Source: Gammaproteobacteria bacterium
GTDB lineage: Bacteria > Pseudomonadota > Gammaproteobacteria > UBA4575
Reading direction: 5' to 3'
Length of the DNA: 64,000 nucleotides
Assembly (NCBI GenBank): GCA_965222615.1
Contig: CBDCUI010000009.1
Location: 384,001-448,000, forward strand
This document shows, piece after piece, positions 1 to 64,000 of this stretch. A program made the position numbers and the translations under genes. The notes under the pieces were generated by a model. That model saw only the letters and a program-made list of their open reading frames with translations. It ran no database searches and was not told where the DNA came from. How positions within the stretch are numbered: the first letter of the stretch is position 1; every line of letters begins with the position of its first letter.

Positions 1-24
1 TTCATGAATTCTTTATGTATGAAT

Positions 25-81
25 CACCTACTAGCAGACCGCCCAGCGTCTAAAGAGCGCAATTAAGAGGTTTTGTTGTGT
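25..81 (-). repeat. Degenerate attC candidate
   Basis: cacctac...gttgtgt boundaries upstream of an ATG at 3-5 (minus); pairing poor. Confidence 0.35.
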
Positions 82-264
82 GTTGCTATCCGCACGATTT
101 TGGAACTACTGCTTTAAGTGAAAGAATGTGCTCGACTTTCATTACTCCATCGTAGTCTGCAGCAAAACCATCCTGCAGTGCAGTACTTTTGTGCCCATTA
201 AAGCTAACATAAACTTCGTCGTATGGTTCAGTTGAATGTTTCTAAGGAATTGACTTTTCCATTA

Positions 265-337
265 GCTTAACATCCGCGCTCAACATAAAAGTACCCGCTA
301 TGCGGGCACTTTGTTCGGCTGCAATCCCTTGTTACAT
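265..337 (-). repeat. attC site
   Basis: gcttaac...gttacat with central gtacccgc/gcgggcac stem; overlaps stop of 332-973. Confidence 0.75.
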
Positions 338-973
338 TTTATTTGCAACTGCACAATACGAAATAAACGGTGTACCTTCTTTTTCCCTAATATGTGCACC
401 AGAAAATCCTGCCTCTGCAAGTAAATTAACAACATCATCACATGAATAAGAATTAAAAATATCTTCACTTAGATTGAGCGTACTCATTTGATTATCGTCT
501 CTAAAGCCAATAACAATTCTTCCGCCAGGTTTAATTACACGAAACATTTCGTTGAAATAATTTTCAGGACTATTCCAAAAATACAGAGTATTTGTTGAGC
601 ATAATTTATCAAACGCATTGTTCTCAAATGGGAGTGAACCACATTCTCCTTCATACAGGATCACTCTACCTGAAGAAATGTGCTTTTTATTTACTTTCTC
701 GGCTTGCTTCAACATAACCTGTGAAAAATCAATTGCTCTCACGAGTCCCTTAGTAGTTATGTTTGCCATTTCATGTATCAAATTTCCTGAACCGAAACCA
801 ATTTCCAAAACATTGTCTTCAGCTTGCAAATCAAGACATTTCTTAACGAAGGCGTTAAGGTCGGCATTGCCACTATTAAATATCTTGGTCATTACATAGC
901 GACCAATAATTCCTGATGGCTTTCTAGCCTGTAGGGACAAAACTCTAGATGGAATTAATTTCACTATAAACAT
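332..973 (-). CDS. Class I SAM-dependent methyltransferase (cassette)
   Basis: VLEIGFGSG motif I, LPFENNAFD, RVIKPGG. Confidence 0.9.
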   Translation of the reverse strand: MFIVKLIPSRVLSLQARKPSGIIGRYVMTKIFNSGNADLNAFVKKCLDLQAEDNVLEIGFGSGNLIHEMANITTKGLVRAIDFSQVMLKQAEKVNKKHISSGRVILYEGECGSLPFENNAFDKLCSTNTLYFWNSPENYFNEMFRVIKPGGRIVIGFRDDNQMSTLNLSEDIFNSYSCDDVVNLLAEAGFSGAHIREKEGTPFISYCAVANKM

Positions 974-987
974 GGCTCATTTAGTAA

Positions 988-1059
988 GCATTACACTCAA
1001 GCTCAGCCGCAGTTAAATTGCGTAATAGGTTAATCGTCCGCTTTAGCATCTTGTTAGGC
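988..1059 (-). repeat. attC site (degenerate core)
   Basis: gcattac...gttaggc; AAC changed to TAC. Confidence 0.6.
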
Positions 1060-1060
1060 G

Positions 1061-1297
1061 TCATTTGACTACAGCACAGTCTGCTTGCGCCAAACAACTC
1101 TTGAGCTAGCGTCAGATATATCGATTACATAAACTTCCAATTCCTCTTTGCGAAACTTGTCAGATTCCATTTCATAGTCTATCTTGAATCGCATGCGACA
1201 CATAACAGTCACTCCATATTTATGTACCGTGATCTCCGTGATGTCTAAGGCAAAAAACCGTAGCGAAAACTGCGTTTAGCAGAACATATTGGAGCAT
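1061..1297 (-). pseudogene. Frameshifted/truncated cassette remnant, possibly NTF2/DUF4440-like
   Basis: Open stretch LDITEITVHKYGVTVMCRMRFKIDYEMES...RVVWRKQTVL* ending at an attC; the upstream ATG is out of frame. Confidence 0.4.
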
Positions 1298-1456
1298 TTC
1301 TTTCTCCTTATTCTTAGTGTAGCTCTAGCAATAAATATAGCGGTCAGTTTGACCCACTCGAAGGAGCAATAGCTAGGAATAAGGAGCCTTTAGGCAAAAA
1401 ATTCCGCCACCTCTTTCCGTATTAGGCAGAAATATGTGTTATATCCTCGACAGCCT

Positions 1457-1738
1457 CTAACGAGAACCACCCATGACATAAAAGAAAAGAACTAGAAACG
1501 TTGAAAGGGCGAATCCTGGAATTGCTAGGACCACCCCAATTGAACCTAAGAGTTTACTCCCAGTGCGAAAGGCTATGACACCAAGAACGATTGCTAAGAT
1601 CGACACGAACATGGCAACTGGCTGTTCGGCTTCTGCCAGAATACTCGTAGAGGTAATGAAGCTCGGAAAAAATGAGAGAACCCCACTGAATAATGCAGTA
1701 ATTATGGAACAAATTGCTACAAAAAGACTTCTAGTCAT
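1457..1738 (-). CDS. Small multi-pass membrane protein (cassette)
   Basis: 93 aa, three hydrophobic segments, starts just after attC 1773-1845. Confidence 0.7.
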   Translation of the reverse strand: MTRSLFVAICSIITALFSGVLSFFPSFITSTSILAEAEQPVAMFVSILAIVLGVIAFRTGSKLLGSIGVVLAIPGFALSTFLVLFFYVMGGSR

Positions 1739-1772
1739 ATAAAAAGCAAAAAACTTATGGGAACAAACAGGG

Positions 1773-1845
1773 CTCTAACATTCTACATCAGCAACAGAGT
1801 GCGTGCGTAACAGACATCTTGTCCGACTGCATGTGCTTGTTAGGT
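1773..1845 (-). repeat. attC site
   Basis: ctctaac...gttaggt; right half gtccgactgcatgtgcttgttaggtg shared with attC 11015-11076. Confidence 0.8.
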
Positions 1846-1904
1846 GTTATTAAACTCATTACATATAAAACTCTAGACCTTGCATAGCACGAAACCATGC
1901 GAGC

Positions 1905-2756
1905 TTATTTCTGCGCTTTTGCGGCTGTTCTAAGTTGAAGTGCAATTTTATTTCCCTTCTTGGCAGGATGTCGAAGTGCGTGGCGGATGAGCCACTTCAT
2001 GCCATTAGATGAGTCTACCAACCACCGCTCGCAAATTTCAAACACCAAATCAGGATGATCTTTTGCTATATCTCCAAGGTGATTTGCAACACTACGACGC
2101 ACATAAAGGTTTCGATCGTCCTTTAAGGTTTCCAATATTGGTAGCACCGGGCTAGGATTCGCAATAAATGATGGAATTCGCATCGCCCATGGTAATCTTG
2201 GACGAGTACCTTCCGAGCAAAGTCTGCGAACATGAGGGTCTGGATCAGATGTCCATTTAAACAATCGCGTTAAAGTGCGTTCTTGTGTTTGAATTAAGAA
2301 TGGGCGTATAGAAAATTCCGCACTGAATCGTTTGGTAAGTTCATACTGTGCTCTCATAGAAATTTCAAACGGATCTTGTCCATTATTTTCCTCTAGGTTA
2401 AGCCCATACTCTGCAACAAAAGAAACATGTGGCAGATAGAAGAACACCTCCAAACCATTGTCTTCCGTATTCGATAATGGTGGTGTCAAAGATGCCAAAA
2501 GGATATCTATGGCAGTTTCATAGTTTTTCGGCAAGAATTGGTGAAGTGTTCTGGCAAGTTTCCGACCACGCTCTATGAGACCAAGTGGTTCTAAGCCATC
2601 CAGTGCATCCTCAGAAAACGACTTTCCATCAAACTCTGTATACACAAGTGAAATATTGCGTGCCAAACAATCAACTGCCTCTTGCCCAAGCAGGTACTTA
2701 AGAGGCTTTCCTTTTTGGATCGATTTCGGCGCATCGGGTATTCGCGGTACAGTCAT
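1905..2756 (-). CDS. alkC: AlkC-like HEAT-repeat DNA alkylation repair glycosylase (cassette)
   Basis: FSAEFSIRPF, RRLCSEGTRPRLPW, YVRRSVANHLGDIAKDHP motifs. Confidence 0.85.
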   Translation of the reverse strand: MTVPRIPDAPKSIQKGKPLKYLLGQEAVDCLARNISLVYTEFDGKSFSEDALDGLEPLGLIERGRKLARTLHQFLPKNYETAIDILLASLTPPLSNTEDNGLEVFFYLPHVSFVAEYGLNLEENNGQDPFEISMRAQYELTKRFSAEFSIRPFLIQTQERTLTRLFKWTSDPDPHVRRLCSEGTRPRLPWAMRIPSFIANPSPVLPILETLKDDRNLYVRRSVANHLGDIAKDHPDLVFEICERWLVDSSNGMKWLIRHALRHPAKKGNKIALQLRTAAKAQK

Positions 2757-2782
2757 TTATACAACTTATTTTCAGAAGATAG

Positions 2783-2872
2783 GGTCAACGGCTAAGCTAA
2801 GCGGCTATTGATTTTAGTGGTGAGAATTCCCCATCTAAATTCATCTTTTCAAGCTCGAACGTTTGGTTAGAA
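2783..2872 (-). repeat. attC site (degenerate relative of 10125/11443 type)
   Basis: ggtcaac...gttagaa, central gtggtgagaattccccat resembles gtggggaggattccccgc. Confidence 0.65.
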
Positions 2873-2976
2873 GGCGCATTCCATATCCCGTTATTGGCTA
2901 TGTTCAATCTAGGTTCCTACTTTCTCATTTTTTACCATTTTTTCGTTCATGCTTCCGGCAACTTTGGCACGCTCTC

Positions 2977-3057
2977 AACCTACACGCTTAACTTGATCTT
3001 TCCACCCTCGCTTAGCTTCATCGTCTAAGCACATCCGAGCTGAGTAATTTGTTAGGT
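2977..3057 (-). repeat. attC site (degenerate)
   Basis: aacctac...gttaggt with gcttag/ctaagc stem. Confidence 0.55.
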
Positions 3058-3294
3058 TTATTTAGTAAATTCATAAAATAGATTAATTAGAAAAATACTC
3101 ATTCCTAAAAACAAAATAAGATAAAAAGCCCAACCAAGATATTTACCTTTAGCTGGGAACATACCATCAGTTGGATTGCTAACTAATGGATAAAACCAAT
3201 GTTGTTTAGCTTCAGATTTTTTATCTGTTAATAAGCGGAAAACAACATATCCAATTATGACAAGACTCAAAATTCCCCAGACATAAATTATCAA
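3058..3294 (-). CDS. Small two-TM membrane protein (cassette)
   Basis: Bounded by complementary cores gttaggttt (3051) and aaacctaac (3309-3317). Confidence 0.65.
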   Translation of the reverse strand: MIIYVWGILSLVIIGYVVFRLLTDKKSEAKQHWFYPLVSNPTDGMFPAKGKYLGWAFYLILFLGMSIFLINLFYEFTK

Positions 3295-3310
3295 TATTAT
3301 AAATATGCAA

Positions 3311-3406
3311 ACCTAACACCCGCAATAGCGGCATTTGATGCGGACTCGACTTTGCTGCAGCAAAGGAGCAACCGAGTTATATGTCTGTTGCTTAAGCTGG
3401 TTAGAC
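3311..3406 (-). repeat. attC site
   Basis: acctaac...gttagac with actcg/cgagt and ctttgctgcagcaaag stems. Confidence 0.75.
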
Positions 3407-4033
3407 GACATGATACCAACTGTAACCGTGTGGCAAGGTAGGCGGTCCAAATAGAAAATGTAGGACTCGACGGGTACTGCTGTGCATAAGTTTTGTTGAT
3501 GCATGTTCCAATAGAGGTCGCATAACTAATGCGCCGCCTTTCTTCACAGGAATAGAAACTGCTTCAGCTCGCTTACTTTTCTTAGCATTTTGGTGAGAAC
3601 CAGGAACAACCTGCAAATCACCTTCGTTTGCTTCGTCTAGGCTGAGGCGTACCGCAATAAAGTCTTTCAATATTTCATGAGGAGGGCGAACGAATTCCAT
3701 TCCGTCTTTAGTACCCGATGCATCCCACCCATTACCACCTTTAGCTGGAATAACCCGATCTCGGTGGAGTCGAACGGCCCAATTTCTAGACTGCGATTTG
3801 ATGAAGGAGGTGCATTGAACAGCTACGTAATCGTTGAGTAGACCCTTAAGCTGTGAGCAACTGCGTAGTTGGACGGCCGTACGCTTAATTGTCTCATCAT
3901 CTAGCAAGTTTCGTGAGCCCGCGGACTTTTCATTAGCCACGGAGTCCATCAAAACATTGATATCACGGGGATCAAGAACCTGATCCACTACAACGAAGCC
4001 GTCTTGCTCAAACGTTTGTTTCACGTTGATCAC
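3401..4033 (-). CDS. Phytanoyl-CoA dioxygenase (PhyH) family 2OG-Fe(II) oxygenase (cassette)
   Basis: FEQDGFVVV, HRD facial-triad start, LQVVPGSH, LLEHAS; start moved to GTG downstream of attC. Confidence 0.85.
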   Translation of the reverse strand: MINVKQTFEQDGFVVVDQVLDPRDINVLMDSVANEKSAGSRNLLDDETIKRTAVQLRSCSQLKGLLNDYVAVQCTSFIKSQSRNWAVRLHRDRVIPAKGGNGWDASGTKDGMEFVRPPHEILKDFIAVRLSLDEANEGDLQVVPGSHQNAKKSKRAEAVSIPVKKGGALVMRPLLEHASTKLMHSSTRRVLHFLFGPPTLPHGYSWYHVV

Positions 4034-4036
4034 GCC

Positions 4037-4105
4037 ATCTAACGATAAGCTAAGGAGCAGCAAAAGTCAGGCTTTTGGCTGTCACGTTCAAGCACATTGT
4101 TAGCT
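4037..4105 (-). repeat. attC site
   Basis: atctaac...gttagct, central cagcaaaag/cttttggctg stem. Confidence 0.8.
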
Positions 4106-4516
4106 GTTGATACTTTGCTCACGTTCAAGCACCCAACATCTTTGGTTGTTCGTAAACCCAATATTTTCATAGTATTGATTGGCTGTTGGTGCAGCAATTA
4201 AAATCAATTTGCACTTTGCGCCTAGTTGCTTTTGAGTAATAGCCTGTAGCATTTTCCCAATACCACATTTTTGATATTTTTTATCAACTGCAAGGTCAGA
4301 AAGATAACAAGCATAGTGAAAGTCCGTCATGGAGCGCGCGATGCCTATGAGTTTTTCACCGTCCCAAGCTGTGACCATTAGATTGCTATTATTAACCATG
4401 CCTTCCATACACTCTCGATCTTCAATTGGCCTACGCTCTCCCAGAGTAGATTCACGCAACAAACCAATGAATTGATCAGCTGTGATAGGAGTGTTTACTT
4501 TATATTCGATACTCAT
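4100..4516 (-). CDS. GNAT family N-acetyltransferase (cassette)
   Basis: YLSDLAVDKKYQKCGIGK acetyl-CoA motif A; YYENIGF. Confidence 0.92.
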   Translation of the reverse strand: MSIEYKVNTPITADQFIGLLRESTLGERRPIEDRECMEGMVNNSNLMVTAWDGEKLIGIARSMTDFHYACYLSDLAVDKKYQKCGIGKMLQAITQKQLGAKCKLILIAAPTANQYYENIGFTNNQRCWVLEREQSINS

Positions 4517-4529
4517 GAATTCCTTTGGC

Positions 4530-4549
4530 AGTTAATGGTTTGGTTAGCC
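4530..4549 (-). repeat. Collapsed (about 20 bp) attC remnant
   Basis: Only cores remain: agttaat-ggtttg-gttagcc; gttagccac is complementary to gtggctaac at 5147-5155. Confidence 0.7.
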
Positions 4550-4553
4550 ACTT

Positions 4554-5141
4554 TCATTCGTCGGAAACTCTAGACATAAGAACAGAACTTAAGGCCGAAC
4601 TGATATCCTGATCAAGTGTTTTGATGCCCTTAATCACGAACTTCCCGCCATTTCGCCACAACGTTTGCGTACTCGCTAGGACCTCTGAAGTCTGGGGATT
4701 CAGGACCCTTACATCAATTAGCACCTCCGTACCTCCCTCAAGAATGGCAGGTAACCCAATAACGAACCGTGGACCTAACTCGTGAACCACAATAAGAAGT
4801 GCTCGTTCCGGCTCGGGTGCCGATTTGGACACCAGACGTAAGAGCTCCTCGTTCGATGGCGGCTGTTTCGCCCAAGACAAACGATGTATTCCTGTGACCG
4901 CAATGCAATCGGCACGATTCAGAAAATCTTGTATTCCTCGTAAGGCAGCGGCTTCACGAAGCTGGGGTTCTTTTTGGTCTGGACGCCATTGTGGGCCCCA
5001 ATAAACCAATGTGGATACCGCCGGCTTACCTGCATGGCACAGTGGCTCCTTCAGCAGTGTGCCGGTCGTTTCAACTTTGGTCGATGCACATCCCGTTAAG
5101 AATGCTAAGGAAATAATTGCGGCAGAAACTAAGGTATGCAT
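4554..5141 (-). CDS. Putative lipoprotein (cassette)
   Basis: Signal peptide with lipobox LTGC. Confidence 0.8.
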   Translation of the reverse strand: MHTLVSAAIISLAFLTGCASTKVETTGTLLKEPLCHAGKPAVSTLVYWGPQWRPDQKEPQLREAAALRGIQDFLNRADCIAVTGIHRLSWAKQPPSNEELLRLVSKSAPEPERALLIVVHELGPRFVIGLPAILEGGTEVLIDVRVLNPQTSEVLASTQTLWRNGGKFVIKGIKTLDQDISSALSSVLMSRVSDE

Positions 5142-5148
5142 TTGTTGT

Positions 5149-5211
5149 GGCTAACGGTTGAACTAACGGACTCGAGTGTAACGAGGCTCCGGATTGAGTG
5201 ACTTGCTAGCA
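5149..5211 (-). repeat. attC site
   Basis: ggctaac...gctagca (GTT to GCT); ctcg/cgag stem. Confidence 0.75.
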
Positions 5212-5217
5212 GTAATT

Positions 5218-5520
5218 CTAATCAAAAATCTTATTCCAGTTATGCAGAAAGTCACTTTTACTCTTAAACGCAGTAACATATGGCCAGTCTGGCGTTGATT
5301 CTTGAGACCATGTTAAGTGAACACAATATAATGGAAACTCTGTATCTTTAGTTGAAAATAAAACATCATCTCGATCATGCCGACGTGCAATAGCACAAAC
5401 TTCTTTGTTGAATAGAACATGGCCTTTACAAACTTCCCTACGTAATTCTTTATTCATGGGATCTGATTCATTTGCATTTAGTAGAGACCAACCTTCTGGC
5501 ATTTCATCTTCTGTAAACAT
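5218..5520 (-). CDS. Conserved hypothetical, possible polymorphic-toxin immunity protein (cassette)
   Basis: ELRREV..GHVL..AIARR.DRDDVLF..VHLTW pattern; 13-bp complementary cassette ends. Confidence 0.7.
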   Translation of the reverse strand: MFTEDEMPEGWSLLNANESDPMNKELRREVCKGHVLFNKEVCAIARRHDRDDVLFSTKDTEFPLYCVHLTWSQESTPDWPYVTAFKSKSDFLHNWNKIFD

Positions 5521-5529
5521 TTCAATTAC

Positions 5530-5589
5530 TGCTAACGGCTAAATCCAGATGCGCGCTTTCATGCGTCGGGCTGGGACACCTTGTTAGAT
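5530..5589 (-). repeat. attC site
   Basis: tgctaac...gttagat, gatgcg/tgcgtc stem, 60 bp. Confidence 0.8.
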
Positions 5590-6015
5590 TGAATTAAATA
5601 CTTCTTCAATTTTAATGTAGTCCTTTCTTAATACGCTGTTATTTAATAATTCGTTTCTACAGCCTTCAGAAATTAACTTCACTTCTTCTTTAAGTTCAGG
5701 ATATAAGTCATAAAATTGTTTTTCTGCTTTCATTACACTTAAAAGCAAATCTCCTTCATAGCAATCACCACTTACTAAAGGATTCGCCTCGAGAAGCTTG
5801 ATTGCCAAAGGAATTAAATACGGCAAAGATATATTTTGCCCTATCATTATTCTTAGATCCTCTGCATCAAATTTATTTAATGGCTTGTGTCGCAATTTAT
5901 GACAAGTTTCAACAAGTGAGGTCGTATTTTCCGCCTTTCCCCAATCATCATTTTCTAACTCTGTTAAAGTTCTATTAAAGTCGTGCTTTTTAAGCTTTTT
6001 GAATTTCTTGGGCAT
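5584..6015 (-). CDS. cdiI: Contact-dependent growth inhibition immunity protein (CdiI_3-like), orphan (cassette)
   Basis: LRHKPL..F..EDLRIMIGQNISLPYLIPLAI..LEANPLVSGDCYEGDLL signature. Confidence 0.85.
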   Translation of the reverse strand: MPKKFKKLKKHDFNRTLTELENDDWGKAENTTSLVETCHKLRHKPLNKFDAEDLRIMIGQNISLPYLIPLAIKLLEANPLVSGDCYEGDLLLSVMKAEKQFYDLYPELKEEVKLISEGCRNELLNNSVLRKDYIKIEEVFNSI

Positions 6016-6019
6016 ATCA

Positions 6020-6100
6020 ATCTAGTGCCCGCCGTAACCGGCGCAGTTGTAGTGAGCGCAGCGAACGAAAATTGCGTCCGAGTTGACGGCATTGTTAGCC
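6020..6100 (-). repeat. attC site (core degenerate)
   Basis: atctagt...gttagcc; gccgtaac/gttgacggc and gcgcagtt/aattgcgt stems. Confidence 0.8.
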
Positions 6101-6110
6101 GAGTAATATT

Positions 6111-6965
6111 TCATACCCGCTGTGCCACAACAGCAAACTCCGTACCTTGAGAATCAAACGGATGCCCCGCTACATCTCCCAATACTGACTCAACTGCCAA
6201 CCCGTGTTCCATAAGCTCTTTCTCTAAGCTTTCAGGTGAGTAGTACTTAAGCCAGTTATACACCTCACGTTTTCCTCTCTCTTCTACGATGGTGTACTTA
6301 TCCAGACTAACTACTTCCGTCTCGTATTTGAAGCTGGTAAGAAAACCGTAATATGATGAAGATGACCAAAATCCATTAAGCAAATTCTTTTCGAACAATA
6401 TCACCTCCTTCTTCTGCTCAAAAGCCAACTGAGAGTAAACATCAAAGACCAAACGCCCTTTGCTCGAAAGTGAATTAGAAAACTTGCGGAACATCACTGA
6501 CCGCTGCGGGGCACTCAGCGCACAAATATCACACATTATCATGATGATAAGGTCATACGTGCCTTCTGGTTCAAACTCTAGATAGTTCGCCTGGTGAAAT
6601 GAGATTTGTTGCCCTAATGATTCTGCCTGGCTATTTGCATATGTGACCGAAATTGGAGAAAAATCAACGCCCGTTACCTTTGCTCCGCAGGAAGCGATTC
6701 GAGAAGCATATAATCCTGGACCGCAGCCGTAATCTATGACCCTACTCTCCTTCGAAAGTCCGAAATGACCAACCATCCAATCAACTGACTCATTTATGAA
6801 AGTTTCTCGCCGCGATGAAACATCAATCTCTGGATTAAGGTGAAACGCCAACATTTGTTTTGATGTATGTGGATCAGTCCACAACGCTTTTGCGGTATAA
6901 ATCGAGAAAGGTTCTGGCTTCGCTACGATGTAAGCTAACTCGGTGTACAGATCAAATGGCTCCAT
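6111..6965 (-). CDS. Class I SAM-dependent methyltransferase (cassette)
   Basis: VIDYGCGPGLY, VTGVDFS motifs. Confidence 0.92.
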   Translation of the reverse strand: MEPFDLYTELAYIVAKPEPFSIYTAKALWTDPHTSKQMLAFHLNPEIDVSSRRETFINESVDWMVGHFGLSKESRVIDYGCGPGLYASRIASCGAKVTGVDFSPISVTYANSQAESLGQQISFHQANYLEFEPEGTYDLIIMIMCDICALSAPQRSVMFRKFSNSLSSKGRLVFDVYSQLAFEQKKEVILFEKNLLNGFWSSSSYYGFLTSFKYETEVVSLDKYTIVEERGKREVYNWLKYYSPESLEKELMEHGLAVESVLGDVAGHPFDSQGTEFAVVAQRV

Positions 6966-6996
6966 TACTAAATCATTCTCTGAAATTTGTATTCAC

Positions 6997-7074
6997 GGCT
7001 AATGTTGGAGATAACCGGCATTTGACGGCGCGAGCGTCGCGCGGTCAAGTGTCCGGCTGATTGACTTGTTAGGC
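6997..7074 (-). repeat. attC site
   Basis: ggctaat...gttaggc; ttgac.gcgcga/tcgcgc.gtcaa stem. Confidence 0.85.
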
Positions 7075-7081
7075 AATAGCA

Positions 7082-7579
7082 TCACTTGCCTCGTGGATCC
7101 GCAACTGTTCCCTTTAGTAAGATGATAAATATCATTGCATGTGTAACCAACAGAGCTGGTACGACAATTGCCGGGATGAAGAACGTGGCTCCAAGGTGGC
7201 CGTCTTCCGTGAACCGTAAACCTTGTGTTACGGCATTTATGAGGTCCAAGGTACCCTCGATGTTGAATATCCACACTATTGGGATAGAGGTGCGCCAATT
7301 GCCCCGCAACGAAAAAATCGCGACAAACGCGAGTAGTGCAGCCAGCAAATCTCCATACGCAGCTGGATTAGCGAAACGGGGATCGAGGGGTTCAGATGTG
7401 ACACCAGGTATTAAGAATGCGAGCCCGATAAAACGGAAGCAATGTAGAAAAATTAAAGGGATCAATGCTTGGGCAATATTGAGTCGCATTAAAGCAGGCC
7501 AAATGAACCACGCTGCTATTAGCCCATACGCGATAAGAGCGAGTAGGATGCAAACGGGTAGTATTAAGTCAATTGGCAT
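7082..7579 (-). CDS. Multi-pass membrane protein (cassette)
   Basis: LH.FRFIGL.FL.PG, PAAYGDL, WIFNI.G..DL; start reassigned to MPIDLILP after attC. Confidence 0.8.
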   Translation of the reverse strand: MPIDLILPVCILLALIAYGLIAAWFIWPALMRLNIAQALIPLIFLHCFRFIGLAFLIPGVTSEPLDPRFANPAAYGDLLAALLAFVAIFSLRGNWRTSIPIVWIFNIEGTLDLINAVTQGLRFTEDGHLGATFFIPAIVVPALLVTHAMIFIILLKGTVADPRGK

Positions 7580-7609
7580 ATCTAAATGGTACGGCCAAGG
7601 GTTGCTATT

Positions 7610-7683
7610 GCCTAATGGTTGAGCTAAGGGCCGCGCGTAAGCGCAGTCCCGTGCGAAACACATACTTGAGCGACTCGTTGGCA
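7610..7683 (-). repeat. attC site (near copy of 9475-9549)
   Basis: gcctaat ggttgagctaagggccgcg...tacttgagcgactc gttggca. Confidence 0.85.
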
Positions 7684-7684
7684 A

Positions 7685-8191
7685 TCATTTAATTTCTCTT
7701 ACTTCAATTGGTTTTATTACATTAACCATCTCATCTGCTAATACTTCTAATTTGACTTCAGTGTGAGAAAACTCGTAACTTGATAAAGAAATTAATAGAT
7801 TTTCTTTTATTTTATATAGCTCATCCACTTTGCCTCCTACGTAGTCAGTAAATAATACATGGGGCATTTCATTTAACCATGATGAATAAGCTTTAGGGTG
7901 CTTTTGGAACCACGATAGCGTCAACTTGGTGTGATGAATTAATGAAAGAGCAATTAGATCAGAAACTTCTATGCCAATTGCTCCGTCTTTGAAACGCCAA
8001 ATATTGCCCAAGGTGTTAATTAGCGGGACCACCTCCTCTGTTGTTCCGGATTGGAGCGCATTAGCGATTTCATGATAATTATTTAGTAACCATTCAAAGT
8101 TTGCTTCAATCAATAGTGGTCCCTGTGCGCTAACTAAGGGTGAAAATAGCACTAAGAGAGAAATTAAAATTGATGTGCGTAAACTTTTCAC
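7685..8191 (-). CDS. Secreted hypothetical protein (cassette)
   Basis: Signal peptide ending VSA-Q; GTG start. Confidence 0.7.
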   Translation of the reverse strand: MKSLRTSILISLLVLFSPLVSAQGPLLIEANFEWLLNNYHEIANALQSGTTEEVVPLINTLGNIWRFKDGAIGIEVSDLIALSLIHHTKLTLSWFQKHPKAYSSWLNEMPHVLFTDYVGGKVDELYKIKENLLISLSSYEFSHTEVKLEVLADEMVNVIKPIEVREIK

Positions 8192-8195
8192 TGAT

Positions 8196-8264
8196 TGCAA
8201 ATGATTGAGCTAACAGGCGCTGAGTGCATCCGTGCGAAGCGTCCAGTTGAGTGATTTGTTATAA
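8196..8264 (-). repeat. attC site
   Basis: tgcaaat...gttataa; ggcgct/agcgtcc stem. Confidence 0.75.
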
Positions 8265-8684
8265 GGCTTTTTCAATGATTGTATAAACCCCTATATTTGG
8301 AAACGTAAGCGTAAATTCATGTGTTTTGTTACTGAACGAATGTGTTGCGACCAACAAATAACTCTGACATGGAGGTTGATCTTGGCATAAAGGAGAAGAG
8401 AATGAATAATAATCATTATTTAATTCTTTAATGGGCACTTCGGATAGTATTTTACTATCAGAGACGCCGTCATAATGGTATGTAATCCACTGCACAAATA
8501 ATTTGCTTGTTACATGTTCAGACCCATATCTTTTGGTAATAAAACGTAAATATCCATCTTTTTTACCAAGCTTCCAATAACCTCCAGAATACACATGACT
8601 AAGACTAGTCTCGTAGCTGTTCTCTATGTCTGCTTCGCAGATGTATGACAAGAACAGCAATGAAAAAACAAATATGATTTTCAT
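8259..8684 (-). CDS. Secreted hypothetical protein (cassette)
   Basis: MKIIFVFSLL signal peptide; V.SGG.W....GYLRF...GSEHV.SKLFVQWI pattern. Confidence 0.75.
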   Translation of the reverse strand: MKIIFVFSLLFLSYICEADIENSYETSLSHVYSGGYWKLGKKDGYLRFITKRYGSEHVTSKLFVQWITYHYDGVSDSKILSEVPIKELNNDYYSFSSPLCQDQPPCQSYLLVATHSFSNKTHEFTLTFPNIGVYTIIEKAL

Positions 8685-8688
8685 AACC

Positions 8689-8745
8689 TTATAACGACAA
8701 AGCCAAGCGGAGGCGAAGCCATCTGACTTGGCCGCATTGTTATGC
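8689..8745 (-). repeat. attC site (short, 57 bp)
   Basis: ttataac...gttatgc; gccaag/cttggc, ggc gaa gcc. Confidence 0.85.
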
Positions 8746-8755
8746 ACCAAAGATC

Positions 8756-9412
8756 TCATTTATTTTCACTCTTTAACTCCACGGCTTTTTTGGTAATCAA
8801 CGTATACTCATCATTTGACTCACTGAATTTCGTCTTTTCAACAACACTGAAGCCAGTCTGTTCAAGCGCCAGTTCTATCTGCTGGTTTGATAGCAGATTA
8901 ATCAATGGCAAGAATCCAAGTCTCCCGGCTGATCGGATAAGTTTGCCAATGACTATATTTTTCTCGCCTAGGCATGCGGTCTCTAAAATAAACAAACCAC
9001 CTGGTTTCAGGATGTCATATATACGTCTAAAAGCCTCATCGATATCTTCAAAAAAATGAAGCACATAAAAAGCCATTACCACGTCAAAGCTACCAGAATC
9101 AAAACGCTCATCAAAAACAGTGGTTTGTACAAATTCAACGTTTTTAATTTCACGCTCAACCTTTCTCCTCTCCGCAATGGCCAGTAATTTGTTGGAGATA
9201 TCAATACCTGTTACGTGTTTTACATTATTTGCAAGATCGCCGCATTGAGTGCCGGTACCACAACCAATATCGAGCACATAATCCTCCGATGACAAGTAGG
9301 ATTTTAATTTTTCGATCTTCTTCTGGTAAGCCGCAACGTCAGAAATCGGCGATGCAGCATATTTTGAAGCGATCAGATTCCAGAATTTCTCAGGTGATGT
9401 TCGAAACAGCAT
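8756..9412 (-). CDS. Class I SAM-dependent methyltransferase (cassette)
   Basis: VLDIGCGTG, TGIDIS, LKPGGLF. Confidence 0.93.
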   Translation of the reverse strand: MLFRTSPEKFWNLIASKYAASPISDVAAYQKKIEKLKSYLSSEDYVLDIGCGTGTQCGDLANNVKHVTGIDISNKLLAIAERRKVEREIKNVEFVQTTVFDERFDSGSFDVVMAFYVLHFFEDIDEAFRRIYDILKPGGLFILETACLGEKNIVIGKLIRSAGRLGFLPLINLLSNQQIELALEQTGFSVVEKTKFSESNDEYTLITKKAVELKSENK

Positions 9413-9474
9413 GTCCCTATCCTATTTGTAGATAAAGGAAGCTGACCACTTTGCTTGGTCCTTTGATTCTTTAT

Positions 9475-9549
9475 GCATAACGGTTGAGCTAAGGGGCCGC
9501 GTGTAAACGCGGTCCCGTGCGAAGCACGTACTTGAGCGACTTGTTATGT
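9475..9549 (-). repeat. attC site
   Basis: gcataac...gttatgt; ccgcgt/acgcgg and gtgc gaa gcac stems. Confidence 0.9.
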
Positions 9550-10110
9550 CCATTTACTAAATATCATGTTCCAATTATTTAAATACTGAGAATAATCTCT
9601 GTTTTTAGGCGCCACTTTATTGTCGATAACTAATTCATCCGTTGCTTTTTTCCTTAGCCCTCTCGTTTCCCAACATTTGCCATTTTTTGAAACCCAAAGA
9701 TATATATTTGGCGATTTATTTTCTTTGTGAACTGTATTTAACCGCTTAATAAGTTCTTGAGGCGTTAAAATTACATACTGCATATTTTTTTGGTTAAATG
9801 TATGCATCACAAAGATCCAATACTCGGCATTAGAATTAGATATTTTTTCTTTATTTAAAGTCCACCAACCACATGAAATTAAATTAGAATGATATTCAGA
9901 TCTAATATGTGTCACCAAGAAATCTTTAGAAAATTTTACTTGAATAGATGAGGTTTTTTTATTTAATTGATCAGTAACTAGAATATCAACTCCAGTATCT
10001 TTTGATGGTACCCATATATTTACTTTTCCCCCATTCGGATCAACCAAGTTTTGTTCAATGTGCGATCCCACTAAATATTCACCTGCATGAATAGTAAACA
10101 AAGGTTGCAT
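9544..10110 (-). CDS. PD-(D/E)XK restriction-endonuclease-like protein (cassette)
   Basis: AGEYLV helix, DTGVDILV, IQVK motifs. Confidence 0.7.
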   Translation of the reverse strand: MQPLFTIHAGEYLVGSHIEQNLVDPNGGKVNIWVPSKDTGVDILVTDQLNKKTSSIQVKFSKDFLVTHIRSEYHSNLISCGWWTLNKEKISNSNAEYWIFVMHTFNQKNMQYVILTPQELIKRLNTVHKENKSPNIYLWVSKNGKCWETRGLRKKATDELVIDNKVAPKNRDYSQYLNNWNMIFSKWT

Positions 10111-10124
10111 TCATCACCCTTTTG

Positions 10125-10211
10125 ACATAACGTGGAGCTGAACGACTATTCATTCAAGTGGGGAGGATTCCCCGCTTGAATGAATCAGTTAGTTCGAGCG
10201 TCTTGTTAGGT
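10125..10211 (-). repeat. attC site
   Basis: acataac...gttaggt; long attcattcaag/cttgaatgaat stem. Confidence 0.92.
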
Positions 10212-10568
10212 CCCTTTTCTATCACGAAAAACATAATGCATTGCCGCCTCATAAAGAAACCAAAGTACGGCTATAGAAGTTGCTATTTTGTTCATTCGAA
10301 CAATTTCGGCGCCACAATCGCCGCTGTAATTCCAGTGCCCGAAGTACGACACCAAAAGATATATGCCTGGAATCACGCAAATAAAAAAGCTTGGTTTTCT
10401 TAAGTAACTAATTACTATCGCGCCCATTAAAATCAAGATCCCAACCCTTATTATTGGATCCGTAATATCCAAAAACCCCGGGGCAAAATAGCCACTGAAG
10501 CAGGCATAAGCAGGGCAGCAAGAACTCCAAATACATAATGAAGCTAGAACATTCTTCGTATTCGTCAC
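10206..10568 (-). CDS. Membrane hypothetical protein (cassette)
   Basis: Signal-like N-terminus plus 3 TM segments; stop codon within attC core. Confidence 0.7.
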   Translation of the reverse strand: MTNTKNVLASLCIWSSCCPAYACFSGYFAPGFLDITDPIIRVGILILMGAIVISYLRKPSFFICVIPGIYLLVSYFGHWNYSGDCGAEIVRMNKIATSIAVLWFLYEAAMHYVFRDRKGT

Positions 10569-10573
10569 GAGAG

Positions 10574-10632
10574 ACCTAACGTTTCACTAAGGCGCGCCGC
10601 TTTTTGGCGTCGCATTGAGTGGCTGGTTATGT
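10574..10632 (-). repeat. attC site
   Basis: acctaac...gttatgt; gcgcgcc/ggcgtcgc stem. Confidence 0.85.
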
Positions 10633-10997
10633 AGTGATGTTCTATTCACAAATTCAACTAAAATATTACTATCTATTAAAAAAACACCATATTGTGATGG
10701 GTCATATCGATCTCGCTTCTCAATAGTATTATAAGGTTCAAATAAATCTACACTACTAGCATTATCAATATAAAATCCCATTTTAAATCTATTAGCATAC
10801 TCGCAACTTTTTAGATTAACTACACTTCCAGCTTTCAAGTATACTTGCTCAGAAACAAGATCTTTCTTTAGCTTTGCTGGATAGGGTTTGCTGCACATGA
10901 AATCAAGTTCTCCTGAACCATAATACCATCCGATAATCCCTCCTAAAGGCAGACAAATAATTGCAGATACAGCTACACTAGAAAATATCTTCTTCAT
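10587..10997 (-). CDS. Hypothetical protein with N-terminal TM (cassette), reads into attC
   Basis: ORF track; cassette ends gttatgtag/ctacataac are complementary. Confidence 0.7.
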   Translation of the reverse strand: MKKIFSSVAVSAIICLPLGGIIGWYYGSGELDFMCSKPYPAKLKKDLVSEQVYLKAGSVVNLKSCEYANRFKMGFYIDNASSVDLFEPYNTIEKRDRYDPSQYGVFLIDSNILVEFVNRTSLHNQPLNATPKSGAP

Positions 10998-11014
10998 ATA
11001 TATCCATGAAAGCT

Positions 11015-11076
11015 ACATAACGCCCCGCATCAGCGGCGCGGCCTTGGCCGCGTCCGTCTGCATGCGCTTGTTAGGT
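11015..11076 (-). repeat. attC site
   Basis: acataac...gttaggt; gcgcggcc/ggccgcgt stem. Confidence 0.92.
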
Positions 11077-11436
11077 GCCGCCGCCAATTATCCCCCAAAG
11101 CCACTGACTGACAATTGTAACGGCTACACCTACTACAAATGCTGTAACCAATGACCAAATCCTTACGCCCTTCTCATAAGTACGTTGCTCTTGTCTGCCC
11201 TCTAAATTCTCTGATCTTCTCTCTGCGTTTCGAGATTGCTCTTCAAGTTCTTTAATTCTGTTTCTGATCCTGATTCGATAACCCCCATCGATATCTCGAT
11301 TTCCTAACATTTCGTCGACTTGACGTAGCTGATCTAATGAGAAAGCTTCAAATTCGGCGTCTGCCTCTGGTTGGCTCTTAAACGTCCTCTGCGTTGTACG
11401 AATGATCTCGTTCTTTTCGTTTTCAGAAATTCGCAT
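11071..11436 (-). CDS. Coiled-coil protein with C-terminal TM anchor (cassette)
   Basis: E/R-rich helix followed by IWSLVTAFVVGVAVTIVSQWLW. Confidence 0.75.
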   Translation of the reverse strand: MRISENEKNEIIRTTQRTFKSQPEADAEFEAFSLDQLRQVDEMLGNRDIDGGYRIRIRNRIKELEEQSRNAERRSENLEGRQEQRTYEKGVRIWSLVTAFVVGVAVTIVSQWLWGIIGGGT

Positions 11437-11442
11437 AAGAGC

Positions 11443-11532
11443 ACCTAACGTGGAGCTGAACGACGACTATTCATTCAAGTGGGGAGGATTCCCCGCTTGA
11501 ATGAATCAGTTGGTTCGAGCGTCTTGTTAGGC
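11443..11532 (-). repeat. attC site (near-identical to 10125-10211)
   Basis: acctaac gtggagctgaacgacgactattcattcaagtggggaggattccccgcttgaatgaat...gttaggc. Confidence 0.92.
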
Positions 11533-11594
11533 GGCGTGGTGGCGTTGCCGGTTGATATAACTTTATTCTCATTAGGGTGCCCCTTGTTTTGTTC

Positions 11595-11644
11595 TCGCAC
11601 TTGCGATCAGTTTTGCGTTACGACAGCACAACGATTTGTTAGTC
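11595..11644 (-). repeat. Half attC remnant
   Basis: cgacagcacaacgatttgttag resembles cgacagcagcgccttgttag of attC 12223-12294; other arm not recognisable. Confidence 0.45.
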
Positions 11645-12214
11645 GTTATCACTACTAAAGCTAAACTGTGACATGTCACCGATCCAAAATAGTTTCGCTA
11701 CACCATCAGACCAGATAAAATCAACTAGGATATTCCTTTCTCCATTATCGAGTATGAATATCGGTTCCTCAATGTCATAAGGAATGAGCCCCCAGTAGAT
11801 TTGTTTTTCGCGTTCATTAAGATATCGGACTTCGAATTGCGCTTTACTCAAGATGGATCGAATTGTCTCGATCAACTCAAGTTTCTCTTCATTCGACTGA
11901 AAGAGTGCACCATTGAACTCTTGGAACTGGCCGTTATCCAAGGGAACAACTGCCGTTGCGGGCGTTAGGTCGAGCACTGCTATGTTTGGGGCGAGCTTAA
12001 TCATTTGCCATAATGCAGGGCCACAAATAATTTTACTAGCGAGATATTCTGTCTTTACTTCACCATTTGATCTAAAAAGACTTTCGACTGCGGTTAGTGC
12101 AGCATCGTTTGCTTCAATCGTAGCTGGCTTATACACGACTTCTCTACCCACAGCACTGCTTAGACAGAGAGCCGCCAGAATAAATGCGGTGACTTGTGAA
12201 ATCTGATAATTCAT
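11639..12214 (-). CDS. Secreted hypothetical protein (cassette)
   Basis: Signal peptide; ICGP.LW and YW.LIPYDIEEPIFI patterns. Confidence 0.75.
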   Translation of the reverse strand: MNYQISQVTAFILAALCLSSAVGREVVYKPATIEANDAALTAVESLFRSNGEVKTEYLASKIICGPALWQMIKLAPNIAVLDLTPATAVVPLDNGQFQEFNGALFQSNEEKLELIETIRSILSKAQFEVRYLNEREKQIYWGLIPYDIEEPIFILDNGERNILVDFIWSDGVAKLFWIGDMSQFSFSSDND

Positions 12215-12222
12215 ATAATGGC

Positions 12223-12294
12223 AGCTAACGCCGCGCTCTGCGGCAAATTTGGAGCGCAGCGGAAAATTTGTCCGACAGCAGCGCCTTGTTAGAG
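12223..12294 (-). repeat. attC site of first cassette
   Basis: agctaac...gttagag; gcgctctgc/gcagcgc and caaattt/aaatttg stems. Confidence 0.93.
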
Positions 12295-12304
12295 GGCTTT
12301 TGGC

Positions 12305-13156
12305 TCATAATTTCGCTGCCTTTCTAAGTGCCTTATAAATGACATTTGAGTCAGCCCCAAGCTGCTTCAACTTAAAAGGTTTTTTTGCATTCTTGGTTAT
12401 GACCCATACTTCTGGTATTCGATTGCCTTTGTGGAAATCGTCAGAAATAACTACATCCTTAATATCGACGAATGGAATGTTTCTTTTGATGAATGGGTAA
12501 GCAACTAAAAAACCATTGCTGGTGATTTGAATGCCCATTGCGGTAACTAGGTATTCATAAGTGATGAAAACAACTAGAACACTCATTGCACCATAACCTA
12601 AAAGAGGGTTGCCATCTTTCCCTACATAGATACCTAATGCAGAAAAGCCGACCACACACGAAAAATAGAATAAATGATATAACGAGCCTTTAGAGAATTT
12701 GGATTGATTGGGCTCTGGATTTAGAGTGCCTGCCTTTTCATTTAATGTATCCCGAAGCAGCTCAAACCCAAGCAATTGATACTCAACTCTAAGTAACTCT
12801 TTTTTATTGCGGTCTAGTAGATCTAAACGTTGCATATACGGCCTTTCTTTTACTCTATGTATTTTCTCCCAAGAGATTAGCCCTTTATCTTTTCCGATGT
12901 GTATATACCAAATTCCGTCGTCATCAGCTGCAACGTCTGCGAATGGCAGTTTTTTCAAAGTAAGCCATGTAAAAATTGAAAAGAACCCAAAGACTACTGT
13001 ACACATTACTGTGACCATGAGAGTGCCATTTGGATTACCTTTGTCTTCATCAGGCAGGAACGGAAGAGCAAACCCTAAAGCTAAAAATGCGATGAAAACT
13101 ATTAAGCATCCTTTCATCAGGGTAATGTATTTTTTATCGAGTTTGAATTCTTGCAT
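12305..13156 (-). CDS. Membrane protein with two TM-hairpin + bacterial PH-like repeats (first cassette)
   Basis: Two repeated 2-TM + beta-rich units (DDDGIW..ISWEKI; TSNGF..IPFVDI). Confidence 0.75.
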   Translation of the reverse strand: MQEFKLDKKYITLMKGCLIVFIAFLALGFALPFLPDEDKGNPNGTLMVTVMCTVVFGFFSIFTWLTLKKLPFADVAADDDGIWYIHIGKDKGLISWEKIHRVKERPYMQRLDLLDRNKKELLRVEYQLLGFELLRDTLNEKAGTLNPEPNQSKFSKGSLYHLFYFSCVVGFSALGIYVGKDGNPLLGYGAMSVLVVFITYEYLVTAMGIQITSNGFLVAYPFIKRNIPFVDIKDVVISDDFHKGNRIPEVWVITKNAKKPFKLKQLGADSNVIYKALRKAAKL

Positions 13157-13171
13157 AAGCTACGTGTAGCC

Positions 13172-13223
13172 CTCTAACTATAAGTAGACGTCCGAAAAGT
13201 CCATTATGAATGGAATTTTTCGG
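13172..13223 (-). other. attI: attI recombination site region
   Basis: Minus strand gtctacttataGTTAGAGggct; GTTAGAGGGCT is complementary to the first cassette's R'' (12288-12298); adjacent inverted repeat 13192-13223. Confidence 0.8.
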
Positions 13224-13308
13224 GGCTTATTAAAATTAATACTTTTTAAATTCATGCTCTTATCATAAAATATGGGGATTATTTAACGAAAATATTCACT
13301 AGATTTCA

Positions 13309-14292
13309 ATGCCCCAACCTCGCCTTTTAGATCAAGTCCGTAAAGCGATGCGTGTACGGCATTATAGTATTCGCACAGAGGAATCCTATATCTCATGGAT
13401 TAAACGGTACATTCTGTTTCACGATAAACAACATCCAAAGAATTTAGGTAAAGATGAAATCACTCAGTTTTTATCTCATCTTGCATCGGATCGAAACGTA
13501 GCAGCCTCCACTCAAAATCAAGCACTCTCTGCCCTACTCTTTCTTTATAAAGAAGTGCTTTCTATCGACCTCCCTTGGTTGGGTGATGTAGTCCGTGCAA
13601 AACGGCCCAGTCGTTTGCCTGTGGTATTAACGCGTCAAGATACCAAACGGCTGTTAGGTGAACTTAACGACACAAATTGGCTCATTGCTAATTTGTTATA
13701 TGGTTCTGGTCTACGACTGATGGAAGCTATTCGCTTGAGGGTCAAAGATGTAGATTTTGACTATGAGCAAATCATTGTGCGTTCCGGAAAAGGTTTTAAA
13801 GATCGTACTACTGTTTTGCCCAACTCCATTGCTAAACATTTGCAAAAACATTTAGCAAAAATTAAAAATCTGCATCAACGTGATCTTGAGGAAGGTTTTG
13901 GTAGTGTGTATTTGCCCTTTGCAATCGAACGTAAATATCCTAATGCCAATAAGGAATGGGGTTGGCAGTATGTATTCCCCTCTTCTAAACGTTCGGTAGA
14001 CCCACAAAGCGGTGTTATTCGTCGACATCATGTTTCTGAAAAAAACCTACAACGTGCGATTAAGCAAGCAACACGAAACTTAGGCATAGTGAAGCCTGTC
14101 AGCACACATACCTTGCGACATTGTTTTGCTACACACTTACTCGAAGACGGCTACGATATTCGCACCATACAAGAGTTACTTGGTCACAAGGACCTAAAAA
14201 CGACTATGATCTACACTCATGTCATGAAAAAAGGCGCGCATGGAGTACGCAGTCCGATTGACCTGCCTGAAATCGAAACCGTCGAGGTTTAA
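13309..14292 (+). CDS. intI: Integron integrase
   Basis: Tyrosine recombinase GLRLME, HTLRHCFATHLL, LLGH, TTMIYTHV plus the IntI-specific insertion VYLPFAIERKYPNA.KEWGWQYVFPS. Confidence 0.97.
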   Translation: MPQPRLLDQVRKAMRVRHYSIRTEESYISWIKRYILFHDKQHPKNLGKDEITQFLSHLASDRNVAASTQNQALSALLFLYKEVLSIDLPWLGDVVRAKRPSRLPVVLTRQDTKRLLGELNDTNWLIANLLYGSGLRLMEAIRLRVKDVDFDYEQIIVRSGKGFKDRTTVLPNSIAKHLQKHLAKIKNLHQRDLEEGFGSVYLPFAIERKYPNANKEWGWQYVFPSSKRSVDPQSGVIRRHHVSEKNLQRAIKQATRNLGIVKPVSTHTLRHCFATHLLEDGYDIRTIQELLGHKDLKTTMIYTHVMKKGAHGVRSPIDLPEIETVEV

Positions 14293-14439
14293 TTAAAAAC
14301 GACAGACCGGTCTACAACTAAAACAGCTCTCTGCCTACCTTATGCAAGGCTTAGTTGTGAATATATGTCGAGTTGAACTGTTAAAAAAAGTTAAGTCTAC
14401 TGAAAAGTTTATTGTGATCTAACCACTAAGAAGGGTTTA

Positions 14440-14655
14440 TTATTTCCATTTTAAATTGAGCTTTCGTCCATTTATAGCACAATCCCTGAGATATAAATTT
14501 ATCAGTGTTTGATATGGAATACCTGATTCTTCTGCAAGTGACTTAAAATAATCAACAGAATCTCGATCCAAACGCATAGTAACAGGCTGCTTTAAATATT
14601 TAATATATGGGTTTTTTTTGCCCTTCATATTAGAAAAGTCATAATGCTTTCTCAT
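14440..14655 (-). CDS. brnA: BrnA-family antitoxin
   Basis: YDFS..KKNPY..KQPVTMRLD...YFK..GIPYQTLINLYL; ATGA overlap with toxin. Confidence 0.9.
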   Translation of the reverse strand: MRKHYDFSNMKGKKNPYIKYLKQPVTMRLDRDSVDYFKSLAEESGIPYQTLINLYLRDCAINGRKLNLKWK

Positions 14656-14945
14656 TTTCGATAACTCCAATATTGTTTAACTTCATCTTTATCCGCCTTT
14701 CTTGCAGATATAATTCGAATTACAGTTTCTTCTTTCCTAAAACAGTGGCAGATAACTAAAGTATTTAACCTGTAACTTGTACCCAACAATATAAAACGAT
14801 CTTCGTCTTCTGAGTGGTCTGGGTCAAAAAATTGTATTGCATTTTCATCATAGAAAGCGGTCCGAGCTTCTTCAAAAGATATACCGTGTTTTTTGATATT
14901 AGCTTTATTTTTACGATTGTCCCACTCGAACTTTAAATATTTCAT
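14652..14945 (-). CDS. brnT: BrnT-family ribonuclease toxin
   Basis: FEWD..KNKANIKKHGISFEEA...E.RF...IRIISARKA. Confidence 0.93.
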   Translation of the reverse strand: MKYLKFEWDNRKNKANIKKHGISFEEARTAFYDENAIQFFDPDHSEDEDRFILLGTSYRLNTLVICHCFRKEETVIRIISARKADKDEVKQYWSYRK

Positions 14946-14973
14946 ATGTACATTGTACATATGAAATATTTAA
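14933..14973. promoter_or_regulatory. Perfect 20+1+20 bp palindrome, putative BrnA operator
   Basis: ttaaatatttcatatgtaca-t-tgtacatatgaaatatttaa overlapping the brnT start. Confidence 0.75.
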
Positions 14974-15031
14974 TATCAAGGATATATATCCCAAGCCCCA
15001 ATGACTAGGGCTTAGCAACTATTAGCATTAC

Positions 15032-16450
15032 TCAAATATGAATAGCGCGATCGTCTACTGCTAAGGCAGCTTCGTGCATACCCTCTGCAAGACTTGGATG
15101 CGCATGAATAGTACGAGCAAGATCTTCGGTTGAGAGTTCAGACTCCATTGCTACTACCGCTTCACTGATGAGTTCAGATGCATTGGGTCCTAATATGTGC
15201 ACACCAAGTATTTGATCGGTTTTTTTGTCTCCGATTATTTTGAACAAACCTTGTGTATCTCCCATTGCGCGAGCACGCCCAAGTGCCATAAATGGGAATG
15301 TGCCAACGCGGTATTCAATTTTTTCTTGTTTACATTGCTGTTCGGTTTTTCCTGCCCATGCAATTTCCGGCCATATGTAGATCACCCATGGAATAGCTTC
15401 ATAGTTCATATGCGCATACTGACCTGCAATTTGTTCCGCAAGTGCAATGCCCTCTTCCGAGCCTTTATGCGCCAACATTGCTCCACCGATTACATCGCCA
15501 ATGGCATACACATTTGCAAGTGAAGTCTGCCAGTTTTCGTTTACTTCGATAAATCCTTTTTGATCGGTTTTGATTTTTACTGCGTCTAAATTTAGTCCTT
15601 GTGTATTTGCCTTGCGTCCGACCGCAACAATGAGCTTACTCACTTCCAAGGTCTTTTCTTCATTATCCGTTGAATATTTCACCAGGACTTTATCGTTATT
15701 AGAAGCAACTTCTTTTACTAAACTATTTAAACGAATGTCTAAGCCTTGTTTAGTTAGAATTTTAAGTGCTTCCTTGCTTATCGCGGTATCTGCCATCGCT
15801 AAAAAGTCTGGTAATGCCTCAAGAATGATCACTTCAGAACCAAGACGATTCCAAACACTGCCCATTTCTAAACCAATTACTCCGGCACCGATAATTCCTA
15901 ACTTCTGGGGCACTTCTTGCATTGCAAGTGCTCCTGTTGAATCGAGAATAGTCTTATTGTTGACTTTGGCAATGGGTATATCAATCGGTACTGAACCGCT
16001 TGCAATAATGATATGTTTGCCCTGAAGTTCTTCAGCTGTGTTGTTGGCTTTGTTAGTAACTTGGATTTGTTGTGCAGAAATAAAACTCGCAGTGCCAACA
16101 AAAACTTCGACTTTATTCTTTTTTAAGAGACTTGCCACACCACCGGTTAGTATCTGCACTACTTTATCTTTACGTTTTTGCATAGTCGGCACATCGACTT
16201 CTAGTTTGCCGACTTTGATGCCATGTTCTTTCGCTTGTGCATGTAAAAAATGCACGTGATGGCTGGAATCGAGTAATGCTTTAGATGGAATACAGCCTAC
16301 ATTTAAACATGTACCCCCGAGAGTGGACTTCCCTTTTGTATTTACCCATGCATCGATACAGGCTACCTTCATGCCCAATTGTGCACAGCGAATTGCGCAT
16401 ACATAGCCTGCCGGGCCTGCGCCTATGACAATAACTTCGTATTTCTTCAT
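15032..16450 (-). CDS. lpdA: Dihydrolipoamide dehydrogenase
   Basis: GAGPAG, GGTCLNVGCIPSK, HAHPSLAE. Confidence 0.97.
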   Translation of the reverse strand: MKKYEVIVIGAGPAGYVCAIRCAQLGMKVACIDAWVNTKGKSTLGGTCLNVGCIPSKALLDSSHHVHFLHAQAKEHGIKVGKLEVDVPTMQKRKDKVVQILTGGVASLLKKNKVEVFVGTASFISAQQIQVTNKANNTAEELQGKHIIIASGSVPIDIPIAKVNNKTILDSTGALAMQEVPQKLGIIGAGVIGLEMGSVWNRLGSEVIILEALPDFLAMADTAISKEALKILTKQGLDIRLNSLVKEVASNNDKVLVKYSTDNEEKTLEVSKLIVAVGRKANTQGLNLDAVKIKTDQKGFIEVNENWQTSLANVYAIGDVIGGAMLAHKGSEEGIALAEQIAGQYAHMNYEAIPWVIYIWPEIAWAGKTEQQCKQEKIEYRVGTFPFMALGRARAMGDTQGLFKIIGDKKTDQILGVHILGPNASELISEAVVAMESELSTEDLARTIHAHPSLAEGMHEAALAVDDRAIHI

Positions 16451-16451
16451 G

Positions 16452-16599
16452 ATTGGAAACTCTGATTTATCCGACTCGTTTTATTTTTTGGGTCGTTAAA
16501 AATGATCTCGGAATGCTCATGTATTGTTATATACACTCCGCTTCTTCGACATTTTTTGCCTCGTCTCAGACATGTCCATTGATAAATCAGTGCCCCAAT
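16452..16599 (+). repeat. Dispersed palindromic element, copy A
   Basis: attggaaactctgatttat...TGCTCATGTA..TACACTCCGC..GCCTCG...ataaatcagtgccccaat. Confidence 0.85.
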
Positions 16600-16608
16600 A
16601 CTTAATGT

Positions 16609-17865
16609 TTAGACTTGTAGCAATAAGCGATTTGGATCTTCTATGGTATTTTTTATATGCCCCAAGAATTGCACTGCTTCTTTGCCATCAATTGTGCGGT
16701 GATCATAGCTCAACGCAAGGTACATCATCGGTGCAATGACTACATCACCATTTTGCGCTATCGGTCGCGCTTGAATAGAGTGCATACCTAATATTGCACT
16801 TTGTGGAGGATTGATTATTGGAGTAGACATCATGGAACCAAAGACACCACCATTGGTGATCGTGAAAGTTCCCCCAGTGAGTTCTTCTATTGTTACTTTG
16901 TTTTCACGTGCGCGCGATACAAAGTCTCCAATTGTTTGTTCGATTCCAGCAAAGGATAGTCTTTCTGCATTTCGAATTACCGGCACGATTAAGCCACGCT
17001 CCGTACTTACTGCTATCCCTATATCAAAATAATCGTGATAGACAATATCTTCGCCTTCTACATATGCATTAATAACTGGAAATTCTTTTAGCGCTTCAAC
17101 CGCGGCTTTAATAAAGAAAGACATAAACCCTAACTTGACGCCATGGGCTTCTGCAAAGCCCTCTTTATATCGTTGTCTTAAATCAACGACATTTTGCATA
17201 TTGACTTCATTAAATGTCGTCAACATTGCACTTTCTTGTTGGGAGCTTACTAGACGTCTAGCAATACTTTTGCGTAAGCTCGTCATTGGTACACGTTTTT
17301 CTTCTCGAGTGCTTTCCGTAGCAAATTCCGGCATGCCCATTATTTCTGTTGAAGCATCGATTTCACTGATTGAACTAGGCTCTGATTCACTTATATAAGC
17401 TTCGATGTCTTGTTTAACAACACGACCCCCTTTACCGGAGCCTTGCACCTGATTGATATCTACATTGTTTTCAGCGGCCAGTTTTCTTACCGCAGGACTG
17501 GTTTTTGAGGTTACAGAGCTCGGCGCAACTTTCGCAGTTTCCATTTGCGCTACCTTAGCCAGCAGCGGCTCTGGACTATCATCTCGACCAGAAACAGATT
17601 CTGATTTAGCAGATTTGCTAGACTGTTTTGCCGTATCGATTACCGCGAGTGTTTCATTACTCTGTACTTGCTCATTTTTTTGTTTTGCGATGGATGCGAG
17701 TTCTCCAGTTTTCGGCGCAGTCACCTCTAAAATTACTTTATCGGTTTCAATATCTACAATTTGCTCACCTTCTTCAACAAACTCACCGGGTGCTTTCAAC
17801 CACTCACCTACCACAGCTTCTGTGATAGATTCTGCTAATTCCGGAACGGTTACCTCTACTTTCAT
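16609..17865 (-). CDS. sucB: 2-oxoglutarate dehydrogenase E2
   Basis: Lipoyl [14 protein letters not shown]3-binding domain, YDHR.IDG. Confidence 0.97.
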
Positions 17866-17898
17866 GAAACTACCTCAAAGATGCCTGTGTATTAATTA

Positions 17899-20760
17899 TT
17901 AAACAGCACGTAGTGGCGGTCGTGAAGCTATTTCACGTAACCCCAATGCATCTTCTATTAAAGACTGCTGCTGTTCACGGTGAATGTGTAAAGATCCAGC
18001 AGCTGGTGATGCAGAGTAATTACGACCCGCATAATGCAGCTGATGATCATCACGCATACAGGCCTTAAGATTACGCCTTGATAGAATATAATTCCAGATA
18101 CCTTGATTACGAGGTTCTTCTTGCGTCCAGATAAGCTCACGTGCATTAGCATATTTATTTAAAATTTGCCTAACTTCATCTAATGGAAACGGATAGAGCT
18201 GCTCAATTCTAACAATTGCCGTTCTGGTAATTTTGTGCTCACGGCGCGCCCGTAATAATTCATAATAAATCTTACCAGCACAGAAAATTATCTTATTGAC
18301 TTCTGCGGGTTTAATCGGATCGACTTCATCAATTACGCAATTGAATCCACCATCAGTAAACTCAGATAGTTCAGATGCGGCATAAGGGTCGCGAAGAATA
18401 TTTTTTGGTGTCATCACAATCAGGGGTTTACGATAGGGACGCAGTATTTGCCTACGCAATAGATGGAATATTTGTGCAGGAGTACTCGGCATACACACTT
18501 GCATATTTTCTTCAGCACATAATTGCAAATAGCGCTCAAGTCTTGCTGATGAGTGTTCTGGGCCTTGGCCATCAAAGCCATGCGGTAATAACATGACCAA
18601 GCCACAGTAACGTTGCCACTTTACTTCAGACGAGCTTAGAAATTGATCGACATACATTTGTGCATTATTTGCAAAATCGCCAAACTGCGCCTCCCAAATT
18701 ACCAGAGTATTTGGCTCGGCAGTGCTGTATCCTACTTCATATCCCAATACTGCTTCTTCAGAAAGCAAAGAGTTAATTGGCAAAAACATAGGTTGTTTTT
18801 CGGAGATATGTTGTAAAGGAATATAGGCGTTACCACTTTCTTGGTCATAAAATGCTGCATGTCGATGGAAGAAAGTACCACGCACACTATCTTGTCCAGA
18901 TAGACGCACATCATAGCCCTCTTCCAATAACGACGCATAGGCAAGCGTTTCGCCAAAACCCCAATCGGCACCAATTTCACCAAGGCCCATCTTTTTACGT
19001 GCTTCAATAATTTTTTCAACGGTACGGTGTAAATTAAACTCTGTTGGTACTGTAGTTATTTTTTCAGTAAGATGTTTAATTCTTTCCGCACTGATACTTG
19101 TTTTTGCTTCCTCTCGCCAATGTGTACCTATAAATGGCTTGTAATCAACGATATGTTCTCTTTCAACATTTTTTGCAATTGGCCCACAAACCTGTTCTCC
19201 GCGTTTCAACTTATTTAAGTACTTGGTCTCTAGTGCTTTTACTCTTGGTGGGGTAATCGTTTTATTTCGAATAAGTCGATTTGCATAAACTTTTCGCACA
19301 CCTTCTTTGTGATGAATGCTCTGATACATTATAGGTTGTGTTACTGAAGGCTCATCAGCTTCATTATGGCCATGCTGCCGGTAGCAAATCATATCGATCA
19401 CTACATCGCGATTGAATTTCATACGAAAATCAACTGCCAATTTTGCTACAAAAACGGCAGCTTCAGGGTCATCACCATTCACATGAAAAATAGGTGCCTG
19501 CACCATTTTGGCAACATCCGTGCAGTACAAAGTAGACCTTGAGTCGAGTGGATCGCTAGTGGTAAAACCAATTTGGTTGTTGACGACAATATGTATGCTG
19601 CCACCTGTGGTGTATCCACGCGTCTTTGAAAGGTTTAAGGTTTCCATCACGACACCTTGCCCGGCAAATGCCGCGTCACCATGAATTAATAAAGGAATTA
19701 CGCCATCACGTTCAGCGTCATTACGACGTTCTTGTCGTGCACGTACAGAACCCTCAACCACAGGGTTAATGGCCTCTAAGTGGGATGGATTAAATGCCAA
19801 TACAGTATGTACTGGTCCATGTGGAGTTTTTAGGTCTGATGAAAAACCTTTGTGATATTTCACATCACCAGAACCGTTAACAGGATCGACAGTATCTTCA
19901 AACTCTTGGAATAGCTCTTCCGGGCTTTTGCCTAATATATTTACTAATACATTTAAACGGCCACGATGCGCCATACCCATAATGACTTCACTGACATGAT
20001 GTTTACCACAACGCAAAATAATTTCATCGATGATTGGAATTAAAGTTAAGCCACCTTCTAGAGAAAAACGTTTTTGCCCAACATATTTTTTATGTAAATA
20101 TACTTCTAACGATTTTGCCGCGATTAAAGTCTCCAAAATCGTGCGCTTACGCTTGTCAGACAAACCAGGGGATAGATAAAACTCCTCAAGTCTGCCTTGT
20201 ATCCACTCCTTTTGCTCTAAAGAGTTTATGTGTTTGTACTCAGTACCGATCGTGCCGCAATAGCTCACAGAAAGCATATTGAGAATTTCGCGTAACGGTG
20301 CTTTTTTGATTCCACCGATAGAACCCGTTTCAAACACAGTATCCATATCATCATGAGTTAAACCATGAAATTCAGGATTAAGCTCTGGGATATCAGGGCG
20401 TGCAGTTGCACTTAAAGGGTCAATATCCGCTTGTCGATGACCAAGGTATCGATAGGCACTGATTAAACGTATGACGCCAACTTGTTTACGGTTGGTTACT
20501 TTAGCATTTGAGGCTTGTATTGAACCTGTTGCACTACTGTGCACGGTTTTATGAATTTCTTGCCGTACTCCAGCATGGCTAAGGCCATTTGCAGGAGAAA
20601 ATTCGTCGGGTTTGAGTTTACTGAACGTCTCTTGCCAATACGCTGAGACAGAATTAGGATCGGCTCGATAAGCCTCAAAAAGAGCTTCTATATAAGCAAC
20701 GCTACTACTATTGAGTTTTTCACCCGTTAAAACTGAAAGCACATCTTTATCCATTTGCAT
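17899..20760 (-). CDS. sucA: 2-oxoglutarate dehydrogenase E1
   Basis: GMAHRGRLN, HGDAAFAGQG, EAQFGDF, GPEHSSAR. Confidence 0.97.
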   Translation of the reverse strand: MQMDKDVLSVLTGEKLNSSSVAYIEALFEAYRADPNSVSAYWQETFSKLKPDEFSPANGLSHAGVRQEIHKTVHSSATGSIQASNAKVTNRKQVGVIRLISAYRYLGHRQADIDPLSATARPDIPELNPEFHGLTHDDMDTVFETGSIGGIKKAPLREILNMLSVSYCGTIGTEYKHINSLEQKEWIQGRLEEFYLSPGLSDKRKRTILETLIAAKSLEVYLHKKYVGQKRFSLEGGLTLIPIIDEIILRCGKHHVSEVIMGMAHRGRLNVLVNILGKSPEELFQEFEDTVDPVNGSGDVKYHKGFSSDLKTPHGPVHTVLAFNPSHLEAINPVVEGSVRARQERRNDAERDGVIPLLIHGDAAFAGQGVVMETLNLSKTRGYTTGGSIHIVVNNQIGFTTSDPLDSRSTLYCTDVAKMVQAPIFHVNGDDPEAAVFVAKLAVDFRMKFNRDVVIDMICYRQHGHNEADEPSVTQPIMYQSIHHKEGVRKVYANRLIRNKTITPPRVKALETKYLNKLKRGEQVCGPIAKNVEREHIVDYKPFIGTHWREEAKTSISAERIKHLTEKITTVPTEFNLHRTVEKIIEARKKMGLGEIGADWGFGETLAYASLLEEGYDVRLSGQDSVRGTFFHRHAAFYDQESGNAYIPLQHISEKQPMFLPINSLLSEEAVLGYEVGYSTAEPNTLVIWEAQFGDFANNAQMYVDQFLSSSEVKWQRYCGLVMLLPHGFDGQGPEHSSARLERYLQLCAEENMQVCMPSTPAQIFHLLRRQILRPYRKPLIVMTPKNILRDPYAASELSEFTDGGFNCVIDEVDPIKPAEVNKIIFCAGKIYYELLRARREHKITRTAIVRIEQLYPFPLDEVRQILNKYANARELIWTQEEPRNQGIWNYILSRRNLKACMRDDHQLHYAGRNYSASPAAGSLHIHREQQQSLIEDALGLREIASRPPLRAV

Positions 20761-20839
20761 TTAAAAAGCTAGAAATTGATATATTTATAGACACTTTATA
20801 TAAAACAATAATTCCAAGCTTTAAGCAATCTTGCGCGTG

Positions 20840-21184
20840 TTACATGGTGTGTGTTGGTCTATCCGCTTGTAATGCACCTGCTAGCAATGTTTCAATCTTA
20901 TTACGTGTTTGGCCATTATCCTGTTTACTAAATTGCACCCCAATCCCTGCAGTTCGATTACCTTGAGCATTAGGTGGGGTAATCCATACAACATTACCTG
21001 CTACTGGAATACGCTCGGTTTCATCCATGAGTGATAGCAACATAAAGACTTCGTCACCAAGCTGATAGGATTTAGTTGTAGGAATGAATAAGCCACCATT
21101 TTTCACGAAGGGAATATAGGCCGCATAAAGCGAGCCTTTGTCCTTAATGGCAAGTGATAATATCCCTCTGCTGCCTTCTGCCAT
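20840..21184 (-). CDS. pilZ: Type IV pilus assembly protein PilZ
   Basis: LYAAYIPFVKNGGLFIPT...PTHTM; follows holB as in Pseudomonas/Xanthomonas. Confidence 0.93.
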   Translation of the reverse strand: MAEGSRGILSLAIKDKGSLYAAYIPFVKNGGLFIPTTKSYQLGDEVFMLLSLMDETERIPVAGNVVWITPPNAQGNRTAGIGVQFSKQDNGQTRNKIETLLAGALQADRPTHTM

Positions 21185-21205
21185 GACTTCAAATTATTAT
21201 GTCAG

Positions 21206-22177
21206 TTAAACGAGGACTTCCTGACAGCCGATAAGCATCTCTTCGATAAATAGGCGCTTATTCAATGGGGCCTTAGAAAGTCGATGTAATTCAATGAGTT
21301 TGTCTAAATACTGAAATAAGGACTGTAAGTCTACTCGACCCACTAAACTATGCAAGGCCCGACGAATGTCGGGGTTTTCGAGAGTCACCGGCCCTTTTTG
21401 GTAGTGACAACGAATCAAGTCCGCACACCATGCTTGCTGCCACAAGACCAGCTGCTCGAGCTCCTCGTTCTGCAGCTTAGCTGATAGTTTGGTCACCTTT
21501 TCTTTATGCAACATAAGCTGCTCAAGCTGATGATAAAATGTTGCGCGGGCTTCTCCTAAACCTGTCTCATGTAGTTCTAAAGCTAACAAAGGTCTGCCTC
21601 CTGAAGCAGATAGCAACGTATCCCAATCCATTTTTTTATTGTGCGATTGTAACCATGTTATAGATTGATCCTCATCTGGGATTTTAAATTTCCATATCTG
21701 GCAACGGCTCCTTATTGTGGCTAATAATCTGTTTGCATGGTGACTAATTAAAAATAATATTGAATCTTCTGGAGGTTCTTCTAAAGTTTTTAGCAAGGCA
21801 TTTGCAGCATTTACATTCATATGATCCGCACAATTTATACAAGCAATTTTATACGTTCCACACTGGCGACTTAACACCATGAAGTTATTGATTTCACGTA
21901 TATCATCGACCTTAATTTGGTCTGTTAATTCATCGACATTAATCATACGAACGTCTGGATGCGTTCTTGCTTGAAATAAATGACAGTTATTACATTTACC
22001 ACATGCATAATTTTTAACACTCGGCTGAGTACAGTTCATTCTCTGTATTAGGGATAGGCAAAATTCAAGCTTGCCTATTGATGATGGCCCAGTAATTAAA
22101 ACGGCATGCGCTAGACGCAAACTATCTAGGTAATTTAATGACCGCTGCCACTGCTGCTCTTGCCAAGGATAAATCAT
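21206..22177 (-). CDS. holB: DNA polymerase III delta' subunit
   Basis: YPWQ, CGKCNNC, HPD, ANALLKTLEEP, TIRSRC. Confidence 0.95.
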   Translation of the reverse strand: MIYPWQEQQWQRSLNYLDSLRLAHAVLITGPSSIGKLEFCLSLIQRMNCTQPSVKNYACGKCNNCHLFQARTHPDVRMINVDELTDQIKVDDIREINNFMVLSRQCGTYKIACINCADHMNVNAANALLKTLEEPPEDSILFLISHHANRLLATIRSRCQIWKFKIPDEDQSITWLQSHNKKMDWDTLLSASGGRPLLALELHETGLGEARATFYHQLEQLMLHKEKVTKLSAKLQNEELEQLVLWQQAWCADLIRCHYQKGPVTLENPDIRRALHSLVGRVDLQSLFQYLDKLIELHRLSKAPLNKRLFIEEMLIGCQEVLV

Positions 22178-22206
22178 GAAGTATCTTTCTACATCATAGT
22201 TAATAG

Positions 22207-22863
22207 CTATACCAATAATTGCGGGAACTTGCTCGCTACGATTTTTTCTATTTCTGCTGCTACTTCTTCAACATTTTGACTCGCATCAATCACTACAATC
22301 CGTTCAGGATTATCATTTGCCAAACGCAAATAAAATTGTTGAACACGCTCAAAAAATGCAAGTTTTTCTTTTTCAAAACGATCTTTACTGCCACGCTTAT
22401 TAACTCGCTCCATAGCTAATTTTAAATCGCAGACAAGTAAAATTGTTAAATCGGGTTTAAAATTACCTTGCACTACAGTTTCAACTGCGCGTATTTCCGA
22501 AAGCGCCAAGCCTCTCCCCCCACCTTGATAAGCATAACTTGCATCCGCAAATCGATCACACAATACCCAAGTGTTGCTCTGCAAAGCTGGATAAATTACT
22601 TCTTCTAAGTGCTGAGCACGAGCCGCAAACATCAACAATAGTTCTGTATTGCTATCAATCTGAGTAGTTTTTTTATCAAGTAGAAGTTTTCGAATACCTT
22701 CACCTACTTTAGTTCCACCTGGCTCACGTGTCACTAGAGTGTTAATTTTCTTTGTATGCAGAAATTTTTCTAATAACTTTATTTGAGTAGTCTTGCCGAC
22801 ACCTTCTGTACCTTCAAAAGTAATAAACTTACTTTGATACATTTCCTTAGTATCTGTGCTCAT
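22207..22863 (-). CDS. tmk: Thymidylate kinase
   Basis: FEGTEGVGKTT, TREPGG, CDRF..ASYAYQG. Confidence 0.96.
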   Translation of the reverse strand: MSTDTKEMYQSKFITFEGTEGVGKTTQIKLLEKFLHTKKINTLVTREPGGTKVGEGIRKLLLDKKTTQIDSNTELLLMFAARAQHLEEVIYPALQSNTWVLCDRFADASYAYQGGGRGLALSEIRAVETVVQGNFKPDLTILLVCDLKLAMERVNKRGSKDRFEKEKLAFFERVQQFYLRLANDNPERIVVIDASQNVEEVAAEIEKIVASKFPQLLV

Positions 22864-22883
22864 CTCGAAATACTTTTTAATTA

Positions 22884-23897
22884 TTATTCATCAGCTTTGT
22901 ACTTACTTCTGTTTCCATCAAGTTGATACTTGATCACTGCTTCACGGTGCTCTTCATAGGTTGTAGAGAAGTGGTGTGTGCCATCACCTTTGGAGACAAA
23001 ATATAGCACTTCGGTATCTGCTGGACTTAAAGCAGCGACGATCGACGCTCGACTCGGTAAAGCAATAGGGGTTGGCGGCAAACCTTTATGGACATAAGTA
23101 TTGTAAGGAGTATCTGCTTTTAAGTCTTGTCGCCGTATATTGCCATCGTAAGATTCTCCAATACCATAAATAACAGTTGGATCAGTTTGCAAACGCATAC
23201 CTCGCTTTAATCTTGATGTAAAAACTGCAGCCACCATGGTCCGTTCGTCTTCAACACTAGTTTCTTTTTCAATAATAGAGGCAAGCGTTAGTGCCTCTTC
23301 TGGTGAATTAAGTGGAATATCTTCTTGTCTTTTAGGCCATTCCTCATCTAAAATTTTTTGCATATGCTGAAAAGCACGCTTGAAAAATTCCACGTCCGTA
23401 GTACCAGCCGGGAAGTGATAAGTATCTGGATAAAACCAACCTTCAGGATGCCGGTTATCAAAATCAAGCTTATCTAATAATTCTTCGGGTGTATTAACTG
23501 TGTGAGTTATTTTTTCATGTTGTTTTACTGCATCCCATAGTTGTTTAAAAGTCCATCCCTCGATTACAGTAAGCGCGAATTGAATTGTCTCTCCCTTGGT
23601 TAATTTGCGTAGGAGTTGCAAAGGAGTTAAATTTGTAGATAAGGCATACTCACCTGTTTTAATATCACTAGTCGTTCCACTCAATCGTCCATATATCTCC
23701 CAAGGTAATAATTCTTTAATCAATCCTTTTTCACTTAATTGTTGGCTTACCTCTTTAAAGCTCATGCCTGAAGTAATGGTTATCTGCACCTCTTCCTCCA
23801 GATTAGAAAGTGGTTTATTTACATAGTCTTTAAAATAGATAGATAGCAGCGTGATTGCTATTGATATCGCAATAATGAGTGCGCTTAACTTACGCAT
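22884..23897 (-). CDS. mltG: Endolytic transglycosylase MltG
   Basis: LASIIEKET, LQTDPT, PYNTY..GLPPTPI. Confidence 0.96.
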   Translation of the reverse strand: MRKLSALIIAISIAITLLSIYFKDYVNKPLSNLEEEVQITITSGMSFKEVSQQLSEKGLIKELLPWEIYGRLSGTTSDIKTGEYALSTNLTPLQLLRKLTKGETIQFALTVIEGWTFKQLWDAVKQHEKITHTVNTPEELLDKLDFDNRHPEGWFYPDTYHFPAGTTDVEFFKRAFQHMQKILDEEWPKRQEDIPLNSPEEALTLASIIEKETSVEDERTMVAAVFTSRLKRGMRLQTDPTVIYGIGESYDGNIRRQDLKADTPYNTYVHKGLPPTPIALPSRASIVAALSPADTEVLYFVSKGDGTHHFSTTYEEHREAVIKYQLDGNRSKYKADE

Positions 23898-23938
23898 GAC
23901 AGATATGCACCAAATCCAATTAAGGAAGCTCTGATTTA

Positions 23939-24748
23939 TTAAGTGTTAAAGACAGACATTAGTCCTTGAATTATAGCCGTTTTTGACAATGACAGGTCGT
24001 GCAATCTATATACAGGCCAGATGCCGATAATACTGTTACAAACAAACATTCCTTGAATTGTTTGTAATTCATCCACTGCAAAATCTTTAATTTTCAGCTG
24101 TAGATCATTTGTATTGCAGTATTCAATTACTTTACCTCGCATAACCCCTGCAACCCCACATTTTTCAAGACTGGGGGTAATGAGCTCATCTCCAATTTGA
24201 AAAAACACATTACTCGATGTGGCCTCAATAACTTGATCATATATATCGCATACTAATCCTTCTTGGTATTCATCTTTCCATTCACTACGCGCTAGGACTT
24301 GTTCCAATCGATTTAGATGCTTTATCTGTGCAAGCTCAGGCTGATGCGCTAAGCGAAAGTTGCACATGGTTACCTCTATACCAATATCTAAATACTTTTG
24401 TGGAAATTCAGGCCAGGGAAATTTTTGAATGACGCGAGTTAATGAAGTTTGTGTTGGTCTATAGCCTCTTTCACCTACACCACGTGTAATGATAATTTTT
24501 ATTATGCACTGTTCATCATTATCGATTAACTCGTCAAGCTCAGACTTTAGTAGCGAAGTATTTAAACCCGAAAGTTTTAATTTCTCACAACCAAACTTAA
24601 GACGTTTAAGGTGTTCATGCCAAAATTGTGGCTGGCCTTGTTTAATGGCAATAGTTTCAAAAACACCATCACCATATAACAACCCACGATCGAGACTAGA
24701 AATATAATTGCCAGACTCGCCATTAATGATGACTTCAGGGTTTTGCAT
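23939..24748 (-). CDS. pabC: Aminodeoxychorismate lyase
   Basis: DRGLLYGDGVFET, IKHLNRLEQVL. Confidence 0.94.
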   Translation of the reverse strand: MQNPEVIINGESGNYISSLDRGLLYGDGVFETIAIKQGQPQFWHEHLKRLKFGCEKLKLSGLNTSLLKSELDELIDNDEQCIIKIIITRGVGERGYRPTQTSLTRVIQKFPWPEFPQKYLDIGIEVTMCNFRLAHQPELAQIKHLNRLEQVLARSEWKDEYQEGLVCDIYDQVIEATSSNVFFQIGDELITPSLEKCGVAGVMRGKVIEYCNTNDLQLKIKDFAVDELQTIQGMFVCNSIIGIWPVYRLHDLSLSKTAIIQGLMSVFNT

Positions 24749-24794
24749 ATCAATGCGGATAGCTTTGAAATGATACCAAGCTTGCTAAAACTCG

Positions 24795-24935
24795 AATCTG
24801 ACTCAAAATAGTAGATAATCAGCTAAGACAAGGCACAAAGTTTTCGAAAAGCGGAGTTTACATGCGAGTAAATGAGCATTTGAGAAAACTTTGTAACGCA
24901 GTATTAGATGATTAGATGCATTTTGAGCTTAGATT
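24795..24935 (-). repeat. Dispersed palindromic element, copy B
   Basis: Minus: ctcaaaatGCATCT..CGTT acaaagttttc..TGCTCATTTAC..GTAAACTCCGC..gaaaactttgt GCCTTG..TCTACtattttgag. Confidence 0.88.
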
Positions 24936-26170
24936 TTTTTGAAGACAACCGTGCCATTCGTTCCCCCAAACCCAAACGAATTAGACAAGGCAACATTCAC
25001 CTGTGCGTCACGTGCCTCGTTGGGCACATAATCGAGATCACAGTTGGGATCTGGCGTATCGTAATTGATCGTCGGAGGTAAGACATTATTGTAAAGGGCC
25101 AATACAGTAAACAAAGCCTCTACACCACCTGCCGCACCAAGCAAATGTCCTGTCATGGACTTAGTAGAACTAACGGCTACATCTTTAGCATAATCACCAA
25201 AGGTAAATTTTATGCCTTCTGTTTCGGCAACATCTCCCGCAGGGGTTGAAGTGCCATGAGCATTAATGTAGTTCACTTCGTTAGTATTTAATCCGGCATC
25301 GGCTAAGGCATTAAGCATGCACTTTGCACCACCACGACCTCCTTCGGCAGGCGAAGTCATATGATAGGCATCACTGCTCATACCATATCCCACGAGTTCA
25401 CAATACATCTTTGCCGAGCGTGCCTTAGCCATCTCGTATTCTTCTAACACTAATACACCGGCGCCATCTCCCAGTACAAATCCATCGCGATTTAAATCAA
25501 AGGGCCTGCTAGCCGCTTCCGGATCATCATTATGTGATGCGCTCAAGGCTCTGGCAGCAGAAAACCCACCAATTCCAAGTGGACAAGTTGCCATTTCTGC
25601 TCCACCTGCCAGCATGATATCTGCATCACCATACATAATCATTCTGGCGGCATCGCCAATGTTATGTGTGCCTGTTGTGCAGGCCGATACGATAGAAATA
25701 TTCGGGCCCCGATATCCATACATAATGGATAAATTACCTGACACCATGTTGATGATATTGCTAGGAACAAAAAATGGTGAAATCTTTTTGGGCCCACCTT
25801 TTAAATAAGCTTCGTTACTTTTTTCAATCCCTGGTAAACCGCCGATGCCACTGCCAATCGCCACCCCGATACGATCGGCATTTTCTTCCGTTACTTCAAA
25901 ACCGGAATCATTGATGGCTTGTACACCTGCACCAATGCCAAAATGAATAAAAGGATCCATCTTGCGTTGATCCTTTTTAGACAAATAATCATCGGCATTG
26001 AAATCTCGTGTTTGCCCTGCAATCTGTACAGAAAATTCACTCGCATCAAAACAATCGATTTTAGAGATACCACTATTCCCCGCAGTGATATTCGCCCATG
26101 CTTTATCAAGGCTTGATCCTACGGGGGAGACTATCCCCATACCGGTAACTACAACACGTCGCCGTGACAC
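24929..26170 (-). CDS. fabF: Beta-ketoacyl-ACP synthase II
   Basis: [29 protein letters not shown]. Confidence 0.97.
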
Positions 26171-26265
26171 AATATCCGCTCTAATTTTAGTATAAAGTTA
26201 TCCTGTGAACTGAATAGCACGGTAGTTGCAGAAGCGTTGGCTACTCATGTTAAGAACACTAACAA

Positions 26266-26499
26266 TTACTGATGTTTGTTTACGTAATCCATAGCTTGTT
26301 TTACAGTAGTAATTTTCTCGGCTTCTTCATCAGGAATTTCACATTCAAATTCCTCTTCCAACGCCATCACTAGTTCTACTGTATCTAAAGAGTCTGCACC
26401 TAGGTCATCGACAAATGATGCCTCTTCCGAGACTTCATCTTCACTTACTCCTAACTGCTCAACAATGATCTTTTTTACTCTCTCTTCGATGCTGCTCAT
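26266..26499 (-). CDS. acpP: Acyl carrier protein
   Basis: [14 protein letters not shown]; start [10 protein letters not shown]. Confidence 0.97.
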
Positions 26500-26711
26500 A
26501 TAAGTTGCTTCCTCTTTGCAAAATTTTTTTACCGACCCAAACTGGGCAGGGCCGATATTGTATTGAAAAGGTAACCACCATGCCATCATTAACGATTGAC
26601 ATAATGCCTAACTAAAAGCTAATTTTTCTACAAAATATTTTACGATTTTACTTAAATTACATGCGGTTACATAAACTATCTCAAATGGCTCTAGAATCTA
26701 TTTAACATATT

Positions 26712-27449
26712 CTAGGCCATATATAGGCCGCCATTCACATGAATGGTTTCGCCTGTTATATAGCTGGCTTCTTCAGAAGCCAGAAAGCGTACGGTATGTG
26801 CGATGTCCTGGGCACTGCCCATCCGACCAATAGGAATCTGATTAAGCAGTGCATCTTGTTGTTCTGCATTTAAATCTGCCGTCATATCCGTTTCTATAAA
26901 CCCTGGTGCTATTGCATTGACGGTAATGCCGCGTGACGCGACCTCTTGAGCCAGTGATTTTGTAAAACCAATAATGCCGGCTTTGGCAGCAGTATAATTT
27001 GTTTGCCCTGGATTACCCGAAGCGGCAACCACAGAAGTAATATTAATAATTCGACCTGAACGAGCTTTCATCATGTCACGAAGACATGCTTTAGAAAGTC
27101 GATAAATAGAAGATAAGTTGGTATTGATGACATCTAGCCACTCTTCTTCTTTCATCCGCATAAGTAAATTATCTTTAGTGATGCCTGCATTGTTTACTAA
27201 TATAGTTGGTGCTGGATAATACTTTTTTATTTCTTCGAACAATGTCTTAATAGATTCGTTGTCCGTGACATCTAGAACTAAACCTCTACCCACCATTTTG
27301 GATAAATCTAATTCAGTTTGAATAATATCCGCCCCTTGTTGAGAAGTTGCGGTTCCTATTACAGTTGAACCCTGTTCTGCTAACTCATGTAAAATAGCTT
27401 TACCAATTCCACGGCTAGCACCCGTGACTAATGCAACTCGATTGTCCAT
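26712..27449 (-). CDS. fabG: 3-oxoacyl-ACP reductase
   Basis: TGASRGIG, NNAG, YTAAK. Confidence 0.96.
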   Translation of the reverse strand: MDNRVALVTGASRGIGKAILHELAEQGSTVIGTATSQQGADIIQTELDLSKMVGRGLVLDVTDNESIKTLFEEIKKYYPAPTILVNNAGITKDNLLMRMKEEEWLDVINTNLSSIYRLSKACLRDMMKARSGRIINITSVVAASGNPGQTNYTAAKAGIIGFTKSLAQEVASRGITVNAIAPGFIETDMTADLNAEQQDALLNQIPIGRMGSAQDIAHTVRFLASEEASYITGETIHVNGGLYMA

Positions 27450-27451
27450 TG

Positions 27452-28408
27452 CTACTCAACTACATCATGTAAAAGTTTTTGTATTTGTTCTAATGTTTGC
27501 TCTAAACTTTTTGGGTCATGCACAGCATAACATGGAACTTTACGATCAATTCGTTTGCTAAGACCGGTTAACACCTTTCCTGGTCCCAGTTCGATAAATG
27601 CATTTACACCATCTGCAACCATATGTTGAATGGTTTCAACCCATCGTACCGGATTAAATAATTGCCTATACAGTGCATCTTTAATATCTGACACATTTGT
27701 ATAGGCCTGTACATCAACATTCTGAATTACGTCTATCTGTGGCGAATGCATAGACATATCGTTTAAATAGGCTTGCAGTTTTTCTGCAGCAGGCTGCATT
27801 AAGCTGCTATGTGAAGGAACACTAAGTGGCAAAATCAAAGCACGCTTAGCGCCTGCGGCTTTTGCTAATTCTACTGCTCGGTCTACGGCCTCTGAATTTC
27901 CTGCAATTACGGTCTGTCCCGGCGCATTATAATTAACTGCCTGTACAACTTGCTCTTGTGAAGCTTGTGCGCAAACTTCTGCTAATTGCTGATTATCGAG
28001 ACCCAGTACTGCAGCCATTGCGCCTTGTCCTTCAGGAACTGCTTGTTGCATGACTTGGCCACGATACTTAGCCAGCGGTAATGCAGTGGTAAAATCCAGC
28101 GCACCTGCACAAACCAATGCCGTATATTCCCCAAAGCTATGCCCTGCCATACAGGTAGGCGTAGCCTCAAATTGCTGTTGCCAAATTCTCCAAGTAGCGA
28201 TACTGGCACAAAGCATAATCGGCTGTGTGTTTTCAGTTCGATTTAATTCCTGCTCAGGTCCATCAGTAACTAAATCCCACAAATTTTGACCCAGAACTTC
28301 AGAGCCTTGTTCAAAAGTTTGCTTAACTTCCGGGTATGTGGCCGCTAAATCCACCATCATGCCTAAGGATTGTGAACCTTGTCCGGGAAATATATATGCA
28401 AATGCCAT
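27452..28408 (-). CDS. fabD: Malonyl-CoA:ACP transacylase
   Basis: FPGQGSQ, GHSFGE, SVPSH. Confidence 0.96.
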   Translation of the reverse strand: MAFAYIFPGQGSQSLGMMVDLAATYPEVKQTFEQGSEVLGQNLWDLVTDGPEQELNRTENTQPIMLCASIATWRIWQQQFEATPTCMAGHSFGEYTALVCAGALDFTTALPLAKYRGQVMQQAVPEGQGAMAAVLGLDNQQLAEVCAQASQEQVVQAVNYNAPGQTVIAGNSEAVDRAVELAKAAGAKRALILPLSVPSHSSLMQPAAEKLQAYLNDMSMHSPQIDVIQNVDVQAYTNVSDIKDALYRQLFNPVRWVETIQHMVADGVNAFIELGPGKVLTGLSKRIDRKVPCYAVHDPKSLEQTLEQIQKLLHDVVE

Positions 28409-28526
28409 GAAAAAATTGTCTAAGAGATGAACAGGTGCTCTACATTGTACTAATAATTCAAATCCCTTGTTTTATTTTTTTGTTCAATGATAATGAGCGC
28501 CGTCTTAAATATATATAAGGAGCATT

Positions 28527-28745
28527 ATGCCTAAAGAAGATCATATTGAAATGGAAGGTACAGTTATAGAAACCTTACCCAATACACAATTTCGTGTTGA
28601 GCTGGAAAACGGTCACGTAGTACTCGCGCACATTTCTGGACGCATGCGCAAGCATTACATCAAGATTTTAACCGGGGATAAGGTCACGGTTGAAATGACC
28701 CCATATGACTTGTCCAAAGGAAGAATTACCTACCGAGGCAAATGA
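28527..28745 (+). CDS. infA: Translation initiation factor IF-1
   Basis: [25 protein letters not shown]. Confidence 0.97.
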
Positions 28746-28768
28746 CCCAAGTCAAATATAAAGAACTG

Positions 28769-31030
28769 CTAATTTATAACCTCTTCTAGATAATCGATCT
28801 CTAACTCCTCTCCATTCGCCCGCACACATACTTTGCCGCCGTTTTCTAAACGACCAAAGAGAATCTCTTCTGCAAGTGGTTTTTTAATATGTTCTTGTAT
28901 TACTCGTTCCATCGGGCGTGCACCCATTTTCACATCATAACCACGCTCGGCTATCCATTCTTTTGCAGACTGTTCAACTTGAATTTCTACCTTCTTAAGC
29001 TCAAGTTGTGCTTCAAGCTGAGCAACAAACTTGTCCACCACATAAAGAACTGTTTCTTTTTCTAATGGTTCAAATTGAATAATTCCATCAAGACGATTTC
29101 TAAATTCAGGAGTAAATGAACGTTTGATGATTTCCATGCCATCAGCTTGATGATCTTGTTGCGTAAAGCCGACACTAGCACGACTCATTTCTTGTGCGCC
29201 TGCATTGGTCGTCATTACTAAAATCACATTGCGAAAGTCTACTTTTCGACCATTGGTATCCGTCAAGGTGCCATGATCCATGACTTGTAGCAATAAGTTA
29301 AATACATCTGGATGAGCTTTTTCTACCTCATCGAGCAATAACACACAGTGCGGTGACTTGAGTACGGCATCGGTAAGCAAACCGCCCTGATCAAAACCAA
29401 CATAGCCTGGCGGCGCACCAATTAAGCGTGAAACCGTATGGCGCTCCATATATTCAGACATATCAAAACGCAATAGCTCGATTCCTAAAATCATCGAAAG
29501 TTGTCGAGTGACTTCAGTTTTACCTACACCTGTAGGCCCAGCAAACAAAAAGGAACCGATTGGTTTATCTTCATTACCAATTCCTGAACGCGACATTTTA
29601 ATTGCAGTGGCTAAAGTGCCGATGGCCTTATCTTGCCCAAACACAACCAGTTTTAAATCACGTTCTAAGTTCTTGAGTACCTCAGTATCATTCGATGAAA
29701 CATGTTTTGGAGGAATACGTGCCATTTTAGAAACAATTTCTTCGATGTGTTTAACCGATATGGTCTTTTTACGTGCAGACTTAGGCTTCAAGTTCATGTT
29801 TGCTCCGGCCTCGTCAATCACGTCAATAGCCTTATCCGGTAAATGCCTATCGTTAATGTGCTTGGCGGCCAAATCCACGGCAGCTTTTAAGGACTTATCG
29901 GAATAGCGTACATCATGATGCTTTTCAAATCGGCTACGCAACCCTTTTAAAATCTCAAAGGTTTCATCAATACTTGGCTCTTCGATATCTATATTTTGAA
30001 AACGACGTGCCAAGGCACGATCTTTTTCAAATACGCCACGAAATTCTTGATAGGTCGTTGAACCAATACACTTGAGTTCACCGGAACTCAGCATAGGCTT
30101 GATTAGATTCGAAGCATCCATTACACCACCAGAAGCCGACCCAGCTCCAATGACAGTATGGATTTCATCGATAAATAAAATCGCACCTTCTTCTTCTTTC
30201 AGTTGATGCAATACACCTTTAAGGCGTTTTTCAAAATCCCCACGATACTTAGTTCCAGCTACCAAACCACCTAAGTCTAAGGCATAAATAGTGCAATCTT
30301 TTAAAATATCAGGTACTTCATTATCGACAATCTTTTTCGCCAAACCTTCAGCGATGGCAGTTTTACCCACACCTGCTTCACCTACAAGCAATGGGTTGTT
30401 TTTTCTACGTCGGCACAATATTTGAATGGTGCGCTCAATTTCCTTTTCACGTCCAATAAGAGGATCAATTTTTCCTTCAAGGGCTAACTGATTTAAATTG
30501 GAAGCAAAGCGATCCAACGGCTTTGGCGCAGGCGCATCGCCATTCACATCTACTTCTGAATCAGCGGTTAATTCGCTTTCTGAATCAAGGGGCACTTTTG
30601 AAATGCCATGCGCAATGAAATTCACTACATCAAGTCGCGCGACATCGTGTTGACCCAGTAAGTACACTGCATGGGACTCCTGTTCACCAAATATAGCTAC
30701 CAACACATTAGCGCCCGTAACTTCTACTTCTTTTTTACCCGAAGACTGTACATGAAATACTGCACGTTGCAGTACACGCTGAAATCCTAAAGTTGGCTGT
30801 GTATCTCGGTCATCATCATCCGGAAGAATAGGAGTATTGTCTTTAATGAACTCAGTTAATTCATTGGTTAATTTTGATAGATCTATACCACAAGCACGCA
30901 AGACATTGGCCGCAGCAGGATTTTGGGTAAGTGCAAGCAACAAATGCTCTACCGTCATAAATTCATGACGTTTTTCACGCGCTTCTTTAAACGCTAAGTT
31001 CAAAGTAAATTCAAGCTCTTTGTTTAACAT
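28769..31030 (-). CDS. clpA: Clp protease ATP-binding subunit ClpA
   Basis: Two Walker A motifs GEAGVGKT and GPTGVGKT; follows clpS. Confidence 0.97.
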
Positions 31031-31045
31031 CTTACACCTAAGTTG

Positions 31046-31366
31046 TTAGGCTTCTTCCATAGCACACAGCAACGGATGGTTATTCATTCGTGAGTAGTCG
31101 TTTACTTGAGCCACTTTCGTCTCAGCAACATCACGAGTAAAAACCCCACACACTCCTTTTCCTCGTGTATGGACATGCAGCATGATTCGTGTAGCTTTTT
31201 CTCTGTTCATCTTAAAAAAGTTCTCTAATATATGTACAACAAACTCCATTGGTGTGTAATCATCATTTAACAATACAACTTTGTACATCGGAGGCTTTTT
31301 GGTTTTTGGCTTAGCCTCTTGTATGGCCAATTCATCATCATGGCGAATTTGTTCTTGATCAGACAT
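31046..31366 (-). CDS. clpS: Clp adaptor ClpS
   Basis: [17 protein letters not shown]. Confidence 0.97.
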
Positions 31367-31659
31367 ACTCGATATTTAAAGCTTGAAATGAATATTATAT
31401 TCAGCACTAATTTGCCGCCTAGCAACAATATCTAAAATGCACCATTTGGCCTACCCAAACGTTAAGCCAATGATTATTTATAAGATTTGTGCACAATAAG
31501 TAAGTTTCAAGCCTTACCTATATTATAGTTTAAATTAATAATATAACCTATTGAAAATATGAATTATTACACCTATTTAATAAGCAGTAATTTCACCTGT
31601 GAAAGCGGTTTTTTACATATTCACCGCCATATCTCATTTCATCAGTCTTTGAGCTTGTC

Positions 31660-32118
31660 ATGAATTGGCAGCCACACATCACTGTCGCCGCAGTTATCGA
31701 GCGTGAGCAAAAATACCTCCTGGTTGAGGAACGCGCCGAAGGTCAGATAGTATTTAATCAGCCTGCAGGGCATTGGGAACGTGGTGAAACGCTTCTCGAG
31801 GCAGCCGCACGCGAAACTTTGGAAGAAACGGGTTGGGAGTTTTTTCCATCTGCATTAGTTGGCATTTACCGTTGGCAACATCCCAAAAAGGATGAAACTT
31901 TTTTGCGTTTTACATTTTGTGGCAACACCGGAGCAAAACAGATTAATAATAACTTGGATGACGGTATCATCAGTGCAAACTGGTATAGCGCGGATGAAAT
32001 ACTCGCCTTACCGGAAGCAAAAATTCGTAGCACCATGGTAATACATAGTTTAAAAGATTATATAGATGGCAAACGCTATGACCTTAATCTTATTAAAGAT
32101 ATCCACCAACAATGGTGA
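31660..32118 (+). CDS. nudJ: NUDIX hydrolase NudJ-like
   Basis: PHITVAA, NQPAGH..GE...AAARETLEETG; upstream of mnmA. Confidence 0.88.
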   Translation: MNWQPHITVAAVIEREQKYLLVEERAEGQIVFNQPAGHWERGETLLEAAARETLEETGWEFFPSALVGIYRWQHPKKDETFLRFTFCGNTGAKQINNNLDDGIISANWYSADEILALPEAKIRSTMVIHSLKDYIDGKRYDLNLIKDIHQQW

Positions 32119-32147
32119 AACATAAGTTCTAAGTAAAAATTATCACT

Positions 32148-33233
32148 ATGACGGCAAAGATCATTGTCGGAATGTCAGGTGGCGTCGATTCATCTGTTGC
32201 GGCCTATCTGCTATGTAAACAAGGCTTCCATGTAGAAGGCTTATTCATGAAAAACTGGGAAGAAGATGATGACGAAGAGTATTGCGCCGCAGCAGTTGAT
32301 CTAGCGGATGCACAGCAAGTTTGCGAACAACTCAATATTCCTTTACATACGGTAAATTTTTCTAGCGAATATTGGGATCGTGTATTTGAGTACTTTATTA
32401 AAGAGTATCAGGCAGGACGAACCCCCAACCCGGATATTATCTGTAATAAAGAAATCAAATTCCGTGCTTTCTTAGACTATGCCCTTAACCTAGATGCCAC
32501 TTCTATCGCCACTGGGCATTATGCCAACTGTATTAAAGATAACTCTTTGGTTCTACTAACCAAGGGCAAGGACCAGGATAAAGATCAAAGCTACTTTTTG
32601 CATACACTAGACCAAGATCAGCTCAGCAAATCGATGTTTCCACTGGGCAATATAACCAAAGCTCAAGTACGTAAAATTGCTAAAGAAAACAACTTTAACG
32701 TACATGATAAAAAAGACAGTACAGGCATCTGTTTTATCGGTGAGCGTAAATTTAAAGATTTTTTAAGAAATTATATCCCTGTGAAACCCGGTAATATCGT
32801 TACGCTGGAAGGTGAAATAATCGGTAACCATGAAGGCATCATGTATTACACCATCGGACAGCGCCAAGGATTAGGTATCGGTGGACAGCAACATTTTTCA
32901 GAAGAGCCTTGGTATGTTGCGGATAAAAAGCTTGCTACGAATGAGCTGGTTGTGGTGCAGGGGCATGACAATACAGCCCTATTCCATTCTAAAATTACCA
33001 CTCAGCAAATCCATTGGATTACAGATAACTCTCCAATAAAAACGGTGAATATCACTGCTAAAATACGCTATCGACAGCACGATCAGCCCTGTTCCATACA
33101 CTGTGTTACAGATAATCACTATGAAATTGTATTTGATATGCCGCAGTGGGCAATAACACCTGGGCAAAGCGTGGTGTTTTATAATAAAGACATCTGTCTA
33201 GGAGGCGCGATTATTGAAACGCGTATAGTTTAA
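32148..33233 (+). CDS. mnmA: tRNA 2-thiouridine(34) synthase
   Basis: MSGGVDSS, TPNPDI.CN, KDSTGICFIG. Confidence 0.97.
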   Translation: MTAKIIVGMSGGVDSSVAAYLLCKQGFHVEGLFMKNWEEDDDEEYCAAAVDLADAQQVCEQLNIPLHTVNFSSEYWDRVFEYFIKEYQAGRTPNPDIICNKEIKFRAFLDYALNLDATSIATGHYANCIKDNSLVLLTKGKDQDKDQSYFLHTLDQDQLSKSMFPLGNITKAQVRKIAKENNFNVHDKKDSTGICFIGERKFKDFLRNYIPVKPGNIVTLEGEIIGNHEGIMYYTIGQRQGLGIGGQQHFSEEPWYVADKKLATNELVVVQGHDNTALFHSKITTQQIHWITDNSPIKTVNITAKIRYRQHDQPCSIHCVTDNHYEIVFDMPQWAITPGQSVVFYNKDICLGGAIIETRIV

Positions 33234-33240
33234 ATATTCA

Positions 33241-33864
33241 ATGTTTAAAATCACTACAAACCAAACTATCGCTCTTGCTGGGCTGTATCAATCCTTGGCT
33301 TTAGTACAGCAAGTTGCTTGGGAAGGTGATACGACACACTCTGCAATGGTGCCCACCATTAAAAGTATCTTAAAAATCGATATTGATGATTTTATTGAAC
33401 CTTATGAATCGATCCACAACCTTAAGCTGGGTTTAACTACACTAAAACAAACTTTAGAAAAACGTCACGACCCACGTGTAGTAGAACGCACCCGTTATGC
33501 CATCAACTTAATGTACTTAGATAATAAACTACAAACCGATCCACAAACGATGTCTGCATTAGGTACACAAATCGAACGCATTACTAGCCAATACCCCGAT
33601 GCTGAAGAATCCATCTTCGATATTACGCAAGAGCTTGGAATATTGTACCGTGAATCTATCAGCCCACTAGGACCCAAAATCATCGTGGAAGGCAATCCAA
33701 ATTATTTAAAAAACGAGCAGAACGTTGGTGTAATCCGCACCTTACTTTTGGCTGGATTACGCGCCATCACTCTATGGCGACATGCCCATGGTAAACGCTG
33801 GGCTTTACTATTTGGACGCCAATCTATCCTTAGAAACATCGCGGCTTTAGAGCAAGGTATTTGA
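33241..33864 (+). CDS. hflD: High-frequency lysogenization protein HflD
   Basis: ALAGLYQ, ISPLGPKI.V.G, IR.LLLAG.RA..LW; mnmA-adjacent. Confidence 0.92.
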   Translation: MFKITTNQTIALAGLYQSLALVQQVAWEGDTTHSAMVPTIKSILKIDIDDFIEPYESIHNLKLGLTTLKQTLEKRHDPRVVERTRYAINLMYLDNKLQTDPQTMSALGTQIERITSQYPDAEESIFDITQELGILYRESISPLGPKIIVEGNPNYLKNEQNVGVIRTLLLAGLRAITLWRHAHGKRWALLFGRQSILRNIAALEQGI

Positions 33865-33985
33865 GCAAGTACCTAGTTAATTAAGATTTACCACCTAAAG
33901 GCACTACCCCTTTGAGTAGAAATACTCGATAATCCTTGCCCTTTTGCAAGCGATAGACAACAATTTTCAAAGGTGAGGAGTCTGC

Positions 33986-36658
33986 ATGAGTAATAGTTTT
34001 AATACCAAATCCACACTGGATGTGAATGGCAATTCCTATGAAATATTTAATGTGGGGAAATTACCGCAAGCAGAGCGTTTACCCTATTCCATAAAAATTC
34101 TGCTTGAAAATCTTCTGCGCTATGAAGATGGCAGTACCGTTACCAAACAAGACATTGAAGCCATTTTAAATTGGGACTCTAAAGCTGAACCCAGTAAGGA
34201 AATTGCTTTTCGGCCGGCCCGCGTTTTAATGCAAGACTTCACAGGGGTACCTGCAGTTGTAGATTTGGCGGCCATGCGTGACGCCATGAAGGCCTTGGGC
34301 GGTAACCCTGAAAAAATAAATCCGCTACAGCCTGCAGAAATGGTAATCGACCATTCTGTGCAAGTAGATAATTTTGGCTCCGATGCCGCCATGGATTTAA
34401 ATGAAAAGCTCGAGTTTAATCGCAACAAAGAACGTTATAGCTTTTTGAAATGGGGACAAAACGCCTTTTCAAACTTTAAAGTTGTGCCTCCCGGTACCGG
34501 TATCGTGCACCAAGTAAATCTGGAATATTTAGCGCGAGTAATTTTTTCTAAGGAACAAGGCAGCACTACACAAGCCTATCCAGATTCTGTAGTCGGAACC
34601 GATTCACACACCACTATGATTAACGGTGTTGGTGTGCTCGGCTGGGGTGTAGGTGGAATCGAGGCCGAAGCTTCCATGCTGGGCCAACCGATTTCCATGC
34701 TCATTCCCAAAGTGGTTGGATTTAAACTCACCGGTAAACTTCCAGAAGGTGCTACTGCAACGGATTTAGTATTAATGGTAGTAGAAATGCTGCGTAAACA
34801 CGGTGTGGTAGGTAAGTTTGTAGAATTTTATGGGGATGGCTTAGATGTATTACCACTTGCAGACCGCGCTACCATTGCCAACATGGCGCCAGAATACGGC
34901 GCAACCTGTGGAATCTTTCCGATAGATGCCGAAACTATTCGCTATCTAAGTCAAACCGGACGCGATGCACAACAAGTTGCGTTAGCCGAAGCCTATGCAA
35001 AAGAAACCAGTATGTGGCGTGAAGGCCAATCTATGAACGAGGGAGAAGATGTCGATTTCAGTGAGCACATTGAATTAAATCTGGGTGATGTCGTACCAAG
35101 CTTGGCAGGACCGAAACGCCCACAAGATCGTATTTCACTTACCGAATCCAAAACGGTGTTTGCCAAAGACATCGCTGCTCTTAAAGAAGAACGTGATATT
35201 CAAAGCAAAGGTAGTGTAAACATTTCTATTGATAACCAAGAGGTAACCTTAGCGGATGGCGCAGTAGTACTCGCGGCAATTACTTCTTGCACTAACACTT
35301 CCAACCCAAGTGTCATGCTCGGTGCCGGCTTAGTCGCGCGCAAAGCGGCAAAGCTTGGAGTGAAAGTAAAACCTTGGGTGAAAACTTCACTGGCACCCGG
35401 TTCACGTGTAGTAACTGAATACTTAGAAAGTGCCGGTGTCATGGATGATTTAAAAGAACTTGGTTTTCATGTAGTAGGTTATGGATGTACAACTTGTATT
35501 GGAAACTCAGGCCCATTACCGGAACCCGTGGCTAATGCCATTACCGAAAATGATCTAGTCACTACTTCAGTACTATCCGGCAATCGTAACTTCGAAGGCC
35601 GTGTACATGCCCTGATTCGCATGAACTATCTAGCTTCACCACCACTAGTCGTGGCCTATGCCATTGCCGGGCGCATGGATATCGACGTCTACCATGAAGC
35701 CATTGCCGAAGACAAAGATGGGAATCCAGTATTCTTAAGAGATATCTGGCCGACCCAACAAGAAGTTACTGATGTCGTGACAAACTTTTTAACTACAGAC
35801 CAATATGTGCGTTCGTATGATGATGTCTTTAGCGGAGAAAGCAATTGGAATAATTTAGCTGCTGCAGATAGCGATTTATATGCCTGGGATGACTCCACGT
35901 ATATCAATAATCCACCTTATTTCGAAGGCATGACCAAAACGGTTGAAGATGTAACCGATATTCATGGTGCACGCGTACTGGCGTATCTCGGTGATTCTGT
36001 TACTACCGATCACATCTCACCCGCAGGTGCAATCGCATCAGATAGCCCTGCAGCAAAATATTTACAAGAAAAAGGCGTAAGCCCTGCAGACTTTAACTCT
36101 TACGGTTCGCGTCGTGGTAACCATGAAGTAATGATGCGTGGCACTTTTGCCAACATTCGTCTACGTAACAAATTGGCACCAGGAACCGAAGGTGGCGTCA
36201 CCATTCACCAACCCAGTGGTGAACAAATGTCTATCTATGATGCAGCAATGAAATATAAGCAAGAAAGTGTTCCCACCATTATTCTTGCCGGCAAAGAGTA
36301 TGGTTGTGGCTCATCACGTGATTGGGCTGCAAAAGGGCCACGTTTACAAGGCGTCAGTGCTGTAATTGCAAAAAGTTACGAACGTATCCATCGTTCGAAT
36401 TTAGTAGGCATGGGCATATTACCCTTACAGTATAAAGACGGTGACAATGCCGAAAGCCTTGGCTTAAGTGGTAAAGAAACATTTAGCATCACAGGTTTAC
36501 AAAATGGTGCTGCCAAGATGGTTACGGTTACTGCAACTAGTGAAGACGGCTCTGAAAAAACATTTGAAGTGAAAGTGCGTATCGATACACCACAAGAAGT
36601 GGAGTATTACCAGAATGGGGGCATACTTCATTATGTACTTCGCCAACTAGCCGCTTAA
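33986..36658 (+). CDS. acnA: Aconitate hydratase A
   Basis: [39 protein letters not shown]. Confidence 0.97.
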
Positions 36659-36781
36659 ATCGCATCTTTTGATCCAATATTTCGTTGCGATACTTTTTGC
36701 TGATGCTCATTTACAACTGTGTAAACTGCGCTTCTCAAAAGTATCGCGCCTCATCTTGAATCAAAATCTACTGATTTAAGT
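36653..36781 (+). repeat. Dispersed palindromic element, copy C
   Basis: cttaaatcGCATCT..CGTT gcgatacttttt..TGCTCATTTAC..GTAAACTGCGC..aaaagtatcgc GCCTC..TCTACtgatttaag. Confidence 0.88.
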
Positions 36782-36810
36782 AAATATATTAAGTTATTCT
36801 ACTTATACAG

Positions 36811-36909
36811 CGTTATTGCGAGGAGCGTAAGCGACGTGGCAATCCAGAAAATTTGGCATCCTGTATAAGTAATTTCTTTACTAGATTGCTTCACTACGTT
36901 CGCAATGAC
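36811..36909. repeat. CGTC-type REP-like palindrome (GTCATTGCGA...GCAATC...GATTGC...TCGCAATGAC class)
   Basis: cgttattgcgaggagcgtaagcgacgtggcaatc ... gattgcttcactacgttcgcaatgac. Confidence 0.8.
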
Positions 36910-36920
36910 TATTAATTATC

Positions 36921-37808
36921 ATGTGCTCAAATAATATCGTTTTAGGAAGTATCTGCATTTTACTGGGAGAGCTTTGCTTTGTCAGTATGGGCTCGCTAGT
37001 AAAACTATTAGCGGAAACCATGCCTAGTCAGAATGTCGTATTCTTTCGAAATCTATTTGGATTACTCGCACTATCCCCTATTCTAATTCGCTTAGGCGGT
37101 AGTTCGATTAAAACCAATGTGTTTCATTGGCATTTGCTGCGTTCACTAAGTGGTATCGGTGCTATGTATTGTTTTTTCTATGCATTAGCCAAGCTTCCAC
37201 TTGCCGATGCGATGTTATTAAAAATCACCGTGCCTTTGTTTATTCCTATCATCGCGTTCTTATGGATTAGTGAGCATGTATCAACTCGAACAATATTAGC
37301 AATACTTGTCGGTTTTGCTGGTGTAGTAATTATTTTAAAACCAACTGGAACGATTCAATTAGCTTCTATAGCTGGTTTACTAGGAGGTGCACTAGCAGCG
37401 CTGGCAAAAGTCACCATACGAAGAATGTCTGGGACCGAACCAACCAGTCGAATAGTCTTTTACTTTGCAACCACCAGTTTAATAATTTCAACCATCCCAT
37501 TATTAAAATACTGGCAAAACCCAACTACGCACGAATGGCTGCTGCTCATTTTATTAGGTATTGTTGGCACCGGTGGACAGTTGTTTTTAACTAAAGCATA
37601 TTCTCTCGCTCCAGCAAGCAGAGTTGGACCCTTTACTTATTCTTCTATTGTATTCGCAAGTATCATTGGATGGATATTTTGGGATGAAAAAATAACGCTG
37701 CTCACAATTTCCGGAGCCATGTTAATTATCTTTGCAGGAATACTCATCTTTAACGAAAAACAAATTAAAGAAACACCCAAGTCACCTTTATCTGAGACTA
37801 TTTCCTAG
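36921..37808 (+). CDS. DMT/EamA family transporter
   Basis: About 10 TM segments, two EamA repeats. Confidence 0.9.
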   Translation: MCSNNIVLGSICILLGELCFVSMGSLVKLLAETMPSQNVVFFRNLFGLLALSPILIRLGGSSIKTNVFHWHLLRSLSGIGAMYCFFYALAKLPLADAMLLKITVPLFIPIIAFLWISEHVSTRTILAILVGFAGVVIILKPTGTIQLASIAGLLGGALAALAKVTIRRMSGTEPTSRIVFYFATTSLIISTIPLLKYWQNPTTHEWLLLILLGIVGTGGQLFLTKAYSLAPASRVGPFTYSSIVFASIIGWIFWDEKITLLTISGAMLIIFAGILIFNEKQIKETPKSPLSETIS

Positions 37809-37970
37809 AACTGGCTATAGAAGCAAGGTTCGTACAACCATCTTTTAATAGTTCTGGTGTTATTTATTCTTTATTCTAAAGGCTTCCATTGGAGAGCCCT
37901 CGAAAAAAGGGGTCTGAAGTGTACTGAGCAAAGTGGACAAGTTAATCAAGCGTTATCATACAACAATTCA

Positions 37971-37995
37971 GTTTGGTTTGGTTTGGTTTGGTTTG
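37971..37995. repeat. (GTTTG)5 microsatellite between two gaaaaaaggggtc direct repeats (37902-37914, 38020-38032)
   Basis: Read directly from the sequence. Confidence 0.85.
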
Positions 37996-38049
37996 GTGTT
38001 TGATAATTCAGTGTTTGATGAAAAAAGGGGTCAAGCAAATACTATAATA

Positions 38050-38520
38050 CTATTGGCATTTTTGAACCGCAAATATTTTACTCACTAAAGGCTCCTCAGC
38101 CGAATCGATAATATGATATGTTTCAATTGATTCAAATTTAAGTAATTTATTTTGCTCTTTTACAGACATATATTCGACAGTATCTGACACAACAATGTAT
38201 CCAGAAACTTTTTTTTCTGTAGATATAATTTTACTTTCTTTAATGTAGTCATTTAACATTTCAAATGCTCCACTCATTTCTTCAAATAGAGCTTGTTTGT
38301 CTTGCGTAATTGGCGTCTGATTACAGCGAGTAATTTCAATTTCGAAATCATCAGAAAATAACTTCCCTAAGGCATCAAAATTTTGAGAATTTGTTGCTTT
38401 TCTTACTTTTTCTACAACAGATAGTGCTTTACCCTCATCAGCGTATAAATTCTGAGTGAACCCAACCAGAGAAAGAATTGTAATAAACATAACTATTAAA
38501 TTTATTTGTTTAATTTTCAT
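38050..38520 (-). CDS. Secreted hypothetical protein, probable NTF2/SnoaL-like fold
   Basis: Signal peptide LYA-D; N.Q.FDAL..LFSDDF pattern; AT-rich. Confidence 0.6.
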   Translation of the reverse strand: MKIKQINLIVMFITILSLVGFTQNLYADEGKALSVVEKVRKATNSQNFDALGKLFSDDFEIEITRCNQTPITQDKQALFEEMSGAFEMLNDYIKESKIISTEKKVSGYIVVSDTVEYMSVKEQNKLLKFESIETYHIIDSAEEPLVSKIFAVQKCQ

Positions 38521-38685
38521 AAAATTTAACCTTGAAAAAGATGTAAAATATTATTAATTAGAGAAAGAATTCTTTTAACTTCCTGATTTCTGATATCGGT
38601 AGCAGCAGCTTGGATTAACCAGTCAGTTTCGTGCAACCAGCCACACATAAACCACATGTATATACATTCGAGCACCCAACCGAAG

Positions 38686-40287
38686 TTATTTGAACTGAGA
38701 TTCTAACTTATCTGCTTTGACTGCGGCACTAAAATAATACCCCTGCCCGTTATTTATTCCATATTCTTTTGCTACCTTAAGAACTTCTTTATTTTCAACA
38801 CCTTCAGCCGTAGTAGTTAACTTCAACTGCTGTGCAATTTCTTTTGCATGCTGAATAATCGCTCTACTATCTTCATCTGTGGGGGCATTCACCATGAAGG
38901 ACTGATCTATTTTCAGCTCATCAAAAGGTAGTTCCTTTAAATATTCTAATGAAGCATGTTTGGTTCCATAATCATCAAGACTAAAAATTAGTCCTTGTTG
39001 TTTATAGCTCATCATTAGCGAATTAATTTCACTCGCATTACCGATACTAGAGGTTTCAGTAAGCTCTATTTTCAGCATCTTAGCTATCCAGGTTTGATTT
39101 TTTAATAGCGTATTTAATTCTTGCTGGAAGTCTTTATTCAAAAATCCATTAGCGGTGATATTGAATGCGATAGGTAAATGTATGTTCTTGTCATGCCATT
39201 CTTCAAGAAGTGTTACTACTTTTTTAAGCAGCCAAAGATTAATTTCATAAATCAGCCCCGCTTTTTCTGCATACGGAATAAATCTACCAGGATCGAGCAA
39301 GCCATATTTAGGGTGTTGCCAACGGATTAGAGCTTCTGCAGAAATGATTTTTTCATCACTTAATCTCACTTGAGGTTGATAAAGTATCGTGAGTTGTTCT
39401 TCTTGTATGGCCCGTTGCAACATGCCGATGATTTGTATGTCTTCAATATTATTTGCAGATACTTGTTCATCATAAATTAGTACTGCATCACCTTTTCTTT
39501 GCGCCTCCAGCATCGAGAATCTAGCCTTCTCCATTAACTCGAAGCCATTGTTAGCATGCTTAGGAAACATTGCCACACCAATAGACACCCCTACATCTGT
39601 AGGATTGCCATCTACTGCGAGAGGTTCTTGAATCGATTCAGCTATATTTTTTGCAATCGTATGAATATGACCTTGTGCCACTACTGGATTTATTAAAACA
39701 GCAAATTCATCACCACCTAAACGAGCAATAAGATCAGTTTTTCTTAATGAGCTGCGAATGCGTTGTGCAATTTCTTGTAATATGACGTCACCGACAAAAT
39801 AACCCAAAGTTTCATTGATAAGTTTGAAACGTTTTAAGTCAATTAACATCAAGGCTAATTCATTGCCATCGTTTTCAGTATTCTCTAGAACCAATTCCAA
39901 TTGTTCATTGAAAAACGATAAATTTGGAAGGCCGGTCAAGTCGTCATGTGTTGCGTGATAGTGTTCAAGCGCTGCTGATTTAGTTAATTCAGTTGCAATA
40001 CTATTACCTGTACGTGCTGCAAACCGAACAAATAATGCAGAAAATAAACATGCACTTACTACTACTAGTTGCGAAAATTCAAATGGCTGAGTAAGTGTAA
40101 AATATAGAAAGTAAATAGAAATAATGATCAGTGCGCAGGCAAATATTATTAACCAGAGAATATTTGTATTAGCTGGCTGTAACTTTTTTAAACGGAACAA
40201 TTTTCGAATAGAATAAATCAATAACCCTATTACGACTAGCATAAGCGCTGACAAAAATATATTTTGCCAGTTGCCTTCTACTACCAT
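38686..40287 (-). CDS. Membrane-anchored GGDEF-EAL c-di-GMP enzyme
   Basis: 3 TM, DDLTGLPN, RKTD I-site, GGDEF, EALIRW, DDYGT. Confidence 0.93.
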   Translation of the reverse strand: MVVEGNWQNIFLSALMLVVIGLLIYSIRKLFRLKKLQPANTNILWLIIFACALIIISIYFLYFTLTQPFEFSQLVVVSACLFSALFVRFAARTGNSIATELTKSAALEHYHATHDDLTGLPNLSFFNEQLELVLENTENDGNELALMLIDLKRFKLINETLGYFVGDVILQEIAQRIRSSLRKTDLIARLGGDEFAVLINPVVAQGHIHTIAKNIAESIQEPLAVDGNPTDVGVSIGVAMFPKHANNGFELMEKARFSMLEAQRKGDAVLIYDEQVSANNIEDIQIIGMLQRAIQEEQLTILYQPQVRLSDEKIISAEALIRWQHPKYGLLDPGRFIPYAEKAGLIYEINLWLLKKVVTLLEEWHDKNIHLPIAFNITANGFLNKDFQQELNTLLKNQTWIAKMLKIELTETSSIGNASEINSLMMSYKQQGLIFSLDDYGTKHASLEYLKELPFDELKIDQSFMVNAPTDEDSRAIIQHAKEIAQQLKLTTTAEGVENKEVLKVAKEYGINNGQGYYFSAAVKADKLESQFK

Positions 40288-40308
40288 GTTCTACTCAGGA
40301 AATTATTT

Positions 40309-40434
40309 TAAAGAGGCACTGATTTATTCTGAAACGAGGCAAAAAATGACGAAAAGCGCGGAGTGTATGAATAATACATGAGCACTTTAAGATCATTTTT
40401 TAACAAAGTATCAGGATAAATCTGGGTTTCTTTA
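40309..40434 (-). repeat. Dispersed palindromic element, copy D
   Basis: Minus: taaagaaacccagatttat..TGCTCATGTA..TACACTCCGC..GCCTCG..ataaatcagtgcctcttta; same subfamily as copy A. Confidence 0.88.
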
Positions 40435-41823
40435 GGCTTCTTGAATGCCGCCTTTAGTTAATGCAGCAGGGTCCAATAGCTTTTTAATTTGATCTTCACT
40501 CAAATCGGTCATTTCTTTTGCTACATCTAAAATAGGTCTACCCGATGCATAGGCCGCCTTGGCAATGGCAGCACCTTTTTCATAACCAATAGCGCGATTC
40601 ATGGCGGTAACCAGAATTGGGTTCCGACCCAATGCGTTTTCTAAATTTTCTTGATTTACAGTAAAACCTTCAATGGCTTTGTCTGCCAGCACATTGGCAG
40701 AGTTTGTTAATAGCTCGACACTTTGTAATAAGTTATAGGCAATCACTGGTAGCATGACGTTTAACTGAAAATTACCCGCCTGCCCTGCAACAGTTACGGT
40801 TGTATCATTACCAATAACTTGCGCACATACCATAGCTACGGCTTCGGGTATTACAGGATTGACTTTGCCCGGCATGATACTACTACCAGGTTGTAATGAC
40901 GGCAGTGCGATTTCACCTAAACCTGCAAGTGGCCCGGAGTTCATCCAACGTAAATCATTGGCAATCTTGGTCAAACTCACCGCAAGTGTTTTAAGTTGTC
41001 CACTCATTTCGACGGCTGCGTCTTGACAACTCAAGCCTTCAAACTTATTTGCTTTACTTGAGAAAGAAAAGTTACTAAGTGATGAGAGTTGTTTTGCAAC
41101 CAATTCACCAAATTTAGCATCTGCATTAATGCCACTACCAACAGCGGTACCACCTTGTGCTAATTGGCGTAAACGACCTAATGAATCGTCAATGCGTTCT
41201 AAGGAATATTGAATTTGCTGTGACCATGCACTTAATTCTTGTCCCATAGTAACTGGCATGGCATCCATTAGATGCGTGCGGCCTGTTTTTACATATTGTT
41301 CACATTCATTTGATTTTTTATTCAATACTTCAATAAGATGTTTTAGAGTAGGTTTTAGCTTTTCTTCTATTTGCAAACAGCCACTAACATGTATTGCAGT
41401 CGGGATGACATCATTTGAGCTTTGGCTCATGTTGACATGGTCATTTGGATGCACATCCACTTCACTTGCAGAACTTGCCAAGTGTGCGATCACTTCATTG
41501 GCATTCATATTGGTGCTAGTACCGGAACCAGTTTGGAAAACATCGATTGGAAAATGTTGATCGTAATCACCGTTAGCTACTGTAAGTGCAGCTTTTTTAA
41601 TTACGGCTTCAACATCTTTCGTCATTAAACCCAGCTCTACATTTGCACCGGCACATGCTGCCTTGATTAGACCTAAAGCGCGTATAAACTGCCGTGGCAT
41701 GGTAAGATTACTAATTGGAAAATTCTCGACAGCACGTTGCGTTTGTGCTCCATACAATGCATCGGCAGGCACTTTAAGCTCACCCATGCTGTCTTTTTCA
41801 ATCCGATAATTTGAATCGCTCAT
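40432..41823 (-). CDS. fumC: Class II fumarate hydratase
   Basis: YGAQTQRA, QTGSGT, GSSIMPGKVNP. Confidence 0.96.
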   Translation of the reverse strand: MSDSNYRIEKDSMGELKVPADALYGAQTQRAVENFPISNLTMPRQFIRALGLIKAACAGANVELGLMTKDVEAVIKKAALTVANGDYDQHFPIDVFQTGSGTSTNMNANEVIAHLASSASEVDVHPNDHVNMSQSSNDVIPTAIHVSGCLQIEEKLKPTLKHLIEVLNKKSNECEQYVKTGRTHLMDAMPVTMGQELSAWSQQIQYSLERIDDSLGRLRQLAQGGTAVGSGINADAKFGELVAKQLSSLSNFSFSSKANKFEGLSCQDAAVEMSGQLKTLAVSLTKIANDLRWMNSGPLAGLGEIALPSLQPGSSIMPGKVNPVIPEAVAMVCAQVIGNDTTVTVAGQAGNFQLNVMLPVIAYNLLQSVELLTNSANVLADKAIEGFTVNQENLENALGRNPILVTAMNRAIGYEKGAAIAKAAYASGRPILDVAKEMTDLSEDQIKKLLDPAALTKGGIQEA

Positions 41824-41960
41824 TTTTGTTCTCTTTTATAGCCGTATAGGCAGGTTAATTATTGTTGTCAGCCGAATTTAGGCAACCCGTTGATAGGGCG
41901 CTGTAGTATAATAACTATTATTCCTCGTTTCTAATGCTAATGGATTTACGAGCTTCACAC

Positions 41961-43328
41961 ATGAGTTTATCGACACTTTCCGCGATCTCGCCCACGGATG
42001 GCCGCTATGCCAACAAAACTGAGAACCTTCAAAATATTGCCAGCGAATATGGCTTAATAAAATATCGCATTATTGTTGAGATTCATTGGTTGAAACAGCT
42101 TGCGGAATCTCCTGATATTGCAGAAATCCCATCGCTTTCATCACAGGCAAATTCCCACTTAGACAATATCATTAAAAACTTTACTGTTAATGAAGCACAA
42201 AAGGTTAAACAGATTGAGTCGACTACTAATCATGATGTAAAAGCGGTTGAATATTATTTAAAAGAAAATATTGCAGATCAAAAAGAACTACTAGCCATTG
42301 CAGAATTTATTCACTTTGCTTGCACATCTGAAGACATTAACAATCTTGCTTATGGCCTGATGCTGCGAGATATGCGCTCCAAGGTTTTATTACCAACTAT
42401 TCATGAACTCACTGATGATTTAAAACAAAAAGCCAATTCATTTGCCGATATCCCAATGCTTTCTCGTACTCACGGTCAACCGGCCTCTCCAAGCACAATG
42501 GGTAAAGAATTTGCAAATGTTTATGCTCGTGTGCAAAACCAACTTGATACATTGGAATCTGTAAAAATTCTTGGCAAAATGAACGGGGCAGTGGGAAATT
42601 ACAACGCCCATGTTGTTGCCTACCCCAATGTAGACTGGGAAAGTTTGTCTGCACATTTTATTGAATCTCTAGGTCTGGTTCACAATCCTTATACCACGCA
42701 AATAGAACCGCATGACTATATTGCTGAATACTGTGATGCACTGCGTAGAATAAATACCATTCTTATCGATTTTTGCAGAGATGTATGGGCTTATATTGCA
42801 ATTGAATACTTTAAACAAAGAGTAGTAAAAGACGAAGTTGGCTCATCGACTATGCCGCATAAAGTGAATCCCATTGATTTTGAAAATGCCGAAGGTAACT
42901 TTGGTTTGGCGAATGCTCTGTTCGAATATTTTTCTGCAAAGCTACCAATCTCTCGGTGGCAACGAGATTTAAGTGATTCCACCGTGTTACGCAATTTAGG
43001 CGTTGCTGCAGCCTACTGTGAAATTGGACACCAATCTTTACTTAAAGGCTTATCTAAACTTGAAATTAACCAAGATAAATTAAACCAAGATCTTGAAGCC
43101 AGCTTGCAAGTTCTTGCCGAACCTATTCAGACTGTGATGCGCAAGCATAAAATAGCTGGCGCTTATGAAAAACTTAAGGAATTAACACGTGGACAAAACT
43201 TGAATGCTGAAGCATTAGAGAGTTTTATTCGTTCACTAGACCTGCCTGAAGAAGAAAAAGACAATCTGCTTGCACTTACGAGCTCTAATTACATCGGTTT
43301 AGCTGCCAAGTTAGCTAAGAAAATTTAG
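41961..43328 (+). CDS. purB: Adenylosuccinate lyase
   Basis: SP.DGRY, TNHDVKAVEY, GSSTMPHKVNPIDFEN. Confidence 0.97.
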   Translation: MSLSTLSAISPTDGRYANKTENLQNIASEYGLIKYRIIVEIHWLKQLAESPDIAEIPSLSSQANSHLDNIIKNFTVNEAQKVKQIESTTNHDVKAVEYYLKENIADQKELLAIAEFIHFACTSEDINNLAYGLMLRDMRSKVLLPTIHELTDDLKQKANSFADIPMLSRTHGQPASPSTMGKEFANVYARVQNQLDTLESVKILGKMNGAVGNYNAHVVAYPNVDWESLSAHFIESLGLVHNPYTTQIEPHDYIAEYCDALRRINTILIDFCRDVWAYIAIEYFKQRVVKDEVGSSTMPHKVNPIDFENAEGNFGLANALFEYFSAKLPISRWQRDLSDSTVLRNLGVAAAYCEIGHQSLLKGLSKLEINQDKLNQDLEASLQVLAEPIQTVMRKHKIAGAYEKLKELTRGQNLNAEALESFIRSLDLPEEEKDNLLALTSSNYIGLAAKLAKKI

Positions 43329-43334
43329 CGAACA

Positions 43335-44384
43335 CTAAGCCTCATCATCTTCGGCTAAAAGGAAGTTATCGAGCTTTTTGACCAGCGCATCCGCTGTGAT
43401 GCTAGGAAATACATAGGCCCAACCTGCTATTTTTGAAGTGGCTTTTTTAGCGAGCTCTTCTGCATTATTTTTATTACTCAATTTACTTTCATCGACATTT
43501 TCGGCATTAAACTCGATGTTAAGCTTTGAATACATTTGTTCTTCAATTGAATAAGTATCCGCTGTAATGGTTAAACCGTCATAGGTTAAAAACGTTGTTT
43601 TGATGGGCTGCACCGCTTCGATGTTTAAATTATCGAGCAACGCAACATCGATGAGTTGCAGTGAAGATAAAGCATTTGCTACTTGATAGACCTCTGATTC
43701 GGATATTTTCCTACCTTCGGGTATAGAGTTTTGTAGTACAAATTCAAATTCTTCTGTGCCTTCATTTTTAATATTTATAATATTCCCATCGCCATGATCG
43801 ATTTGAATTGATTTTATTCGTTCTGGTGTAATATCTAAGATGTCCTTTTTCAGCCAGCGTGTAGCATCTTGCTTTAAATCTAGATTTTGGTTAATCAGCC
43901 AGCTTTGCTCTTCACCGACACGCCGCATGTATTGTGTATTGTTGCCTACACTTCCCTTGTTACCAGCAATGATGTTGATGGTTTCACTTAAACCTTCAAT
44001 TGCCAGCATTACTCCTTGTGCATCGGTCTTTTCGATATCTTGCACACCCAACTTACTATAATTTTCAGGATTCGATGTTTTCGCTTCGACTAGTTTTGCC
44101 TCTGCAAGCTTGTTAAATACTGAACGCACAAAACCTATATCTGCCGTATATCCGTCCTTATTTTCAACAACCCAGGTGTTTTCAGCTTTACTGACTGTAG
44201 TTAATTCTTCATTTCCAGCCTTATGTATTGTCAATTTAGTTACGTCATTCAGTTTTTCAGATAAGTTTGGAATTAAATACGAATTCGCGTCTGCTAAACC
44301 GCCATCTGGTTTAGAACCAATATAATATAAGACACCACCAAGAATAATTGCTGCAATTAAAATGAATAATGATGTTAGTTTCAT
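43335..44384 (-). CDS. DUF4340 domain protein
   Basis: N-terminal TM, typical last gene of Gld-like ABC operon. Confidence 0.8.
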   Translation of the reverse strand: MKLTSLFILIAAIILGGVLYYIGSKPDGGLADANSYLIPNLSEKLNDVTKLTIHKAGNEELTTVSKAENTWVVENKDGYTADIGFVRSVFNKLAEAKLVEAKTSNPENYSKLGVQDIEKTDAQGVMLAIEGLSETINIIAGNKGSVGNNTQYMRRVGEEQSWLINQNLDLKQDATRWLKKDILDITPERIKSIQIDHGDGNIINIKNEGTEEFEFVLQNSIPEGRKISESEVYQVANALSSLQLIDVALLDNLNIEAVQPIKTTFLTYDGLTITADTYSIEEQMYSKLNIEFNAENVDESKLSNKNNAEELAKKATSKIAGWAYVFPSITADALVKKLDNFLLAEDDEA

Positions 44385-46267
44385 AATCCTAATGCGCGCT
44401 TTCTTCTCCGACTACGAACGATTGATAGAACCAAGGCCAATATTGAAATTATGATTGGTACTAAACCGATATTAATAAATTTAAGCTTAGTTCCAAGTTT
44501 TTCTATATCGAGATTCAGATTATGCCTAACTTGCCTTAGTTGTTTACGAACATTAAGTTTCTCTTGCTGAAACTTTTGTATTTCTGCCTCTTGTTCTGGA
44601 GATAACATTAAGGCATTACTATCTTCGCGTTGCTTTTGTAGCTCTACTAATTTTTGTTCGGTTTCGCTAAGTTTTGCCTGTAAGGATTCTTCTGTTGCAC
44701 GAAACTTTTGGTCTGCGTCTAAACGCAATTCATTGACTCGTTCAAATGGACGCGTAGAAGTCTCGCGTCCGCGTATGCTGATTAAGTCAGAGTTGCCTGT
44801 GAAATTATCGACTGTGTTAATGACAAGATCACCATTGTTCGCCCAAGCATTAATTAATTGCTGGCCCAAAAATTCCTGTACTTGCACCCACATGCGATCA
44901 CTTAAAATATCGGTGTCAGCCACGATAAATAAATTGGCATCTTCTTGGCTAGACGCTAAATGCTCTGAAGTTGGTTGATCTTCTTCATCCGTGGTTGCTG
45001 GTCTACCATTCGGAAATGCAGTATTAAGCTTTCCTTGTACACGCCCGATGAAAGTATATTTTTCACCGCTTGGATTAAAATTAGTCGTCAATTGGCTTAA
45101 ATCAGGTAAAAACCGAAAGCGCACTGCTTCCACCAATGCAGCATCATCGCTTGAACTTACAATAGGTGTTAATTTTACGTTTGCATTTTCTTTGACTTTT
45201 ATGTGGCCACCGACACCTACACTAATCACTTCTAATTCAGACGAAATAACGTCTTCGTTATCCAGATTCTCTTTAGTTATTGCTAACAAACCATAATGTC
45301 GGTTTTGGCCCTGATGCGCTCCGCCGACTGTAAGGGCATATTTGCGGTCTAATACAACCGAGGTAGGGTCGTACTCAATTCTCCAAGCATTAAATAATTC
45401 TTTTAAATCTGAACTACGACCACCTTCAACTTCCAATGGTGAGTTTTGCTGGCGAACCGGAGTATCAATTTCAGAATGTGGATCGACAAAGAACAATGCC
45501 TTGCCGCCACGCATTACGAATTGGTCTATCGCATAAATAGTGGGCTGAGAAAGTTCTTTAGGATGCACCACCATTAAAATATCTACGTCTTCTTCAATTT
45601 CCTTAGTGGTCACATCTAGTTGTTTTAGCTCAAACAACTGACGCATTTGCGCAATAATGGCCCATGCCTTGGTCATTTGTGTGGTCTGAATATCAAAACC
45701 ACCAAACATGGGCAGTTGAGTGATAATCCCCACTACTGTTTTTTTAGTATTAGTAAGGTTATATATTAGTTTTGAGACATCATATTCCAAAAACTGTTCT
45801 CGCTGTGGTTGGAAGAAAACAATTTTTTCTGTATCTCCGACAGCATTACTTGCGGCCAAACCAAAATATATATTCTCACCGGTAGCACCAAGAGGCACAC
45901 CTTGTAAACCGTATGCTGAAGCTTGATCCTCTTCTTCTGAGTATGGCAACGGATCAACAACATTTAGCACAATATTACCATTCGATAATTGCGCATACTC
46001 CTGTAAAAGTTCCTTGACTCGTTCTGCATAAGTACGCAACTTCGGTATATCTTCACTAGCCTTATCAGAATAAAATAAATACAACGTAATAGGTTCCTCA
46101 ATGCTTTTAACGATATTACGAGTGCCTTCAGTAAGGGTATAAAGCCCATTATCGGTTAAATCTACACGCATTGAGGTGAATAATTTGCTACTCGCCATAT
46201 TGATGACTAGAAACAGCACGGCAAGCACAACTAAACCAACTAGAGTAATTGAGGTAGATTTTTGCAT
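44381..46267 (-). CDS. GldG-family (GIFT/ABC-auxiliary) protein
   Basis: RVDLT...YTL..GT, AIDQFVMRGG, ADTD.L, N.DL..N.VD. Confidence 0.88.
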   Translation of the reverse strand: MQKSTSITLVGLVVLAVLFLVINMASSKLFTSMRVDLTDNGLYTLTEGTRNIVKSIEEPITLYLFYSDKASEDIPKLRTYAERVKELLQEYAQLSNGNIVLNVVDPLPYSEEEDQASAYGLQGVPLGATGENIYFGLAASNAVGDTEKIVFFQPQREQFLEYDVSKLIYNLTNTKKTVVGIITQLPMFGGFDIQTTQMTKAWAIIAQMRQLFELKQLDVTTKEIEEDVDILMVVHPKELSQPTIYAIDQFVMRGGKALFFVDPHSEIDTPVRQQNSPLEVEGGRSSDLKELFNAWRIEYDPTSVVLDRKYALTVGGAHQGQNRHYGLLAITKENLDNEDVISSELEVISVGVGGHIKVKENANVKLTPIVSSSDDAALVEAVRFRFLPDLSQLTTNFNPSGEKYTFIGRVQGKLNTAFPNGRPATTDEEDQPTSEHLASSQEDANLFIVADTDILSDRMWVQVQEFLGQQLINAWANNGDLVINTVDNFTGNSDLISIRGRETSTRPFERVNELRLDADQKFRATEESLQAKLSETEQKLVELQKQREDSNALMLSPEQEAEIQKFQQEKLNVRKQLRQVRHNLNLDIEKLGTKLKFINIGLVPIIISILALVLSIVRSRRRKRALGL

Positions 46268-46272
46268 AACTG

Positions 46273-47007
46273 TTAATCCGCCTTCTTCATTTCCACCACT
46301 AAGGCATTTGCGTATAACCAAAAACCAATGAGTGTTACAAAATAAATAATGTCGCGCAGGTCGATTACACCTTTTGCGATTGAAGTGTAATGCGTTAAGA
46401 AACTTAGAGAAGATATCGCATCAACAATATTTTGTGGAATCCAGACCTTGAAAAAATTCAACACCAAGGGCGAACCGGCTAACAAGAAAATAAAACAAAT
46501 CACTACCGTAATAATAAATGCGATCACTTGGTTTTTAGTCATGGCCGAGATGCAAGCCCCAATCGCTAAGAAACCACCTGCCATTAAAAAACTACCGAGA
46601 TAGGCAGCGAAAATAACTCCATTATCGGGTTTGCCTAAATAATTCACGGTTATCCAAATTGGAAAAGTCAACAATAACGCGATACCAATAAATACCCAGG
46701 CCGCTAAATATTTACCAATTACTGACTGGGTCACAGATACAGGTAAAGTCATCAATAACTCTATGCTGCCCGACTTGCGTTCTTCAGCCCATAAACGCAT
46801 TGCAATGGCAGGCACCAAAAATAGATATAACCATGGATGAAAATCAAAGAACGGAATTAAATCGGCCTGCCCTCTTTCATAAAGATTGCCAAGATAGAAA
46901 GTTAATGCGCCACTCATAATTAAAAAAATCACAATAAATACATAAGCAACAGGTGTTGCGAAATAACTGCTTAATTCACGCTTAAAAATTGTAATAACGT
47001 TTTTCAT
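46273..47007 (-). CDS. GldF-like ABC-2 permease
   Basis: RELSSYFATP.AY, MRLWAEERKSG.IELL.TLP. Confidence 0.9.
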   Translation of the reverse strand: MKNVITIFKRELSSYFATPVAYVFIVIFLIMSGALTFYLGNLYERGQADLIPFFDFHPWLYLFLVPAIAMRLWAEERKSGSIELLMTLPVSVTQSVIGKYLAAWVFIGIALLLTFPIWITVNYLGKPDNGVIFAAYLGSFLMAGGFLAIGACISAMTKNQVIAFIITVVICFIFLLAGSPLVLNFFKVWIPQNIVDAISSLSFLTHYTSIAKGVIDLRDIIYFVTLIGFWLYANALVVEMKKAD

Positions 47008-47726
47008 GACAACTTTTCTTGAGTAATTTCTCGAAAAATTTCTTCTAATTTATTACTAGACGAGTTTTCTCTTAAACCATTGGGTGTATCGTCAGCGAGT
47101 ATTTTTCCATCAGCGATGATAATGGCGCGAGTACATATTGCATCAACCTCTGAAAGTATATGCGTTGAGATAACAATAACTTTTTCCGGAGCAATGCTCT
47201 TAATTAATTCTCTTACTTCATGTTTTTGGTTTGGGTCCAAACCATCAGTGGGCTCGTCTAATATCAATACTTCTGGGTCATGTAAAATCGCTTGTGCCAA
47301 GCCTACCCTTCTTTTGAAACCTTTTGATAGGGTCTCGATAGATTGGTTGAGGACTTTATCCAAATGTAAACGTTCGATTACTTCTTTTTTGCGATCTGTT
47401 TTTTTCTGTCCTGTAAGTCCACGCACCTCGGCAATAAATTCCAGGTACTGCAACGGCGTCATTTCACCATAGCTTGGTGCGCCTTCTGGTAGGTAACCAA
47501 TGCGCTTTTTAACGTCAATGGGCTTGTCATTTACATTGAAGCCACACACTTCGATGTCCCCGGAGCTAGGCGTGAGAAATCCAGTGATCATCTTCATGGT
47601 TGTGGACTTGCCGGCACCGTTTGGACCTAAAAACCCAAGCACTTCTCCAGGGTTGACGGAGAAGGATATATCTTCGACAGCGACTAAGTGCCCGAATTTT
47701 TTACTTAAGTGATCAATTTTTATCAT
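47004..47726 (-). CDS. GldA-like ABC ATPase
   Basis: GPNGAGKST, LSKG.KRRVGLAQA, LDEPT. Confidence 0.92.
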   Translation of the reverse strand: MIKIDHLSKKFGHLVAVEDISFSVNPGEVLGFLGPNGAGKSTTMKMITGFLTPSSGDIEVCGFNVNDKPIDVKKRIGYLPEGAPSYGEMTPLQYLEFIAEVRGLTGQKKTDRKKEVIERLHLDKVLNQSIETLSKGFKRRVGLAQAILHDPEVLILDEPTDGLDPNQKHEVRELIKSIAPEKVIVISTHILSEVDAICTRAIIIADGKILADDTPNGLRENSSSNKLEEIFREITQEKLS

Positions 47727-47995
47727 GTCTTACACTGCTTTCAGTGTAGAGGAGGTATTCCACCTCGTTGTCGGCGGCGAAATGGTACTAAACTTTTAGT
47801 AATTTTCAAGCACCTAAAGCGGCCACACTATACGCGATTATCTGCTAAAAACCGAACTTGAGTCCTTCAGCAGCTGCTTATTGGGCTGTATTCAAGCAAT
47901 TTAGTTCCTGGTCGCGATTTTTAATAAATGAGAACCTAAATCCAGTAGTCTATAATCCAAACCGACATGACTACCCAACCCTTAGGACTGCATTA

Positions 47996-48523
47996 GTGGG
48001 GATTTCAACCGACAATTTTTTTAAAAATTTTATTCTTGGTGTCACCAATGAATGTATCAAAGTAGACAGTCGCTCGCATAATCGTGATGCGGTTACTAAA
48101 TTATTACACTCTGCACGTGATGATGTCGTTATTGTCAGTCGTTACTTAGACCCTACCATTTACAATAACGAAGAAATTTCAAGTGCTGCCTTGCAGCATG
48201 TAAAACATTCTAAACATAACAGTATAAGAATACTTGTGCATGATACGGCCCCCATGGTTAAAAATGGCCATCGTTTGCTCGACTTGAGTCAACGCGTTTC
48301 ATCAAAAATAGAAGTCCGCACTATCTGTGATGACTACTCACAATTTAATCAAAGTTTCTTAGTGGCCGATACTATTGGCTATATACATAACCTTAAGTCC
48401 GATCTTTATGAAGCAGAAGTAAACTTTAATGATAAAGACAGGTCAAAGGAACTGATGGAAAACTTTAAAGAAATATGGGAATCCAGTACCCAAGACACAG
48501 CCATACGAAGATTATGCATCTAA
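47996..48523 (+). CDS. Conserved hypothetical (DUF7931-like, stand-alone GNAT-associated domain)
   Basis: LDP.IY, IRILVHD..GHRL..L.QR..SKIE.R; start moved to GTG after AGGA. Confidence 0.7.
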   Translation: MGISTDNFFKNFILGVTNECIKVDSRSHNRDAVTKLLHSARDDVVIVSRYLDPTIYNNEEISSAALQHVKHSKHNSIRILVHDTAPMVKNGHRLLDLSQRVSSKIEVRTICDDYSQFNQSFLVADTIGYIHNLKSDLYEAEVNFNDKDRSKELMENFKEIWESSTQDTAIRRLCI

Positions 48524-49365
48524 AACATACACGTTACATTATTGTTTTTTTGATTTGCTTAGTGATACCTATCACTGTAAGTGCAGATCAAAATGATCCG
48601 CTTGAAATCATTCAGTTAAAAAATCGGCCTGCCGAAGAAATGATCCCAATCATTAAGCCTATGCTGAAACCAAATGACGCCATCACGGGGTCTGGTTTTC
48701 AACTGTTTTTGCGTACCGATGCAAAAACTTTAGCAGAAATCACTCGACTTCTAAATGTAATGGACAAAGCACCACGAAATTTAATTATTTCGGTGCGAAA
48801 CAATGTTGATATAGGCTCTGAATTAACTGATTTTAATGTTTCTGGTAACTATGAAATTGGTGGCGATACTCGCGTTATCGTGGGTAACAGGCCACCACGG
48901 GAAGAAGGAACACGTGTACGAATAAACAAAAATGAACGTGAGCAAGAAAATGATGCTGAGCATATGGTGCGTGTGATTGAAGGTGGTAAGGCATTTATCA
49001 CCGCCGGCGAAATTCGACCCTACGAACACCGGACTATCATCCGTCATCGTCATGGTGTTTCTGTCTACGATAACGTGGATTATCAAGACATCACTAGCGG
49101 TTTCTATGTCACACCACGTTTAACTGGCAGCGGCGAGGTCTCTTTACATATACAACCACATTATCGCAGCGTTAGTGATGAACATCGTGGCACTATAGAT
49201 GTACAAGAAGCCGATACGATGGTCACGGCTAAATTAGGTCAATGGGTTCAAATTGGTGGTGTAGACACTGAAGCCAAATCAAAAGACAAAGGCATTTTAA
49301 GCACCTCGCGTTCTGAATCAGACAGAACTAGTGCCATCTATGTCAAAGTTGATGTAGAAAAATAA
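48514..49365 (+). CDS. Secretin N-domain (NolW-like) short secretin-like protein
   Basis: Signal peptide; I.L..RPAEE.IP..KP.L; GFYVTPRL; LGQWV.IGG. Confidence 0.8.
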   Translation: MHLKHTRYIIVFLICLVIPITVSADQNDPLEIIQLKNRPAEEMIPIIKPMLKPNDAITGSGFQLFLRTDAKTLAEITRLLNVMDKAPRNLIISVRNNVDIGSELTDFNVSGNYEIGGDTRVIVGNRPPREEGTRVRINKNEREQENDAEHMVRVIEGGKAFITAGEIRPYEHRTIIRHRHGVSVYDNVDYQDITSGFYVTPRLTGSGEVSLHIQPHYRSVSDEHRGTIDVQEADTMVTAKLGQWVQIGGVDTEAKSKDKGILSTSRSESDRTSAIYVKVDVEK

Positions 49366-49424
49366 TTATATTTAGACCTTGCTAATCGCTTTCGTTTATA
49401 AGTCGAATATTTAACCTAGAGAAT

Positions 49425-49454
49425 AAAAAAAGCCCGATATTACATCGGGCTTTT
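49425..49454. terminator. Bidirectional intrinsic terminator
   Basis: aaaaaaagcccgat-attac-atcgggctttt between convergent genes. Confidence 0.85.
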
Positions 49455-49489
49455 AAAAATTACCTTAGACCAGGTGTTTTACAAATTTG

Positions 49490-49720
49490 TTAATTAGGAT
49501 TACCCGGATGATTAGGATTACCTGTCAAGCTATTTTCTGCATTATTATTTGGTAATGAATTTCCAGGTGCGCATTGATCACCGTTACCAAAACCATTATT
49601 ACATGACCTTCCCATTGCTTGAACATCAGCACCCTTTAAAATTAACAGTGCAGGCGGTGTGTACACAGCAAACTTCCCTGTAGTCTTTAAAAACTTACGC
49701 CTCGATTCGCTCTTTTTCAT
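49490..49720 (-). CDS. Small Tat-motif/YxxPxL-leader, Asn/Gly-rich peptide; candidate RiPP precursor or secreted peptide
   Basis: GGAGG RBS, own terminator, SRRKFLK, YTPPAL, core CNNGFGNGDQC. Confidence 0.75.
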   Translation of the reverse strand: MKKSESRRKFLKTTGKFAVYTPPALLILKGADVQAMGRSCNNGFGNGDQCAPGNSLPNNNAENSLTGNPNHPGNPN

Positions 49721-50295
49721 AATTGTCCTCCAAATTTATTAACCCAACTCCCTTACTAATCCTACTCTAAAAAAAACGGAATATACTACATATAGACTAA
49801 ATTTCATAGCATAAACAATAGTAGGTTTCAACAATCTTTTAAGTTATTCATAAAATGTGGCTGTAACGTACTAAATTTATGATGATTTAATGATACAGTT
49901 GATAGAACGGTCGTCAGCAACTCTCAATAAAAATAAGTTAGAAAGCCTACTTATAAGAAGTATTTCCTAGCATCTTACTTAATGTAGTTTGTTCTATCTT
50001 TTAATACTTATAAGGAAAAAGCTATCAATATGAGCACAAGTCCTGTGATACTTAATTGAATACCCAAAATTCGTAACTGTTGAATTGTCATTATTATTAT
50101 CCTAGTTATGTAGTGATTGGTTTTAGGTAGTAATTATTGACATAGCAGGCATAATTTCTGCTAACGGGTTCACATTTAAAAAAACTTAAATAATTTTAAT
50201 TAGTTATTTGATCAAGAATTGATCAATATACTTCACCCAAGGCTTAGAATTAATACTAAGTTCTTGTTTCCACACGTAGTTTACTGTCAGCCAAT

Positions 50296-50892
50296 TTACT
50301 TATTAGCCCATTTCTTCACTAATTCATCTTTTAGGTCTTTAAATCCATAAAGTGCGATCATTGGAATTGCTGAGCGAATGATTCCATCTTGAAGCATTTC
50401 TATGGCTAGTTGAGATGAAACTACTTTGACCCGAATATCTTCACCTTCATGATCTTCACCGTGCACACCACCTAAATCGGTTGTATCCGTCTTGCCAATA
50501 TAGACATGTGCCAATTCCGCAAAACCGCCAGGGGATGGAAAAAATGAGGATACATAGTGTAGTTCTTCTATTTCACAATTAGCTTCTTCAATGGATTCTC
50601 GATAAGCAACTTCTTCTAGGCTTTCGCCTTCTTCGACTAAACCTGCCACCACTTCAACCAGCCATGGACTACCAGTTTGATCCAGCGGCCCTACTCGAAA
50701 TTGTTCGATTAATACGACTTCGTCGCGCCTTGGGTCATATGGCAAAACGGCAACTGCGTTTTGTCGAGATACCCGTTCACGTACTAGATCTTCACTGTAG
50801 CCTCCAGCAAACAGCTCATGCTGCACGATTAATTGATCGACTTTAAAGTGCCCATCATATTTACGTGTCCGTTGTTTTATTTTCCAATCCAT
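50296..50892 (-). CDS. nudF: ADP-ribose pyrophosphatase
   Basis: VLPYDP..DEVVLIEQFR, Nudix box, SPGG, EGEDI. Confidence 0.92.
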   Translation of the reverse strand: MDWKIKQRTRKYDGHFKVDQLIVQHELFAGGYSEDLVRERVSRQNAVAVLPYDPRRDEVVLIEQFRVGPLDQTGSPWLVEVVAGLVEEGESLEEVAYRESIEEANCEIEELHYVSSFFPSPGGFAELAHVYIGKTDTTDLGGVHGEDHEGEDIRVKVVSSQLAIEMLQDGIIRSAIPMIALYGFKDLKDELVKKWANK

Positions 50893-50906
50893 TTTTGTGT
50901 CACAGT

Positions 50907-51632
50907 TTATAAAGTATTTAGTAAGGCTTCATAATCTTCTTGGGTATCCACACCTATTCCAGTTGGTGATTTGCATACATCTACATAAATAGCATTTCCG
51001 TTTTCTAGGGCACGCATTTGTTCTAATGATTCTTTTTTTTCTAGCTTAGATTGCGGCAGCTGAGTAAACAGATTTAAAAACTCGACGCTATAGCCATAAA
51101 CACCTAAATGACGATAAATTTCATTGCGCTTATAAAACTCTTCGCCGAATGATTTTACATCTCTGCTGAAACTAATCGCATGATTATTGCTATCACGGAT
51201 TACTTTAACGACATTAGTATTTTCATATTCATCTTCATGAACCGGTGCACATAGCGTAGACATCGATACATTTTTATGTGCAATTAAGTTTTCTGCAACT
51301 TGTTTTATATTTTCAGCAGGCATCATGGGTTCATCACCCTGCACATTTACAATTACAACATCATTAGGCCATGAATGCTTTTGTGCGACTTCGGCAATTC
51401 GATCTGTGCCAGATTGATGTTTATCTGAAGTTAAACAAACCTCTGCATTAAACCCTTGTGCACATTCCAAAATTCGTTGGTCATCAGTGGCAATTATGAC
51501 TTGAACAGCGCCACTGTTTACGGAGTTTTCATAAACATATTGAATAATGGGTTTGCCATTGACTTGTAACAATGCTTTACCAGGCAAGCGCACGGAGGCA
51601 TAGCGGGTGGGGATGACTACCTTAAATTTCAC
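50907..51632 (-). CDS. kdsB: CMP-Kdo synthetase
   Basis: IP.RYAS.RLPGK, SGTDR, NVQGDEP, LEQ.RAL. Confidence 0.95.
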   Translation of the reverse strand: MKFKVVIPTRYASVRLPGKALLQVNGKPIIQYVYENSVNSGAVQVIIATDDQRILECAQGFNAEVCLTSDKHQSGTDRIAEVAQKHSWPNDVVIVNVQGDEPMMPAENIKQVAENLIAHKNVSMSTLCAPVHEDEYENTNVVKVIRDSNNHAISFSRDVKSFGEEFYKRNEIYRHLGVYGYSVEFLNLFTQLPQSKLEKKESLEQMRALENGNAIYVDVCKSPTGIGVDTQEDYEALLNTL

Positions 51633-51633
51633 A

Positions 51634-51791
51634 AGAACCTATCTCAAAATGCATCTAGCACGCTGATACGGCGTTGCAAAGCTGTCTTCGGTGCTCATTT
51701 ACCCTCTTAGATTTCACAAGGGTAAACTCCGCTCCTCAGAAAACTTTGCGCCTTGTCTGAGCGTTCTATCTACTACTTTGAAATAGGTTCT
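51634..51791 (+). repeat. Dispersed palindromic element, copy E
   Basis: agaacctatctcaaaatGCATCT..CGTT gcaaag..TGCTCATTTAC..GTAAACTCCGC..ctttgc GCCTTG..TCTACtactttgaaataggttct. Confidence 0.88.
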
Positions 51792-51837
51792 ATTGAACCT
51801 AGTTCTTAAAATACAATAAACAAACACCGTATAGAAT

Positions 51838-52032
51838 TCACATTGCTTTGTATTTATCATATTCTTCTTCGCTAATTGGTCTGGCTTCGTCTTCAAGCAT
51901 TACTGGTATCCCATCGCGTATGGGATAGGCAAGGCGCGCTGAAGTAGAAATTAATTCTTGCTGTTCTTTATCATATTTCAATGGGCCTTTAGTAACGGGG
52001 CAAACCAAAATATCGAGTAATTGTTTATCCAT
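51838..52032 (-). CDS. ycaR: Trm112-family protein
   Basis: [11 protein letters not shown]...[11 protein letters not shown]. Confidence 0.92.
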
Positions 52033-53011
52033 GTGGAATTCCTTCAACTAATATTGAAATACGTTGCTCAAGTGCCTCACTTGGCAATAAGGATGCCGGG
52101 ACATACCAAATATCCTTGCTAGCAAACTTTTTACATTTTACGGCATCTTTCTCAGTCATGAGAATGGGATCACTTCTATTAAATTGCAAATCGCTCTCTT
52201 GAAATACATGGTGATCCGGAAATTTATGTTCAATGATATGGATACCTTCACTGCGCAGCATTTTAAAAAATCTTGTTGGATTGCCGATCCCTGCTACAGC
52301 ATGCACGGTGAAGTCCTTAAAATCTTCGATTGATTTACGCACGGTATCCGAAGCAAGTGAGACGACCTCACTCACAACCATATCGAATGCAAGTCCAATA
52401 GAGGCCATCGAACCATTGCTAATGACTAAATCACATGAATTTAAGCGTTTTTTCGGCTCACGTAACGGCCCAGCTGGTAGGCATCTACCATTACCAAATT
52501 TCCTTTCTGCATCGACTATCACAATTTCTACATCACGGGGTAAATTGTAATGTTGCAAACCATCATCCGATATCACTACATCGACCTGATGTTTTTCCAA
52601 TAAAGCATCGACTGCTTGCCTACGATCTCCTGAAACAATCACTGGGCACACTGTCTTAAGCGCCAATAACAAGGCCTCATCCCCAACTTCAGTGGCAATG
52701 CTGTCAGACTGCACTTCAATAAGCTGCTCATTGCTTTCTCGCTTATAACCTCGGGTCACGATACCGACTTGCAGGCCTTGCTCCTTACAGTATTTCGCTA
52801 ACCAAATTACAAACGGTGTTTTACCAGTCCCGCCCACAGTGATATTTCCAACAACAATAACAAATGCAGCTATAGGGTTTGCAGTAGAATTTTTGGAGCG
52901 ATAATAAGCCTTTCTTAAAGCAGCTGCTGCCCTAAAAATCCATGACGCTGGCAACAACATAGTAGACAGTACATTTTTTGAGTACCAAATGTTTTCGTGG
53001 TCAATGTTCAA
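52025..53011 (-). CDS. lpxK: Tetraacyldisaccharide 4'-kinase
   Basis: [26 protein letters not shown]. Confidence 0.96.
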
Positions 53012-53037
53012 ACTAGTTAACTATTTATTGCTAGCCA

Positions 53038-54810
53038 TCAAGCATTAACCACTTTGCTTTGCTGATTTATTTGCATTTTGTATAAACCCGCATAGGCTTT
53101 ATTTTTTTGTAATAAATCTTGATGTTTTCCAACTTCTATTAAACGGCCTTTCTCCATTACCGCTATTCTATCTGCCTTTTCAATTGTGGATAAACGATGT
53201 GCGATCACTAAAGTAGTTCGGTTGGCTTGTAATAGTTCGAGAGCTGCTTGAATGTATTTTTCTGACTCGGTGTCTAATGATGATGTAGCTTCATCTAAAA
53301 TCAAAATAGGTGCATCTTTTAGCAATGCCCTGGCGATGGCGATGCGCTGTCGTTGACCACCGGAAAGTAATACACCGTTTTCACCCACTAGGGTATTTAA
53401 TTTCTCCGGCATCTTGTCAGTAAATTCTAAAACGCGCGCTGCCTTCGCTACTTGAATTATTTTAGGATTATTTGTGTCTAAATTCTGAGCATATGCAATA
53501 TTATTGGCTATGGTATCGTTAAATAAAACAACTTCCTGACTGACAAGTGACATCTGTTCACGCAATGCTCGTAAACTAATATCGTGAATATCATTTCCAT
53601 CAATTAGTATTTTACCTTGATCGATATCGTAAAATCTTGGCAACAAATTAACAATGGTGCTTTTACCACTTCCCGATTTACCAACCAAGGCAATCGTCTC
53701 TCCAGGCTCAATTACTAGATTGATATTTTCTAAAGCCTGCTCATCCCGCGTTGCATATTTGAAAGATACATTTTGATATTCAACTTTTCCTTTACAGTCC
53801 TTAATCTTACGAGATGATGTCTCAGGTTCTTTTTCTGTATCGATCAATGCAAATACACTTTGACCCGCAGCAATACCAGTTTGCAGTATCTCATTCACTA
53901 AGGTTAATTTTCTTGCTGGCGTTAAAATCCATATCATCGCTACAATAAAACTAACAAAACCCCCGGCAGATTCTTCTGATGCAATTTCAGGTCGTGCCGC
54001 GATAGCTAACACCGCTACTAGAACAAAGCCTACCAACATTTGAATAATTGGTGTGCTTGCGGCCTTGGTAATTACTTTACGAAGATTATTACGACGGTAT
54101 CTTTCATTTGCATGTTCAAACTTTTGAATTTCGTACTCTTGGCCCCCAAAAATTTTTACGATTCGATGCCCTGCGATACTTTCTTCCACGATATGCGTAA
54201 TCTTCCCAACTGATTCCTGCATACGGTTACTAAACTTTCTAAATAGTTTACTTGTATATCCAACCACTGCAGCAATTAATGGTGCGACGATTAAAAACAA
54301 CAACGTCAGCTTCCAATTATTTATAAACATTACCGCTAACAGGAAAATAATTTTAGACGTATCTTCGACAAGGCTGCGCAAACTCTTCACTGCGGCTCCA
54401 ATAACACGTTCTACGTCATAGGAAAACTTGGAAAGTAGCTCTCCTGTAGCTTGCTGGTCAAAGTATTGTGTAGGAAAGAATTGGATACGATCAAACATTT
54501 CTTGACGAAGCACTTTAATAACGTAAGCACCGATATAACCAATTAAGTATGTGCCCACAAAATTCGCAATACCACGCAAAATTATAATTACTAGTAATGC
54601 AATAGGTATCCATTTGATTTCAGCATAATTTTTATCAACATAGGTACTATCAATGAAAGGACCAAGTAAATACGCAATAGCGGCATCAAGCCCGGAAAAA
54701 ATGAGCAGAGCAATAGAGCCTAACAACAGATACTGCCACTTAGAGAAGGTATAGCTTAAAAGACGTCGATAGGTCTGCCAGCTAGATTGTTGTGAGAGTT
54801 TTTCGGTCAT
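53038..54810 (-). CDS. msbA: Lipid A flippase MsbA
   Basis: ABC TMD+NBD (GKSGSGKST, LSGGQRQR) directly upstream of lpxK. Confidence 0.93.
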   Translation of the reverse strand: MTEKLSQQSSWQTYRRLLSYTFSKWQYLLLGSIALLIFSGLDAAIAYLLGPFIDSTYVDKNYAEIKWIPIALLVIIILRGIANFVGTYLIGYIGAYVIKVLRQEMFDRIQFFPTQYFDQQATGELLSKFSYDVERVIGAAVKSLRSLVEDTSKIIFLLAVMFINNWKLTLLFLIVAPLIAAVVGYTSKLFRKFSNRMQESVGKITHIVEESIAGHRIVKIFGGQEYEIQKFEHANERYRRNNLRKVITKAASTPIIQMLVGFVLVAVLAIAARPEIASEESAGGFVSFIVAMIWILTPARKLTLVNEILQTGIAAGQSVFALIDTEKEPETSSRKIKDCKGKVEYQNVSFKYATRDEQALENINLVIEPGETIALVGKSGSGKSTIVNLLPRFYDIDQGKILIDGNDIHDISLRALREQMSLVSQEVVLFNDTIANNIAYAQNLDTNNPKIIQVAKAARVLEFTDKMPEKLNTLVGENGVLLSGGQRQRIAIARALLKDAPILILDEATSSLDTESEKYIQAALELLQANRTTLVIAHRLSTIEKADRIAVMEKGRLIEVGKHQDLLQKNKAYAGLYKMQINQQSKVVNA

Positions 54811-54829
54811 TGGACCTTTGAGATTACGG

Positions 54830-55243
54830 CTATTTTGGTTTTGAGGTCGCAATAGAAACTTTTGAAATTCCTACACGTGCAATTGTATCCATAGCAGTAA
54901 CCACCGCTTGATGAGGTGTTGTTGCATCTGCACGAATGATTACTCCTCTTTCTTTATTATCGCTAACTATTTTTTGCAGTGATTGATATAAAGTAGTTGC
55001 TTTATTGTCAAGTAAACTATTGCCGTTCACAAAGTAATACCCAGATTTATCAATCGTGATTTCTATTGGCACGACTTCAAGCGCTTGTTCCTCTGATGAA
55101 GCCTCTGGCAAATCCACCCTAAGTTCAGCCTGCTGGTTAAAGGTTGTGGTCACCATAAAAAATATAAGTAACAAAAACACCACATCGATAAGAGGTGTGA
55201 GGTTCACCTCAAGACGGTCTTCTTCTGCCCGACTAAAATTCAT
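54830..55243 (-). CDS. exbD: ExbD/TolR family protein
   Basis: NLTPLIDVVFLLLIFFMV. Confidence 0.9.
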   Translation of the reverse strand: MNFSRAEEDRLEVNLTPLIDVVFLLLIFFMVTTTFNQQAELRVDLPEASSEEQALEVVPIEITIDKSGYYFVNGNSLLDNKATTLYQSLQKIVSDNKERGVIIRADATTPHQAVVTAMDTIARVGISKVSIATSKPK

Positions 55244-55860
55244 TAAGAAGAGGCCCTACGCTGACCATGCATGACTTCTACCAATTTGATGGCCTCTTCT
55301 TCCATACCAACCACCAAACCATCTACTTTTCTTCGAAAGTAACGTACAAAGATTAAACTTGGAATCGCCACACATAACCCGGCAGCAGTCGTTATGAGTG
55401 CTTTTGAAATTCCACCTGCCAATTCCCCTGGGTCACCTACCCCTACACTGGTAATGACACTGAAGACTTGAATCATACCGATCACCGTCCCCAACAGACC
55501 TAATAAAGGTGAAATGGCTGCAATGGTCCCCAAGGTATTAAGAAACCGTTGTAGCTCATAGGCCACATGCCTGCCCGTTTCTTCGATCGACTCCTTCATA
55601 ATTTCGCGATCATACTTTTGATTGAGCAGTCCTGAAGCCAATATTCTGCCTAGCGGAGAGCTTTTGCGTATTTGCATAATACGATTCTCATCTAATTTGC
55701 CATCTTTACTCCATTGCCAAATCTTTGCCGCGAGATATTTGGGGGTGACTCGCTCTTTCTGCAAAGTCCAAAATCTTTCGATCACAATCGCAAGCGCTAC
55801 AATAGAACAGGCAATAATAGGTAGCATCAACCAGCCACCTGCTTTTACAATTTCATACAC
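55243..55860 (-). CDS. exbB: MotA/TolQ/ExbB proton-channel protein
   Basis: PLLGLLGTV.GMI, GI..ALITTAAGL. Confidence 0.88.
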   Translation of the reverse strand: MYEIVKAGGWLMLPIIACSIVALAIVIERFWTLQKERVTPKYLAAKIWQWSKDGKLDENRIMQIRKSSPLGRILASGLLNQKYDREIMKESIEETGRHVAYELQRFLNTLGTIAAISPLLGLLGTVIGMIQVFSVITSVGVGDPGELAGGISKALITTAAGLCVAIPSLIFVRYFRRKVDGLVVGMEEEAIKLVEVMHGQRRASS

Positions 55861-55895
55861 TTAGCAGAACTCCTTAAATCATATTCTTATTAATT

Positions 55896-58199
55896 TTAAA
55901 ACCTAGAATGCCAAAATTTTTGACGTTCTTTACGGTAGCCCGCATCCAATTGCAAGCCTTCTTCACTAGAAAATACAAAGGTAATCATACCTTGTGAAGC
56001 CGTATCCATTAATGCACTACCAAAATCTTCATAACGTGCCACTACCTTCTCGTCAGGAAACCCATAAGAGTTTCGATAGCCTGTAGAAAATATCGCATAT
56101 TGAGGAGAAGTTGCTCGAATAAATGCTGTTGTTGAAGACGAATTGCTTCCATGGTGAGGAACGACTAGGACATCAGTATCAAGCAATTCCGCTTGATTTT
56201 CTACCAAAAATCGCTCAATCGAGCGCTCAATATCACCAGTTATCAGTACACTGCCAGCCAAATGCCTCGCCGATAACACACAAGAACGATTATTCCTGGA
56301 AAGTTGATGCGTTTTTTCCGGTGGATGTAAAAATTCAAAATGCACTCCATCCCATTCCCATCTCACTCCGCTCAAGCATGGACTTATTTGACCGTAATCT
56401 ATTTCAAATGGCTTGCTAGTAATTACACGTTTTACATCCATTTCCTCTAACACGCTTTGTACACCACCAGCATGATCTTTATCTGCATGGCTAACGATTA
56501 ACATGTCAATCTCATCTATTCCGCGTTCACGTAGATAGGGCACGACAACGGACTTGCCTGCATTGAAGCTGGTACCAAACTTAGGGCCAACATCGTAGAC
56601 TATTACGTATTCCGCACTTTCTAAGATCGTGGCAAGGCCTTGCCCGACATCCAAAATAGTTACTCTAAGTTCACCATCTTGAACTTGGTCGGAGGCAGGT
56701 GCTAATACCAAGGGAGAAAGTAGCACTAAGCTTAAAGCTTTCAACGGCCAGCCCCCGGGAGACAGCAATAATAGAATTCCAAATGCTGCTGGAATAAGTG
56801 CCCAGTCTGGCGTTGCATGAGACCACTTGGCTAGTGGAATTTCATGCAGATAGGTAAGTACCATCCAAAATACATCAATGGAGTAGTTAGCAAGCTGTAA
56901 CACTCCACTAGCTAAACCTTCGCTGATGGCTAACAATCCTGACCCAATCAACACCAATGGAACCACAATAAAGCTAACCCAAGGAACAGCAAAAAAGTTT
57001 GCTATTGGTGAAATCAAAGACGCTTGTTGGAAAAAAACTAAAGTTACTGGCAACAAACCCAGTGCCAAAATAAATTGCACTCGTGCCATATGAAATAGCC
57101 AAGATTGATTTTGTCGTTTTCCTGTAATCGCAAAAAAGATAAGTGCAACGGCTAGAAAAGACAGCCAGAATCCTGGAGCCAGCACTGCAAATGGATCCCA
57201 AACTAGCACGGCACATAGAGCGATTGCTAAGATATTCCATGGCTGCAGAGTTTTAGAAAAGTATATTGCCATAAACACAACTCCTGCCATGATCATGGCG
57301 CGCTGTGTAGGAATGGCAAAACCTGCCAACATTGCATATAAGACACTTGCCACGATTCCTGCTAATGCAGCAACTCGCTGAGCTGCCATATATAAACACA
57401 GTGTTTCGCTAAACCTCCATAGTCGTAAAACAATGAAAAAAACAAATCCTGAAATTAAACTAATATGTAATCCAGAAATGGCTAATAAGTGATTTGTCCC
57501 TGTTGCCGTGAGCATTTGCCATTTTTTTGTGCTCATTTCGCCTCTTTCACCTAATGCAAGCGCATTAATGACTGCGGTGTTTGTTCCAGACTCTACTTTT
57601 TGTAGTTGCTTATGCAGCCAAGCTCTTATGAAATATGCGACATGTTTTATTTCAGTAGCGTTTAATCTTTGATTCGATTTAGACTCTCTGACATAACCTG
57701 TTGCCCTAATGTCATGTTCAAATAGCCATTTCTCATAATCGAAGCTTCCTATATTTGCAAAACCCCAAGGTCGTTTAAGGCGAACACGAAGCTTCCAGTT
57801 TTCTCCTAGCTGTAGCGATGGGAATTTTCCATACCAGTTCAAACGGATTTTTTCTGGCACTACGACTTTTTCACCACTGTTGGCAAGCTTTGCATTTGCC
57901 ACGGAAAATTCAAAACGCACACTACGTTCTTGACTGGAAGGTATAGAAACAATTCTGCCAGTTACCTCGATATCAACACCTTCTAGGGACCGATCAAGTT
58001 CTGGATATAGTTTCAAATAGGCATGACCTATTCCCCACAAGAAGCCTATTGCAATCCCTGCCAACACAACAACACGTGGAAATTTAAATGCTAACCCTAT
58101 CGCTGGAAGCAATCCAAATATCCATTGCCAGTGGGGTAAGGTCTCAAACATTGTTAGAATGACGACACCTAACAAAAAAGCTATTGAAAACTTAATCAC
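55896..58199 (-). CDS. comEC: DNA-uptake competence protein ComEC/Rec2
   Basis: HLLAISGLH, DVGQG, SHADKDH, VPHHGS. Confidence 0.95.
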   Translation of the reverse strand: MIKFSIAFLLGVVILTMFETLPHWQWIFGLLPAIGLAFKFPRVVVLAGIAIGFLWGIGHAYLKLYPELDRSLEGVDIEVTGRIVSIPSSQERSVRFEFSVANAKLANSGEKVVVPEKIRLNWYGKFPSLQLGENWKLRVRLKRPWGFANIGSFDYEKWLFEHDIRATGYVRESKSNQRLNATEIKHVAYFIRAWLHKQLQKVESGTNTAVINALALGERGEMSTKKWQMLTATGTNHLLAISGLHISLISGFVFFIVLRLWRFSETLCLYMAAQRVAALAGIVASVLYAMLAGFAIPTQRAMIMAGVVFMAIYFSKTLQPWNILAIALCAVLVWDPFAVLAPGFWLSFLAVALIFFAITGKRQNQSWLFHMARVQFILALGLLPVTLVFFQQASLISPIANFFAVPWVSFIVVPLVLIGSGLLAISEGLASGVLQLANYSIDVFWMVLTYLHEIPLAKWSHATPDWALIPAAFGILLLLSPGGWPLKALSLVLLSPLVLAPASDQVQDGELRVTILDVGQGLATILESAEYVIVYDVGPKFGTSFNAGKSVVVPYLRERGIDEIDMLIVSHADKDHAGGVQSVLEEMDVKRVITSKPFEIDYGQISPCLSGVRWEWDGVHFEFLHPPEKTHQLSRNNRSCVLSARHLAGSVLITGDIERSIERFLVENQAELLDTDVLVVPHHGSNSSSTTAFIRATSPQYAIFSTGYRNSYGFPDEKVVARYEDFGSALMDTASQGMITFVFSSEEGLQLDAGYRKERQKFWHSRF

Positions 58200-58277
58200 T
58201 TAAAAAATTATTTGAATAGTGACAAATAGAAACCAAGTTCAATCTAACAACCAGCCACCTATGATAAACATCTGACT

Positions 58278-58814
58278 ATGCCACGCAAATTTCTGAAAAA
58301 GTTTTTTCCTAGTCAACTAGTTCAAAAAGATAAGTCACTTGGAGTTTTCGGGGAATATCTTCACGATAGGAATCTATGGCACATGAATCGCAGATCGGTA
58401 TCGGTGGCTTGTGCAGTTGGTTTATTTTGCGCTTTTATTCCGATTCCATTTCAAATGTTACTGGCAGCAGGAATAGCAATTATTGTACGTTGCAACTTAC
58501 CTATTTCAGTGGCACTGGTATGGATTACTAACCCTATCACCATGCCTGCATTATTTTTCCTCGCTTACAAGGTTGGTGCTTGGCTCACGAATGTACACCT
58601 TGGGCCCTTTGAGTTCGAACTCAGTCTTAATTGGTTATTTACAGAGCTGCGAGAAAGATGGCGACCGTTTTTAGTGGGTTGCTTATTTGTAGGTACGTTA
58701 TCGGGTTTAATTGGGTTTATTGCCGCGAGACTAGCTTGGCGAGCTTATGTTGTCTCATTTTGGAGAAATAGACGACTACGAAAATTACGCCAATTAGAAA
58801 CTAGGTCAAAGTAA
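58278..58814 (+). CDS. DUF2062 membrane protein
   Basis: LWH.NRRSV, WITNP.T; usual lolD/comEC neighbour. Confidence 0.88.
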   Translation: MPRKFLKKFFPSQLVQKDKSLGVFGEYLHDRNLWHMNRRSVSVACAVGLFCAFIPIPFQMLLAAGIAIIVRCNLPISVALVWITNPITMPALFFLAYKVGAWLTNVHLGPFEFELSLNWLFTELRERWRPFLVGCLFVGTLSGLIGFIAARLAWRAYVVSFWRNRRLRKLRQLETRSK

Positions 58815-58815
58815 A

Positions 58816-59508
58816 TTACAACTCAGACAATTTACCATCTTCAAGCTCATAGGTTTTATTCATCGCTTCGGCAATATTATGGTCATGCGTAACGATGACT
58901 ACCGCAGTGCCAAGCTCTTCATTTAATTCCAACATGAGTTGCTGGACCTGGGTGGCATTTTTACGGTCAAGATTACCGGTGGGTTCGTCAGCAAGAATAA
59001 CTTTAGGCTTAGTCACCAATGCCCTTGCAATCGCCACACGTTGTCTTTCACCTCCCGAGAGTTCAGTAGGCTTATGTGCAACTCGCTTGGACAATCCCAC
59101 CCTGGCTAAAAACTCTTTGGCTTGATCAGTCGTTTGTGAAATCGACCTGCCACGCAAAAATAAAGGCATCGCCACATTTTCCAGTGCAGTGAATTCAGGT
59201 AACAGATGATGAAATTGATAGATAAATCCCAATGATTGATTGCGCAAGTGTCCGCGCTCTGCATCAGATAATTTTGACATGTCCTCACCACATACAAATA
59301 CGCTACCTGAATTTGGAACATCAAGGCCTCCTAATAAGTGCATTAATGTACTTTTGCCACTTCCAGAGGCTCCCACAATAGCGACCTTGCTACTGCTGTC
59401 GACACTAAAGTTAACACCTTTCAGTGCTTCCACACGCAATGGACCACTCTCAAATGTCTTAACAAGATCTTGGCAACTGAGCACTTCGCTTATGGTATTG
59501 TTATTCAT
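58816..59508 (-). CDS. lolD: Lipoprotein-releasing ABC ATPase
   Basis: GASGSGKST, GFIYQFHHLLPEF. Confidence 0.95.
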   Translation of the reverse strand: MNNNTISEVLSCQDLVKTFESGPLRVEALKGVNFSVDSSSKVAIVGASGSGKSTLMHLLGGLDVPNSGSVFVCGEDMSKLSDAERGHLRNQSLGFIYQFHHLLPEFTALENVAMPLFLRGRSISQTTDQAKEFLARVGLSKRVAHKPTELSGGERQRVAIARALVTKPKVILADEPTGNLDRKNATQVQQLMLELNEELGTAVVIVTHDHNIAEAMNKTYELEDGKLSEL

Positions 59509-60748
59509 AGCGTAGGGCTTCTGCAGGCTGAGTACGAGCCGCTTTGCGTGCAGGATAAATCGTAGCAAGCACTGTAATTACAAAGGCAACTAAACAAATT
59601 TGCATAACTTCGCTAGGAATAATCTCAGAAGGAAAATCACTTATCGGATATACATCTGGCGCTAAAATTTTTGTCCCTAATAAATTTTCAACACTTCTGA
59701 CAATACTCTCAAGGTTAGATGCCAATAAAACACCACCGATTGCACCTAACAATGTACCTACTAAGCCAATCACAGTGCCTTGTACCATAAAAATACCCAT
59801 AACACTTTTTGGTGTAACTCCTAAAGTACGCAATATGGCAATATCACTTTGCTTTTCTGTAACCACCATGACTAACATAGACACAATATTAAAAGCTGCG
59901 ACTAAAACGATAAGTATCATAATGATAAACATCATGGTCTTTTCCATTTTTAAAGCACGAAAAAAGTTTCGATTATGATCTGTCCAATTAGTCACCCAAT
60001 AATCCTTCCCTAATTGTTCGCGTAAACTTTTTGTAATGGCAGGGGCATCAAATAAATCTTCTATTTTCAGGCGTAAGCCTGTTACTGACTCACCTAAACG
60101 AAACAAGCGCTTTGCATCTTCAATATGAACAGCCGCCGTATTGCGATCATATTGAGGCATTCCTACTTGGTAATAACCTACTACGGTAAATCTTCTAAAC
60201 TTGGGTAAGATTCCAGCTGGAGTAACTGTAGCTTCAGGAGTAATTAAAGTAATTTTTTCGCCGATCTCTACATTTAAGTAGTTTGCCAAATCAATCCCTA
60301 GCAAAATACCGAACTCACTAGGCTTGAGAACATCTAAGTTGGCATCAAGAAGATGTTCTCCTATCCGTGAGACCTTACTTTCAAACCGTGGATCGATTCC
60401 GCTTAACATCGCACCTGTTACTTGTTTACCGTGTATGATCATGCTTTGACCCTGCACATAGGGTGCACTACCTTTAATCAGGGGACTATCTTTCAGCTCT
60501 TGTTCAACCGTTTGCCAATTTCGCAACTTTCCATTTAATTCAAGTACGGTTGCATGAGCGGTCATACTTAATATTCGATCTTTAATCTCATGCTGAAAAC
60601 CATTCATCACGGATAACACCGTAATAATTACTGTGATGCCCAGGGCCAAACTGAATACAGCAATAATCGAAATAAATGAGATAAAGTGATTGCGCCGTTT
60701 GGCACGTAAATAGCGTGAACCTACGAATAATTCTAGCGGACGAAACAT
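59501..60748 (-). CDS. lolE: Lipoprotein-releasing permease LolC/E (single copy, LolF-like)
   Basis: FISFIS, VLSVMNGF, PAEALRYE. Confidence 0.9.
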   Translation of the reverse strand: MFRPLELFVGSRYLRAKRRNHFISFISIIAVFSLALGITVIITVLSVMNGFQHEIKDRILSMTAHATVLELNGKLRNWQTVEQELKDSPLIKGSAPYVQGQSMIIHGKQVTGAMLSGIDPRFESKVSRIGEHLLDANLDVLKPSEFGILLGIDLANYLNVEIGEKITLITPEATVTPAGILPKFRRFTVVGYYQVGMPQYDRNTAAVHIEDAKRLFRLGESVTGLRLKIEDLFDAPAITKSLREQLGKDYWVTNWTDHNRNFFRALKMEKTMMFIIMILIVLVAAFNIVSMLVMVVTEKQSDIAILRTLGVTPKSVMGIFMVQGTVIGLVGTLLGAIGGVLLASNLESIVRSVENLLGTKILAPDVYPISDFPSEIIPSEVMQICLVAFVITVLATIYPARKAARTQPAEALRYE

Positions 60749-60987
60749 AGAATAGGCGATATTTTACGAGGTTAAATTAGTTGAAAAATATGTTACAAAC
60801 TATTGATAATAATGAATATCTAGTGGGTCATCCAATCTATTCTGTGCATAAATAGATGATTTCGATATTAGTCCTCAGGTTGCGCATAGAGTTCAAACCA
60901 CTCAGTATGCTTACACTTGGTCCGTTAAATGTCGACTATTATCCTACCCGTAATTCGTCCTGGTTCCAGCTAGTTTGAGGCAATGCT

Positions 60988-61305
60988 ATGATCTATTCAC
61001 AAAAATTAGCCAGTGATAGATCTATGTACAAATTAATCATCCCTGCCCTTTGTCTTGCTTTTTTTATGACAGCCACATTACAGGTAAATGCTCAAGTAGT
61101 GAAGACTCCTACTAGTAACGCTCACGTAGTGGTTAACTCAAATGTACCAACAAGGGGTTTGACTAAAGTACAAGTAGAATCTCGATTTGGCCAACCACAC
61201 TCACGCCAAGGACCTACCGGTATTCCAGCCATCTACCGTTGGAACTATGATGGTTATTCGGTTTTCTTCGAAAATAATCACGTAATACACTCTGTAATAC
61301 ATTGA
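60988..61305 (+). CDS. Small secreted BamE/SmpA-like conserved protein
   Basis: Signal peptide; P.RG.T..QVE.RFG.P...P.I.RW.Y..Y.VFFE. Confidence 0.7.
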   Translation: MIYSQKLASDRSMYKLIIPALCLAFFMTATLQVNAQVVKTPTSNAHVVVNSNVPTRGLTKVQVESRFGQPHSRQGPTGIPAIYRWNYDGYSVFFENNHVIHSVIH

Positions 61306-61365
61306 TTCGAGCTTTAGTAGCTTTCAAAATAAAGCTTGTCTAAATAAACACTCAAGTAACGATTT

Positions 61366-62397
61366 GTGAGTCTCAATCGGCTTGCTCCCGAATGGGAGCG
61401 ACAAGATGCCATTATTATTGTCTGGCCACATTCTTTTTCAGATTGGGCATCCAATTTAGAACCTGTTGAAACTACCTATACAGACATTTGTAAACATATT
61501 TGCCAGCACCAAACTATAATAATTGTCGCCTATAACAAAGAACATCAGCACCACATAGAACAACGGCTAGAAAGCTCTTCAATTGTAGGTGAAAACATTG
61601 CATTTATAACGATTCCAACCAACGATACCTGGGTGCGTGATTATGGTCCTATTTGTGTTGCTGCTGGACAAGGCAAAACGATTCTTGATTTTGAATTTGA
61701 TGCCTGGGGCGAAAAATATGCATACGATTTGGATAATGCCTTTACGACTAAACTTCTAGAACAGCTTAAATTAGATATCCCACGTCAAGCTATTGAGCTC
61801 GTTATCGAAGCCGGCAATCTTGAAGTAAACAACCGAGGTGCTCTGCTTTGCTCTAGCACCTGTTTCCAACGCAAAAGTTATGGCACTGCAATTGATTTAG
61901 CGTATTTAGAAAAACGATTTTATGATTGCTTTGGTTGCAATAGCATTCACTGGATACACGATGTGAAATTAGTTGGAGATGATACGGATGGTCATATTGA
62001 TACTCTAGCGCGTTTTTGTGCAGACGACATCATTATTTATACTTCTACAAATAACTATCAAGATCCTAATAACGAAGCTCTACATCAGCTTGCTATACAG
62101 CTGCAATCTCTTCAAAAACAAAATCATAATAGCATTGAATTAGTACCGCTACCTTTGCCTGAACCTATTTTTTCCGCTAATCAACAATTGCCAGCTAGCT
62201 ATACGAACTTTTTAATCACAAATGAGTCGGTACTTGTGCCTATATTTAAAGATCAACAAGACGCTACTGTACTTAAGCTTATGGAAGAATTATTCCCTAC
62301 ACGCAAGATAATTGGTGTAAATAGTAATGTTTTGATTCAACAGTTTGGCGGGATACACTGTGCCACCATACAAATTCCTAAAGGCATTTTACAGTGA
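61366..62397 (+). CDS. aguA: Agmatine/peptidylarginine deiminase
   Basis: PEWE, DTWVRDYGP, DDTDGHID, GGIHC. Confidence 0.92.
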   Translation: MSLNRLAPEWERQDAIIIVWPHSFSDWASNLEPVETTYTDICKHICQHQTIIIVAYNKEHQHHIEQRLESSSIVGENIAFITIPTNDTWVRDYGPICVAAGQGKTILDFEFDAWGEKYAYDLDNAFTTKLLEQLKLDIPRQAIELVIEAGNLEVNNRGALLCSSTCFQRKSYGTAIDLAYLEKRFYDCFGCNSIHWIHDVKLVGDDTDGHIDTLARFCADDIIIYTSTNNYQDPNNEALHQLAIQLQSLQKQNHNSIELVPLPLPEPIFSANQQLPASYTNFLITNESVLVPIFKDQQDATVLKLMEELFPTRKIIGVNSNVLIQQFGGIHCATIQIPKGILQ

Positions 62398-63281
62398 AAA
62401 AAATAAGTGCCGCTCTTATCCAGCAACAAATGCAAGCGGATTATCATGCAAATCTTGAATACAGTCTTGAGCAAATAAACTATGCCGCAAGCGAGGGGGC
62501 TGACTTAGCGGTACTTTGTGAATTACATACCAGCTTATATTTTTGTCAACAAGAGTCTACACAATATTTTGACCTTGCCCAGCCAATACCTGGACCGCTC
62601 ACACAAACGCTCAGTCAAGCTGCCAGGGATAGTAAAATTGTGATTGTCGGTTCAGTTTTTGAAAAACGTACTGCAGGCCTCTATCACAACACCGCTGTTG
62701 TTTTTGATAAAGACGGTAAGCTAGCTGGTATGTACCGTAAGATGCATATTCCAGATGATCCAGGCTATTACGAAAAGTATTATTTTGCCTTTGGTGATCT
62801 TGGTTTCACACCGATAGCAACTTCTATTGGCAAACTCGGTGTGCTGATATGTTGGGACCAATGGTTTCCTGAAGCTGCACGACTGATGGCCTTAGCGGGG
62901 GCACAATTGCTTGTTTATCCTTCTGCAATTGGGTGGGACACACAAGACGATAACAGCGAGCAACAACGGCAGCTAGATGCCTGGAAGACCATCCAACAAA
63001 GCCATGCTATTGCCAACAACTTGCCTGTCATTTGTGTAAATCGTGTTGGACATGAGCTTGACATTTCAGGTAAGACTTCAGGTATAAATTTTTGGGGCCA
63101 GTCATTTTCAACTGATGCCTTCGGCAAAATAAACTCACAATGTTCTGCAGACAATGCTGAAACCAAAATAACGACTATTGATTTATCAGAAACAGAATCG
63201 ATACGACAAACATGGCCATATTTGCGAGACAGGCGTGTAGATGCTTACCAAAATATTGATAAACGATTTATAGATAAATAA
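62394..63281 (+). CDS. aguB: N-carbamoylputrescine amidohydrolase (nitrilase family)
   Basis: YRKMHIPDDPG, ICWDQWFPE catalytic triad. Confidence 0.9.
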   Translation: MKKISAALIQQQMQADYHANLEYSLEQINYAASEGADLAVLCELHTSLYFCQQESTQYFDLAQPIPGPLTQTLSQAARDSKIVIVGSVFEKRTAGLYHNTAVVFDKDGKLAGMYRKMHIPDDPGYYEKYYFAFGDLGFTPIATSIGKLGVLICWDQWFPEAARLMALAGAQLLVYPSAIGWDTQDDNSEQQRQLDAWKTIQQSHAIANNLPVICVNRVGHELDISGKTSGINFWGQSFSTDAFGKINSQCSADNAETKITTIDLSETESIRQTWPYLRDRRVDAYQNIDKRFIDK

Positions 63282-63289
63282 CTCGATAG

Positions 63290-63532
63290 TTAATCAGTAT
63301 TTTCGTTCTTGTTAGCTCTACTGAAAAATAAATAGAAATTCTGCAAGCTCATGCCTAACAATATAATTGCCATCACGGCAATTCCCAATAACACGATTAG
63401 TCCCAGCTCGCCTTCCCAAGTTATGCTAAAGAGCTGTACTTGATTGGTATCTCGAAACTCACCATATTTTGGGATCAAGCGCGATACAAATAAAAGACAT
63501 ATAAGTAGAAAAATAAAGCCCTTTATAAGCAT
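63290..63532 (-). CDS. Small two-TM hypothetical protein
   Basis: ORF track; hydrophobic segments. Confidence 0.55.
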   Translation of the reverse strand: MLIKGFIFLLICLLFVSRLIPKYGEFRDTNQVQLFSITWEGELGLIVLLGIAVMAIILLGMSLQNFYLFFSRANKNENTD

Positions 63533-63537
63533 TTTAT

Positions 63538-63786
63538 TTAGTTAATATTTCTTAATACTAGGTAAGGTACCAAGAAGAATATAATTACTAATAACTTGAA
63601 CAACCCTATCAGCATGTAGTGAGTAGAATCAAATTTTTCCACTGACATCTCAAACCACTTGCCATGCAATTTATACATCCAATCGTGTCCAACTATAAAA
63701 AACAGCAACCAAACTACTAAAAGCCCTATGTAAATTAAGCTGCACCATGCAAGAACGTTTTGTATTAATTCAAGGTTCATTACCAC
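63538..63786 (-). CDS. DUF6868-like membrane protein
   Basis: WCS.I..GLL..W...H.KWF..S.E.FD..HY...G.FK. Confidence 0.75.
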   Translation of the reverse strand: MVMNLELIQNVLAWCSLIYIGLLVVWLLFFIVGHDWMYKLHGKWFEMSVEKFDSTHYMLIGLFKLLVIIFFLVPYLVLRNIN

Positions 63787-64000
63787 CTCACATATACAAT
63801 AGTAATACTCATTAATATTCTTTTTTTAGGATATACCTAAGTGGAATGGATTTAAATCTAGTGATAGCTAAGTATTTGATTAATACTTAGCTACCTAGCT
63901 GGTTGCACATCAAAAAATGGATGATAGCAGTTGGTTTTGTGGCGCTAGTATAAGAATTGACCTAAGCAGCAGCTGGCTCTATAACATCTGAAACAGGCTC

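Follow-up and report, generated by a model that had tools for sequence, protein, structure and literature searches.

Intergenic hairpins with a covarying, strand-asymmetric fold and IS5-type insertion marks in a gammaproteobacterial chromosome

Long hairpins recur between the genes of a gammaproteobacterium-like chromosome with 40.2% G+C, raising the questions of how they came to be dispersed and of what keeps their shape while their stems differ in sequence. The window analysed here, a 64,000-nucleotide stretch of that chromosome, contains exactly five hairpin copies, each 120–158 nt long and all of them intergenic. A preliminary description, made from the letters alone, had located five copies and taken them for a mobile or regulatory element based on ssDNA or RNA structure and served by a trans-acting enzyme that it could not name. 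The copies are where that description placed them, with their ends now refined, and the reading that we favour as the probable one is that they form a non-autonomous, non-coding family of IS5-type MITEs whose conserved fold is selected on one strand.

Five copies between housekeeping genes

The core pattern TGCTCATKTA..TAMACTSCGC matched five times in the window and in none of 100 dinucleotide shuffles. An nhmmer profile built from the five copies recovered the same five from the window, with E-values of 2e-25 to 3e-37 and no further match below E = 5; copies B and D run in the opposite direction to A, C and E (Table 1). The loop motifs reported earlier, namely TGCTCAT / ACT(C/G)CGC, CGTT / GCCT and, in copies B, C and E, GCATCT / TCTAC, are all present in the alignments. 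The alignments also confirm a compensatory swap between CATTTA/TAAAC in B, C and E and CATGTA/TACAC in A and D, copy A belonging to the subfamily with a G-C apical pair, while copy E has a longer apical loop than the other window copies, at ~20 nt.

Table 1. Hairpin copies in the window. Strand refers to the one that folds better, "R" (GCGSAGT..ATGAGCA); folding energies are in kcal/mol with z-scores in brackets, those of copy E being computed on 51634–51801, 10 nt beyond one end.
Copy	Position	Strand	Length (nt)	Location	Core	R strand	Opposite strand
A	16452–16599	(−)	148	between lpd and sucB	16514–16541	−38.6 (−4.2)	−33.5 (−2.8)
B	24794–24936	(+)	143	between pabC and fabF	24851–24878	−50.2 (−8.5)	−37.5 (−5.8)
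C	36654–36780	(−)	127	immediately 3' of acnA	36704–36731	−45.1 (−7.3)	−34.3 (−6.7)
D	40312–40431	(+)	120	between a GGDEF-EAL gene and fumC	40358–40384	−40.8 (−7.6)	−29.7 (−5.9)
E	51634–51791	(−)	158	between kdsB and lpxK	51692–51732	−70.8 (−9.3)	−51.9 (−5.4)

The copies lie hard against their neighbours. Copy A is flanked by the lpd start codon at 16448–16450 and the sucB stop at 16609, the fabF stop codon (24929–24931, minus strand) falls within the end of copy B, and the acnA stop codon TAA (36656–36658) is among the first bases of copy C. The fumC stop codon (40432–40434, minus strand) sits in the right-hand repeat flanking copy D; this repeat, TTAG (40432–40435), and its left-hand counterpart TTAA (40308–40311) constitute a YTAR duplication with one mismatch. 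Among the window copies only D is thus near-intact in this respect, and no intact target duplication was seen at A, B, C or E. Short frames led by ATG differ among the copies, that of copy B stopping at codon 4, so we regard the hairpins as non-coding; a reading of GGAG..ATG as a Shine-Dalgarno sequence with a small ORF was dropped, given that some copies, window copy C included, carry GCAG and that the frames are not conserved.

Covariation and strand preference of the fold

Each copy folds as a single long rod, as originally described, and its better strand has an RNA folding z-score between −4.2 and −9.3. The R strand was the more stable by 5–19 kcal/mol in all five. The stem pairs quoted in the preliminary description are present, and the stems are dissimilar between copies of one genome (AAAGTTTTC, GATACTTTT and AAAAATGA) yet paired: 25 of 44 predicted pairs have changed on both sides, and 89.3% of cells are paired as against 74.1 ± 2.0 in shuffles (0/500) and 33–43% with the partners slid. 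Independent changes among the window copies are few because A/D and B/E are close pairs, a worry that is removed by a set of 122 copies. In a structure-blind alignment of this set, 89.3% of cells were paired, compared with 70.5 ± 0.5 after shuffling (0/500) and 32–44% with partners slid, and changes on both sides numbered 624 cells versus 200 ± 11 in shuffles, although these shuffle statistics overstate independence because the copies are related to one another. The claim of a dispersed family conserved in fold through real compensatory change therefore stands, on the covariation both of the window copies and of the larger set.

The wobble pairs distinguish the two strands. When the count is confined to the arms and the imposed core is set aside, isolated G.T pairs outnumber A.C pairs by 133 to 58 (binomial p 6e-8), with G.T in excess in 59 copies, the reverse in 15 and equality in 50; the window copies taken separately gave 10 and 1. 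This asymmetry fits the earlier suggestion that it is a single strand that matters. The centre of the rod, ~75 nt kept in several phyla, runs through CAAGGC, a stem, GCGSAGU, a 6-bp apical stem, AUGAGCA, the second half of the stem and AACGC. That the core motifs are invariant in the retrieved set is by construction, as the search pattern demands them; the non-imposed positions conserved in at least 90% of the 122 copies are the C preceding AAGGC and the AAC following the stem. Asymmetric internal loops are fixed across phyla while the stems covary freely, and the apical loop ranges from 4 to ~20 nt. The segment TGCTCATTTAC, which resembles the rrn boxA and dif arms, covaries as a stem. Taken together, the freely covarying stems, the fixed loops and the one-strand wobbles argue that a single-strand fold, whether of ssDNA or of RNA, is under selection.

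Distribution, gene setting and the case for an RNA

A scan of species-representative genomes with the core pattern returned at least 121 loci in Pseudomonadota, Bacteroidota, two Bacillota isolates and others, a lower bound that is biased by the search pattern; 80 of the 121 loci have long flanks, and the total comes to 1.27 Mb. Carriers include Salinicola tamaricis, Acinetobacter corruptisaponis, Bacillus sp. SCS-153A and species of Pseudomonas. BLAST searches with a full copy gave no match in phages and none in 20,395 E. coli records, so the element is not ERIC, REP, RSA or boxC. Among plasmids, a Pseudomonas copy matched 15 records (13 from Pseudomonas, one from Halomonas and one from Ca. 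Fukatsuia), in none of which the element is annotated, and window copy B matched two. The 139 distinct profile hits comprise 41 between co-directional, 18 between convergent and 13 between divergent genes, with 54 at a locus edge, nine inside a called ORF and four far from genes. Copies of the family are intergenic whatever the gene arrangement, the nearest ORF end lying at a median of ~14 nt.

We consider it unlikely, though less so than the other alternatives, that the hairpin is a host-serving RNA module, such as a 3'-end mRNA stabiliser, an RNase processing site or a terminator-like insulator, that was spread by mobile DNA and is kept by selection at each locus. Such a module would be in keeping with covariation and a G.U-type asymmetry typical of RNA, with the tight fit between genes, with the relatively common convergent setting (18 of the 72 classified), and with a Bacillus copy that lies in an rRNA spacer with its R strand in the rRNA sense. 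For other bacterial MITEs, roles of this kind have been reviewed (PMC10969869). However, of the 41 co-directional cases no more than 14 have the well-folding strand in the sense of the genes beside it, against 27 that have it antisense (crude ORF calls, binomial p ~0.06), and this mixed orientation speaks against a simple RNA role, while being no proof of a DNA role. Positions are not conserved between genera, three loci in the vicinity of acnA have the element on differing sides, and one orthologous site occurs both with and without it. A reading as an intrinsic terminator was dropped because the U-tract is not conserved, being absent after the stem in window copies B, C and E and in Bacteroidota copies.

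Nor did comparison with Rfam, proposed in the preliminary description, match the element to any family. Rfam 15 at gathering thresholds gave no match in the window; in eight loci the matches were to rRNA, tRNA and SRP, elsewhere in locus L039, with none on the element, and copy E searched at E ≤ 10 returned only eukaryotic miRNA and lncRNA models at chance level. Literature searches with words from the core and the terminal repeats met only unrelated primers, and a keyword search (MITE, IS5, host genera) found no description of the element in the portions of text that it returned.

Insertion marks, mobiliser and role of the fold

In relatives, full copies measure 139–140 nt and bear 15–18-nt terminal inverted repeats at the base of the rod, e.g. 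CAGGCCGTTGAAAAAC / GTTTTTCAACGGCCTG. Class-1 or class-2 termini are recognisable at both ends in 11 copies, nine of which are flanked by exact 4-nt repeats (TTAA, TTAG, CTAG, CTAA and ATAG, of YTAR/TTAA type) and two by repeats one base off. The Pseudomonas class has exact 3-nt repeats in three of 10 copies, and TNA fits seven of 10 flanks per side. A comparison of filled and empty sites, also suggested at the outset, recovered one pair, in which Pseudomonas sp. GW6 (L078) has the element and P. paralcaligenes (L047) lacks ~177 bp at the orthologous site. The element is thus small and non-coding, ends in inverted repeats, is flanked by duplications of fixed length, and is dispersed with presence and absence at a given site, as MITEs generically are. 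The terminal inverted repeats, fixed 4-nt duplications and filled/empty site point to insertion of the IS5-family type by a DDE transposase, and with such ordinary marks the idea of a purely structure-based element whose enzyme defies identification fails.

Although terminal sequences vary between lineages, ends such as GGAAGCTCTGAAAAAGG and GGAAGCGCTGAATAAT resemble those of MITEPsy1 (GGAAGGTCTGAAAAAGCC) as well as those of E. coli IS5 (GGAAGGTGCGAAYAAG). The end type GGAAGG../GAG.. with a 4-nt YTAR (or 3-nt TNA) duplication is that of IS5-derived MITEs, with the duplication lengths assigned to IS5 subgroups after ISfinder. MITEPsy1 of Pseudomonas syringae pv. phaseolicola is a 100-nt element with a 4-nt duplication of CTAG or YTAA that its authors tentatively assigned to the IS5 family (ISPsy2), caught transposing in a sacB trap and found, in close copies, to be narrowly distributed (Bardaji et al. 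2011; PMC3189936). It likewise is small and non-coding, with a 4-nt duplication and ends of the same type as GGAAGCTCTGAAAAAGG, but it is shorter than the 120–158-nt window copies, and its interior (plasmid NC_007274, 16481–16580) contains no core motif and forms no full-length rod. We therefore rejected an identity of the two: the interiors are unrelated, and the same type of ends occurs with a different interior. Sharing no more than its type of ends, MITEPsy1 is not a full match, and no described MITE of known transposase was found that matches throughout.

Classical hairpin MITEs (Correia/NEMIS, ERIC/IRU, RUP and bcr1) are imperfect palindromes of 100–200 nt that lie between genes, many to a genome and frequently at the 3' ends of genes, with transcripts predicted as long hairpins. 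The likeness to our element is one of description. For these MITEs, and for QMITE2 of Coxiella, we know of no report of a core that is conserved across phyla with covariation. QMITE2, also a multicopy intergenic palindrome of 100–200 nt with predicted long-hairpin transcripts and reported beyond its genus too, is described as having 7–11-nt direct repeats of variable sequence, as against 4-nt YTAR (PMC5896051).

Neither the window nor the 1.27 Mb of loci yielded an autonomous IS with matching ends; a tblastn search of both with E. coli InsH had no hits and revealed no IS5-type transposase, and the same ends without the core were not convincingly found elsewhere in these sequences; the mobiliser is accordingly one that we infer. 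The preliminary description had pointed to a flanking nuclease, HUH or recombinase gene. No nuclease, HUH, recombinase or transposase family recurs within 4 kb of the copies, and a cis-associated gene was rejected: when 645 ORFs near the copies were clustered, the only families to emerge were common paralogous ones (sensor kinases, LysR, GGDEF-EAL, response regulators, SDR and aconitase). A 7.7-kb "transposon" seemingly bounded by two half copies in locus L020 was likewise rejected, both copies being complete and each having a nested insert of ~60 nt.

That the folded strand is itself read by an HUH transposase (IS200/IS605 or RAYT type) or a tyrosine recombinase, as in attC sites, REP/REPIN sequences and the attP of CTX phage, appears improbable to us, even though the fold covaries around fixed asymmetric loops, the wobble pairs are clearly strand-asymmetric, the most conserved non-imposed positions are central and not at the tips, and an integron integrase is encoded in the same window (13309–14292). 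With attC sites, to whose logic the element had been likened, it would share recognition of a fold plus unpaired bases, a favoured strand and stems that are free to vary. The observation that it lacks their cores is upheld, since there is no R''/R' pair (RYYYAAC/GTTRRRY) and GCGTT..GCCT appears instead. The element, in contrast to attC, lies outside cassette arrays in both orientations and has target duplications and terminal repeats, the marks of an IS5/DDE-type insertion that set it apart from an attC-like site with a mobiliser of no known kind. The real attC sites of the window, repeat families ending in GTTAGG or GTTAT, look unlike it and lie in the cassette array (1–13000), while the hairpin copies are found 2–38 kb past intI among housekeeping genes. 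REP/REPIN sequences are dispersed intergenic hairpins whose halves are complementary and whose single-stranded form is thought to be the substrate; REPINs lack duplicated targets and are linked to a RAYT gene that is present once, with copies on either side. The present element differs in having duplications, and the 4 kb around its copies hold no recurrent HUH, RAYT or recombinase gene. Furthermore, 4-nt YTAR duplications and terminal inverted repeats are not products of HUH peel-and-paste or of integron recombination, and a recombination core site would not tolerate the range seen in the apical loop. Most improbable of all is that the fold is not selected and the arms are complementary merely as a transposon's inverted ends, evolving in concert or through mismatch repair of extruded hairpins, with the "loops" as left/right differences: MITE arms do begin as inverted repeats, both ends must suit one transposase, and related copies inflate the significance of shuffle tests, but stems that diverge so widely within one genome are not a sequence-specific binding site, repair would erase the asymmetric loops that recur across phyla, and the excess of G.T on one strand is predicted neither by double-strand co-evolution nor by symmetric repair.

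Under the IS5-type MITE reading, the sequence hallmarks suggest that a DDE transposase whose gene lies elsewhere in the genome would recognise the 15–18-bp terminal inverted repeats and insert the element at YTAR/TTAA, or at TNA in one class, with duplication of the target. More tentatively, the fold may act in cis for the element's own propagation and not for the neighbouring genes. The short element could snap back through its fold, bringing the two ends together, and the fold could display its unpaired motifs to the transposase or to a host factor. Against this counts that a DDE transposase acting on double-stranded ends has no known reason to need a strand-specific fold; to our knowledge, the role assigned to the fold has no citable precedent. 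A wider proposal, about which we are doubtful, concerns the 75-nt core, the rod of one strand with its repeated RAGGC/AACGC internal loops and apical GCGSAGU/AUGAGCA loop. It would be a pan-bacterial structured module on IS5-type ends, read as a folded single strand, with the fold either needed by the DDE transposase or a conserved host protein, or else representing an abundant, unannotated class of RNA hairpins with a function of its own.

Bacterial MITEs are usually regarded as the decaying remains of insertion sequences, with nothing but the tips being of consequence. In this family the tips differ by lineage, and it is the centre that keeps its fold through hundreds of compensatory changes, favours one strand and has identical unpaired bases in Pseudomonadota, Bacteroidota and Bacillota. 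Were mobilisation to require the fold, short DNA transposons would rely on an intermediate that is single-stranded or snapped back; were the fold needed by a DDE transposase or a host protein, this class of transposon would gain its first described structure-dependent step; and were it to act as RNA, a common intergenic element of many environmental and gut bacteria would be absent from RNA catalogues. Because YTAR contains TAA and TAG, copies often adjoin the stop codons of neighbouring genes or furnish them. As the element can provide stop codons as well as intergenic hairpins within operons, annotation pipelines should recognise it; in the window, insertions within operons include those at sucB-lpd, fabF-pabC and lpxK-kdsB.

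Covariation in the five window copies and their relatives

Five matches to the core pattern TGCTCATKTA..TAMACTSCGC occur in the window and none in 100 shuffles, establishing as real the five hairpin copies (A–E) reported in the preliminary description; a profile built from them gave no further window match below E = 5. All five are intergenic, in a chromosome stretch of 40.2% G+C where housekeeping operons (lpd-sucBA, holB-tmk-mltG-pabC-fabF-acpP-fabGD, clpAS, mnmA-hflD-acnA, fumC, purB, kdsB-lpxK-msbA, lolCD) lie beyond an integron. The fabF and acnA stop codons fall within element ends, and that of fumC within the repeat flanking copy D. The insertions thus set, or leave intact, where these housekeeping proteins end.

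Coordinates of the element copies, with refined ends, and of other window features (R, strand reading GCGSAGT..ATGAGCA; folds in kcal/mol)
Feature	Position	R fold	Complement fold	Remark
Copy A	16452-16599	-38.6	-33.5	
Copy B	24794-24936	-50.2	-37.5	
Copy C	36654-36780	-45.1	-34.3	
Copy D	40312-40431	-40.8	-29.7	
Copy E	51634-51791	-70.8	-51.9	folded on 51634-51801, 10 nt too long at one end
fabF stop	24929-24931			end of copy B
acnA stop	36656-36658			end of copy C
fumC stop	40432-40434			repeat flanking copy D
Chromosomal integron	1-14292			intI + cassette array, first 14 kb
Integrase gene	13309-14292			+ strand; TIGR02249, 1.7e-147
Small ORF array	~300-13200			minus strand
69-nt repeats	10142-10210, 11463-11531			
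ORF	58278-58814			NF047382, E 5e-9

Each window copy folds into a single rod (one long hairpin), and the motifs and stem pairs previously listed by inspection are all present in alignments of the copies. Changes on both sides were found in 25 of the 44 predicted pairs; paired cells amounted to 89.3%, compared with 74.1 ± 2.0% in shuffles (0 of 500 reaching the observed value) and 33–43% when partners were slid. An alignment of 122 copies, made with MAFFT and ignoring structure, likewise gave 89.3% paired cells versus 70.5 ± 0.5% in shuffles (again 0 of 500) and 32–44% in the partner-slid control, with 624 cells changed on both sides versus 200 ± 11 in shuffles; in the two variable helices, each of the four Watson-Crick pair types is frequent. 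Core motif invariance in this set is by construction, the search pattern demanding the core; CAAGGC and AAC, which the pattern does not impose, nevertheless reach a conservation of at least 90% across the 122 copies. Nine extra matches, found by profile and not by pattern, show small departures, including in one a change of the apical G.U to C-G. By eye, A/T tracts recur every ~11 nt in the consensus core (AAAAA, AAAAA, TTTAC, GTAAAT, TTTT, TTTTT), and the double-stranded element could be intrinsically curved.

Terminal repeats, target duplications and relatives

The base of the rod is an ordinary terminal inverted repeat, by which relatives fall into two classes, with ends GGAAS..CTGA.. and CAGGCYGTTGAAAA, and a Pseudomonas class with ends GAGCCTGTTCACGAT. 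In the first two classes, the 11 copies with recognizable ends on both sides all measure 139–140 nt; exact 4-nt direct repeats (TTAA, TTAG, CTAG, CTAA, ATAG) border nine of them, and in the other two the flanking repeats differ at one base. Exact 3-nt repeats flank 3 of 10 copies of the Pseudomonas class, and TNA fits most flanks. A filled site in Pseudomonas sp. GW6 has an empty orthologous counterpart in P. paralcaligenes. As read from sequence, such features mark insertion by a putative DDE transposase. The YTAR target holds TAA and TAG, which would explain why stop codons coincide with copies. Searches of the window and the retrieved loci detected neither a matching autonomous IS nor a matching transposase, so the mobilizer remains putative.

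At its ends the element is similar to E. coli IS5 and to MITEPsy1, a 100-nt element whose target duplication is of the same kind and which was caught transposing (PMC3189936). Identity with MITEPsy1 was rejected because the interiors are unrelated. No Rfam family matched the element in searches of the window, 8 loci and copy E, and literature searches by sequence words and keywords returned no description of the element. We file it as an IS5-type MITE whose covarying core is unusually well conserved and under selection on one strand.

A scan of species-representative genomes, requiring the core pattern plus GCCT at 15–18 nt, identified at least 121 loci; the window's own genome is not in this set. 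Among the matches listed, with groups taken from record titles and the Bacteroidota, Spirochaetaceae and some other assignments resting on metagenome bins, 42 belong to Pseudomonadaceae, 8 to Halomonadaceae, 30 to other Gammaproteobacteria, 7 to Betaproteobacteria, 2 to Alphaproteobacteria, 3 to unclassified Pseudomonadota, 1 to Oligoflexales, 22 to Bacteroidota, 1 to Balneolales, 2 to Bacillota isolates (Bacillus sp. SCS-153A, Terrihalobacillus insolitus), 1 to a MAG labelled Ructibacterium, 1 to Spirochaetaceae and 1 to a record without a group name. The copies in one 'Pedobacter' bin and in the 'Ructibacterium' bin resemble the Pseudomonas and Alistipes types, and may be mis-binned. Fifteen plasmids carry the element, unannotated on each; it was found in 0 of 20,395 E. 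coli records and not in the phage set.

In several Pseudomonas-group genomes, a ~60-nt GC-rich REP-like insert occupies one fixed point directly 3' of ATGAGCA (locus L020, 10047-10107 and 17660-17720; also L037, L044, L053), and copies in L011, L014, L021, L033 and L111 are broken by other small inserts; a second small repeat thus seems to use the element's internal loop as a landing site. A Bacteroidaceae bin holds two copies in direct tandem (L027, 9959-10212), 116 nt from start to start.

Strand preference and the role of the fold

The R strand out-folds its complement in all five window copies. Among isolated transition mismatches inside helices, counted in arms outside the imposed core with G.T and A.C scored alike, the R strand carries 133 G.T versus 58 A.C (p 6e-8); counted per copy, G.T prevails in 59, A.C in 15 and neither in 50. 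Mutational bias is an unlikely cause because copies occur in both chromosomal orientations; the excess suggests that the R strand is under selection, in the form of RNA or ssDNA.

Copies turn up in every arrangement of neighbouring genes: the 139 distinct matches comprise 41 in co-directional, 18 in convergent and 13 in divergent arrangements, 54 at locus edges, 9 inside crude ORF calls and 4 far from genes. Our preferred reading, at somewhat less than even likelihood for this specific role, is that the element itself needs the fold, a role that would account for i) its constancy across hosts and positions, ii) the strand asymmetry, and iii) a mild avoidance of the strongest hairpin in operon transcripts. 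To our knowledge, such a fold role has no precedent in a DDE element. An RNA serving the host would be expected in sense orientation, as in the Bacillus sp. SCS-153A copy (L039, 9959-10097), which lies in the rRNA operon, in the spacer that separates a tRNA (9704-9776) from the 23S rRNA gene (starting at 10100), with its R strand in the rRNA sense; of the co-directional copies, however, 27 have the R strand in antisense and 14 in sense orientation to the genes, making this reading improbable.

Other features of the window

The ORF at 58278-58814 weakly matches the type IV secretion effector BspA family, at 36 bits far below the cut-off of 300. In the integron, attC-like repeats ending in GTTAGG or GTTAT separate the small ORFs, and two 69-nt repeats, 99% alike, contain a near-perfect palindrome.
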